The notes under the pieces were generated by a model. It searched no databases, had not been told where the DNA came from, and was given only the letters and a program-made list of their open reading frames with translations. 64,000 nucleotides of DNA, taken from Ginglymostoma cirratum (lineage: Eukaryota). Within the stretch, counting starts at the first letter, position 1. Every line of letters begins with the position of its first letter. The stretch covers positions 19,108,471 to 19,172,470 of the forward strand of contig JAHRHZ010000035.1 in assembly GCA_024137785.1 (NCBI GenBank). Direction: 5' to 3'. Below are positions 1 through 64,000 of this stretch, piece after piece. The position numbers were made by a program, and so were the translations under genes.

Positions 1-132
1 CCAGAGGAAACCCACACGGACACGGCAGAGAATGTGCAAACTCCACACAGACTGTCACCGGAAGCTGGAATCAAATCCAGGTCCCTCGTACTATAAGGCA
101 GCAGTGCTAACCTTTGAGCCACCATGCTGCCC
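1..132 (-). mobile_element. HE1/V-SINE-type tRNA-derived SINE, 5' part (cut by window edge)
   Basis: Reverse complement reads GGGCAGCATGGTGGCTCAAAGGTTAGCACTGCTGCC...GGGACCTGGATTTGATTCC (A/B boxes) then the V-domain TGTGTGGAGTTTGCACATTCTC...GTGGGTTTCCTCTGG; homologous to 32990-33282. Confidence 0.85.
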
Positions 133-2699
133 TAGCCAGTCTTTGGAAGTACATTAAATGTGGCAAAGCATCATCTTTAAGCAATGTATTATAGATCAAG
201 CCATCAAACTAGTCCAGGAGATCACGTGGACCAAGTGTTATTTAAGAAGACACATTCCCAGTCTATGTCAGTGATATCTTCACTTTAAATGAGAATAGAG
301 TTTTATGGGTATTTTCCTACTGAGATGATGCAATCTCTACCCCACCCAATTACGTCTTGGTAGCACTAATCACATCATCAGCAATGTATTTCAGAGACTC
401 ATTACACAGAATAGAAGAATTACTATACATCCAGCCTAATCCTATACTTGTGTGGTTTAAAATGTTGAAAATAAACAAAAATGTCCAGTGTGCCACTTCC
501 AAAAAAAAGTACTGATATTTTGAAGCAAGATTCAGACTGAACTGGTAATGTGCTGACTCAGACACAATGGGTTGAATGGCATCTTCCTATGTTGTAAATA
601 CATAGGTCTATGTCTGACAGAAAAGCCACCTGTATGCAAACAGTGAGGAAAAAAATTCATTAATAGACTTTTGTGTCTACAAAGATGTAAATTAAGCAAA
701 GGATTCAATACTATTACAAATATTGAATAACGTTATCATACTAAAAAAAGTACAAAAACACAGATGAATGTGACATCTGAACGATGTTAGAGAATAGATC
801 AAAACTGCAGGAGACAAAGAGTGATAGGATAACTGGGAATAGACGCATCAGCATCAGGAAGGCAAATTGTTACTGTCATTATAAGTTGTCACTTGTTGGC
901 TTCCCTGTTCATGTTCAGCAGTTACAACAAAGCCCAGTCTAGTTCAGTCTTGATGTTCAGAGATGCAAGGACTTGTTTCAGGAGAACATCAGATGTGAAT
1001 TGATAAACCATTACCTCAATATACGCAGTGTAAAGAAATCACCTTGCAGTGTGGGAATAACTAAACATGGAATCTAAATGAATTCAGAAGTTGTGACATA
1101 TTAATGATCTAACAGATTAATTTATTTTGTCATTATTGACAAAGGTAGGTCACAAGTTTGTTTGGTTCTCAGAAATCCAAGCATCCCTATTACAAAAGGA
1201 CATTTTAGATTTCTAGCTCATAGAAATTATAGTAAAAACGTTGAATATAGAATATTTGAGAAAGTTTGACCAGTTCTCAGGTTCTGGCAGTTGAAACTGG
1301 ATAAAGTAAATAGCAAGTAATGTAGATTTAACGCATTTTATAGGAATTATAAATCATTAAAGCTTTTTTTCTCACTGGTGCTGGAAGGACAATCACAAAA
1401 CTATCTGTACAATCCATGTTCACACTGAAGGTTGATTACATAATAATACTGCACTCACCCAAAGAGGGATACAATACCCAATTTTGGAAATTTGTCAAAG
1501 TTGCAAGAATAAAATCCTAAAATTTTAAAGAAAAACGACTTGGAATCAATGAGCAGATACTTGTTGACAATATCATCGTTATTAAAGGTCTTTACATTTG
1601 AAAAAAGATGCAGGTTTCAGCTATTGAACACATGCCACTGGCACATACAGAGGAAAAGAAACTCGGAGATGTCTTGATATGGTTAACAAATCACTTCTTA
1701 CTAAATCTATTAGAAAAGGTAGCTGAATTGAAATGTACTCAAAAAAAGAAAGTTGTGAAGATATATTACAAAAATTGTTCATTCTAACTAGTTCTGAATG
1801 TCTATAATCCTGTATCATAGACAGGTTTAGGAGTCCTGCTGGTGGAAGCATAAGATGACTGCTGCAAGTGCATTGTGTAATCATCATATTCATTGACTGA
1901 TGCAGAGACAAGATATGCACAGATCAGGGAGGAACTGCAATTCTTACTTGTGAAAGGCTCTATCAGTTTATATTCTTCATGTCACATTGGGCCACAGGCC
2001 ACTAACTGCTCTATTTGTGGAACTTGTTGAATGATTATTCTTTGCAAATACAAAGAATGATGTTCAGGTCACAGAAGTGTGCACCGTTGACATTTGATTA
2101 AGAGGAATGGCCCAAATGAAAACAGTAATGAAAAAGCCGGTGAAGATATGCAAACTTATATTGACATAGTTGAGTGTTTAGCTAGTGATGAAATGGGCAG
2201 GTAGATTTTCCAGTCAGCATGGGGAAGATCCACATAAATAGGTGTGGATCCACAGCTCTCAAGAGATGAAAGCACACCACAGGCTAAGCTGGCAACAATA
2301 TTAAGCCAGAGTTCTCGGGATAGACAGATTGCTTATTCTGGTGATCCAGCTAGAAAGGTTGGTGTAGTCATGAAGGCTAGCTGGTATATCACTTGCAGTC
2401 AGGGTTAAGTAAGTAGGGCCATTAATATACAGTGTTCAAGACTATGTTGAGAACAGTATGGATTATGGGAATATTATAGACAATATGAATTATGGGAATA
2501 TTATGGAAAATATGGTTAAAGAGGGGAAGGCTTGGATACTGCTCAATGACTGACAAAGGCACTGAAGACAAGTCAGATCGAAGTAGAGATAGTACAGCCC
2601 ACGTGAAGCATGGAGTCATGGTTGGATTCTGTGTCGGGGTGGACCCTAATATTTCTATGGTGGTAAGAAATGTCAGGGGGTGTCCTGTGTGATATCTTG

Positions 2700-2870
2700 C
2701 AAGTAAGCAACTGTGATGTTCCTGGGCATAATAAAGACATAGAGGGTCTTGGGACTGATTGTATGTGAAAGTTGTGGGATCTCTGGTCACTCAGAGACTC
2801 ATTGTCTGCACCATAAGATATGAGAGTCTGTTTTTATTCTGTTATGGCAAATCCAAACAAATCATGAGGG
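2700..2870 (+). pseudogene. Decayed CCHC zinc-knuckle coding relic (gag/ORF1-like, retroelement origin likely)
   Basis: 2764-2805 translates CESCGISGHSETHC, an exact CX2CX4HX4C; degenerate knuckles flank it in other frames (SNCDVPGHNKD upstream, LFCYGKSKQ downstream). Confidence 0.5.
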
Positions 2871-2934
2871 AGGAGCTGAAAGAGATCAGAAAAGAGAGGT
2901 GCAGTGGACACACCAAAAAGTTTGGTATCTTTGA

Positions 2935-3310
2935 GGGAGATGATGTTGTAGTTGTCATTTCACTGGATAAGCAATTCAGGCTAACACTCTGGCAACATGG
3001 GTTCAAATCCTGCACTGCAGCTGATGGAACTTAAATTCAAATAACAAATCTGGATTTGAAAGCTAATATCTTTAATGGCTATGAAATCATTGATTGGTGT
3101 AAAAATCCACCTTGGTCACTCATGGGAAGAAAACTGCCATTCTTAGCTGGTCTGTCCTTCACATGACTCCAGACCCATAGGAGTGTTGTTGACCCTTAAA
3201 TTTTCTCTGTACTAACCTCTCAGATAGTCGCTCATTTCAAGGGAACTTAGGGATGAATTAGAAGTCTTGGCCTTGCCAGTGACACCCACGTCCCAGAAAA
3301 GAATGAAGGT
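2935..3310 (+). mobile_element. tRNA-headed shark SINE with LINE-derived 3' tail
   Basis: B-box-like GGTTCAAATCC at ~3000; body shared with 10830-10960, 25715-25950 and 47715-47990; tail CAAGGGAACTTAGGGATG...GGCCTTGCCAGTGACACCCACGTCCC shared with LINE 3' ends at 30880-30948 and 41510-41580. Confidence 0.75.
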
Positions 3311-5401
3311 AAAATAAGCTTGAATTCAGGATAGTGTATCCCTCTAGCCAGAATGGTGCATGTGGAGGACGCTTTTGCAAGTTTGATATATGTCTTTTAT
3401 GTGGACCTCATACCAGTTAGTCCAGAAATTTCAAAGTATCTTGGTCCCCACTGACACATTGGAACAGAGTATTGATGCTTTGCTGGGTGAGATGATAAAC
3501 CTTTGGGCTGAGGATGAAGTGTCATAAGGTACTGCAATGGAAATGGTTAGATAATCAAATATAGTAAAATGTTTAAACATCACCTGGTGCTGCAGAAGCC
3601 ACATCTGTATTTACATGGAGCAGTATTTATCACGTACTCTGAACACAATTCTTCAGTTATGCTTAATGGAAACACATAACAAATACAGCAACATATTGTA
3701 ATGGAGCATGAACATGCAGGTATAAAACACAATCAAGACTGTCATAAACAGAAGTGTCACAATTCAGCCATATTAGAAGTGAGCACAATTTCTGTCCTTA
3801 TAAGTACCAGAGTAAAAGAAATGAAATGCGCTTTTATTCACAGAAATTTATTTCATCTCATTTCATTACAGTTAATCTAAAGGCAAATGTCAGATTCATT
3901 ACATTCGGGTATAAACCATACAATTTTTTCACATAACTGTTGACCTAAAGTTTTTTGAATTGAAAAGGTAGGTACTGTTTCTTTGAATGCATTCACCAGT
4001 GTATACTTTTTTCAATTTTGTGAGTAAGCCTGAAACCTTTAGAGAGATGTAGCTCCCACTGAGGGCCAGATAAAGGATAGAACAGTTACAGGGTAAGAGA
4101 ATGCCATGGTTTAGCACTGGATCAATTTTGTACAACTCGAGGAGCTGCCAAAGGCTCATGTGAAAATCTAATTTGTGGTTTACCATTCATTTGTTCTCTT
4201 CCTATTAATGCTAATGTCTGAAGACAAGAAAGATCACACAAGGCATTGAAATACAACAAGTAATTGTATTTAATTGAGAAACTTCACTATTTGCTTCCTG
4301 GGTGTATACTGACTATCTGGATAAATGAGGTCTTCCTTGGGCCAAAGTCACTGATGGCTCACTTTTAAAAATGTAAAGCAAAAATATTTATAGTTATAAA
4401 AGACTGAAGAAATCTCAAGATGATATTAATAAACAACTGATAATTTTCATCTGACCACTTTTTTTATTAAAAAAAATGGTTTAAATTAATTTTGCAGACT
4501 GTTTAGAAATAATTGGTAATAAACAACGTACCATAGTCTTAAAGAGACAGATTCACATATGTACCAAGAAAAACACACATTCTGTAATAATCATGAGTAT
4601 TTTAAAAATTATTCCAAGCGTAAACAATCGGCATTAAATTGCTGTCTTTAATTATCTGAGCTTGGCCATTTCTCTGAAGTTAAAAACTAAATATTCAATA
4701 GTAGCTTAAATATTACACCTGAATTTGTGTTTTTGAAATTCATTCATCAACTTGTTTTCAAGTTTTTTGAAAAGGAACAAAGAAGCCAAAAAGAATTCTC
4801 ATTGTAGCATAATGGCTGCTGGAAAGTTCTGCACACCATGACATCGTGAAACAATAGCACAGGCTTCAGCCTTCACAGACAGAGTGATCCTTTCTGGAAA
4901 ACACATCAACACCAAGATAAGAGCTTTTGGAGGAGCCTGAGGGTGCTCAGTAAAAATTTTAATGAAGTGCCGAAAGACAATTTTATAGTTACATTTACCC
5001 GTAGTGAACTTTTTATGTTTTATTTAGAACCCTGCATGTTCATGTTTCTGGGAGAAGAAAAATGGAAGAATTGCTTTCTTGAAACTCAGTTCGAACTATC
5101 TAAGTGGCTAATCAGTTTTTTCAAGTTTCATGGAGGGTTTCTCTCAGTGAGGCCTAGCGAGATCTCTCATCTCATCTCTCACCCAAATGGCCTCATTAAC
5201 TACCCACCCTGCCTCTATATCATCTCCCTTTGCCTAATACCAGCCCCATTCTACCAACTGCCATTCCCAGAAGAATTCACCAAATATCTGCCAAAAGATC
5301 AGCATGCCAGGTGCCCACGCCAGCTTTAAACTGCACCCAGATGGGGACTGGCATTCTAAGGCTGTCCTGCTAATTGAAGGGCAGTCTTTCGGAAGATTTC
5401 T

Positions 5402-6051
5402 GAGAAGGGGAAAATGGTCTGTGATTCTCTGACAGGGATCTGGAGGTCCTAGTTAACAGGGGTGGTCCAGAGGAATGCTATCCTCTTTCTGGAGGACAAA
5501 GAGAAGAGGTCATGCCACCAGACCCTGGCAGACTGGTCCAAGGTTGCAAGCTGGGTCAGTGCAGTATCTACAGTACAGAGGAATGACCAGCTATGCTGCA
5601 AGAAATCAATAACCTTCTTAGCTCTGCCAGGGTAAGTGCCACATTCTTCTCTCAGCTACCTCACCTTCAGTTAATCTCTGTTTCCGCACTCACCTCCCAT
5701 CAATGCTGTCACTATTTCGTGCAACATCACCCCTCATTCTCGTTCTCCCCCAAACTCCCAGAGCACCAACCCACCAAGGCCTCTGTGCTGTCTACTCACT
5801 TGCTTGGGACTCCTCACCATGTTTCAACCACATGCACTAAGACTAAAATTTTGCCACCCACTTTCATCTCACTGATCCCTCCGTCTCTCCCATTACAGGA
5901 GAAAACAGCCCATAACTGGGCAGAAAGAGCCAGGACATCAGTATGACATCAGACTCCTCACCCACTAGGAGGAAATGATCCTGTCCCTTGCAGGAGAATT
6001 CCCCGGACTACTCCTGGGGGGATGCCGGGATGTCTATGTCCCGCCAAATGT
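5402..6051 (+). pseudogene. Harbinger Myb/SANT-like DNA-binding protein, exons 1-2 (frameshifted)
   Basis: Exon 1: FSDRDLEVLV..VVQRNAILFLEDKEKRSCHQTLADWSKVASWVSAVSTVQRNDQLCCKK/INNLLSSAR then GTAAGT (intron 5632-5898 ending cattacAG). Exon 2: EKTAHNWAERARTS. A second intron at 6052-6168 leads to an acidic exon. Confidence 0.8.
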
Positions 6052-7251
6052 GTAATTACCACTCTCTATTCCACTGCAACTCTCATATTAACCCAACGGT
6101 CAGTGTCATTCATTGCAAACAAATTCTAATCACTGGCTGTGACACCTACCCTCCCCAGTGTCTTACAGGTGTCAGTAGGGTGGCCGTAGACCCTGCAGAG
6201 AAATGGGGATTTATGTGTGAAGTCAGTTCCTCAATCTCTGAGGAAGAATGTTCAGACAACTCAGAGGAAACATCGACAAGATTGGCTCCTTCTCCACACC
6301 CCAACCCTCCACCTCTGCAACTGACTGAGAAGAAACACTGCCAGAGATTAGCTCAGCCCCAGATAGGAGTGCATTCTGTGGCATTGTCAACCAGGGACTT
6401 TGTCCAAATGACCAGGAGCAGCAGAATGTTATGTGGGATGCAATGGTCCTCATAGCCCAGAGGCTGCAGGTATGCAGAAATGCCATGGAGACCCGACCAC
6501 CTCATGCATGTGATCATCTGCCACCTCCATGGATAGATTGACAGATGTCATAGAGAGCCACATTCGGCCCCCTCAGGGACTGCTGGATGTGTGCACAGTC
6601 CTGTACTCCATCAATCTAGCCATGATCCCCAGGACCAAAGAGACAGTGAAGGGGGAGATGGAGCCTGGCACTCACTCCATCTGGGCCATCCATCCACCCA
6701 CCCTGTCTGTTCCCCTTGGAGGTTGAGGCCAGCGAGGGTCCACTTGCCTCTGACAAGAATCTGTGGGCCATCCAGGCACAAACAGCACTGGGGTCAGATG
6801 GACAAACCTCTCAGGCCAGTAGACTGCTGAGCAAGCTTCCTCCACTCAAGCTATGGAATCAGAGACAGCACTTATACATTGTGCCAGGAAAGAAAACTGA
6901 ATCCTTTTAAGGGCACTCTGGTGGTAAGCATGTCCATTCAGTGTAAATAAAGTCTCACATTTGCAAGAAATGTCAATGGTTTTGCATAGGTCTCTTTGAT
7001 TGAGTCTGGTTCCAGATATAACTGTGCTAGGACGATGCCTAATGCCATATCCATAAAGGATGTACCATGGATCGGTGTTTGTGTTGAGATCCTGCTTTCT
7101 ACCTCTGGTCTGGACGCTATGGAGCCACAGGGCTGAACATAACCCACTCCCAGGATTGCAGAAGCATGGAATCCCTAAGTGAGATCACCCCGCCCTGAAG
7201 CCTGACTGTGGCCAATTCCCTGGTCTAACATGGGAGACTGCCTTGACTTAC

Positions 7252-7462
7252 TGTCCTGGGAGCCCCTGACTGATAGGTGCCTCCATGGACTTCACTGAGG
7301 ATTACTAACACTTTGAGAGATGGCTGCTTGCTTGCTGAACATGCAATGTGTTTGATGTGTAAGCTGCTGGCCTTTGGTGGAGATGTGAGATTGGCATCTA
7401 GCAAGACGTGCACCCCCTTAACCTGAGGAGTGCTGACCGACAGGCAAGCTGCCAAGCTGTGT
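7252..7462 (-). pseudogene. Exon of unidentified third gene of the Harbinger family
   Basis: ctttatAG acceptor and GTAAGT donor bracket HSLAACLSVSTPQVKGVHVLLDANLTSPPKASSLHIKHIACSASKQPSLKVLVILSEVHGGTYQSGAPRT; homologous exon at 28536-28765. Confidence 0.55.
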
Positions 7463-8139
7463 CTATAAAGACACATGTTCATAGACAAGGCAGGAATGGT
7501 GTGAACATCCAGGTAGATGCTAAGAGAGTGAGCACTAAGAAAGACAAGCAGTCAGCCCTGAGATACAGCCTAGTCCAATATGTGAATTGAGTGCCTGTGC
7601 AAATTGTCCTTACAGCTGCCTTTCTCAATGGTAGTTGCCAATGCAACCTGAAGTGCAAGTCTGTATTTCCCAAGTGTCCTGTACGTGGACTGGTGAGGTG
7701 CCATGAGGAATTGTTGGCAATTTTCAGATGCCACTATCCATGGACGAGGTGTGTATGTGGCTGGTGATGACCAACATGGAGGCTGTCCACAGGCAGCAGT
7801 AAGTTGAAGTCACTGGGTTCAGGATGATGTGAGGCATAGTAGATTGCTTGAGGGACTGGAAGAGACAGTGCCAAAACTATGGTGCTACAGGGCCACCACT
7901 GGCAGAAAAGTGTAAATACACTTTCTAAGTTTACATCAGCAAGTTCCATTATAGATGTGTAGAACAATTAACAATGATAACAAACATAATTTATAATGGA
8001 AAAAGTTGACACTATAAGGTGACAAAAAGATAACAACAGGAAATGAGATTTTAAAAACTGGAAGTGCATGCGAACTTGGAGTAATTTATTCAAAACATGT
8101 GCCAGACATCTGGTTCGAAGTCACTTAAGCAGATGTAAC

Positions 8140-9415
8140 AGAATTATTTAAGAAAAGACAAGCAGAGAAAACAGGGAACTACAGACCTGTTAACTTGTTA
8201 TAAGTAGTAGGGAAAATACAAGAATCTAGTATAAAAGATATAATTACTGGATATTTAGAAAACAAGTATCTGCTTAAACAGAGCGAACATGGACTTATGA
8301 AGGAGAAATCATGTTTGCAAATCTGATAGAGTTTGTTGAATATGTTAAAGCAGAGTGGATAAGAGCGAATCAGTGGATGTGATACATTTAGGTTATCAAA
8401 AGGCTTTTGATCAGGTCCCATTCAGGAAGTTGGTGAATAAAGTTGAAGTGCATGAAATGATGGTGTTGGGGTAATACAAGAACATGGATTGAGAACTGGT
8501 CACCAGGCAGAAAGCAAAGAGTCGGAGTAAAAGGGCCATATTCAGGTAGGCAGGCTTTAACCAGTGGGGAATCACAGTGGGTGTTCAGTGCTACTTTCCC
8601 TTGGTTCACAATCTATATCAATGAATTGGATGTGTTGGATGTGGGCCAAATGCAATATTTCCACATTTGTGGTTTGCACCAAACTTGGTTGAGTTATGGG
8701 GAGAATGCAAAGAGGCTTCAAAGGGGTATGAGTGAGTGATTAAGAATATGACAGATGAAAATTAATGATGATCAGTGTGAGATTATTCATTTTAGTACGA
8801 GGAAGGAAGATGCAGTGTATTTCTTAAATGGTGAGAGTTTGAAAGGTGTTGTTGTCTGAATGGACCTAGGCGTCCTTATTCCTAAATCACCGAAAGCTCT
8901 CACACAGGCGCAGCGAGCAATTTGGAAGACAAACAGTATGTTAGCTTCTCTTGTAAGAGGATTTGAGTTCAGGAGCAAAGAAGTCTTGCTTCAATTACAC
9001 TGGTGAAATTGCACTTGGAGAATTGTGTTCCCCATGCCAAATGAAGGATATCCTTGCCATTGAGAGAGTACAGTAGAAGTTCACCAAACTGATTCTGAAA
9101 TGGTGGACTGTCCAATATTGAGAAATGGAGGAAACTGGGCCTGTATTCCATGGAGCTTAGAAGAATGACAAGTTATCTCATTGAAACATTTTTGAAGAGA
9201 TAGACAGAGTAGATGCAGAAAGTGTCTTTTCCCTGGCTGTGGAAATAAAAACCAGGGGACACAATCTCAGAAAAAAAGGCAAGCCGTTAAGACTGAGATG
9301 AGAAGGAACTCCTTTACTCCGACAGACTCTGGGACTCTGTAGCCCAGAGGGCCCTGGAAGTTCAGTCATTAAGTGAGGAGGCTAGAGGGCCGAATGGCCT
9401 CCTGCTCCTACATTC
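8140..9415 (+). mobile_element. Old CR1 LINE, ORF2 RT region to 3' tail, heavily mutated
   Basis: GNYRPVNL, EHGLMKEKSCLQ motifs with stops and frameshifts; tail GGGCCGAATGGCCTCCTGCTCCTA; colinear with 14053-15719. Confidence 0.85.
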
Positions 9416-10529
9416 TTAAGCACTCGACAGTTGCCTGTGTGATTCCACAGATCTCTACACTGGAAACTGCTTTAATAACCTTTGCCATTGAATGCCATTT
9501 AATTGGAATTAGCTGTACAACAAGCCAGCATAACTGAAAATGAAATGTTTCAGGTTAGCATGTTATTTTGTCTCCATGCTGCAAGTATTTTAGAAAACTC
9601 ACAATATCATGGAAGAGTGTAAAACACATTGACAATTGCTGACAATAAATGGCTACACAAAGTCATAGTGCTGAAACTGACTGCACTGAAGATAAGTGGT
9701 TTCCATAGTGATTTTTCCAGGTGTGGTCTTTGGTTTAGGAAGCTGCTGACAGATAAGCCTGACCCTGGCAATGTGCACACGGCAGGGAATTGTGGTCAGC
9801 TTGAGGTGTGGCTGCAGGGGCTCGTGGCAGTCTGTGCTTTGAGGTTCACAGAGGAAGGTAGAGGTCACCCTCAATTATTGCTGACGATCGCAGGAAGCAG
9901 ATTTTGGCAAACGAAAGAGACACAAAGCAATAGAACAAAAATACAGTATTTCTTTGAGACGGGAAGAATGCATTTGCATTTCAGTTATAAATATTTATTA
10001 TATTGTTTCCAGTAACAAAAATAAGGTTTCATCCCTTTAGTAAATGTTTTAACTTGGCCACGCTGACTCTCTGACAAGATGAATAAATGGAAACTGGAGC
10101 TTTGCTCAGAGGCAGCCCAGACTATTAAAGGCTGTGGGCAGAAGTGAAGTTTTCTGTTCACCTACCACATTACACAATACACAAATGCACTTGACAGTAA
10201 TGGAGAAAGACATTTGATAACATTTTGCTTCAATGGAAAAGGAATAAATCGTCATTTATGGTGAATCTTATTGATTTTTGTTTCCAACACTTGCTCTTGC
10301 AGCTAGTTTATTGGCAGTTGCTGCTTACAATCAGAGGCAGGCTGTGAATCTTTGCATTGACTTCTTTAGTTATCTTTCAAAAAATAAAATGACTAGTAAC
10401 TGGACGCTACTCAATGAAGCTGTAAAATGGAAGTTATGCCATAATACAGATTATTGCAATGCCTTCCAGCCACGAGCGAATTGTGTAAGTGTTTTATTCC
10501 ATTGCTTACCATTCAATCATTTGTTACAA

Positions 10530-10756
10530 ATGATTTATTTTTACTTGCGGGATGAAAGCATTGTTAACAAAGCCAACATTTGTCGCTTGCTCCCTAATGC
10601 CCATTGGAAGGTGATGTTGAGGCACCTTCCCAAACTTGACCTGCTGCTGTCCTTACAGTGCAGGTACTTCCATATAGTGCTGTTAGGGAGCGAGTTCCGA
10701 GATTTCAAACTGGCAGCAGTAAAGGAATGGCAATGTATGTCCAAGTCAGGGTGATA
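10530..10756 (-). mobile_element. 3' end fragment of L2/CR1-group LINE
   Basis: Reverse complement matches the LINE 3' ends at 30720-30948 and 41400-41580. Confidence 0.7.
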
Positions 10757-10829
10757 TGTATTAATTAAAAACCCAGAATTAAAAAAAAACTAGTTTGAGT
10801 AATGAAACTACATAAAACTACAGGATTGT

Positions 10830-10960
10830 TTTAAGCATGCATCTGGTTCTCTAGGGAAGGAAATCTGTCATCTTCACCTCTTCTGGCCTGTAAGTCATTC
10901 CAGATTCACAGTAAGTTGGTTGCTCTCTGATATGGCCTAGCAAGCAACTCAGTTGTACTA
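10830..10960 (+). mobile_element. Internal fragment of tRNA-headed SINE/LINE 5' UTR
   Basis: TAGGGAAGGAAATCTG...TCTGGCCT...CCAGATTCACAG...TGGCCTAGCAAGCAACTCAGTTG, as in 2935-3310 and 47715-47990. Confidence 0.65.
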
Positions 10961-11649
10961 CAGAAATGGTAAAAGGCTTTAGTTACAGACATCCATTTTG
11001 TACACCACACATGTAATTTGTGAGGCACATAAAACCTGACTGGAAGAAATAGATTTAAGCGCAATGCCTTATTCACAGCGTGAGATAAACAACTTCACTA
11101 ATCAGACTTATTGAACTGGACATAAGGAAAGATTCTCATGGAAACTCAGAGAATAGCAATAGCTTGAAAGAATACAATTATCACAAATAACTTTTCTGAA
11201 TTGGCAAAATTTCAATTACTAAGGTGAGGTGTAATTAGATTGGTTTCTGGTTAAAAATATACACCATAAATAATATTCCACTTGCAGTGTTTAATCCAAG
11301 TGAGTTTCAGGTGAGGGAGGAACGCACTGTGAAGCTGTCACATAATTGAATTAAAATATTCAAAGAGACAATCAGCTCAGGATTTAACCCAAAATCATGT
11401 TTTTGGCAATTCAACAGATGGTCTTCCAATGTATGTGAAACATACCAGGGGTAATCAGATGAGAGCACAGAGACGAGTACTTATCTAGTGAAACTGACAA
11501 GGTGGAAAGGTTACGAACAGTGATACTGAAGAGTTCCATGCATGAGCAGGTAGGAAGTTATTGGTCACAATACTTATTCCGAGTGTATGTTCTTAACAAG
11601 TGATTTGTAACTTCTTGGAAGTCAGTCTAGCCCCACCTTAGAGTTCACA

Positions 11650-12753
11650 TGGAGTTGATACACAACACCCTGCTCTCAAGTCTTCAATACAGAGTGGGAG
11701 GAGCTTATGCTGCTCTACTTTGGACCTCTGATAAGGAACAAGAGGAGCAATAGCACCAACAATACCAACTACTTTCTTCTCAACCATAGGTCACTCCGTA
11801 GGATAGTAGTAACAAATACAGAGCTCCAGTTGGTAGGAAACAAGGCAAGGCTGGGGATTAACTCCCTATATATGTGTGAGCACAAGTCCCTCCAGAGCTC
11901 ATTATTTCATGGCAAGCCACTGTTGACATTTAGAACCTCCTGCCATAAGACATTCTTCCCACTAGGCTAGGTGGGACTGCATTACCAGTGATCATCAATG
12001 TAGTTGGCACTAAAAGGTTCCTCTTTCCCCACGATCCCTTCCAATCCTCATTGTTGTCCTTCACTTCCTGCAAGGAGAGAAAGTAGAGAGTTCCAAGTGT
12101 GAATAGTGGATTGTGAGGAGAAGAGGAAAGGACATTTGAGGTGGCTGATTTTGAAGAATAGGTGTGACCTGGCACAAGGATGAGGGAGGGTGAGGATCTT
12201 GGTATTTTCAGATGGGGAGGGGTCTGGCGAGGAAAGAATGAGCAAGACAGCAAGCTGTGTTGTTCTGAGGAATGTTGTGGAGGAGAATGGTGGGAAAGTC
12301 AGAGTGTGAGTACCTGAAGTTGTGATGACAATCTTTTCCTGCCTTCCTGAAGTCCTTGAACTTCTTCATGCACAGTCTCCAGGTAAAGGGGTCCCACTTT
12401 CTGCTGTTCACTTCCTTGGCCACTTCCCTCTACAGCTACTTAGTTTGAGGAGCTGTCCACACCCTCACCACCCTTGGAATGATCACTTCATCCAGCCCCT
12501 CAGACCCCCTAACAGGATCTCCAGATAAGATTGTGAAACTCAGGGAGAAGCTGGCTTGTCCATTTCAGGAGTTCCAGAACTTCAGGAATCAATGTATGCT
12601 TTATCCATACTAACTAAAGCCAGGACCTCGAAATGCTTCCTTTGACACTCTAATAAAGAGCTATAGCAAAGCACACTAACATAACTAATGTGTCCCTGAC
12701 CTGCTCCTGGCCTCTCCACTGCCTTCAGGTTTCTTATAGTAAAATTCTGTCCC
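11650..12753. mobile_element. Internally deleted PIF/Harbinger (transposase 5' fragment on +, Myb/SANT fragment on -)
   Basis: 11850-12010 (+): INSLYMCEHKSLQS/SWQATVDI*NLLP*DILPTRLGGTALPVIINV (HARBI1-like N-terminal part). 12325-12563 (-): ..EVAKEVNSRKWDPFTWRLCMKKFKDFRKAGK. TIR-like end GGGACAGAATTTTAC (rc of 12739-12753). Confidence 0.7.
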
Positions 12754-13459
12754 AGTTATCTTGCCCACAACATTTATATACATCCATATGAATAACAGCT
12801 AAATCATAGGCACAGAAAATTTCATAATTCTTCAAGCAGCCGAGACTTCCCACATGTTAGATGTGGGTTCCCAAAAAGTTTCCCCTTAAAAAGCCTGTAT
12901 CTCATGTTCTGCTGCATTCTGTCGAGTTCATGTGGAAGAATGTCAATCAAGTAGACTCCCACAATTGCACTAATATCACTGTGTTCATGTGACTTTTAGA
13001 TCAAGATTCCACTAAAGCACCAGTTTTCTCATCTTTAGTTCTGATAGACCATAAAACCCACAAGGCGCATTCACCTCCTTTCTCTCCTCAGTTTGATAAA
13101 CCACTGGAAACGTGGACAGGGTTCACAAATGGGAAATTATGGCATGTCCTGTCAATTATTTAAGAGATTCGAGTGCCTTAAAGATTTTCTGATCAGACCA
13201 ACAAAAACAAAATTGGATCTTTCGTTGAAAATCAGGTGAGGGAAAAAAATATTTGTTCTCTAAACTCCCTGTCACCATTGAAAGGGCCTAGGCTTCATCT
13301 TTTTTGATGTCTGATGTTTTAACATCTGATAGTTTTATTTTTCCTAACCAGCTTATTACCTCCTTCCGCTCTAACGTATCTGATGCCCTGACTGTTTCTG
13401 AATGGATTTGTAATCCAACCAAGACTATTGATTAAAATGATATGAACATTGAAGAACAT

Positions 13460-13607
13460 TTTTGTGAATTGTGTTTCTATCCAATGCAAATAAGAACGGT
13501 TTTGTGAATTGTGTTTCTATCCAATGCAAATAAGAACGGTTTTGTGAATTGTGTTTCTATCCAATGCAAATAAGAACGGTTTTGTGAATTGTGTTTCTAT
13601 CCAATGC
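13460..13607. repeat. Perfect 40-bp minisatellite, 3.7 copies
   Basis: Unit TTTTGTGAATTGTGTTTCTATCCAATGCAAATAAGAACGG, identical copies, no spacers. Confidence 0.97.
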
Positions 13608-13953
13608 TGATAAATCTTCAGTACTTCTTGTGCTTTCATGTGACACGCTATTCATTTTCTTTCAAAGGATGCTGCCCACAATCTTGAAGTCTGGGTTTTC
13701 AGAAATCTGTTATGATGGTGACAAAAATAGAATAACTACCATCACGTGAATTTTAATTAATGGGTCCTTTCATGGCCTAAAATGATTGTGAAAAAGGGAA
13801 CAACATTGAACTTAAGATGGCCACAGCGATTACAGGTTGAGCCAGTATGTGAAACTATCATTAAACAACTCTGCGATGGAACAAAATTCACATATCTTCA
13901 AAAGGACTGAAAATATTCATTCAGCGCTGCATTTCTTGTTTGATTTACATATT

Positions 13954-14052
13954 TCTCTCAGCTGTGCCTAAAAGTAGTAGTGTACAATTCAGTTTCTCTC
14001 TGTATCCCCATGTCTGGCTTCCTTTTTTGCCAAATGGAAAATCTGCAGATGA
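13954..14052 (+). repeat. Left arm of ~100 bp inverted repeat (partner 15753-15850)
   Basis: rc TCATCTGCAGATTTTCCATTTGGCAAAAAAGGAAGCCAGACATGGGGATACAGAGAGAAACTG...TTTTAGGCACAGCTGAGAGA matches 15753-15850 with few mismatches. Confidence 0.9.
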
Positions 14053-15719
14053 ATGGTCCTTAATGAATACTTTTCTTCGTTATTCACTACTGAGAGGGAC
14101 CTAGTTGTAGAGGACAGTGTGAAACAGGCTGGTAGGCTAGAGGAGGTCAATGTTAGTAAGGAAGATGTACTAGGAATTTTGATAGATAAGTCCCCTGGGC
14201 CTGATGGGATTTATCCAAGGATTCTATGGGAAGTGAGGGAAGAGATCACAGGGCCTTTGGTGATGATCTTTTCGTCTGCAAGGTCCACGGGTATAGTGCT
14301 GGAAGATTGGAGAGAGGCAAACGTACTTCCCTTGTTCAAAAAAGGGAATAGGGGTAACCCTGGAAATTACAGGCCAGTTAGTCTTATGTCAGTCGAGGGG
14401 AAATTATTGGAAAGAGTTCTGATAGATAGGATTTATGATCATTTGGAAAGACACAGTTTGATTCGTGATAGTCAGCATGGATTTGTGAGGAGTAGATCAT
14501 GCTTCACAAACCTTAGTGAATTCTTTGAAGAGGTGACCAAACATGTGGATGAAGGTAGAGCAGTGGATGTGGTATACATGGTTTTAAGTAAGGCATTTGA
14601 TAATGGTAGGCTCATGCAGAAGGTAAGGAGACATGGGATGGGGGAAATGTGGCAGATTGGATTCAGAATTGGCTGACCCTTTGAAGACAAAGGGTGGTAG
14701 TGGATGGAAAATATTCAACATGGTGCTCAGTTACAAGTGGTGTACCACAAGTATCTGTTCTGTGTGCTCTTCTATTTGTGATTTTTGTAAAGGATTTGGA
14801 TGAAGGAGTGGAAGGGTGGATTAGTATGTTCACGGACAATACAAAGGTGGGTCGAGTTGTGGGTACAAAGGGACATTGATAGGATGCAGAGCTGGGCTGA
14901 AAAGTGGCAGATGGTGTTTAACCCCTGAAAAGTGTGAGATGATTCATTTTGGAAGGACATACTTGAAAGCAGAATAAAGGGTTAACAGAAAGATTCTTGG
15001 CAGTGTGGAGGAGTAGAGGGGTCTTGGGGTTCATGTCCACAGTTCCCTGAAAGCTGCCACCCAGGTGGATACAGTTGTTAAGAAGGCGTATGGTATGTTA
15101 GCTTTCATTAATAGAGGGATTGAGTTCAAGAGCCGTGAAGTTATGCTCCACCTATACAAAAGCCTCGTTCGGCCACATCTGGAGTGTTGTGTCCAGTTCT
15201 GGTCGCTTCATTACAGGAAAGATGTGGAAGCTTTGGAAAAGGTGCAGAGGACATTTACCAGGATGTTGCCTGGAATGGAGGGAAGGTCTTATGCGGAAAG
15301 GTTGAGAGAGCTAGGGCTTTTCTCTTTAGAATGACGAAGGATGAGAGGTGACTTGATAATGGTGTACAAAATGATCAGAGGCATAGATAGAGTGGACAGC
15401 CAGAGACTTTTTCCTAGGGTGGAGGTAGCTATTATGAGGGGGCATTGTTTTAAAGTGAGTGGAGCTAGATATAGAGGAGACGTCAGAGGTAGGTTCTTTA
15501 CTCAGAGAGTGGTCGGGGCGTGGAATGCATTGCCCGAAAGGGTAGTGGAGTCGGTCTCACTAGGGGCATTTAAGCGGCTATTAGATAGGCATATGGATGA
15601 TAGTATAAGGTAGGGGTGGAGGTTAGATAGACCTTAGGATTAGTGTAAAAGTTTGGCATAACTTCGTGGGCCGAAGGGCCTGTACTGTGCTGTAGTGTTC
15701 TCTGTTCTATGTTCTATGT
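14053..15719 (+). mobile_element. Relatively young 5'-truncated CR1 LINE (ORF2 reverse transcriptase, frameshifted)
   Basis: ORFs 14053-14676, 14694-14879, 15065-15334 and 15341-15613 give KSPGPDGIYPR, PGNYRPVSL, QHGF, SGVPQ, RPHLECCVQFWS; 3' tail GGGCCGAAGGGCCTGT followed by (TTCTATG)n. Confidence 0.97.
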
Positions 15720-15752
15720 CTTCTCTCTCACCTGTGCATTTTGGGAAAAAAG

Positions 15753-15850
15753 TCATCTGCAGATTTTCCAGTTGGCAAAAAAGAAGCCAGACATGGGGAT
15801 ACACAGAGGAACTGCATTTCACACGACTGCTTTTAGGCACAGCTAAGAGA
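15753..15850 (-). repeat. Right arm of ~100 bp inverted repeat (partner 13954-14052)
   Basis: Reverse complement of 13954-14052. Confidence 0.9.
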
Positions 15851-18059
15851 GAAGACTGATGGATTCATATCAGCAGAACCAGAAGGCTTTCTTGTCCTCC
15901 CTGTTTTTCTCAGACTCTCTTGAAGGTCTGCATGTTGTGATAAAGCAAATCAGAGAAGCGGCCATCACCAAGAATGCAATGCTATCTATATATTTTGTTC
16001 TTGCTGAGGATCTAAGTCATCAGTTAAACAATTGTGGTCTCAGGTTAAGCCTAATGCCTGAAAAACTCTAAGGACTATAAAACTGCATATTCTTCATGTC
16101 CTTTTATGTATTAGATAACCTCCGCATTTTAATTTTTAAATTTTTTAAAAGAACTTCATATCTGTTGTTTGTGTTTGTGTCATTGACGTAATATTTTACG
16201 ATTTTCCTTGGAGTTAGTAAGTAATTGATTTCATTATTTAAGAAAAGCTTGTAATTGGTTCCTTAATTTTGGACCAATCAACTATGTGATAGCTGCATGC
16301 CAGAAAGAATAAAAATCTTTGTCGCAGCCAATCGAGATGATTATAAATAGAAGACACAATTCACCTCTCTTCACATGATCATTACAGGCTAAATTACCAC
16401 CTCAGAGCACACATTTTCCCCATTTACTACATTAATAATTTGCCATAGAGTCCACTTTATATTTTGAGCTTCATTATTCACAATAGCACTGTTAAAAGAA
16501 GATAAATCTATTTTTCCACCAATGGCAATGTTTCTCCTGAACACTAATGAGAGCAATAAATTTCCCAACCTCCCGTCAATTTTCAAATCTAGGTATAGTT
16601 TTGCAATATTTAAAGTGTCAATGAATTCCAGGCTTAAACAAGTCCAATGATGAATTATTTAAATGATTCTGATTTTCAGATGTGTGATCAAAGTACTATG
16701 AGGACTATGGAATAAAAAAATACCTCCACTCCCTGCTACTGATTAAACCTACAAATGAAATGTCTATTCATAAAAAAAAACCAACATCTGTATTCCACAT
16801 TGTGATTAAAATAAATCTAATTTATGACATATCAAAATATTTGCATGGCAGTTTAACAGCATAAAATTCCTAGCAATGGTTAAGTAAGTGCTTCATATTT
16901 CTGACAGGGATATTTAAGATGTACAATTTCATTCTCATATTTTTGTTACAAATTACACATTGAGACCAACTCAACCAGCTGAAGGGATGATAAATGAACA
17001 CTAGTTTTACTTTGAATTCATGTTGACATCTGATTTAGTTGAAGACTGGTAACCTGAGGATATTTAGGGATTTGACTGTCTCAATGAATTGTGCGTTTGA
17101 CAGTGATGTGTTGGATAATACAAGATGCCACCCTGTGGTATGAAGGATAAGTGGCATGCATCAGTTTCTGTGGTCTCAAAATCAAAAAACATTTCTCATT
17201 AAGTGTCTAACCATTCACTTCCTTTCGAAAGATGCTGTCCACAATCTTGCAGATCAGGGTGCAGAGATTAACATTATTATTACGAAATATATATTTCCCC
17301 AAATTCACACATTCATTTTAAAAATTAAAAACAACTTTGTACCTTGCAAAGGTTCTTCATGCATTGGCAAATTGTGGGATTAATTTAGTTGTCACTGAGA
17401 GGAGATTCTAAGATGGACAATTCAGTGCTGAGCATAAGAAATCATTAAAAGTAACATTATGAGTTCAAACCATGATCCCAATGGAATGGGAATCAAGTTA
17501 ACTTCACTTTGGTAAAGTATCATCAACCATAACTGGCAACGACTATACTGTATTTCAGTGGAATGTATAAAATAACTAAATTGAAGAATTTAAACTAACT
17601 GGAGGGGGAAAACAATAATATAAATTAAATCAAGGTCTCAACTTTTTCTTTTAAGAGTGTGGATTTTACTTACAATTGCCAATTTACTCAGAATTAAAAT
17701 GGTTGGTAATTTGGAGGATAGGCTTTCATGTACGCCTGTCTCCTGAGTTCCCAAAAAGCTGCAGTTCACTCAAACAGACATGATCGGAAGGGAAGAGATC
17801 TGCTCACATTTTTCCTCCCCATGTCTGTTTCATGGCCTGGTTCATTTTAACCCCATGTGAATTATTTTGTAGTCTATCCAAGGTGAATTGCCAGCTTATC
17901 CACAAAACCTGTGCTTCTAAGGATTTCAAAGAACTCGAATGTCTCTCTCTTCAGTGTCCTTTCCAGCAATTGTCGGCAGGTTCCTCCCTGCAAGTCCATC
18001 ATCATATATTAAAATCCAGAGTGCCACACTCCCCTTTTATTTTGCTTTTCTCTTTATTC

Positions 18060-18390
18060 CATCCACAGCATTAATATCTTTTTGATGATAGGGTGCCCAA
18101 AATTAACCAAAAGCATTCCGAGCATAACCTCTTCAGTGTTCTGCACAAGGTTAGAATAACTTGCTTTAAATTAACCAAATGTCATCAAGATGTAGTCTGG
18201 TACTTGATTAACTTTGTTGGTACCAGCTTCACATTAATTGGAAGTCACAGTGAATGATCAATAATCACATCCAGATCCTTTCCTTTCTTATCCTTTCATA
18301 AAGAGACACTCTTTCATCATGTATACACGTTTGCTGTTTCCTGTTCCAATATGCATTATATTACATTGATCCTTACTGTGCCATCGGAAT
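18060..18390 (-). mobile_element. Highly degraded CR1 fragment
   Basis: GGGTGCCCAAAATTAACCAAAAGCATTCC...GTTCTGCACAAGG resembles the antisense of the CR1 LEYCVQFWSP region. Confidence 0.45.
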
Positions 18391-21300
18391 GTTTAAAACC
18401 AAACAAGACACTGTAGAAGAGGCTTGGTGTCATCCAGGAGACATTTTGTTCTGACCTTGCCAGGTATATTAGAACTAGGATGATATGCAAATGCAAATAT
18501 ACTACCTATGCTCTTCTATAACTTACAAGATTAAATACACTCTGAACTTTGTTGAGTCATTTATTCTTTAGTTAATTTCCATAGTTTCTAATTACTGGGT
18601 AATAATCAGAATGTCTTTTGCCCCAACTGGTTGCTCCTTGCCCTTATTTTGGAAGTGTCTAAATGTGTTCATCATAAAGAAAGTGGTAACAGACGGCTTC
18701 TTGTCTAAACCTGACACTAAACATCACTATTCTGTAGAAGTCGACCAGAACCCATGTGTGCAAGTCTGAGCTGAAAGGGAACAATTTCTAAAGGAAAGGG
18801 TGTGTATATGGGCTAGTGGATAGAAACAAGTCTGGCAATTCAAGTGAAAAATAACCACAGCAAAGCACCATTTCATTAGAAACATTTTGTTATACTTGCT
18901 TCAATATCTGCCTGACATATAAGATTGTATTAATAGAATGATTCTTTACAGCAATAAATCTCCTTTGTAGATTTAAAAAAAGTGTTTCCTTTGTCAAAGA
19001 CATCTGGAAGGTTTTTTGGAAAAAATTTTGTCCTGAATATTAAGATTAGAATGACTGATGGTAAAGAACTGCATAAAATCATTGAAATGTTTATGTTTGG
19101 GTAAAAAAAAGTACTGTCTAAGAAGGGGTAAAGAGAAATGATTATTTTTAGCAAATAGACTGACGTGGTAAGATGCATAGTATCATATTCATGCATTTTT
19201 CATTTGTGCTTTGATTCCTGATAATTGGAAGTTTTTTGTTGTAAAGAAAACTTGACTTGTGCATAATTTGAACCACACAAAGAAAATAGCACAGAAAAGT
19301 GAAAAATTAGTGTCAATTAGCTGAAAATTTGAACTTAAAAGTAATGAATTATGAGATAAATTGCTAAGTTAATGGGCAAAACTTAATTTGATTTAATGTG
19401 TTCGTAAAACCGCCTCAAATTGAAGCGCACACAGTTCCCATAACTATTGTTGTCATATAGGCAAAAGACAGACTCGTAATTTCTCAAAAATCTAAATGGG
19501 CACACAGAATAGAATCAAAGGACGATACAGTAGGAGGCTATTTGGTCCATCATGCCTATGCCAACACAAATGTGAAGTTTTACAGGTTCGCATACTGCAT
19601 TCACATTTTCACTTTCTAAATGATGTTAATCTCTATGTCTGCCAATGGAAGAGGCACCTCCAAGCCTAAGTCTTTCATTCAGTCTCATTTCTTGACCAAA
19701 ATCTAAAATCATAGATTTATCCACGTGCCATTTTTACTGAAATTAAGCTAGCAGCCCCAAATGTCAGTGGCATTGTGCACTGTTAAGCAAATTATACTTA
19801 GATTAAATAATGTTACATTGTAATGGAAGCTAAGAGGTGCTGAGTCCATTGCAAACAGTACCACATCCAGAGCAAGTCAGACTTGAATACAAACAGCATC
19901 TGCTGGAAGTATACAATAGATCAGTCAGAATGTGAAAGAGACAGCAGATTAAGGTTTTGAATCAGATATTCAGTCAGGACTGGCACATGCGGGTTGGAGA
20001 AGTCCCTTTGAAGGATTGAGCAAAACAAATTGAGGGATGAACAACAGGTAGGCATCAAGATTTGAGACAGCTCATTGATTTAATCCTCTGTACATAGATT
20101 TGGTAAATGTTGGAAAGAGGTTAAAGTGCTGTATAACCTATGAAGATAATTGTCACCAGACAGCTACTGCACATTCACAAAAGCAGATTTGTAACAATTT
20201 GATAGAAATCTAATGCCAGTAAACATAGGTTTATGAATAACTTTTTGATGTGCGTCCTGTAGTAAAAGCTTGACTTTTTGACTTGGCCCTCATCCATCAC
20301 AGGGACATTTTTTGTAAACATCTAAACTAACTATATGAACAATGTAGGAATAAGGCAGAATTGGAATGACTACAAACAAACTACAAAGAGGAAAAATGTG
20401 GTTTTAAATTGTAGCTCTTTGATGATGTTGCTCGGCTCATATTCATAAATCCCCTGCCTCATTTAAGAAAATACATAAAATGATTATGAGAAAGGGCTAC
20501 AATGTTCTCGCCAGAGTTTCTGGTTAATATCATGAAGTTCTCATTCCCCACCTTTTGATGCTGAAATGAGGATTTGAAAAGTGCCTGTTTGACTGAGTAG
20601 TACTTTGCCTGAGCTTTTATAGGGCTTCGTTCATGCCTGACATGTTGACTGATCAGTTTTAAGGATTGTGCAAAATACCAAATCTTAATTCTCATAAGTG
20701 AAAACTTGCCATTCCATTTACACCCCCCCAGTGCAGGTCTAAAAGATGAAATCCTGCTCAAGCTATTTATCTTTGAAAGTGTCCTCTTGAATTTTTCCTG
20801 TTTCTGTTTGTAACATACAACTGGTGAGTCAGAACTCGCCTCGTTGTTTGAATGGGAGAGTAGTGAGTTTTCAGTAGCGTTGTCCGATCACTCGCCTGTC
20901 ATCTTATTAGCTAAGCACTGTCTACTGCCCAGCCACTGCTCTTTTCAGCCCATGAGAAGTAGATCTCATAGGGTGCCACGACTGTTGCCCATTGAGCAAG
21001 AACAAAACTTAGACCATGGCAAGCAGTAGTATAACCCTAGAGGGAAGGAAAGTCAATGCTGCCCTAGACTTCGCAAACTGACTGCCCAACACCTCACTCG
21101 GCAGACCCAATTGGAATGACTTGATCACCAGATATAATACATTGTCTGAAACTGTGTAATAGCTCTAAAATTAAATAACTAGTGCTGTCCACTTTACCTC
21201 AAGCAAAACCACCTGTATTCAATATATCCCAACCAAGGAACATTGCACTAATAAGAACAATGGGGATTAATATCAGCACAACTGTGTTAGTAACAATGAA

Positions 21301-23758
21301 ATTATGTTTTTGACAGTATTACAATTTCAATTTGGAATACCATGCATATTAGTAATAAGTATACTCAAATGAAATTCCATTGCCTGATATTTTAACAAAG
21401 AATTCATTGCACATTCATTTTAAATGGGTTAATGTATTGACCAAAGTTGCAACTGCATGAAGTGTTCGTACCTCACAGCAATACTTCAGGGCCTGTGATT
21501 TTTATGATTTAACTAGCCTCTCCCTCAATAAAATACAACTGAAGCATTGTCCTTATCGGGTTTTTCCTTGCGACTGGTTCAGTGGCTGCAAGGGTGTTTT
21601 CCTGGCGGTGGAAGTGTTGAATAAAGTGTTTTGCACATAGCCTCTTTACACGGTTGTTGTTGAGGGGAAGTAACCACTACAGCTGTACAGTGGTAGTGTG
21701 GAGGAATACTTAAAAAAGCACAATCGTCAAAGAGTAACTTAAATAAATACGGTGTGGGGCATGTGTTTCAAACTAAATTCTTCATGGAGGCCTATGATTT
21801 TAATTTGCATTTATGAGGCTGGCCATAACTCACTGGTGATACATTCGGTCGTTCTGTAAATTAAAATACAAATGACCTTCTCTGGCCAGACCTCCATGAA
21901 GGATCTTCTGTTTATTGTTCTTTCTCAAGTGTGAGAGCCTCTCAGTTCACAAAGTCATGAAACTTATTCTCCAAGTGAACTGTTGGGTGATATCAGCACT
22001 TGAATTACTTCTGTTTTCTCCTGCAATGCTAGAAGGTAAAGAAAATCTCCTCAGGCATGTTCCTAATTGCAGGGCTGAATGTTGAGCCTCTGGCAGAGCT
22101 AGGAACTAAGTTGGGTGGGTGTAGTGCTAAAAATAGCAGAATAGCATGCTAGACCCCAAGATTTGCCCTTGTCCAGGAGTATTTTCCAACAGTTGGTGTT
22201 GGGGGAACAAGGACAGTAGTGTGTCTGCTCCTATGCAGACTGAATCTGATTTAAGTAATTAATAGGTCATTTGAAGGAGGCAACCGGATCTTCCAGTTAG
22301 TTTCCAAGTTCCTTAAAGCAGCCCCCTGATGGTAGGACAAAGGGGCACCACTTTAGGGGCATCCCCACCAGTGGTAGGTGTCCCACAATGGCCATTTTAT
22401 ATTTACATTTTGAGAAAATTGAAAAGTGGTTACCCATTGTGTTGAAGGGTTTGATTGATTTGTGTTTGATTATGCTCGTTGGTTCTCTGATCTATGTTGA
22501 CTATGCTTGATTGCTCAAGGCTGTGAGTGGAACTGGAAAGCAAATTATTCAGAAAGCCTTCCAGACAAAAGACCTGGGGATCAGGGTGAGAACATGTGTG
22601 TTTGGAAATCCATCAGACTCTGAGATATTTTAAAGTACTGTAAATAAATTGTCATAAATCAGAAACTAGTATCATGTCTGCACTACTTCGAGAGAAATCA
22701 GACAGATAAGATTTACAGCTTACTGGTGAATACACAACAGAAAATTAGTGACAAGGATAGCTGAGAAAAGGTTAACTTTGCCAGCTCCAGAACAATTTCT
22801 TTCATCGCCGTGGAATCTTCCCATAACCTGGAAATAATCAATTTTGGGGTTCAAGATATATTTGCTTGCAAAGGGAAGGTTTGGACATAGCAGCAGTTCA
22901 TAAGAAAGCAGTGTTTGTTTATCGTCTTAGTGTAGAAGGCTAATGAATATTTGAGTGGTTCAGATACGATTTTATAGAAGATATGGGATATATTTAAATT
23001 ATGTACAATATTTAGCATTCAGATTGTTAAAATAGTGGCATATGGGTTTTGGTTATTTTTAGGAAGAGTTTACGTCATACAGTTCGTCTGGAACAATTGA
23101 CTAATTCAGTATGTGTCAGAGAGCAGGGAACCTCCCATAGCGTGAATGGAAAATTATTTATACTGGATGGTGTATAATAGATGGAATAAATATTGAAGAC
23201 CTTTGGCTTGTTTTCAATTTAGAATAATCAAAGGTTTATTTTGTTTCAGAAAATTAAAAAAATTGAATGTTTTTATGGCAGTTCGAAGACCTGTCTGGGG
23301 TCAGGAGCAAGTGTAATCTCTCTCCTAGAAAAGGGTTTCTACCAGAGTACTTAAGAGAATTAAGCTATCTCAGTAGAAAAATTTAGTCTGTACAACTGTC
23401 AGACCAGTACTATTTGGTTAGAAATCCGCAGGTTATCAGAAGCTGAAAAAGTTTATGCTCTCAGTTTTGTGAGTATTTGCGTAAGGTGATTCATAGTCCA
23501 CAGCTCAGAAATTGGGGAGAGAATCAGCTAAGTAGAACTTAAAGATTTGATATGAATTTCTCTGGATTTGACTCACTGTAAAGAGATGGGGAATATGTCA
23601 AAATTTTGATTTGTTGAGTTTTTAAAAGTTTTTCTAACTGTATTCTATATCCAGGTTTAGAGATAAAAGGTACTGCAGATGCTGGAGAATCCGAGATAAC
23701 AAGCATGGGGCTGGATGAACACAGCAGGTCAAGCAGCATCATAGGAGCAGGAAAACTT

Positions 23759-23786
23759 GACGTTTCGGGCCTAAACCCTTCATCAG
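23759..23786 (-). ncRNA. Minimal hammerhead ribozyme catalytic core (type I, dimer-type helix III)
   Basis: CUGAUGA + extra A + stem II GGG/CCC + GAAAC GUC; ACGU palindrome; helix I disrupted at the inversion junction. Confidence 0.6.
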
Positions 23787-23833
23787 AGGGTTTAGGCCCG
23801 AAACGTCAAGTTTTCCTGCTCCTATGATGCTGC

Positions 23834-24233
23834 NNNNNNNNNNNNNNNNNNNNNNNNNNNNNNNNNNNNNNNNNNNNNNNNNNNNNNNNNNNNNNNNNNN
23901 NNNNNNNNNNNNNNNNNNNNNNNNNNNNNNNNNNNNNNNNNNNNNNNNNNNNNNNNNNNNNNNNNNNNNNNNNNNNNNNNNNNNNNNNNNNNNNNNNNNN
24001 NNNNNNNNNNNNNNNNNNNNNNNNNNNNNNNNNNNNNNNNNNNNNNNNNNNNNNNNNNNNNNNNNNNNNNNNNNNNNNNNNNNNNNNNNNNNNNNNNNNN
24101 NNNNNNNNNNNNNNNNNNNNNNNNNNNNNNNNNNNNNNNNNNNNNNNNNNNNNNNNNNNNNNNNNNNNNNNNNNNNNNNNNNNNNNNNNNNNNNNNNNNN
24201 NNNNNNNNNNNNNNNNNNNNNNNNNNNNNNNNN
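23834..24233. other. Assembly gap (400 N)
   Basis: N run; flanks 23741-23833 and 24234-24326 are an identical 93-bp sequence. Confidence 0.99.
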
Positions 24234-25099
24234 ATAGGAGCAGGAAAACTTGACGTTTCGGGCCTAAACCCTTCATCAGAGGGTTTAGGCCCGAAACGTC
24301 AAGTTTTCCTGCTCCTATGATGCTGCTTGACCTGCTGTGTTCATCCAGCCCCATGCTTGTCTTCTATATCCAGGTAGCCTGGTTTGTTTATTTCTGTTTT
24401 TTTCTTTTGTGTATTAAACTTCTGTCTGTTGTTAAAGAAACTTCGTAGTCTCATGTGAGTGTTTCAGTTAATAACTGCCATATTAACTAAAATCTAAAAC
24501 AAAATCCTTCAAGCCAAATTTCATTCTGACTTGCCCAGTAGTACTATCAGCTGGGATTGTATCCATGTCTATATTCGATACAGTAGCAAGTGCTCTTGAA
24601 AAGTACTCTGGGCCAAAGAAATGTTTCATGAATTAATTATATCGGCTCTGTCAGAAATCCCTGGGAAATAGTGAGCTGATCAGAATAGAGGCAATTGGCT
24701 TCTATATGTAAATTACTAACCAATAAACTAATTTGTGACCATTTAACTGTAAAAACTTAACTTCCATGAATTAGGAAATGTTTCCTAATGGAAGTTGGTG
24801 AACTAACTTTGGAAAAAGCCACGGCAGTCTCAACCAAATCTGCCATGTTAGATTCAAAGAGGTTACACAAAAATGCACCTTTAGACTCAGTGTTGCGGAT
24901 ATAATGTGCCCTATTAGCTGGGATACAGGGGTTATGGACAAAGAGACACCAGCAGTCTTGCCACCACCTATCCCATCATGGTCAGACACCTTCGAAACAG
25001 TGCTCATCAAGTCACAACGCCATATCCAGCTCAAAGGACAAAGTGCAATTCATGCTCAAACTCAAATTATTTTGCAAAGCCACACAGGTCATTGAAGTG

Positions 25100-25700
25100 A
25101 AGTTCATCAGTGCAACATATGGAAGAATGTCTTGCCTGAGGGTGAAGAATAGGTATGCATCAACCATAGTAAAAGGAAACTCCTATTTCAAACACCTCGA
25201 TCAAGTGATTGCATGTAAGATTATCCACAGCAGGGACAAATGCTATAAATGCAAACTTCATGGAGAAGGATTCACTGTCAGAAATGTGTACAAGAACCAC
25301 AAAGAGACACACTCAAAACAGAGACCATTCCAGTGTGAGATGTATAACGTTTTGTTTCAGACTCCCTTCTTCCTGTAGGAACATGCACTGATGCATAATA
25401 GTAAACAAACTTTCTTTTGTGATTTATGTGACAAAGTATTTGAGGCTCCCTCTATACTTTAGTCACAAAAAAAAGACAGGTATGGGAGTAAAGGAGAAGA
25501 TTTGTCGATATTGTGGCCAGAAAATTACCAGTAATGCAATATATGCACATTTATAGCTTCATAGATGAGCATCCGTCTTGTTCTCCCTACTATGACAAAG
25601 CTTTTAGCAAGAAAGATGCAGAAAGAACACACACAAGCAACACCTTACCAGTGATCAGAATGTAATAAGGCTTTAGTCAGGATATGAACATACAAGGACT
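25100..25700 (+). pseudogene. PRDM5: Processed pseudogene of PRDM5 (C2H2 zinc-finger region)
   Basis: KFISA..[107 protein letters not shown] matches recalled PRDM5 ([94 protein letters not shown]). Stops, frameshifts, no introns. Confidence 0.88.
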
Positions 25701-25714
25701 ATGATGATGACAGT

Positions 25715-26139
25715 AGGGAGGGAATGATATAGTGGCATTGTCAGTAATCCCATGGCAGATGATGGAATTTCAATTCAAAAATCTGGAATTGAAGTCTAAT
25801 GATAACCATGAAACCATTGCTAATTGTCATAAAAATTCATCTGGTCCATTAGGGAAGGATATCTCCCAACACTATCTGCTTTGGCCTACACCCAATTCCA
25901 GACACACAGCAAATTGGTTGATTCTTAAAAGCCCTCTGAAATAGCCTTGCAAGTTACAATTGTAATGCTAAAACACTTTAAATGAATGAAATTGAACAAC
26001 ATACCCAACATCCACTTGACACTGAAAACAACAGTGGCAAACACAGCCCTGTCGAACCAGCATAGTCCATTATTCTAACATCTGAGAACTAGTTACAACA
26101 TTGGGAGAGTTGACCAATAAATTAGTCAAGCAACAGCCC
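25715..26139 (+). mobile_element. 5' end of LINE: SINE-like UTR running into AP-endonuclease N-terminus
   Basis: 25715-25950 matches the SINE body; 26070-26139 translates SNI*ELVTTLGELTNKLVKQQP (APE motif N-I-x-G-L..EL...QQPD); truncated by Harbinger sequence. Confidence 0.65.
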
Positions 26140-26930
26140 ATTGTCTGCAAAGAACGACAGAGGGAGAATGACTATGTTATGTCCCAAAGCTCTCCCAGAC
26201 TGTTACAAGCATTGGCATCATATCTTCAGGAGACCTGTTATTTGCCCCTGGAAAATTGGCCACATTGAAGCAAAGCTTAGCCTCAGTCAGTGTGTTGCAT
26301 TACAGAGTCATCATTTATGGTTACAGAGGTTAGCTCTTTTTTTCCAATAACTATCTTTGTAAGACATCCAGTCCTTGAAATGAAGCAGAGGCCTGGGTAT
26401 TCTCAAGGATATAGGCATCATGGCAGCTTCCAGAGGACCTGGTGTGGACCCCTAAGGTGTGGTACTAATGACCACAGATGATTTGGTCATTAATCAACTG
26501 GAACACTTTTCTGTTGATGAAATCTGATATGTCATGATATGATGCTTTCAATGTGACATATGTACAGTCTATAGTGCCCTGCACCTGGGGGATAGCAAAG
26601 CCTACTGCCTGGGCTGCAGCACTGACCTTGTCATAGGGAAACAAGATGAAGTGGTATGATCTGGCATTTGTGGCTGAGGATTCAGAAATCCCACGCAGAT
26701 CCTCAGTGGCTCCTTGGAAGCAGCTAGTTGCATAAAAATGGAACACAGCTGTCACCTTGAAAGTCACTGGGATAGGAAAGCCTCCCACTCCTTCAGGTGA
26801 CAGCTCCAGCAAACAATATGCTGTAACATCCTCAGTCAGAGGGAGCACTGTGTGGAGAAATGGTATCGAGGGTGATTGACTCTGGGCCTCCTGTAGCTGC
26901 TCTGATGGGGGCTTCTGCCGTGACATAACT
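26140..26930 (-). pseudogene. Harbinger DDE transposase (HARBI1-like), decayed
   Basis: PIPVTFKVTAVFHFYATSCFQGATEDLRGISES..FILFP..PQVQGTIDCTYVTLKA..FINRKVFQLINDQIICGH, then SGSCHDAYIL and GLLKI*CQCL. Confidence 0.9.
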
Positions 26931-27842
26931 TCATATGGAGACTATTCAGTAAATGCTGGATCTTGCCGGTGTGTCTCAATTTCTCTGTGGTCCATCCCCC
27001 TGTCCAGGGGTGCTCAGCAGTCATGGCAAGGTGGCAGAGGGGTGGATAACTTTACACCATGTACCCTGTTCTCCCCGGGAGACAGCACAGGTACCCAGCT
27101 GGAGAAGGAGCCTTGATCAGAAGTCTCCTCTAGGGAGACTCCAGAAGTGTCATGGTCTTCCACTTCCCCTCCTGCCTGTCAGCTTCGTGTGTGTTGGAGG
27201 TCAAGCTAAGGAAAATGCACTTGCTTCTGGCAAAGATGTCTGGACCCTCACGACCCAAAAGCCCTCGACTCAACCTCCTAGGTCAGGCTCACTCTACCCA
27301 GATGTGGATCTTAGGACTGTATTAGGGAGGAGTAGTGGGAGGAAAAGGAAATAAAGAAAACCTCTTGAGGGAACAATAGTGACATTTCATTACAAATAAA
27401 GTCTGACATTTGTTAAAACACATTCAGAGTGTTGCTACATCTCTTTGCTCAGGACTCTGTTTAGCCTCTAGTGTAACTGTTGCACCGTGAGGCCAGACTT
27501 CATTCACATACATAATGTTCCATGGAGCAAGGCCTGACCTGAGAAGCTGCTGTACCCCGTGTAGACAACATAAGCATCACATACATGATGGCCACCAGCA
27601 ACTGGGTACCATTTGCAATGACATTGGTACAGCATCACTGATCTCTGTGGGTAAAGGTCTCGCTCTGCGTGAAATGCTCAGCAATGGTTGGGCCTTGGGC
27701 CTATGTAGGATGCCGTGAAGCAGTGGATAAGAGTCCCCAGCAATTCGGAGGCTGCAGGTATGTATCCAATGCAGTGAATGGATCTGTGTGTAGTATTGTC
27801 TTCCCATCACTGGGTTTGCAGGCTTCTCCTTAGCCTGCTTAC

Positions 27843-28765
27843 TCCAGGTGTGAGTGCGGACATTTCCTTTCCCAGTGCATAGCTGCAATTTCCAGATTGA
27901 GGGAAAGTGACAGAGAGGACTCTGCGGGCAGTAAATTCCAAGCTCTGTCTTTACATGTTGGTGAGGTCCTGAATATCTACATCCACTTTCTGTAGCCAAT
28001 GGGCTATTTGCCAATTTGCACCTCTTCAGTTCCCTACCCACCCTGCCTATGGGAGCCTCCCCCTGTCTGACTTTACCTTCCAGCCCCTGGCATATGATGT
28101 GACCTCATGTGTTCTCATACACTGCTAACCTCTTACAATTGTCATTCCCTCCCTTTCAATTTGCAGCCCCGAGTCCCCACAAATAGGTTCCCCAGCTCCC
28201 TTCCCAAAGTAATGGCTCGCTTTATCCCTTAATACACACCCCCAGCCTCCCAAGTTATCCCTGGCCTTTGTGCATGGTGGATTCACTGTGACGCATCCCC
28301 TTGAGTGATCTAACCCCGCAACCCTCTCCTGGAAATGCCTGCAACCCTGACTGATGCATGCACATCTCCCTGACTGTGTCACCATTAACCCCTGGACTGG
28401 CCACTGAGGAGCCACAGGGCCATCTGTAACTCCCTTCCTGGACTGCAGATATACAGAGTCCTTGAGCGAGACACCCTCCCTCCGTAGGTCCGGCCCCGAG
28501 CTTTGGACTGATCTTGGAAGCTGCCTTTGACTAACTGTACCAGGACAACCTGACTGACGGGTACCAATGTGGACTTTACAGAGGATCAATCCAATTGGAC
28601 TTTGAGATGTAGCCATTGACTTGCAGCAAACGCAGGGTGTTCATCATGTAAGATGCTGGCACGTGGTGCTGGTGTGAGATTGATGAAGCACAGTCCTTCC
28701 AGCAAAATGTCTGTCGCCTTGACTGAGCACTGCTGATCAGGAAGACACGCTGCTTGTCTCTGTGA
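27843..28765 (-). pseudogene. Exons of unidentified third Harbinger gene (28536-28765 and 27843-27989)
   Basis: cacAG..GTTAGT exon QRQAACLPDQQCSVKATDILLEGLCFINLTPAPRASILHDEHPAFAASQWLHLKV/ILCKVHIGTRQSGCPGT; 147-nt tacAG..GTAAGC exon KVDVDIQDLTNM*RQSLEFTARRVLSVTFPQSGNCSYALGKEMSALTPG. Confidence 0.5.
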
Positions 28766-30484
28766 CTGTGCAAAGAGGCAAGGCAGGAAGGCTGTGAGCA
28801 GGCAGGTAGGTGTTAAGTGAGGGAGCACTAAGAGAGTGAGCCTGGCTCAATACGTGAGCTGGGTACATGTCCCTGCAGCAACATTGCAGTGCACCCAAAG
28901 TGCTGCTTTAAAGTGCAGAAGGTGGATCGGAGAGGTGCCATGAGGGTTTGGAGAAGTTGGCAGGCATCAGATGCCGGTCTCTGTGCACGGACAAGTGAGT
29001 TTAGCGAGGGCCCTGAGATGTTGCTGGATGTCCAAGACAGCAATCCAGAACAGCGAGCAGTGAGCTGGAGTCACCCAGTACCCACTCTGGCTTCTATGTC
29101 AGGAATTGTTCATGTTTAGTTTCCCCACAGCAGATCGTCAAACAGGAAGCTGCATTTTAATGAGGCAAGGTTCACTGCTAATGAGGCTGTTAACAAGCAT
29201 TGATACCCTTTAAAAGGCATTTTACTACTTCATCGTGAGAATCCTGTCTCCGTGCCCAAACTCTGTTCCAAAATGCAATGCATTTCTCTTGATGTTGATA
29301 AAGGCCTCGCCTGACTTCTCATGGGGTTTCCCAGGCTTCTCGCCATGGCCCACATCATTCAGGACATTGTACCATTGTGTGTCTTATTTTAAAACAGTGC
29401 CCCCAATTCTAAATTCCTCTACGAGGGAATCCTACCAGAATCCAAGTCATGTGACACATCGCACAATGAATCACTTGGTGGATATTTACTCTCTGATAGG
29501 AGTTTAATTATTTATTTTGATTACCATCAAATGTGAGTGGGCTGTCCCTCTGATTTTTAAGTGAATGAAACAAGAAAAACCTCAGTAATTATGGAGGAAA
29601 GTTGTATGAGGGAGCTACCCTATCATCGATATCAAGCATTGAGGGAGTTGTTGAAATGGAGGTGTGCGTGCATTGTGACAGGATGTTGGACTTGTTGCTT
29701 GCTGCCACTTCAGGTTTCATTTATTCCAGTCCATCATGGGGCTGACAGCTGAAATATTAGCTCGCCGCAGCTACACAATTGGGATCGACTGCAAAGAGAA
29801 AAAGCAACAATTGCAAAACACGACAGTTCATACTTCTGCAAAGGTGTTTGCGTAAAGAAACCATGTTGAGTCACTGACAGATGTTCGTGCATTGAAACCA
29901 AATCATTAAATATTTTTCATGCAGTAGCAACCCATTAACAATTGCTGTACAATACACAGATTCCATTTCAAGTGAAGCATAAAGGCAACACACAAGACTC
30001 TGTTTGCTTAAGCTGTATGTCAGTGGGTGCACAGCTGCCAGTCAAACAAAGACCTGGTGAGTTTTCTTGAAATGTTTCTGTACCCTCATACAGCTGAGAG
30101 GACAGCTCACAGGCAACCACCTCCCCCTATAGTTGTTGGTACCAGTTCTTTTTAATGTGCTTTTGACAGATGGATGCCTGTTCTCCTCCTTTGATCCCTG
30201 GGCAGTGTAGTCTAAATTTACCCCCTCCCTACTTGAACTACTTTGAGAATGAGGGTTTTCAAAGATTTTTATCAAGTATATCAAGATTTATTGATATATA
30301 TTAAGATATATATTGGTATATCAAGATTTTCAAAGTTAATCAAAATTACTGTTCCAGTTTGTTTAGGGACTGTCTACTAGTTAAGAAAATCAAGCTAGTT
30401 ATCAAAATCGGAACTGAGAATTCTAATTCTGTTATCTTATGTTTCCATTTTAGGAAATTATGAAGGAAACCAAACTCATAGGTC

Positions 30485-30948
30485 AGACTCCAAAAACAGT
30501 CAACAATCCTGACACCATCCAGGATAAGCAACCTGCTTGATTGGCACCACGTCCACAAACATCCCATCACTGACGCTCGGTAGCAGCAGTGTGTACTATG
30601 TACAAGATGCACTGCAGAAATTCACCAAAGATCCTTAGAAACAACAGTCCCAACCCATGACCACATCCATCTAGAAGGACAAGGGCAGCAGATACATGGG
30701 AACACCATCACTTGCAGGTTTCCTTCCATGCCACTCACTGTTCTGACTTGGAAATGTATCACTGTCCATCCACTGTTGCTGGGTCAGAATCCTGGAATTC
30801 CTTCCAAAAGCATTGTGGGCGTACTTACAGTATATGGATTGCAGCGGTTCAAGAAGGCAGCTCGCTATCACCTTCTCAAGGGTAACTAGGGACGGACAAT
30901 AAATACTTACCCAGCCAGTGACATCTATATTCCATGAGTGAATAAAAA
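30485..30948 (+). mobile_element. 3' end of L2/CR1-group LINE
   Basis: DTIQDK..CLIGTTSTNI..SVAAVCTMYKMHCRNSPKIL; tail CTTCTCAAGGGTAACTAGGGACGGACAATAAA..GAATAAAA; homologous to 41070-41580. Confidence 0.85.
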
Positions 30949-31457
30949 TGAGATAGCATATTGATATGGTTTTGAACTAACTTGGTTTTTAATAAGGATT
31001 CTGGTGGTGATATTCACTTTTTAAATAGAGCATTCTATCATGGTAAGGATTCTTGGGAAGTCTTTACATGGGCCAAGAAATGGCAGGGAGTTCAGATTCG
31101 TGTGGAGTATCTGTGACTAGAGAGGGAAGAAAGGCACTCTCGATGGTATAGTTTATAATTGATTATTTCATTTATTCACATCTTTATAGTGTTATCTATC
31201 TCAAAAAGTGCCTCACTTGGACACTTATGAGAAATCAGAACATCCAAGCAGAGCAAGGTTTTCTGTGGCAGACCTGTCTTTTGTTGCTATGGTTTGAGAC
31301 TTGCCTCTCTCTCACCTCCAAGGTCTTTCCACGGCAATAATTGCAGATTAAGTAAAGAAAACATCATAATAATGGTCATTAAAGCACCTGATATTTTCAC
31401 TGACATAGTGCGTAAGACTTCCACATACTCCTTCTCAAGGCTGCATAGCAAGTAACT

Positions 31458-31990
31458 GTGGATTTAAATGAGGTTGTAGAGATGCTCGCTAAGCCGGTGG
31501 GTTTGGTTACAGACATTTTGTCACTCTGCTCGGCAACACCATTAGTGTGCCTCTGGTGGAGAGTTGGTGTTCTGTCCTGCTTGTTATTTATATGCCTCGG
31601 TTTGCTGGGATGGTTGGCATTACTTCCAGTTCTGTTTTTCAGTCATTTGTATATTGGGTCCGGTTCAACGTATTTGTTGATGGAGTTCCGGTTGGAATGT
31701 CAGGCCTCCAGGAATTCCCTGGCATGTCTCTGTTTGGTTCGTGCTATTATGGATGTGTTGTCCCAGTCAAATTTGTGTCCTTCTTTGTCCATGTGTATTG
31801 AGACCAGTGAGAATTGGTTGTGTCTTTTGGTGGCTAGTTGGTGTTAGTGTATCCTTATTGTCAGTTTTCTTCCAGTTGGCCTATGTAATGTTTTTCACAG
31901 CCCCTGTATGGTATTTTGTATATTACGTTAGTTTTATTGCCTCATCCACAACCACATCCACAACCCGAAGTATAAATCTTCGCAAAAACT
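31458..31990 (-). mobile_element. Penelope-like element fragment: GIY-YIG endonuclease C-terminus plus pLTR
   Basis: NVIYKIPYRGCEKHYIGQ/GRKLTIRIH*HQLATKRHNQFSLVSIHMDKEGHKFDWDNTSIIARTKQRHAREFLEA*HSNRNSINK; downstream a decayed hammerhead-like motif CTAATGGTGTTGCC..GTGACAAAATGTC. Confidence 0.9.
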
Positions 31991-32989
31991 GTGGATATAC
32001 ATGTTCTGTGTGTTAAATCGTGAAAGGTTGGATCACATTTATTCATATTTGTAATAAAAGTTTTCGTCATCTTCAGTGCTAGCCGCAAGATGGCTGATCT
32101 TCTTGATGGAAACAAGATGCTACCCATTTGATACAGAGTTGTAGATAAGTCAGTGGAAGATTCAGACACCTACAATAGAGACATAAGTTCAATTGTATGT
32201 GTTAATTCAACTCTGTCATATTGCTTTTCAGTAAAGCCTACAGTTTCAGTGATATCATCAGCATTCACTTATTGAAATAAAACGGTTTAAAAATTTTCAA
32301 GAGGAAGACAGTAATTAGTAAAAAAGCGAATTAAAACAACTCTTTAAGTTTTCTTTTTAAAACGTCACTCTGACTCTTTAAAGGTTCTGCCAGTGACCTT
32401 TAGTGTGTTTCTGTTTTACAAATTATTGACTAGCCCTTTTGCTTCTTTATGCCACATATCGAATAGCTTCTGGGTGGCAAGAAAAAGCAGCCTGTTCTCT
32501 TTAATGATGGACGATTAGTAATGAATAGCATGGCTAATGCATGCTTCCTCGATTACTAACAAATAGGTTGCAAAATAAATAAATTATTCAACAGGTGCAA
32601 CCCTTTCTCATGAATGCCTAACCTCATATCCATGCACACCATCTATTCTGTATATTAGTTCTCAGTCTTGTGGCACTGAGAAATATCAAGGCTGTTATTA
32701 AATAACCTGTAATTATAGGGAAAACCTTTTATATGTAAATAGCTGGAGGCTAAAAATGCACAAATGGGTCTGAATCTACAGCAAAGTAAATGATACAATA
32801 TGGGAGCATTCTGAGACAATAGACAAGAAAACAAATTCCTTCTCAAGACTTAAAAAATATTTAATTTCATATCTCTGGCATCAAGATGGCTGCTGTTATA
32901 CTCCAAGATATATCTGACCTGATTTTTACTGGGATGTTGGGATCATTTGATCTGTTTCTAGGTCCAGAGTGATCATTTGAAAAACAAAA

Positions 32990-33282
32990 TCATAGAATCC
33001 CTACAGTGTGGAAACAGGCCTCTTGGCCCAACAAGCCCTCAGAGAATTCCACCCAGACCTAACCCGCTAATCTACACATCCCTGAACACTATAGGCAATT
33101 TAACATGGCCAATCTACCTAGCTGCCACATCTTTGGACTGCTGGAGGACACCAGAGCAAACCCACACAGACACAGGGAGAATTTGCAAACTCCATGCAGA
33201 TAGTCCCCCAGGGGTGGAATTGAACCTGGGTCCCTGGTACTGTGAGGCTGCAGTGCTAACCACTAAGCCACTGTGCTGCCCT
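32990..33282 (-). mobile_element. Full-length HE1/V-SINE
   Basis: rc GGGCAGCACAGTGGCTTAGTGGTTAGCACTGC..GGTTCAATTCC, V-domain, CR1-like tail GGGCCAAGAGGCCTGTTTCCACACTGTAGGGATTCTATG. Confidence 0.9.
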
Positions 33283-33869
33283 TTTGCACATAAGCATAAA
33301 CTCTAAAGACATTTATGCTAAAGGCAACCTGTTCGTTTCATTGTATGGAAAGATGCAGAACAGGACTGGATGGAGAAGCAGATTCCACAATGCAAAATTA
33401 AGCCTTTTTCAGGCTGTTAAACTTTAACATAATAAAAGGTTAAATGGGTTTGCTGGAACTTGTGTTTCAGACATAAATTTTGCCACATTGAGTGAGCAAA
33501 TCATGTAGGGGATGTCCACCTACAGATGTGTGTCATGGCAGTGAGTGACCAACATATATAATGGATGTTAGTTACCATAGACCATAGACAGTGACCAATG
33601 GCCAGCAAATTGTCAACTTGACAGACACCGACAGAAAATTCTGTGCAGATAATTCCTGGCTGTTTTAAGACCTTTACCTCCCCAAAACTTGGTCAGTGCA
33701 GTAAAACCACCTGAAAAATGGAATAAATGAAAATTTTGTGTTGTTTGTGAAAGAAGTTACCATGGGAAGAGATATACTGTTGAATATTAATGGTTCATAT
33801 ATCCCAATCCATTAAAGTGATTTAACCTTAAGTCTTAATGTAATTAATTCTAGTCCTTAATTGGGCTTT

Positions 33870-34432
33870 GCAGTACCAGAGGGATACTTTCACTTTTGGG
33901 TTTCCTGCCACATGGAACACTGAGTTCAATGATAGCCAATATGAGGAAGAATGTCAAAGCCTTGGAAAGGTTGCAGAAGAGTTGGAAAGGTTGGATTAGA
34001 AAGGTTGCCTTAGAATGGCACCAGATATGTGGTGAGATCAGAGAAACTGAGGTTGTTCCCCTTGGAATAGAAAAGGTGGAAACATGATTTGATAGAGGTA
34101 TTCAAAACCATAAATAGTAGTGTAAGTAAGGAGAAAAGCAGGATTGGTAATCAGAGGAAATGGATTTAAGGCACAAGGCAACTGAATTGAAAGCATGATG
34201 AGGAAATGTTTTTACAGTGAGTTTCAATCTGAAATGTATTGCATAAAAGAGTAGTAGAAACAGATTTAACAGTATTTTTTAAAAGAGCACTAGATAACCA
34301 CTTGAAAGGATTTACAGTGCTTTGTGGGAAAAGCAGTGGGCGGATTTAATTGTCTAGTGCGGCCAAAGAGTTGACACAAGCACAATTGGCTGAATGGCCT
34401 CCTTCTGGGTTCTGTTTTTGTATGAGTCTATG
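33870..34432 (+). mobile_element. Old CR1 3' fragment
   Basis: RKNVKALERLQK, DLIEVFK motifs; tail GGCTGAATGGCCTCCTTCT. Confidence 0.75.
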
Positions 34433-36621
34433 TATTCCACATATGTAATGCTGAGATCAGCAAGTTCCTGATATGGGTAGCTGTTTCTGGGTCCAATTGG
34501 TTCCATATGTTATCAGTGGAGGTATGGAAATCTGATTTATATACTTGCCTACTTTCAGCACTTTTATGGTCCATTGGAATCTATTGCACAGGACAAGATT
34601 TTATGGCATAATAGTGTAGTAAAAAATATTAACCACTTTCAAGATCTAAAAGGCAAGATATTGCCTGAGGGTTATGTACATAACTGAAGTAATGTTCCTA
34701 TGCCAGAAACTGCAGTTCAGTGCTTATATAACCAGAACATTGCTGGCAATATTTGTTTAATTACTTTGGCTGCAACACCTAAATTACATGCATCTAATAA
34801 ATGTCTCAGCAGGCAATGGTTCTCAAGTAGCCTACTTACAGGATATTGCCAACCATCAACATACAAGACCCACTGTAGTGTCTACCATTTATATTTGTTA
34901 AAATAGCATTGAAATTTTCTGTATTTACAAGTAAACACTCACTCATTTGTCTACAGACCATACTTACATTAGCATGTGGCAACAATTGATCATACAAATT
35001 TGGTTATAAAAAGTTAGTGTGGTCTGGCATTATTTGAAAGAGGAGTTCTCCACTTGTCGTCATTAAGACAGACAACAGCACCCTCAGCAGGACAATCCGA
35101 CAGATAGTGATGCCCTATAAGTCCAGACAGACTCTCCCACTTGTCAAAGTAGCAGTGAAATATATCATTTAATTAACAAAGATCAACTTCCAGAGCCTAG
35201 ACATTTGAGAATCTCCTGCTGCTGTTTACAAATTGGAGTGTTAACAAATTTACATCATGAACAAAAGTATCTGGTGTTACCATCTAATCTCCCAAAGTGT
35301 TGCTCTAGGAAATTGTATTCACCCGCACTTCAATAATCTGCTAACACTTTATCTTTGTTCCATTACTGTTAAATATCTTTGCATTTTCAGTCATAGGGCA
35401 GGTGGTTTTCCAAATGAACACACTAGGTAATTTCTGCAATTCAACAATACACAGCCTAGTATCCTGCCTTTTTTATTCTACCCACTCCAACCCTGACAAT
35501 AATTTAAAAAACAAACTTCCATTACTTTACAAAGGGAAGTACGACCAATTAAATATAACTCATAAAAAGACAAATAGATTTATAAGTCAAGAAGTGTGAA
35601 AAACACACTGTCAAAAATCCACAAGTGGACACCTCTCTGAAAGAGGAGCACCAGGTGCTGACAACTGGTACAAAAGCATGTTTTTCACAGGAACAGAGCT
35701 GTGATCCTCCCAAGAACTCTGCTGTTTGCTTTGGATCATTACCAAATCTACAAAACTTAGCAACTGACACGAGTTAAAGCTATTTGCATCCAGACTCACG
35801 AGTTTGTGCATGTTTTTTACAGTCTGTTTTCACTGCCATTAGGAGGCTTGGCCTCTAGTTCAGCGTTCTGATACACCTGTTGTGTTTTCTGTATACACAT
35901 TTGGGTGCATGACCTGATCTGCTATCCATCAAAAGGGGCTATTATAACCAACACTGTGGTCCATGTGTTGACTTGAACTCTTTATCTTGCTCAGTAATCC
36001 CTATAATCGAAAGTGTTCCCTATTGGAGCATTACAGTGATGAAGCAAACTCTTGAAATGAAGTTTTCAGAATGCGCTCCTTGATTCTGTTCGTTAATGTT
36101 AAAGTAAATATGAAATAAGCAGAATCGAGTTTTCATCTTTTCCTCACATCATTGACTGGCAACAGCCTGAATTTCTGGCAGTACACTCTCAACAAATCAA
36201 CCTCTGGCTTCTCTAATAGTGATTGATAGCACCGGTAATATCGCATTTACAGCAACAAAATTCAATTAAATTCAATCAAAACAAACACTGAGGCATGACT
36301 TTTACAGCTCTGTATACTTCAGAGAAACACTGGCTCAGGGGTGATTTGATAACAAAATAAGGCGGGGACCAATTTATATTACAGCTGGCTTAGCGAGAGA
36401 GGACCCAGATTCACACTGCCAGGTTGTGGAAGGACAGTCTGAGGTTGAGTATAAAGTAGTTCTTCTCACAGGGAATAGTGAATCTGGGGAGCATGTTGCA
36501 GGTCTGCATAGTGAATTCAGATTCTCTTCATTCAAGAGGGTGCTACTTCTGTTTCTGGCAACTGTATTCAAGAGTGAGGTGTCCCTAATGTAAATCAAGT
36601 TCAGTGAGATCTCAAATAATG

Positions 36622-37295
36622 TAAGTTCCTTGAAAGTGGAGTTGCAGGTATATAGGATAGCGAAGAAGTATGCCTGCTTTATTGCTTAGTGCATTGAGTT
36701 TGGGAGTTGAGAGGTCTTGTTGCAGCTGTACAGGACATTGGTTCAGCCACTTTTGGAGCATTGCATGCAAGTCTGGTCTCCCAGCCAGACGAAGGATGTT
36801 ATGAAACTAGAAAGGGTTCAGAAAAGATTTATGAGGATGTTGCCAGTGTTGGAGGGTAAGAGCTATACGGAGAGGCGAAGTAGGCTGGGGCTATTTTCCC
36901 TGGAGTGTTGGAGGCTGAGGAGTGACCTTATAGAGGTTTATAAAATCATGAGGGGCATGGATAGGGTAAATAGGCAAGGTCTTTTCTCCAGGGTAAAGGT
37001 GCCCAAAATTAGAGCGCGTACGTTTAATGTGAGAGGGGAAAGATATAAAAGGTACCTAAGGGGTAACTTTTTCACACATAGGGTGGTGCATGTATGGAAC
37101 GAGCTGCCTGAGGAAGTGGTGGAGGCTGGTACAATTACAACATTTAAAAGGCATCTGGATGGATATGTGAATGGGAAGGGTTGAGAGGGATATGGGCTAA
37201 ATACTGGTAAATGAGACTACATTTATATAGGATATCTGGTTGGCATGGAACAGTTGGACCGAAGGGTCTGTTTCCATGCTGCGTATCTCTGTGAT
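36622..37295 (+). mobile_element. CR1 3' fragment
   Basis: ORF 36717-37184 LQLYRTLVQPLLEHCMQVWSP..LGLFSLE..DLIEVYKIMRG..FFTHRVVHVWNELP; tail GGACCGAAGGGTCTGTTTCC. Confidence 0.95.
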
Positions 37296-37304
37296 TGTGC
37301 GACT

Positions 37305-37675
37305 CAATAAGTGTTTCTGACGTGAAGTCAGTGTTCTAATGTAGGAGGTGCAGCAGCTAATTTGCACAAAGCAAACTCCACAAGACGGTAACATAATCCT
37401 GACCAAATAACCTGTAGGTTAGTAATTTTTTTTCACTATTAATTTTGACCAATTCATCACAGATAACTCCCCTGCCCTTACTTTGAAAACTGACCTAGTA
37501 TTGTTTACTGAAAGGGTAGGTAGGACCCTGATTTAAGGTCTGAGCCAAAAGACAGAGTCTCCAACATGGCGGCACTCCATGAGTACTACACTGGAGTGTC
37601 AGCGTGGATTTTTATGCTCCTCTTCGAGTGAACTCACAACCTTCTGACTCAGTGGCGAAGTGCTACAGCTGAGAC
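37305..37675 (-). mobile_element. Deu-domain SINE (SacSINE1/AmnSINE1-like)
   Basis: GCACTCCATGAGTACTACACTGGAGTGTCAGC..ACAACCTTCTGACTCAG matches the antisense Deu core and tRNA head; homologous to 61742-62145. Confidence 0.7.
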
Positions 37676-37725
37676 ATTAAGACATGTTAGCAGGTCAAGT
37701 CCCACCAGAGACAATGGAGTATTTA

Positions 37726-37890
37726 ATCTAGGTTGATACTTCAATTTAGCGCTGATGGACAATTGCATTATTAAAGTTGCTATCTTTCAGAGGTAAAATT
37801 GAGAAGTTGCCTCTCCTGCTGTCATATGGATATAAAATATTCCATGACACATTTTGAAAAAAAGTTACAAAGTTCTCCCATAGATAACAT
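37726..37890 (+). mobile_element. Degraded Deu-domain SINE fragment
   Basis: AATCTAGGTTGATACTTC..GCTGA..CTTTCAGA..TCCATGACACATTTTGAA, colinear with 61872-62000. Confidence 0.5.
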
Positions 37891-40800
37891 ATGGATGGGG
37901 ATTTGTTCAGGATCTGGAACAGAGATTACTCTAGATATTGTACAAAAAGGTGAATTTAGCTGGGGCCTGACAGGTTTCCGTGGTGTTGACTTTGGAAGAA
38001 GTGGGTGGAGTTAAAAAAATGTATTCAAGGTGAGATCAAATTCAGCAAGATTGATACTGTGTGGTGTGAAAATATGAGCATGGATGGGACTTAGTGGGGT
38101 CATTGTTCTTGATTAAAAGGCAGCATTTGAAAGTGTTCTTATGAAGACAGAAGGAATGAATATTCCTGAGAATAAGAGGAAAATCTGATATTTGGTGGAT
38201 GAGAAGATTGGACATTATGGAAAACTAGACAAGAGGAGGATAAAAAACAAAATAAGGCACAGAAGTTCTCATAAAAATAACGAACAGGTTTTTCAGAATG
38301 TTAAATCATTCTGCATTTTTCCCACAGCCCCATACTGATGATAACCTATACCAGCTAATTAGTTCCAATCAATATAATGCAGAAGGCATTTATTGCCTTT
38401 TTCACTCCTCCTAGCAACCCTATAGCAGGCTGGTTGGTTTCAAAACAGAATCCCACCTACAGAACATTGTGGTCACATATAATGAATTTTATTCCAGCTC
38501 TATTCCATTTAGCATCTTTTTGAAAGACTATTTTAACTTTGACTACTTCCAGGTAATCTGGCACTTCTATAATTTGCTTACCAACAAATGAGTTCCAGGT
38601 GCCAGCTATTAGCCCTAGTGAAGAACTGCCAACCACTTTTATTAAAAAATAGGACAGGCATTTGCTACTAAAGGTAATTTGATTGATACTCTCACCTGGA
38701 ACTATTCTATCAATCCAGTCAGCAATTAGGACAAGATGCTGTCTCCTACCATTTTTCATAAAGGAAAGATTGATTCAGGATGAGATATGGTACTCACTGA
38801 GAACGAAAACAAATATTGTGTAAAAGTTATACAGCTACTAGTAGATAGGGGAGGGTTTACCTTTGTACACAAAAAACTGTTTGCCTCTGCAGGCCTTTAT
38901 TTGCCAGCAGGGAAATTCCAGAAGGATAAAAGGTGAAGCAGTAAATTACCATGTACATGCTTTATATTTAATTAACCATCTTCTAAGATCAAAATATTTG
39001 GTGTTTTTGGAAAATTGACCAAATTGGACACAATTGGGTCTGTAGAGCTGTCCAGTCTGGTATTTTGCCAGTTCAGGACCTGATTACACTGTTTGGATTT
39101 TCCTCTCTAAGACTATTTGTATTTGGTCATTCGTGTATTAACCATTTTCAAGCCAGGGATACAAAAGTTTGCCTGAGGTGTCTCTTTGACTGCTTACTCT
39201 AATTTGGCTTTTAGCACTATACATTAGCAACTCTGGAATGCCTATATATGTAATCCCATTGACTGTGTGGAAGCTTTCTTAGACCAATGGACCCTGTGCA
39301 CCTCATCACACGTTTAGTTTTATTTTACAACATCAAATTTTCACATCTGTCTTTTGTTGATATTCTCCATTAGACTAGTCCCAATTTTTTTTTTCTCCTG
39401 TGTTTCCCCTTTAAGGGAGAACACTTGTTATGGGTCAGAAGAACGAGTCAACAAACAGTCTTATTTCAGCAACCCATTCTAAATGGAACCAGTCTATTGG
39501 AATAAGAGGGGGAAAAATGCAAATAAATCAGAGGAAGTGTCAAATTACAACGCAGAAAGGTCACCCAAATGAAAAGTTTTTTTTTGACAAGTACTGAACG
39601 ATCATTTCAATTTCATTTAAAATTTAGCTTGTGGACATTAATAAAATTTTTAAAAAGTATGTATGATATCATTGTTAACTTTAGTATCTAGAATTCAGTG
39701 AAGCTGGCATTGGATGGAGAAAAATTACAACACTACCTGAATTGATTTCTGTCTGATAAGGAACACAGAATTAAGTACCTAGCCATGGATCTCATTTCCC
39801 AATAAGCTATTGGTTTTGTACAATCAAAACTGGTGCTGGGTTTTCCTTTTTAAGGAGCAGTCATTACTGCAAAACAACATGTCGGCAGCACTGTTATAGG
39901 ATTAGTGTAACAGGCAATTATATTTTTGTGTTTTCTGTTTAACATGATTTGTCAATGAGGGAATTCCTGAGTGACAATAATTGTGACTCTGAAACGGACT
40001 AAGTACAAAACGTAAATCTTAAAAATGAAACTGTTCTGGTTATAATATGGCTGCTTCATATGAGGCTAATAAAATTTACAAAATGCCTGCTTGAAGAGTG
40101 GAAAATGATTTGAAGTAGTGTACAGCATCATTCAGTTGTGAGCCAAGCTTAAACGAATATGCCCTGAGCCACCTGATCCATCACAAGGTCAGCCTTCCAT
40201 AACCTGCCAAATTAAAAAAAATAAGCATCTTGGTTAAAATAATTCACTGATTTTGAAATTGTTTACAAATCCAAATTTATAAACGTTATGATACCAAATT
40301 CAATGTTGTGTCGTTTTAAGTATTATTCAATTGCCTCCCTTTTTTTGGGTTTCAACGTTTTTTAAATGTTGCATTTGAATTATGATTCCTTCATAAGATA
40401 TGTGTTTTCGCTTCTACATTGCTCTTTCAGTGATACCAATTGGGTGCATGGAAATATTTAGGTAATAACACTTGGGAAGGATGTAGTGATATGATGAGGT
40501 TGTATTAATGGTGGAATTCACAGACACCTCCATGATGCTAACAAATACACTGAGTGACCTAAGTTACCACACTGATGATGCAGTAAATAATGCCACAACA
40601 TATGATGTCACAATTTGGAGTTGTCAGACATCAAATCAATTTCAATTTCATTTTATTCTAGATTATCGCAGTATGCTGGCTTCTTCGGTCATTTTTCACT
40701 ACAATGTTTTTTTTTGTCCACCTGAACAAAAGAACACAGTCCTTCAATCAATCATAAAATGAAGTGCATTGTATTGTTAGTGAGTGGTTTACTGTCTACT

Positions 40801-41069
40801 TAATGATTTTAATCAGGAAATCACAAAAGTGTCAAGAACAGCCCCAGAAAAAAATCAGCAGCGGCATTCACCTCATACCTGATAATGCTTAAGGTGTGAA
40901 GCAGAAGTCTATATTCATGCTGGTAAAAATTCTTTGACACCTTTGTTATGAGATTGGTTGCTGTAGGGTACGAAAGGCAATTCAAATCCTGTATTCCAAA
41001 AGAACACTTCATTTGTCTTAACCTCGGAACAAGGAACTCAATTTGCCCAACAGCAATTGTATGTATCAT

Positions 41070-41580
41070 GATTCCACAAAGCCTGTCCACCATCTACAGG
41101 GCACAAGTCAGGAGTGTGATGGATTACCTCCCACTTGCCTGGGTGAGGACAGTTCCAACCACAGTCATAAAGCTTGACACCATTCAGAACAAAGCAACCT
41201 GCTTGATTGGCACCACATCCACAAGCATCCATTCCCTCCAGCATCGACACTCTGTGGCAACAGTGTGTACTATCTACAAGGTGCACTGCAGAACTTCACT
41301 AAAGATACTTAACTAATGACCATTTACATCTAGAAGGAAAAGGGAAGCAGATGAATTGCAAAACCACTATCTGCAAGTTCCCTTTCAAACTACTCACCAT
41401 TTCTTCACTAGTTCAAAAATCTGGAATTCCCTCCCTAAAGCTATTGTGAGTCTACCTCAGGCATATGGACTACAACGGTTCAAGAAGGCAGCTCACCACC
41501 ACTTTCTCAAGGGCAACTAGGGACAGGCAATAAATGCTGGCCTGCCACTGATGCCCACATCCAACGAGTGAATATAAAAA
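41070..41580 (+). mobile_element. 3' end of L2/CR1-group LINE
   Basis: PQSLSTIYRAQVRSVMDYLPLAW..KLDTIQNKATCLIG..; tail GGGCAACTAGGGACAGGCAATAAATGCTGGCC. Confidence 0.88.
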
Positions 41581-41764
41581 TGTATATCAATTTTATAATA
41601 AAGATGTACAAAAGGAGGTAAGTGTTGATGATTACAATCTCAGCCAAACTTCAAATATAAAAAAATTACCAATTTCAGTTACTGACAAGTACCAAAGGGG
41701 TGGTAAACTCAAAGGTTTACCACATCATACATTGTGTTCTTTAATCAACTCTGTATAATATTTC

Positions 41765-42070
41765 TCTTTTTTTTCAAGGGATGCAAGTTTTGCTGGTAAG
41801 ACCCGCATTTATTATTTATCCTAATTTTGGCTGATCTGAGTAGCTTGCTGAGCCATTGCAAAAGGTGGTAAACAGCCTGTTGTTGTGCGTCTGGAGTCAT
41901 TTAGGTCATTTGTTTAAGAATGGCACATTTCCACCCCCAAAGGGAATTACTGGAATTGGTTGTCATGGTCACCCTACTGAGCCTAGCTTCATATAGCTGA
42001 TTTATTGATTGAATTCAAATGCCAAAAGTCACTGTGAAATTTGAGCGTGTGTCCCAGAGCAATAGCTTAA
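41765..42070 (-). mobile_element. Degraded tRNA-headed SINE
   Basis: Antisense tail GGGATGCAAGTTTTGCTGG..GCATTTATT..CCTAATT and body TGTGCGTCTGGAGTCA. Confidence 0.6.
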
Positions 42071-42071
42071 G

Positions 42072-42465
42072 CATAAGAGCCAGGAGCAGGATTTGGCAAT
42101 TCAGCCCTTCAAGCCTGCTCTGTCATCTAATATGATCATGAAGCTTAACACCGTCTAGGACAAAGCAAACTGCTTGATAGGCACCACATCCACAAGCATC
42201 CTTTCCCTCCACCACCAAATGATCTCATCTCTGCCTCAATCCCACTCGCCTGCCTGCTGTCAATAACACTTTATCCTGTTATTAATTAGCAATCTGTCTC
42301 CCTCATCCTTAAGTTTATGCAGCTTCTCTGTGACCATCGCAGTCTGGTGTAGTGAATTACATAGTTTCATCACCCTTTAAGAGAAATAATTCCTGCACAT
42401 CTCTGTTTTAAATCTGCCACCCCTTAGCCTCTCATTCCAGATTTCCTCACAAGTGGAAACATCAC
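42072..42465 (-). mobile_element. CR1 3' end (antisense) containing a short sense LINE fragment (42141-42219)
   Basis: GGAGCAGGATTTGGCAATTCAGCCCTTCAAGCCTGCTC is the antisense CR1 tail; the insert AAGCTTAACACCGTCTAGGACAAAGC..ACCACATCCACAAGCATCC matches 41170-41240. Confidence 0.7.
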
Positions 42466-45439
42466 CATTGAGCTTCTGCCTTCTGCATTATCAGGGCAGC
42501 GAGATTCCCATTAGACCCCTGACTCTCCAGTTAGTGTGGAGAAAAGTGAACCGTTAGGCATTTTTAAATTAACAACAGAAGATTAATGGAAGTACATGGC
42601 AGGTCGATCAACTTTTTAGGGAAATTAGTATGTGCCTCCTTTCTGACTTTCTGAATTATGATTTTGTTTTAAGGAGAACTATGAATAATCTGCATGAGCA
42701 TTCAAGTCACTGCTAAATTTGTGAAGCTTTTCATTTAACTAGCACTGGTGGCCATCCAAAATCAATGCAGACCACACTTCAGGATTGAAATAAATCTCCT
42801 GGACTCAGTTCTGCTCCGATTCACAAATTGAATTAGTCACAACGTCCCACAGGTATTTCCAGGCATTGAAGGTTTAACCAGCAATCCTTACAGGAACCAG
42901 TGCAGACTTCTCTCTGAAGGATTCTAAACTTTCAGTGTTGTTCTACGGAGTCACCAGGAGCGGTAATATTTGTCTGTGCTGTAAGACAACCGCATATCAC
43001 TGCAGAGCCACCCAAAATCATCTAAATCCTGCGATCAATAGGCTTGTTGGGTATTCAATTTTAGGTATGAACAAATTTAGTTCCATGTCTCTAAAGGCTA
43101 CCAGCAATCAATCAGTCACTCACGTGTCTCTCTTTCAATGTAAATGGCATCAGGCTTTTGGTGATCTTCTGGATCCAGTAACAGCTCAGGATAGACTTTA
43201 TTGAGAGGAAGAGAAAGCATATGATTAGTAATTGTGATCACTTGAAATAGCTGAAACTTTTGGTATAAACCAACAAATGAAAAGTGTGGATAAAAGGTTA
43301 ACCCGAGAAATATAAAGAGTTGCTGATCAATGCCGAAATGTGAGAGTTTTCAATAAATCAGACAATTCATATGTGAAAAATCAGAAAATGTAAGTCTTTG
43401 ATTCTTTTCAGATTATTTCTTTCCTGCAGAAAATAAGTGATGGGAAAGAAAACTTCACCCTAAATGTCTTGTGTCCTTGCCATAATTTATAAGGCAAGAA
43501 TCAGATGGGGAGTGTAGATGCGCAAACTTATCGAAGAAATATTCTTCACAGAAATAGTCCAATGATTGCAAATGCAATTGTAATAAGATCGCAGCAAGTG
43601 AGTTAGATTAGGAGCATTCCATTTTTAAAAATAAGTGGGATGGAGAAAACAAGGAAAAGTTTGTGAGGGGGAAAGAATAAAGGCAAAAAAAGAGTGACAG
43701 AAGGGGGGAAACAGAGGAATTACAGTGGGAAAGAAACAGATGCAGAAACAGAAAAAAGTTTCTTTACTTTTGTCAATGAATGACAGTGTGGAAGACAAAC
43801 TCATGTTTATAAAGTATATAGTAAAAATTGTGGTGATAGTTTTACTTTACTCCGGTTTGATTTTGCTGTTAGACTGTTGCTGATGGACACAGTTGACCAC
43901 TTCCTTCCATATGGTTAATAATATGCATTTGCGATGACATTCATCCTGAAGGAATGATTGTTATTTAATAAACTTTCAGTGATTTCTTCATCATCAGCAG
44001 TTACCAGAAGATAGTGAAGTCAGTACTACAACCGAAATGACTTATATATGTTATAAGCTAAAATCGCTTTCTTTAAGAACACCTATGGCCATGACATATT
44101 TTAACAAAATAAAAATCTTTGAACACTGTAGCTTGATCTGCAGATCATTTACATAGATGAGACTTCTAGCTTAAAGTTTGAAACTCTTTCTCTGTTGTAA
44201 CCCGCTGCAGAAGTTTTAATATTTTCTTGTATGGAAATATCAGGCACTTTATCAAGTGAGTCCTGCCTGGTGGAATGAAGCACAACTGACAAACATATAT
44301 TGGTATATTTTATTTTAACCAAAGCATTGTGTTCTCGAAGGAAAAGTTCAAAAGGTTTTAGTACAGAGCTATTGGTAGATTTGTGCAAACCTATATAGTT
44401 GTATCAGCTCCCAGAATGTGACAAGAAACTATTGCATTTCATTTTGCAATGGAACTAGGAAGCTAATTATATACCTGGTCACATTTCCACAGATGCTTAT
44501 TATTTAATTGCCAAAATCAAAAAGTTTTCATATATGATGCATTTAATAGAATAGCTTTTTTTTAATTGATAAGATCTTGGCTATGACCTTAATGCAAAGA
44601 CTATATAAAAATTCAAATAAATATTTAGCATTTACAAAACATATGAAACAAATATAAAATAACTACAAACAATGATAAACATTTATGGACTTTATACAGC
44701 GATGGGATTTTAGTTTACTATAAAACATGTTTCTTAATAGTGCTAAAGTGTTCTGCGTACTTTAAATAAACAACAGTGATTTTAGCATACAGGGACATGA
44801 AAGAATGCAGAGTTGTGGTACTTGGAGCACACATGTCAGCAATTTTACTGCCTTGTGTATTTTGGCTTTTATAAAAGCATTTCAAAGTAAACGAATGAAG
44901 GAAAATCTTATCCTCCTGGCAGCTGTGTTTCCAAGCAAATTGCTTTCAGCTGATCCACAGCATTTTCAAACTTGGTTGAAAAATGTCAACAGATGCATTT
45001 GAGTACTCTGCAAAAGCAGAACAAACCCTGGAGGTTTGGATGAAAAGTTGCTCCTTTTATTACCTCTTCCAGCTTTTTGGTTTGGTTGCAATAAATTTTA
45101 GTTTGATTTGATCTCGAAAACGTGTGAGCACAGGTTGGTGAAACCCACTGAATTATAGCTCTAGGGGAAATGGCTGTAAGTTACCTCCACTCTTTGTTGA
45201 ATTCCATGTTTGAATTGTAACGTGCTTCTGTTACAGTGAAATCTTTACATAATCACCTCACTTGTAATAAAACTCCTTTAATTCCAGGGAGGTGACTTTA
45301 ATTGTTAAAGGAAGTAAGCCAATTGAGCAAAACAACATCCGGGGTTTATACCAGCAGTAAATGTGAGCCACATGAGTACTTAATGTGCCATGTGACAACC
45401 TGCCAGGTAGCGGTGTGCCATGTGACTACCCATCATACA

Positions 45440-45545
45440 AAATAAACACAGAAAATGCTGAAGAAACTCAGCTGGTCTGACAGCAGCTGTGGAGAGAGAA
45501 ATAGAGTTAATGTTTCAAGTCTAGTGTGACTTCTTCAAAACTGAT
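45440..45545 (-). mobile_element. Single arm of Penelope-related hairpin element (family 2), degraded
   Basis: ACAGAAAATGCTGAAGAAACTCAGC..GAGTTAATGTTTCAAGTC..GACTTCTTCAAAACTG parallels 47470-47565. Confidence 0.65.
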
Positions 45546-46723
45546 TATATTCACTGACCACATACTTCTGAGCCCACCAAATGGGCCATGTTACAACTCG
45601 CTGTCCTTTTATGTGCATAGACGACATCATTTGCCTGACCTGTATATTTGCATTAATTTTAAAATTGCAGAACGATTTTGTGATAATGTTACATGCCCTG
45701 ACATAAACAGAATTGAGAACAGAAGATGTGAGATCCCAAGAAATGTATCACATTGATTCAAGATCTTGAGGTGTAATTGTTAACAAGTTATTTTTCTTAA
45801 TCATCATGAATATTATTTTTCTGGGATGATCCCCCATTTATCTCCTATGTACGTTGAAAAAAATTCATGTTTCATAAAGTTGAGAAAATCAGCGTGGTGC
45901 TCCAACATTGAAACTACCAGTGAAGTCTTGAATGTACTGAAAAACAGTCAAAGTAAATAAATATTTACCCTGATTGGAATCCCACGTCATGCAAATCAAG
46001 TCCTTTACAATTCTGTATTTATTAGTGCACATTTGATTTAAATTAGCCATACTAATTCTTGCAATCCTTTGTAAACCCACCAGCAGCAGCTCACCTCCCA
46101 TTGTGTGCTTCATTTGTGTAAAATATTATAAAAGAATTGTGCAATTTATAGCATTTAAACATGGAAATGAAAGTGGATCAGAAATCATTAGCAATTTTTC
46201 TTAAATGAGGGTCACCTATTTTTTCAATAAATACGTTTATGACCATTTGGATTGAATGGTTTTTATACAGATGTTAACTTACATGAATAAAAAGAGTCAG
46301 AATACAGCCTTTATGTTATTCGTTTTCATTTCACTTTAATGATGACATTCCAGGTAAACACTGGCATCATTGCATGCCTTGGAATTTGGTGTGAATTAGC
46401 CACTGAGGAGCATGATTCTGACAGTTCCTATTATTAGTTTTGACAGAATAATTTCTATAAAATTTTAACTAGGCTCTATTTTTCAATTTAACATTCATTT
46501 CTGTCCAGTTGGCTGCACTACTTGGTATTACTACAATCATCCAGTCATATTTTATGTATCATAAGTGAAATATATTAAAATAAATATATATATTTTTAGG
46601 GGGTAGAGTAGTCATTGTATTACTGGAATAGTAATCAGAAGACATGAGTTCAAATCCCACCATTACAACTGCATGGAGAATTTAAATTTGGTTAACTAAA
46701 CAAACTTTTGACTGAAATAAATT

Positions 46724-47400
46724 TAGGCTGTCTTTTGCCATTTTTTTAGGTGCTTTATTTTTGGGGAGTTTCCTAGTGGGTGCGCCATTATGGCTCAAAG
46801 TAACTTTTCTCTCACTATCCTCCACTCCTCACCTCATTAATTACAATAGCGGCCTCCTTGCCATCCCCTTCTTGTGCAAACATGCCACTGGAGAAAGGAA
46901 ATACCCACTGCTGCTGGCACCTTCTGGCATTTGAGCTGCTGATGCCATGTTTAAAGCTCAGCTGCACATCCCACTGCAGACATTATAAGTCAGGAGCTAC
47001 CTCTAGCACTGTCCTGTTAAGAAACAAAACATCTCAGGAGGAGAAGCCAGCACCTTTCTTTCAGATAGGAACCTGGACGTCCTGGTGGATGAAGTGGTCA
47101 AGAAGAAGGGCATTCTGCATTCGATGGACCACCAGAGAAGGTCAAAGCACCAAACACAACAGCCCTGGATACAGATGGCAGGCAGGTCAGTCCAGGGTAA
47201 GGCAGAATGGACAGCAGTTTGAAAAAAAGCCAATGATCATCTGCACTCCTCAGGGATAAATGCCACTAACTTCTCTCTACTACTAACTCACGCACTCTAA
47301 CTCTACCGCTGCATACGAACCTCACCAATGCTCATAGACTACAAACATCTTGGGTTACCAACCTTGCTGTGAAACCAAAAACAGCCAAAGTAGAACAAGC
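46724..47400 (+). mobile_element. Harbinger fragment with Myb/SANT exon 1
   Basis: SDRNLDVLVDEVVKKKGILHSMDHQRRSKHQTQQPWIQMAGR..RQNGQQFEKK/ANDHLHS; upstream CCTCATTAA motif shared with ~5190. Confidence 0.75.
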
Positions 47401-47432
47401 TAGGTACCTCTCCCCAGAAATTGTTCTTTAAA

Positions 47433-47656
47433 GCCTGAAAGAACTGCGGATGCTGTAAATCAGGAATAAAAACAGAAGTTGCTGGAAAAGCTCAGCAGGT
47501 CTGGCAGCATCTGTGAAGAAAAGTCAGAGTTAATGCTTCGGATCTGGTGACCCGTGCTCAGAGCAGCTCTTCTGAGGAAGGGTCACCAGACCTAAAATGT
47601 TCATGATGCTGCCAGACCTGCTGAGTTTTTCCAGCAACTTCTGTTTTTGTTTGTGG
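47433..47656. mobile_element. Penelope-related hairpin retroposon (family 2)
   Basis: Arms AAAAACAGAAGTTGCTGGAAAAGCTCAGCAGGTCTGGCAGCATC and its rc; core CTGAGGA-A-GGGTCACCAGACCT-AAAATGTT; TSD ATTGTTCTTTAAA / ATTTTTCTTTAAA (47420-47432 / 47657-47669). Confidence 0.8.
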
Positions 47657-48813
47657 ATTTTTCTTTAAAATCTGATTGGTGGAGCTTATCTCATGATGTC
47701 AATTAACCCTTTCAGGCACTAACTGTCTTATAAAGCAGCGATCATAAAACCATTGGATTGTCATAAATAATAAACTAGTTCACTATGATCTTTAGGGAAG
47801 GAAATCTGACACCTTTAACCATCTGGACTACATGCCACTCCAGATCACTACAATATTCTGTGACTCTCAACTATCCCCTGAAGCAAGCAACTCAGTTGTA
47901 GTCAAGAAAATGGATCATCACAATCTTTGTAAGGGTAACTAGGGATGGATAATAAATGCTGACACTGATAGCGACCTTGTGAAAGAATTGAAAGTAAATC
48001 ATATTTTGAACCTTACTGATTCAGCGATTCAATACTATTGGAGAATGATACTGCAATAACATTAAAACACAAGCAAAAAAAAATTGTGTTAATCACTTCC
48101 CATCTCCATTTATATCACATAAGCAGCATTAGCCTGCCCTGGAAAACTGAAAAATAAATATGAACAATATTGGAGCCAAAAATGAAAGCTCCCAAAGCCA
48201 ATATGCCATAACAAAGTTTGAAGTACAATTTCATTCTTCTGCCAACTATTTACTTAACTCAAACTGCGTAAAAATATAACATCTGAGCCTGTGTGAATTT
48301 AGAATACTCTTTAAGCTGCATGAGCCTGGTGCGTAAAGTTGGGTCTGAGATTACCTCTAGATTTATGTTTGAAATCACGGACTTGAGCTGAACTATAATG
48401 CCCAAACCCCCAAGTTATGGTGTGAAAAAAGTCATGAGAACTGCTGAACCATTTACGAGGAGTAATATGGTTGGAGTTTAATAGAGGAACTGAGGCTGCA
48501 CAGTAGAAATAGAAAGTTGCAATGTACTTGTTTTAAATAATAAAGTCCTGGATGTATAATATTTAAGAATTTACTTTAAATTGAAAAATGGAAATCTTCA
48601 TGTAATCACACTGAATCTGAAAGGGCCAAGAACTGTCACTCAGTCATTGCTCCTTCAGGATATATCGTGAACTCATGGGAACTGGAGGAAGGGCAAAAAT
48701 AAAAGTAACATAGATGTCAAACCAATGCACCAAATATATTAGTACGCCAATAAAAAGGAAACTCTTCCCAAAAAGACTGGCAACAGGTTAAATAGAAGTT
48801 GTTAAAAGTTTTT

Positions 48814-49004
48814 GAGACAGTAGGAACTGCAGATGCTGGAGAATCTGAGATTACAAGGTGTAGAGCTGGATGAACACAGCAGGCTAAGCAGCATCAGAGG
48901 AGCAGGAAGGTTGATGAAGGGTCTAGACCAGAAACGTCAGCTTTCCTGCTCCTCTGATGCTGCTTGGCCTGCTGTGTTCATCCATCTCTACACCTTGTTA
49001 TCTC
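48814..49004. mobile_element. Penelope-related hairpin retroposon (family 1)
   Basis: Inverted arms; core TTGATGA-A-GGGTCTAGACCA-GAAACGTC; perfect TSD TGTTAAAAGTTTTT (48800-48813 / 49005-49018). Confidence 0.85.
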
Positions 49005-49519
49005 TGTTAAAAGTTTTTCTTTCCTTTAGAGTTCGTGATAAGCACTTTAAAACTGAGCAGGCAGCTCAGTTTGTGCAAAAAGAAATTGTCTGGAACTGAA
49101 ATGCAACAGCAACTATGCAGAAGATTTAGGCAAATATCAACAGTCTGCAATATTTACTGTTGTATTTTTAAATGCGAAGTTTTCAATGTTTCCAGCAGGT
49201 GTTCAGTAAGGTTGCTTCATTTACAATATTCGTTTTCCTTTTTTTTTAAGTAATAGTCTCAAACTCCCTTCATTGCTTGTTTATCGCATATAAATAACAA
49301 TATCCGTTTTTATTCATCAGTGTTCGGCAAATGCTTCCCACAGCATAAATTGGAAAAGTGTTACAGATTTTTCATTCTTGTCCTTCACGTATCTGTAATC
49401 TTGCAGGTAATTATTCAAAGAAGCAAGCTTAAGGTGCTAATTTGAAATGACTATCCAGATATTATTAGGTATGTATTTCTAACTAAACAAAATAGTATTC
49501 CTTTAAGAGCACCATACGA

Positions 49520-49770
49520 ATTTGCAACCTCTACCACCTAGAAGGACAAAGGTCCACACCAGGGACCAGCCTGACTTGGAACTCTATTGCTATTCCTTCA
49601 TGTCACAAGGTCAAAGTCCTGGGACTTCCTTCATAACACTACTATGAATGGGCCTACATTCTAAGGACTGCAGTGATCCAGTAAGGTAGCTCAACAGCAT
49701 ATTCTCCAAGGTAATTTTAAATGGGCAATAAATGCTGGCCTAGCCAGTGATGCCCACATCCCATGAACTT
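49520..49770 (+). mobile_element. 3' end of L2/CR1-group LINE
   Basis: CTAGAAGGACAA..CTGACTTGGAA..GGGCAATAAATGCTGGCCTAGCCAGTGATGCCCACATCCCATGAA. Confidence 0.8.
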
Positions 49771-50744
49771 CACACGGAACAGCACTTAAGCTAGACCAGA
49801 CTTTTCCCTTAGAGGCAGGTTCAATACCAAGTAGTAAACCTAGAAACAAGTTTTCCAGGTGTTTGGGCCTTAGTAATCTAGAGACCTGTATGGTGCCAAG
49901 TGAGTGGCCGAGGCTGTGGGGATGGAAGCGGGACATCAGGGAAGCAGGCCACATTCTGGCTCAAAGCAGGAACAGTTGCTGTGGCTGAAAACATTAATGC
50001 ACGAATGGCAAAGTTCAAATTTCCCACATTGCAGAAGGCCTGGGATCTGGAACAGGGTAGACTGATGATCTGTTTTATATATTCAATGAGTGCTTGTTCT
50101 ATAATGGGGGCCATACTTCTCTGTCAGGCTCATTACATCTCTGAACTGCATCTTCTCATAGAAATGTCCAGTTGACCATGTCTCCAAGTCCAGTATGTAG
50201 ACTGCTTTGCTGAAAGTTGGAAAACTGGCCATGGATGAACTCTTAAAGGGCCCTTTGCCTCATTTGTAAAAGTGGGTAGCTTTGCAAGAACAAGACTGTC
50301 AGACAAAGTAAACAGAGGCCTTTTTCCTGCCTTGTCTCTGTTCTATCCTGATTTGGGACAGGAAAAGCTGAATCACCAGAGTCTACCACGTGCTGTCCAT
50401 ATTTATTTGAATTTTGGGGATGTTACATCTGAAATCACCCTTTCATAGTCAACTCTTTATCTGTTCATCAGTCTCATGCGCTGCTTGACCCCAGGTCCTT
50501 TATTATTCTATGGTGGCAAAAATGACCAGATGCTCAATGTCGTCAACGATATTTTCAAAAGTCACCAAGAAAATTGAGAGGATTGAAAACCTAGATAGGG
50601 CATTAAAGCAGATTATAAATGTTAGCTGTCCTGATTTTATCCTTCAGTTCAGAATTTACTTCAGATTGCTCTCTGCCAAAAGGAAGTGGCATCATATGTT
50701 ACAGATTGACCTTCTGGCTGGAATCTGAGATGATGCAATTGATG

Positions 50745-50837
50745 ACAACAAGGTGCAGAGCTGGATGAACACAGCAGGCCAAGCAGCATCAGAGGAGCAG
50801 GAAAGCTGATGTTTCCGGTCTAGACCCTTCTTCAGAA
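50745..50837 (-). mobile_element. Single-arm family-1 element with hammerhead-like core
   Basis: rc CTGAAGA-A-GGGTCTAGACCG-GAAACATC; TSD ATGCAATTGATG / ATGCATTTGATG (50733-50744 / 50838-50849). Confidence 0.8.
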
Positions 50838-53800
50838 ATGCATTTGATGGTCAACCACACCATCTTAAAACGTTATGAATTCTGGCCTAATTTCTATTCT
50901 GAACAATGAGAAATTAAATAATTGAGTCACCAAAAAATGTTACTGTTTCTGACTAGGTTATACTTGCAAACTTAAACCTACTCTAGGCTCATTAAAAGTC
51001 AAAGATATAGCACTCAAGGGAAGCATAAATCCTCCTTTAACTATTTAGTGTGATGAAGGCACAATTAAAATTGTGAACAGAAAGTGTTGACTTAACAGGA
51101 ATTTGTAGCTCACATTATATTATCAACAGTGAATTTAGTTGGTCTGATGGTACAAAAAAAATTCACAATGCAGAAGAGAGTTACTTTAATAGACATTTAC
51201 ACTAGCTCTTTGCTGAAACAATCTAAAATGAATCCTGTGTGCCCAAACTTTCCTATTGTCATTTAACATTTCTTCACTTTAAATATTTGTCCAGATTTCC
51301 CTTAAATATTTTTAATAATCTTCCCTTAATAATCAATCATCTTCTGCAGCCAAATACTGGACATGGTCCACCCAGGTTTTTGAAGTTATCAGCATCCAAT
51401 TGAGTGGTCCGAAAGCAGGTTATTCTTGAATGGCAAAGTATTTTCCTTTAAACCTCACCTCAAGAGAAGTCTAGATTGTGGACAGACCAGGAATAGCAGC
51501 CCAAACCAGACCATTCTCATTTCTCTTGCCCTCCCATCCTTGCAGGGCTGCCAGCTGGACCATTGGAGCAAATTAGTTCTCTTGAAGCCAGTGGGCAACC
51601 TCTAGCATCCCAATTGCCTCCTGTGGCTCTCACTGGAAATATGTTTCTGAGGCCTGAGGCCCAATTTCAATCGGGGTTCAAGTCTCTGGCGAATAATGTG
51701 TGGCCCCAGCCATTCTGCGTGTGAAACAGGGCCGGTTCAAAACCACTGCACGGCCTGTCAAACAACTCCATATGCACTTCCTTTTATACTAATGTCTGAA
51801 TTCTTCAAACACTCTCTTTACTCGACACATCATCAAAAGCATTCTGATCATTTATATCTGCTGGATTTCTTGTTTCTATCATAGATCATTTTGTTTTTAG
51901 AAAGAAAATATCACTGACTTCCATCAACTCCATGCCAAATGCCCAGATTTGTAGTTGGGGATTTTTGATCACTTTTTTTCCTTTACGGGGATGACCTAGC
52001 AATGAATTATGCCTAATGTTGTATTTTAAAATAGTGAATTCACACAGGTTTGAGATCAGATCAAGCTGCAGGCCTTGATATTGTGTATAAATGAAAACAA
52101 GAAAATTGACCTGGAAATGTTTAGTGGACTCACTCATGGAGAGAGATTGGCATGTTTCTTAAAATTATTTTTCTTGTTACTAAGAAAGAATTTGTGTTAC
52201 TTTGAAATAAAATGACAATTGATTTCATCTGTTGGTTCATATATTTACCTGTTTATTGATTTATATTTGGCCTTATCCCACTGAGTGTTTCGGGCCACGT
52301 TGAGAAATTTGGAGATGTGCACAAGCGTGTCAGTTAAAAAGATCAGGGCAAATTTTCAATGGACTAAAATTCCAAGTTTGCAGATCAACCACCCACCTAA
52401 CTTTATTTTCCAACAATTCAGATAAGGAACAGGTAGTTTCTGCAATGTATGTTTAGCACACCAATAGTTTTACACTGTGGGCAATGAGTTGAAAGTTTAC
52501 CTCATGGTATATAGTTCATATCACAAGGGGATCTTCTTGTTAGGTTCTTCGCTATTATATAATTAGACGTTGGCCTTTCATCAGGACCATGATGGAAGCG
52601 ACTAGCAGAGTGTGGCCAGGAGAATATCAAAGATAGACCTAAAACTTTTAATGCACCTGTACTTTTGACTTTGCTTTGAAATAGTTTGATTTGTGTTTTC
52701 TCCTGAACAAAACTGAAGCATCAGAGCTTCAGATGAGATTGATTAAAAGTCAAGATGGGAGCTACACTGTTTCAATGTTCAAAGGTAAATGCCACAAATG
52801 AATTGACTTTCCAATTCCGAACTAAACTGGCAAAATAAATCTCTATAAGTGCCAGAAGTACACAGCAGACCTATGAGAGAGTAAGAAATGGGAAAGCTGG
52901 TTTAAGGTTTCATAGAGAATAAAGATTTCACAGACTTTTTATGATAACCCATCCCAACATTTTGTTCTTTTTCCTAATACGTCTTTCCTTTTGGTCTAAA
53001 TTCAAAATTAAGATAGTGGAAAAATGGTGAATGGAATTTGAACCAAGCGAGGATGGGTATTTGTGCACTTTGTTGGCATCTCATCATTTTCCAGCAGTGT
53101 TTAGCCATTCATTTCACCAAGAATGATTGTTTTTAAAGTACGTTGGCTTTAACCTGAAGGATGATATTGTTAGGTGGAAACTGCCACATACCACAGATGG
53201 TTGTGGAGAATCATATTAAGAACATAAAAAGGGACATACAAATTCTCAAGCCCACTCTGTCGTTTATTACGATTGTGGCTTGTTTCCCATAATTCCTGAT
53301 TGCATGGAAAGGGGCTTCTAAAATCATTCTGACTACTCACAGTTCACACACAATGTGATATGTTGATTATCCAGAGTGTGGATTTTGCACATCAGTTTAT
53401 TGAAACTCTGCTGCTCAGTCTTTTCAGAAATGGAAAGAAAAATGACTTGGCCGGTCTCAATTGTGCAATCACTATTTAAGATCATTAGTCCAGTTATCAT
53501 ATGTTACACCTCAGAGGAAAGTGAAGTTGAGTGGAATATGTACTGCCCAAGATAACATTGATAGGTTTAGACTGTACAGGCTGAGCCAGTTGGACTTGGC
53601 TATTATCAAGCAAATATTAAATTCTGACAAATAGCTGGCTTCTCACTAAAGCACAACAGTCAGAAGTCTGAATTAATTTATATTCTAATTTTGTTTTTGC
53701 TTTCCTTTTCACGTTCCATTGCATGACATCATGAGTAGGATGGCCAAGGTAAGAGGCTAAACTGTGTCACTCTGAGACATCAGAGTGCACTTAAGCCACA

Positions 53801-56369
53801 ACGATTGGCAGGAGAAACATGAAATGGAAGCATGCTTATGTATAATCTTAAACATCTTTAATATTGTAAAATTGAATGAGGGATGTATTATTGGCAGAAT
53901 TGTGAAGATCTATCATCAGTAATTCGGCCCTAGGATTTACTAAAATGGGTACTTATGATCACAGCGTGTCTATAGAAAGCCAATAACTGCCTTATAAGGG
54001 AGTTTAACTGTATTGTTATCAGTGAATCTGTCAGTCTAGCTAGGTAGAAAATGTTTCACAGATGTATTTTATTCAGGAAAGTTTGCAGATTGTTTTACAA
54101 TTTTTATTTTAAACCATGCCAAGGCACATAATTTTAATTAAAAACACGAAACTTCTGAATTTAAAAAAATACATCTGTTCTACTGAATTTATAAATCTTT
54201 TTATCTAACAGCAACAGGCTGATAGAAAGAAAAACAGCATGAAATACCACAGAAACTGGAAGGTGTTTGTTAAGTCTCAAGTTACATAATACAGCTCATT
54301 TTCTGCCCTCACAAGATCCTGATTCTAGGGAATATTCTATGTATGTCGTTATTTGCAATGAGTAAAAGAAGATAAACCAATCTTGTTTATAACAATATTT
54401 ATAACAGACGGTGTTTCAGAATTATTTCTCAATTAAAAAAAGCATAAGGCCAATGTGATCAACTATCCTGTCATTCACATATACGCATTATCCCAAACCA
54501 GGGAAGTTAATCATAAATTAAAATTACAATCAATATTCAGTCCAACTACAGTATGAAGACGACGATAATATAATAAACATCATGTATGGTGGTGGTGTTT
54601 TTTTTTCTACATCAAAGTCCTTGTGGATCACAGATCTTAAATAGATTTTGTGATGTCTCAAGCTTTCTGAATGACTTTTTAAGAAGAAAATTGTATTCCC
54701 TATCCAGAGTCTTTTGTTTCCAACCCACAGTCCATCCTGACCATTAATTTTGGAAGACGTTAGTAGGGGACCATGTTTCAAAGGGACGAGATGTGAAATA
54801 TTCTTTGTTTTTTAAAAAAATGGTTTTAAGTGCTTAAGGGAAAATTGAATTATTTTGGACTCATTTCAACAGACTGGGAACAATTAAACAATTTGTTTTG
54901 AATTTTTTGAAATCAATCCTTTAGTGATTAAACCCACTGGATGATTTCAAAGTTTAGCATTTTGCACTCAGTAAACGGAAAAGAGTGAAACACATATCAA
55001 TCTAATATGTAGTTCCATGGGAAAATCTGAACTTAAACAATCCAACTTATTAATTAAGTTCTTTTTTAATCAGAAAGGCTTTACCTTCATAACAAGTAAA
55101 ACATTGCAGTTAAATCAATGCAGAGGCTGTCATTAACTACGACCCCAATATAAATGTTAGATTATGTGAAATGTAAATGGCCTAAATGTCAATTGGGCCT
55201 GATTTTTAAAATAAGTAAGTGACCCATTTTCAGCCAGTTTCCTTCGGCTCCTTTTTATCTGAAGCTATTGATGCCTTGTTAGGAAATGTTTCCATGGACA
55301 CCAAGCACCCTATGTTTGTCTTACACTCTACGCAGATGAATTTAAATTGTGAATTTCAATATATTATTTACTAACTTATTGGAAACCTGAATCTATCCTC
55401 ACTTGATGTCCACATAAGCACGAGGAATGCTGGAAGAAACGGCAATTGGGAATCCAGGCTGGGTTCTCTCTCTCTACGTGGAGTGCAAAGGTTAATTGTG
55501 GGATTTGTACTACAATTCCATTGATCAGTGTCTACCAGTAAAAACTGGATGATTCAATCCAAGAAGCAGTATATTACTCGTCTTGTAGATCGACTCTGCT
55601 TTATACCAGTTTCGTCTGTAACGTTTGTCAATTGCCACAGGTAGTGATTCTGCCACAGACAGGTACCAGTTCATGATGCTGTTCATTTTGAGAGTAACAG
55701 AGTTGGGTGTCAATTGCCTGGACCTATTTGTTATCTATCCCTAATAGAGTATGGAAAAATAAACCATTGCTGTTAGGCAGAGGTCACAAATTAGCCAGGC
55801 TGTATTGATGCTTATCAGAATATCGTTCAGCCAGCGGGTTTCTAAAGACCTAGATGCTGAAGGGCCACTTGCTCAATGAGACAAGAAAAACAGTCTGCAG
55901 TTTATGACCTTTGCTGTTCCTGTTCACACTGGCTGCTTCTAAATGTTTAAATCTGTGGGACCATTCGATGTAACGTTGTAAAATCAGGGCTGGATGGAGA
56001 TCCTATTGTTTTCAACATTGTCTTTTGGAGTATAGTGACATATGAGATGCTAACTGAAGAATCAAGCTTCCAACAGCTGGTAGTGAACAGTTTTGCAAGG
56101 TGCTGCGATGCGCGAGTGGCAGACAATGCTACATGGCTGTCAATGAGGTGGGAATATATAATTTTGGCAAACTGGGACAATGCAGCAACATTCAAATGTG
56201 TTCCACCTTTATTCTAAGATATCAGGTGAAATGATTGATTGGAAGTCACCATAATCCCACCAGACCATAGGACTGCTCTCGCGCTACAGAGAACTGACTT
56301 GTGCTGGATTAACCTGAGGGTCACCACTCCTGAAAGTAATATGGTTCTTTTAGCATAAAAGAGAGAGTT

Positions 56370-56620
56370 GGTGGCTTACTTGAGGTGCAGTGGTGGTGTC
56401 CCTACCCCTAGGTCAAGGTCAAGTTCCTCCTGCTCCAGAGGTGTGTACTAACATCTCAGAACAGGGTGGTTAGAAAAATAGTTTTTGAAAAAGTTAAAAG
56501 ATAGGTTTGGGGCTCTTGTGATGCAATAATAATGTCCCTACCTCAGAGCCAGGAGGACTAGGTTCAAATCCCACCTGCCCCAGAGTTGAGTAATAATATC
56601 TCTGAACAGGTTGCTTTCAA
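56370..56620 (+). mobile_element. Two adjacent ~110 bp tRNA-derived short SINE copies (56370-56480, 56508-56620)
   Basis: Both read GG..CTT..G(G/A)TGCA....TGTCCCTACC..GGTTCAAATCCCACCTGC..CAGAG..ATCTC.GAACAGG; A/B-box-like motifs. Confidence 0.65.
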
Positions 56621-56942
56621 AGAAAAAGTAAAAGAGAGATTATAAGAGCTTGACCATTAGCCAAGAGCAGATTAAGTGCCTCCACATACGGGCCCAAGTT
56701 TACACCATGATGGTGAAAATTTCAGCGGAGGTTTGGAATCCCAAGTCCTGGTCCCAAACCTGGTATTCCTCATTTTCACAGAGACAAGAATGGCTGCAGT
56801 CCATGGTTTGCATATGTGCAGTTCCCAGTGACAACATTTACTTTCTGTGAAATTGGATTTGGGAGTCCCTGAAATCTGGGTGTTCGACGATTAGAGCAGG
56901 TAGGAGCAGGTCTGTTTTCAGTGTATTTCTTTTGAATAGCCC

Positions 56943-57085
56943 CAGTTCTGGGCAACGGTCACTGAACCCGAAACAGTAACACTGATTTCTCTTCACAGAT
57001 GCTGACAAACCTGCTGAGATTTTCCAGCAATTTCTGTTTTTGTTTCTGTTTTTCAGTATCCACAGTTTTTTCAGTTTTTATTTAG
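56943..57085 (+). mobile_element. Single arm of family-2 hairpin element
   Basis: AGTTCTGGGCAACGGTCACTGAACCCGAAACAG..CACAGATGCTGACAAACCTGCTGAGATTTTCCAGCAATTTCTGTTTTTG. Confidence 0.7.
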
Positions 57086-58324
57086 TGTTTATAGATTTTA
57101 GTTAAACCTTGTGACTGCACTGATACTCATTGCTCCATAAGGAAGATTTATTATTATGTTGTTAAAATGCAGAGTTTTTTTTAGTGTTAAGCTGCTACTT
57201 TAATAGTTTATGTTCTTACTTCCAAATGCTTTTTGATATCATGATCATCAATTCTTTCAGTTTGTACTGGAAGAGCTTTTAGCCTCCCTAGTTACCTATA
57301 CCACATTTATTTCCATTACAATCTATCCGAATAGACAGGTACAATATTCATTGCACATGATGACAGGCTCTTCTATATGCTAAGCTAGCAGAATGTAAAG
57401 ATGTTTCCCTTAACTCAAGCTCAGCTCATGATTTTCAAACTATAGGCTTTAACCAACAGGATGCATCTCTCCTATCATCAACTGCCTTCACTTTCTTGGT
57501 CCCTATCACTCTAAGATGTATTTTCTAATGAGAACAGTCCATGTTTCAGACTCTCAACCAGTAAAGTTTTTCTCTTTCGTACTTTTCGATGTGGTATGTT
57601 GAAGTGAAGGTGTGCAGAATAAGATACAAAAGTTGCAGCAGAGATTCTTGATATGTTTGACATTAGTTTCGTGACATTTATGTCCATTAATTTTTCAAAG
57701 TGAACATTTGCATCTTGTCTCTTGGTTTTCCGAGCCAGTTATGTTGTTAACAAGAAAGCAAATGTGAGCAGTAGAGTTCAGCGGTCAAGGTTCCAGGTCT
57801 GACAGGAGTTCCAGCAGCACCTCTAACTCTGGCATTCATTTCCATTATGCTCCAAATGTCAGGAAATCCTGTCATTATTAACACTGCCCCTTCCAGCCAC
57901 AGCCCAGCACCTTAGCCTAAGTAGGGTCCAGTTTCATGCTGCAACCACTTAGGGAGCATAAACAAACAAACACTGCACCAGTAACGGATTCCTGCGATTA
58001 CATCAATTCCGGCCACAATAGCTAAGATTTGAAACAAAAACTAAAAGAAAGTCCACTTGAAAAGAAAACAGGAGTTACAAAAACAGCTTCCAAATGTATA
58101 AATGCTACAAAATGGTAAGTAGGTATTAAAGATATGGCTTAGTTAGGATTGAATATTCTGTAAACAAAATACATCAGGACAAAAAGATATAAGGGAACCC
58201 TCTCTGCTGAGAATAAACTTGCTGAGAAAGGAAGCATTATACTATGAGGAGCGACATAAAGAGCACATGTTGTCAACCAGGGCTTAAGTAAATAATCATT
58301 GCTGTCATTTCAAGGTAGGACAGA

Positions 58325-58830
58325 GTAAGAGCTGCATTGTTGTCGAGGCCATTTTTGTTTAGGTGAGACATTAGACCTGTTCAGTTAGATAGACACAATC
58401 CCACAGCACTATTTGAAGAGCAGAGAGCTTTCTAGCATGCTGACCAATGTTTGTCTCTTAACTAACACTGACACAAGTCATCTGGTACTAAAGTAATAAA
58501 ACGTCAGACTCTGAAAATCTGAAATTAAAACAGCAAGTGCAGAAAATACGCAGACAGTCAGGCAGCATCTGTGCAAAGAGAACCATAAATAGAGTCTCAG
58601 GTCAATGACCTTCCAACAGCATGGGTGACTTTTACTGATGGAAGGTCATTAACCTAAATGTTAATGCAAATTATCAGGTATTCATTTCCCAATTTATGCT
58701 TGTGAATCATAAATTGCGAAGTGTGCAAGTTGGTTGCTACAATATTGCCCACTAACAATGACCAGGCCTGGAAAGTGATATAACATCTGTCAGACTTTGG
58801 AATGTCCTAATGATGTGAAATATTAATGCA
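58325..58830 (+). mobile_element. Degraded Deu-domain SINE interrupted by a hairpin element (58490-58665)
   Basis: AATCCCACAGCACTATTTGAAGAGCAG; the insert has CAGGTCAATGACCTTCCAACAG..CTGATGGAAGGTCATTAACCT inverted pair. Confidence 0.55.
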
Positions 58831-61741
58831 GTGTGTTCGTCACTGTGAAATCAATGGAAACAACTGATCACAAAGACCTTGAAATAACACAGTAGGATAT
58901 ATGCAGGGGTCTAAAATTTTCTTTCTGATTATTTTAGTGTGGCTGTTGAACCATTTGGTGTATCAGAAAAGAAAATAAGACAAGGCTATTTATTGTAGAA
59001 TCAATTTTATTACAATTAATTAGCCTCAATGGAAGTCATTTGTAATAGTTGCAATTTTTAAGCTGACTTATTTGCCAGCTGAATGCTTTTAGATCACGTA
59101 GAAGAAGCTGTGTCTATTTTCCACTATTAGCTAGGTAAATCAGATGGAAGGTTTCATCCATGCACAGTAATATAACTTTAAAATTATTTATACACAGTAA
59201 GGTCAAAGGAGCTGAAGACTTACAATACCTGTCCCAGATTCCCTGCCTATAAGGAAGAATCACAAAATAACATTTTATTTTATATGTATGTTTAAAAAGT
59301 GGGACTAATCTGCAGCATGACAGTTGTATGGGAAAGTTTCTTAACCAACGTATTTTGTGAAGTGATCTGAAATAACTTGCCACGTGCTGACATTGGCTAT
59401 GATTAATGACAAACCACTTCACCCTACTGCACATGCTAGAGGCCTTGATTCCTGTGAATGGTCAGTGCACTAAGAGTCCTTTGAGACCTCTCCTTGGCAG
59501 TCTGCACAAACAGAAACACGGAATCCTCTCCCATCGAACGAAATGTCAAGTGCTTTGGCTTTACTGAAGATTAATTTTATTGATGATTACAACTTCTCCG
59601 TCTCAAGAGGCAAATATCCTGCAGTATTATTGATGGTCTCTCAGCATCTGCTGCACTTGGATTTACAGTAGATTCAAGTATTTGCAAGTGTTTATTTTGT
59701 TAAAAGTATAAAAATGTCAAAAGCTCAAATAAGTTCTTAGCTATGCCATTTGTATGGATCCACATACTTACATATGTGTTTTTCGATCATAAATAGCAAA
59801 CACATCTTGCCAAGAATATGTTAGTGACTATTTTACTTCCAAGAAGCCATATGTTGCAAATAATGAAAGCTTTCCAGAGACACAAACTGTGCACATCAAG
59901 AATCTAGAACGGTTTAAGTGCCTGAAACAAACATATTTACCATAACATCAGAATCATTTCCGAAACTGAGGCCTTTTGCAATGATTATATATATAATCAT
60001 TTGGACGTATATATATAACCAATGTGAGGGTAGAGTTCGAAAAATCTGAGATATTCCTTTGCCACAATCCTCTACTTTTTTGCAAGGATTAATTCCCTGT
60101 TCCTGTCCTTCTCCAAATCTTGGAATGGCAACTGACTTCTGCCTTAAATCGTTATAAACTTTTGCTTCCTTGCACTGTTTGTAACTTACCTCCTTTCATT
60201 TGGGTATCTAACGAAATACAGACTGCTCTTCCCATGTCAGTACCTTCACTCAAGGCCTTCCCAGTTGTGGAGATTTGGGCTTTAATGCTTTTCTCAGTCC
60301 TTGTATCAAGCAGAGAAAGGAGCATAATGTGGGCAAGGGGACAGTGTGCAGATGTGGATGGGGAAGGTTGCTTAATTTATCTCAACATTTCTCAATGGCA
60401 CATCAGAAATTCTGAAAAAACACAGGTGACGGAGTTCACCAAGGCACATCCAGGACCTGCAGCTCCTTGGAGAATGTGCACAAAAATCATTTTAATGGTT
60501 TGCTTGGAGAAAGATCAGAAGCAAGGCAAGAAACAAAAACTTAATAGATATGTTACCAAAATAATCTCAGTGTGTCATAACTCATTTGCAGCAGGAGTCA
60601 TATGTTCCAGCATTTTAGTCAGGAGAAAATAATTCCACCCTGTTATGGAGATTTAATTTCCATTAATTTACACCAGATTGGGACAGTCCAATCAGTCTCT
60701 GTGCTGAATGAGATGTCCAATAGACATCTCAACCTAGTACTGTCTCAGAATGAAAAAGGGTATTCTTTTCTTAAGGCAAGTGTTGCAGGATTCTAACCCT
60801 TACTCAGAGACTCAATAGAGACCTCCAAGTGTTGCTGTCATGAGTCTGCTTTGCCAGGCTGCCAATCACCAACAGGACTTTGGGAGCTGCAATCAACAGC
60901 ATTTTCTCGTCTTCCAAGTGATATTGTCAAGATCCATTCTGGCTCTGAGTGCTTTCAAATACATAAAGTTGGCATTCTTTAAACTGTTGGAAATTGCTGA
61001 GGAGTGCAGTTCTTTTAGAAAAAGAAAAAAAATAGAAGGATATTTGCCCATTTTAACTAATTTTGCACCAATTTCAAAACACACAAAATGCCTTCTTATT
61101 CCTGTTTGTCTTCCACTGTGCTTGAACAGGCGCATTTTGAACTAGGAAACCCAAGATTTTTTTCAAATTATCAACTGAATGTCTACTGCTTGTCCAACTG
61201 TGACCGTGGCTTATGGTCATTCCCTACCCTCCTACAACCCTTCAGTCCACTCCAACCTCTCCACTGTACTTGTTTGCCATTGCAACTGGCCCATGTGGTT
61301 ATACACTTAGCCACTTCATTGAAACAGACAAATTTGTTTACATGGTTTATCTTTCAAGTTAATTCAAGTGCGTCCAAAGGCCACCATTCTAATCTTCATT
61401 TATTTGTCATTTATGCCATTGGCAGTATCATTCATGCTGACATGTTCCAGATTGACTCATTATTGACAAAGTATTAGACAAACCAATCTTTCCTGCAGTT
61501 TACTGTTGGCAAAGCTAAAGCCAAAGCCAAACTTTCCAGTTTTTACCAAAATGCCTCCATCTCTGAGTCCACCTGTCTCCCCATTTGCCTACTGATGCTA
61601 AATGAATTTATCCAGTTTGCACTTGAGTGGGATTTTTTTTTTCCATTTTCAATACATCATAAACATTTCATTCTTTCTGGAACTTTGCCTGCTTACATAC
61701 CATCTTCTTCTGTCACATCACTAGAATTCTAATCCACATGT

Positions 61742-62145
61742 CACCCCTTTTAGTCAGAAGGCTCCAAATTTAAGTCTCACTCCAGAGTGAGCATTCCATT
61801 CTTTCATGAGATATGAGTATCACTGACAAGACCAGAGTTTGTTCCCGTCCCTAATTGCCATTGAGTTCAACAATCTAGGCTGACATTCCATCTCAGTGCT
61901 GAGAGGGCCCTGTACTCTCAGAAGTCCATCTTTTGGACGTGGCATTAAATGGAGACCGTCTCATGTAAAAGATACCATGGCATTATTTTGAAGAAGGCCA
62001 GCAGAGATCTCCCTGGTTTTCTGGCCAATATCCATCACTCAAACAGGTCTCTAAAAGCAGATTATTTGTTCATCATCATATCGTTAGCATAGGGATCTTG
62101 CTGTCCTTACTCAACTGCTACGTTTTCTACATTACCAGAGTGATA
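61742..62145 (+). mobile_element. Deu-domain SINE with a short antisense LINE-tail insert (~61795-61865)
   Basis: AGTCAGAAGG..CACTCCAGAG..AATCTAGGCTGACATTCCA..CAGTGCTGAG..GTAAAAGATACCATGGCATTATTTTGAAGAAG. Confidence 0.7.
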
Positions 62146-62179
62146 TTGTGCAATCTTTGGCAAACATCTCCATTATGAT

Positions 62180-62363
62180 AACACAGTGTAGAGCTGGAGG
62201 AACACAGCAGGATAGGCAGCATCAGGAAAGATTTCTGAAGAAGGGTCCCGACTGAAACGTCAGCTTTCCTGTTCTCTGATGCTGCTTGGCCTGCTGTGTT
62301 CCTCTAGCTCTAATACTGGGTTATCTCTGACTCCAGCATTGGCATTTCTTACTACCTTTGATG
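62180..62363 (+). mobile_element. Family-1 hairpin retroposon
   Basis: Core CTGAAGA-A-GGGTCCCGACT-GAAACGTC; perfect TSD ATCTCCATTATGAT (62166-62179 / 62364-62377). Confidence 0.85.
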
Positions 62364-62379
62364 ATCTCCATTATGATGG

Positions 62380-63375
62380 AAGGTCAGAAATGCTAATTGT
62401 CCCAAACACAGGATCCTCTTCTGCCTGGGGGTCTGCAGGTGACTGGTCGCTGGCAGGCCTCTGGGTGCTAGTGACCTCGGCATTTGTTCATCGACAGTTG
62501 AAGAGACATGGTAATGAGGTTTTCACCAGCCGATGCTCCCTACTCTAATCTCACCAACATAACCACCATGATGTCAGTATCTGAACTGGTGGGGGATGCA
62601 TCAAGCAGCCTTGCCTATTCATCCTCTGATAGATCTGTGCTGTCTTTCTCAGAAGTGAAGGAGGCAGTATTTTGTGGTGTGAGGGATAGTAGGAGAATCT
62701 GAGATAACAAGATGTAGAGCTGGATGAACACAGCAGGCCCAAAACATCAGCTTTCCTGCTCCTCTGATGCTGCTTGGCCTGCTGTGTTCATCCAGCTCTA
62801 AACCTTGTTATCTCAGTATGTTGTGGTGTGCCTCCTTGACCACAGAGACCAATGAAGAAAGAAAGAAGACCTTCTGAGGGCACATAGGTTGGACATGAAA
62901 GAGAAGATGTATCATGAACAAGGGGCAGCCTTTGTGGCATGTTCAACATACACTCACAGTGGGATGTGGTAGGAAATGGAAGAGTCACATAGCAATGAAC
63001 AATGATTCTCATTTGGATACTGGGACATGGATGTTTCTACATGTCCTTGGGACTGGTCCTGGTCCTTGCCAGACAGAGCTAAGATCCTCTCTTCGTAGAA
63101 GCTGTGGAGATAAATGTTGGGCACCTCAATACTCTTCCTGGTTCTTTCAGCCCTATTAGGGGTTAATTTCATCTGGAATGAGAGAAAGGGAAGGATTGAG
63201 TGAGATGAAAGTAGTTGGCACAACTGTTACTACAGTTGGGGCAAATTTGATGAGGTGTTCCGAGTGAATAAGTAAGCAGTGCAGAAGACGTGCAGGGGGT
63301 AGATGGGTGGGATTTGGAATGGATGAGAGCAAGTGAGTGAAGATGTTGTAGGCAACAGTGAGCATGGTAGACCAT
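62380..63375 (-). mobile_element. Harbinger Myb/SANT gene fragment (intron, exon 2, acidic exon 3)
   Basis: cattccAG|MKLTPNRAERTRKSIEVPNIYLHSFYEERILALSG (exon starts 63172), homologous to 5899-6051. Confidence 0.65.
62682..62813. mobile_element. Family-1 hairpin retroposon, core deleted
   Basis: Arms GAGATAACAAG..TAGAGCTGGATGAACACAGCAGGCC and rc; TSD CAGTATTTTGTGGTGTG / CAGTATGTTGTGGTGTG (62665-62681 / 62814-62830). Confidence 0.8.
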
Positions 63376-64000
63376 GTAGGATAGAATAGGACAGAGAAGA
63401 TGGAAAGGGTCAGGAATCTAACATCAGGCACAGCAGATAAGGGAACAATATGAGGCAGAGCAGTCAATGCAAAACTGAGGATGTTGTACTTAAATGCACC
63501 CAGTACATGAAACAAGGTAAATGAGCTTGTAGCGCAGATTTAAATTGGCAGTTACAATGTTGTGTGTATCACAGAAACATGCTGCAAAGGGATTAGGGCT
63601 GGGAGCTAAATATCCAAGCATATAGTTCCTATCGAAAGGGCAGGCAGATAGGCAAAGGGGACAGGGTTACCTTGTTGGTAAGAAATGAAATTAAGTTGAT
63701 AGCAAGAAGTGATATAGAGTTGGAAGGCATAACATCTGTACAAATAGAGTTGAGGGATCACAAAGGAAAAAAGACCCTGTTGTGTTCAGGCCTCCTAGCA
63801 GTAGACAGGATGTGGGGAAGAAAATAAATCAGGAATAGAAAAGGCATGTAAGAAAGACACCATTACAATAATCATGGGTTCTTTAATATGCAGGTGGACT
63901 GGGAAATCCAGGTTGGTAGTGGATCATAAGAAAAGGAATTTGTGGAATGTCTACGAGACAGTTTTTGGAGCAGCTTGTGGTAGAGTTCACAAGGGAATTC
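63376..64000 (+). mobile_element. CR1 LINE ORF2 5' part (AP endonuclease), runs off window
   Basis: KLRMLYLNAPST*NKVNELVAQI*IGSYNVVCITET..GWELNIQAYSSYRKGRQIGKG..FNMQVDWE..EFVECLRDSFLEQLVVEFTRE. Confidence 0.9.

Follow-up and report, generated by a model that had tools for sequence, protein, structure and literature searches.

How do short, mostly hairpin-shaped elements with traces of a hammerhead ribozyme come to be inserted again and again in one 64,000-nucleotide stretch of a shark genome (the window)? A first-pass annotation had taken them to be retrozyme-like RNAs, mobilised as units by Penelope reverse transcriptase (RT), rather than DNA transposons. Our analysis indicates that each consists of the first 95-130 bases of a coding Penelope retrotransposon of the same genome, either as one copy or as two joined head-to-head, and that they are likely dead-end by-products of insertion. 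As a class of element they are ordinary, and the layout of such stubs is already published, and the evidence on start site, extra G and arm pairing is the addition made here.

Results

We number the arms from +1, the C of CUGA. Their outer ends fall into two classes, at about +95 (tail-less) and about +128 (tailed). Nine elements are present in the window where they were first placed, and they match one another; as annotated, six of the nine have target-site duplications (TSDs), three of them perfect 14-mers. The hammerhead core, which had been placed at the arm end, actually opens the sense arm, and the arms join 5'-to-5'. The element at 23657..24361 is real but its span was wrong: since a 400-N gap (23834-24233) splits this interval and 93 bp are duplicated at 100% identity on either side of it, the true length is about 211 bp. 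It is a young family-A1 hairpin in which an antisense tailed arm (0..+128) is followed by a sense tail-less arm (+8..+88), between copies of a perfect 14-mer (23643-23656 / 24362-24375). Young hairpins lie on assembly gaps.

The family-B hairpin at 47433..47656 runs as an antisense tailed arm to 47562 and a sense tail-less arm at 47570-47651, with both cores mutated and a 13-bp TSD with one mismatch (47420-47432 / 47657-47669). Subfamily A2 is represented by a hairpin at 48814..49004, where an antisense tailed arm (+27..+127) meets a sense tail-less arm (+2..+94), C3 is missing and the TSD is a perfect 14-mer (48800-48813 / 49005-49018). To A2 also belongs a single tail-less arm on the minus strand at 50744..50840, which spans -4..+92 and so begins at the mRNA start proposed below, with a 12-bp TSD with one mismatch (50733-50744 / 50838-50849). 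The A2 hairpin at 62177..62363 has the best-kept core of the window, an antisense tail-less arm (+44..+92), a sense tailed arm (-3..+126) with a G ahead of the start, and a perfect 14-mer TSD (62166-62179 / 62364-62377). A further A2 hairpin, at 62682..62813, retains no hammerhead core; its antisense tailed arm has an internal deletion, its sense tail-less arm covers +15..+96, and its 17-bp TSD has one mismatch (62665-62681 / 62814-62830). The remaining elements are an old single tail-less arm of a B-related group (45441..45545, minus strand, -2..+98, mutated core), a single tailed family-B arm (56943..57080, plus strand, -2..+134, mutated core) and an old family-C hairpin remnant (58489..58665) with a stem II of the AGGUC/GACCU type and a degenerate core. 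Comparison of the flanks found no TSD at these three, first placed at 45440, 56943 and 58490. We found no host exon in the window.

Where do the arms come from? The proposed Penelope origin is borne out, in that they match the pLTRs of coding Penelope families with RT and GIY-YIG domains in the same genome. The arm of the young hairpin at 23657..24361 is 99.2% identical over 129 nt to the pLTR of three GIY-YIG loci (L031, L041 and L054). Family A is tied to a single ORF, a Penelope-like element (PLE) RT with a C-terminal GIY-YIG endonuclease, and its arm lies on the coding strand just downstream in 29 of 30 GIY-YIG loci. Aligned to the coding elements, the arm is identical in kind to both termini: full-length copies start with it, and it stands both before the ORF start and after the endonuclease. 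The N-terminus of the ORF was found in 29 loci, 10 of which run into a direct arm; the order upstream sequence, arm, ORF start holds in 20/20 tandem-junction loci; and loci L173 and L186 begin at -4/-3, L186 being preceded by an inverted tail-less arm. The arm itself is non-coding, as supposed, the first ATG of the long ORF lying at about +167. A 30-40 bp tail at one end, an inverted 5' copy and a variable TSD, all features of EN+ Penelope-like elements, are present, and to judge by domain order the parents are probably of the Penelope/Poseidon type. In the unselected sample, family-B arms lie downstream of Penelope ORF fragments (47-65% identity) at one compound locus. A short upstream pattern used to look for the family-B parent had 200 genome matches, and among the 20 examined GIY-YIG lay upstream in none and an RT fragment in one. 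For family C no coding parent was established in the genome sequence searched, and coding remnants are scarce for families B and C alike.

We based an unselected census on 746,695 bases, 450 kb of them from the contig of the window; of its 60 10-kb stretches, 30 were wholly or mostly N. Counting elements of all lengths, there is one insertion per 5.1 kb. TSDs scoring at least 10 flank 67 of 110 hairpins with readable flanks, as against 2 of 217 shuffled flank pairs; their length varies from 10 to 19 bp with a mode of 14, and single arms have them too. Among 111 family-A arms, 50 have 3' ends at +86..+103 and 51 at +122..+131. Their 5' ends include 28 within the 8 nt from -5 to +2 compared with 17 in the 291 nt upstream, and 52 inside the arm; 30 arms retain upstream sequence. 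Family-B ends at first seemed to gather at +27..+30 as well, but this was an artefact of a mutated reference and disappeared with intact references.

The pairing of arms is strict. Among 118 hairpins, 62 of which came from loci chosen by a tailed/tail-less query, 109 join a tailed to a tail-less arm and none joins two tailed arms; the other 56 comprise 48 mixed pairs, 8 tail-less pairs and no double-tailed pair. Nine hairpins were scored as tail-less on both sides, five of them cut by gaps or the locus edge, two with a deleted tail and two ambiguous. The two arms of a hairpin also agree in their variants, at 317/348 (91%) in family A and 355/429 in family B, where shuffling gives means of 68% and 65%; such concordance could also have arisen if a single source locus supplied two RNAs, or if gene conversion took place afterwards. 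The junctions are mostly individual (99 classes among the 118 hairpins), some with templated fillers. Both arms reach the same 5' end in 14 of 48 pairs, the tailed arm ends at +71..+106, near the second priming site, in 8 of 48, and we observed tail-only arms adjoining a complementary upstream piece.

The inner ends pile up at -3..+2, just 5' of the hammerhead core. This point coincides with an initiator-like motif, and 31 nt upstream of it stands a TATA-like box, which 55 of the 68 family-A upstream copies have at -31. The first base not derived from the parent is G in 17/23 family-A starts and 10/14 family-B starts, compared with 9/37 in the control; the excess is missing where a family-B start agrees with the parent at one base (0/8), and the partner piece also supplies the G in 5 of the 17 G junctions. 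Five junctions carry an untemplated A-run plus G that the partner piece does not explain. Given the TATA-like box, the initiator-like motif and the frequent extra G, the pile-up point is probably the capped mRNA start of Penelope RNA, and short copies, which begin at this point, therefore have no TATA-like box upstream. Mapping of reads to a family-A arm gave no pile-up of read beginnings or ends; the 40,999 reads were unstranded, 93% of them ran into unlike sequence, and the target was a diverged 3' arm with a stretch of ORF, uninformative on starts.

The minimal type-I hammerhead with its palindromic ACGU, reported earlier in these arms, is confirmed, as is a stem II that differs between families and yet covaries. 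In A1, A2 and B alike, the most frequent of the intact classes have the core CUGANGA / GAAA, an extra base before 10.1, G10.1-C11.1 and a palindromic helix III. Young A1 can form a helix I of 4 bp (AUUU/AAGU), as can B (AGUU/AACU) and one D copy (AGUU/GACU), whereas older A1 forms 3 bp and A2 only 2 bp; helix I does not exceed 4 bp, apparently because the RNA begins at that point. Of the 189 unselected arms, 31 combine core, stem II and ACGU, and 14 have the complete motif. No window copy has a complete hammerhead, and only three window arms have both core boxes. At 23786 on the minus strand (duplicated at 24279) the core is intact and the hairpin junction trims helix I to 1 bp; at 50835, minus strand, C11.1 and the ACGU palindrome are mutated; and at 62235, plus strand, an A2-type helix I of 2 bp accompanies a degenerate stem II, all as read from the letters. 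The Rfam scan of the window returned no hammerhead among 20 matches at E<=5, and its top matches were miRNA models below their gathering scores, which reflect hairpin shape rather than miRNAs. RNAcofold predicted a different duplex for the dimer. The hammerhead is probably carried along and conserved in the parent as a passenger, able to act only in dimeric form, and probably did not cleave the templates that were integrated.

The suggestion that the elements are a possible source of dsRNA found no support: in the one polyA run mapped, the unique flanks at 45000-63400 had almost no reads. A read pile-up at 48931 was considered as cleavage and discarded as clipping, since it adjoins a copy-specific mismatch at 48930 and not the cleavage site at 48939.

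Discussion

How could such stubs arise? We consider it likely that a staggered cut in the target leaves two DNA ends, each of which primes reverse transcription on the same Penelope RNA, at its capped and uncleaved front. In this model Pol II would begin at the initiator-like C/A that directly precedes CUGA, the TATA-like box 31 nt upstream being part of the 3' end of the unit ahead; the RT-endonuclease would bind near the RNA 5' end and cut both strands about 14 bp apart; one DNA end would prime where the tail ends, and the other at a site some 33 nt deeper in the arm; each cDNA would extend at most to the cap, often adding C opposite it; and the two cDNA ends would be trimmed before microhomology or short fillers joined them. 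Longer copies could take the same route on read-through tandem RNAs. The 52 family-A 5' ends inside the arm require trimming or early stops under this model. In L1 twin priming, too, two target ends prime on one RNA, and the cDNAs cover non-overlapping parts of it; the stub cDNAs, by contrast, overlap in most cases and start from two fixed sites. Full-length retrotransposon copies have at their 5' end an extra G that is attributed to copying of the cap.

The proposed steps agree with the in vitro data on the anole Poseidon element PAc (Anolis), for which the accessible part of PMC11167929 describes target-primed reverse transcription in which RT starts at two internal sites that delimit the tail, with cutting and extension of both strands, and an uncleaved RNA template. 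The shark stubs share the two start sites around the tail, the use of both DNA strands and the uncleaved template; the PAc ORF, however, begins inside the hammerhead, whereas the shark arm is 5' UTR. The pairing of both sites within a single insertion, and the run-off at the RNA 5' end, are points on which the stubs would go beyond the accessible PAc data. The nearest layout is that of Pen2a_Av, an EN+ Penelope-like insertion with a pLTR, an adjacent inverted 5' copy, a one-sided 30-40 bp tail and a TSD (excerpts of PMC3846280; general scheme in PMC8557442). Compared with insertions of that type as described there, the ORF-less minimal form is very common here (one per about 5 kb, all lengths counted), the TSD mode is 14 rather than 8-10 bp (PMC3846280), and the inner ends lie at one fixed point. 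In the literature as available to us, we found no report of an extra G or cap at Penelope junctions, nor of twin priming in connection with Penelope. The hammerheads resemble the metazoan PLE minimal type-I motifs of PMC4209133, as far as that text is accessible, in their core boxes, extra nucleotide before 10.1, G10.1-C11.1, palindromic 15.2-16.2 and short helix I, and differ in a stem II of 4-5 rather than 7-8 bp and a helix I of at most 4 bp, only 2 in A2. The same source already records hammerheads that lie in pairs on opposite strands with 100-700 bp between them, and it traces most single motifs to truncated PLEs.

Could the RNA have another source? The same products would be expected of a SINE-like non-autonomous family, in which the main templates were non-coding RNAs, made either from truncated 3' pLTR copies with the TATA-like box still in place or from an internal promoter, and were mobilised in trans by Penelope RT; only the RNA source would change. 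The family-A arms that keep upstream sequence (30/111) could fire the same promoter, the scarcity of coding remnants in B and C fits, and the available passages of PMC3846280 and PMC2377424 describe rotifer pLTRs acting in trans and an internal promoter in D. virilis. We regard this as unlikely all the same, as no diagnostic non-coding master lineage was seen and the A1/A2 variants are present in coding copies too. Fold-back or self-priming on an antisense template or first cDNA could make the second arm, as the part of PMC3846280 at hand proposes for rotifer PLEs, and it would also yield concordant arms, palindromic junctions and templated fillers. It seems very improbable here, however, for it accounts neither for arms that both reach the same 5' end, nor for the fixed stop of the tail-less arm, which matches the in vitro RT start, nor for tail-only arms beside a complementary upstream piece.

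The retrozyme-like cycle, in which dimeric hammerhead cleavage frees a short, circular or whole hairpin RNA that is reverse-transcribed and re-inserted, would explain why core and helices are conserved across families and why two junction classes, one in family A and one in family B, recur six times each. However, the recurring family-A junction lies on GAAA microhomology, the complete motif is rare, direct tandems number only 2 among the 189 arms (against 42 head-to-head insertions in the unselected census), and only 1 of 78 family-B 5' ends falls within 2 nt of the cleavage site; in family A, 8 of 111 come near it, one of them gap-cut and three alignment overruns, and none is exact. Nor did the 118 hairpins bear the strand-biased A-to-G editing scar of whole-hairpin re-insertion (totals 127 versus 115, largest bias 1 versus 6 among 14 other changes). 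These ends, together with the individual junctions, the identity with coding-element termini and the lack of an upstream TATA-like box in short copies, speak against mobilisation as units, and we think the cycle improbable. Metazoan non-LTR retrozymes, in the portions of PMC7229834 and bioRxiv 10.64898/2026.07.22.740005 available, are direct tandems with canonical hammerheads and circular RNAs; they have in common with our elements a non-coding nature, a type-I hammerhead, a relation to PLE pLTRs and long TSDs, whereas ours occur singly or as inverted pairs, and their motifs are minimal and mostly broken. As to DNA-transposon MITEs with long terminal inverted repeats, only the fold-back shape speaks for them; the unequal arms, TSDs of variable length on hairpins and single arms alike, and identity to the ends of RT-GIY-YIG elements, in place of symmetric repeats with a fixed short TSD, make them almost inconceivable, and the earlier rejection of MITEs in favour of retrotransposition holds.

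Priming from both target ends on one capped RNA, the reading we prefer, bears on how Penelope makes tandem and inverted insertions and on the role of its hammerhead, questions left open in what is accessible of PMC8557442 and PMC11167929. The stubs supply countable in vivo constraints: the RNA 5' end is fixed and has an extra G, a tailed arm is strictly paired with a tail-less one, each insertion stems from one source lineage, and no ends are defined by cleavage. Each of these can be tested in the in vitro PLE system that already exists. With about one in every 5 kb, the hairpins also risk being confused with MITEs or miRNA precursors. More generally, we put forward tentatively that hundreds of thousands of stubs may record Penelope integration in vivo, by an asymmetric RT dimer acting on both target ends and on one capped, uncleaved sense mRNA, with two obligately paired sites and run-off at the cap. 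If this is true, an abortive 5'-end stub would be the default product of Penelope integration, the need of full-length copies for tandem read-through RNAs would be explained, and cleaved, circular or antisense templates would be ruled out for these families.

Results

All nine elements that the first-pass annotation placed in the window are found at their positions and are mutually related, and six carry target-site duplications (TSDs), exactly as it had claimed. Element 23657, named like the others for its start position, is real, but its stated length was inflated by a 400-N gap and a duplicated 93-bp stretch. Genome copies of both element 48814 (the best 30) and element 47433 (29) have a common layout, in which one tailed and one tail-less arm are joined 5'-to-5'. 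TSDs scoring at least 10 (10-19 bp, mode 14) flank 41 of 54 hairpins in family A and 26 of 56 in family B; among 217 shuffled flank pairs, 2 score as high. An unselected sample of 746,695 non-N bases held 189 family-A and family-B arms, which belong to 147 insertions (42 with two arms); this density of one insertion per 5.1 kb, extrapolated to the 4.36-Gb genome, gives very roughly 10^5 to 10^6 insertions. A profile found 33 further matches to the older family C. Young Penelope hairpins often fall on 100- or 400-N assembly gaps, as at window 23834-24233 and many other loci, so that intact young copies are under-represented in the assembly.

A genome search for GIY-YIG domains gave 22,577 first-look candidates, and in 29 of the 30 loci examined a family-A arm lies on the coding strand 0.2-0.65 kb past the endonuclease; three such loci have arms that match that of element 23657 at 99.2% identity. 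Of 29 loci that include the ORF N-terminus, 10 run upstream into a direct arm (L173 starts at -4 and L186 at -3, where +1 is the C of CUGA and -3 the A of the preceding AUUU or AGUU), and locus L179 is a partial tandem. All 20 loci chosen by an arm-ORF junction have the order upstream sequence, arm, ORF start, and since the long frame's first ATG comes only at about +167, the family-A arm is 5' UTR. At a single compound locus, family-B arms lie downstream of Penelope ORF fragments. Several family-B copies have homologous upstream sequence in common; at L283 an internal Penelope RT fragment (59% identity) lies directly 5' of a family-B arm. The search for a coding parent of family C established none.

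The commonest intact arm classes carry a hammerhead of the form CUGANGA-A-stem II-GAAACGU(C/U), in agreement with the published minimal PLE hammerhead, which is without loop 3 and requires a dimer (PMC4209133). Helix I is AUUU/AAGU (4 bp, 28 copies), AUUU/AAGC (3 bp, 27 copies), AGUU/AACU in family B (4 bp) or AUUU/AGCY in subfamily A2 (2 bp). One copy of a further family, L146:7285, has a different stem II, helix I AGUU/GACU and C-rich upstream sequence resembling that of family A. The hammerhead is conserved across families, which suggests that the parent lineages have been under selection for it. Inserted copies decay: the core, stem II and ACGU are intact in 31 of 189 unselected arms, 14 of which retain G10.1-C11.1 and 3 bp of helix I as well, and as read from the sequence none of the nine window elements has a complete hammerhead. 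In the young A1 5' end of L054 (+1 to +30), the core UGAUG is predicted to pair with CGUCA at the cleavage site, a monomer fold that would be inactive; the pairing is not conserved in family B. A2 (for example window 62231-62270) lacks one base past the cleavage triplet, so its helix I has just 2 bp. That A2 is nonetheless abundant and widely amplified suggests that insertion can do without cleavage.

The inner ends bear directly on the proposal that the elements are retrozyme-like cleaved units. Cleavage products should start at +29 (family A) or +31 (family B), yet only 1 of 78 family-B arms starts within 2 nt of the site, and the 8 of 111 in family A include one gap-cut arm, three alignment overruns and no exact match, which argues against a cleaved unit. 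Family-A ends fall past -297 (14), within -296 to -6 (17), within -5 to +2 (28) and within +3 to +84 (52); in family B, 49 of 78 arms reach -3 to +2 of intact references, and 8 of 65 with an upstream reference extend further. Because ends cluster near -3, and not at the cleavage site, we infer that the templates were uncleaved and mostly ended there. Of 68 family-A upstream copies, 55 have a TATTTAT box that begins 31 nt upstream of the A at -3. In a single family-B upstream copy, a TATA-rich box lies about as far upstream and is followed by TCAGTT; box and start motif are read here against the consensus sequences of the TATA box and the initiator.

Some arms begin at -3 or -4 directly behind unrelated sequence. 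In family A, G is the adjoining base in 17 of 23 of these (P = 4e-6 against 27%), and in family B it adjoins 10 of 14 starts at -3; internally truncated control arms have it in 9 of 37 cases. Over all cases the count is 27 of 45, with no G in eight family-B cases that match one parent base. Five of the 17 family-A junctions have an untemplated A-run plus G, in five the G possibly comes from the partner piece, two follow longer fillers and five have no Penelope partner. By analogy with other RTs, we read the extra G as probable copying of the RNA cap; the literature searches yielded no report of it at Penelope junctions. At L190, L196, L197, L198 and the downstream flank of the window, -4 arms are fused to same-orientation internal ORF pieces through an untemplated A-run plus G. 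These fusions suggest that the RT, on reaching the RNA 5' end, adds bases and then switches to another RNA, by which partial tandems might arise.

The outer ends form two classes about 33 nt apart (50 and 51 of 111 arms in family A, 31 and 29 of 78 in family B). Among 118 gap-free head-to-head pairs, with 99 junction classes, 109 are tailed/tail-less and none is double-tailed; of the other nine, five are truncated by a gap or by the edge of the locus, two have a deleted tail and two are unclear. Removing the 62 pairs from loci chosen by a tailed/tail-less query leaves 56, of which 48 are mixed and none double-tailed, where free choice predicts about 14 double-tailed. The rule of one tailed and one tail-less arm also holds for long two-ended insertions (L061, L062, L065, L071, L077, L080). 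Of 48 pairs, 33 have one or both arms reaching +2, and 14 have both; in eight, the tailed arm stops at +71 to +106.

In the one polyA run of useful depth, arm reads are abundant but unstranded, and 93% of them continue into unlike sequence, which is what copies inside host transcripts should give. At 97% likeness, that run has almost no reads on the unique flanks of 45000-63400 and so gives no evidence for hairpin RNA from these loci.

Elsewhere in the window, 74-nt inverted repeats (88%; 13954-14027 and 15777-15850, 1.75 kb apart) enclose a LINE RT fragment (14053-14676, RVT_1 match); they are unrelated to Penelope arms and possibly derive from a DNA transposon or from the inverted end of a different retroelement. 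A 40-nt unit is repeated about four times at 13452-13611, and another dispersed family of SINE- or LINE-like fragments lies at 30499-30908, 41165-41567, 42136-42214, 47902-47961 and 49527-49766.

Discussion

How could one tailed and one tail-less arm come to face each other? The end and pairing data fit a model in which two DNA ends prime near the 5' end of a single capped sense RNA, from two internal start sites and with extension of both strands, and end joining completes the insertion. Two internal start sites and two-strand extension were demonstrated in vitro with an anole Poseidon (PMC11167929).

A single RNA would account for the agreement of paired arms at polymorphic non-CpG sites, which over pairs with at least 25 overlapping columns is 317/348 in family A (52 pairs; shuffled mean 68%, maximum 79%) and 355/429 in family B (53 pairs; mean 65%, maximum 72%), with 16 against 3 and 27 against 7 rare variants in common, observed against shuffled. 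Two separate RNAs from one locus might produce the same agreement, as might subsequent conversion. The single capped RNA may have been a complete mRNA transcribed from a partial tandem, or a transcript read out of a 3' pLTR retaining its TATA-like box; the data agree with both.

Starting at the inferred start site without the upstream box, the stubs are probably a dead end, barring an internal promoter such as that of D. virilis (PMC2377424). Their layout, minimal hammerhead and even opposite-strand pairs have been reported before (PMC3846280, PMC8557442, PMC4209133). The elements are real, but as a class of PLE debris they are ordinary, and the mechanistic evidence that the stubs hold is moderately useful.
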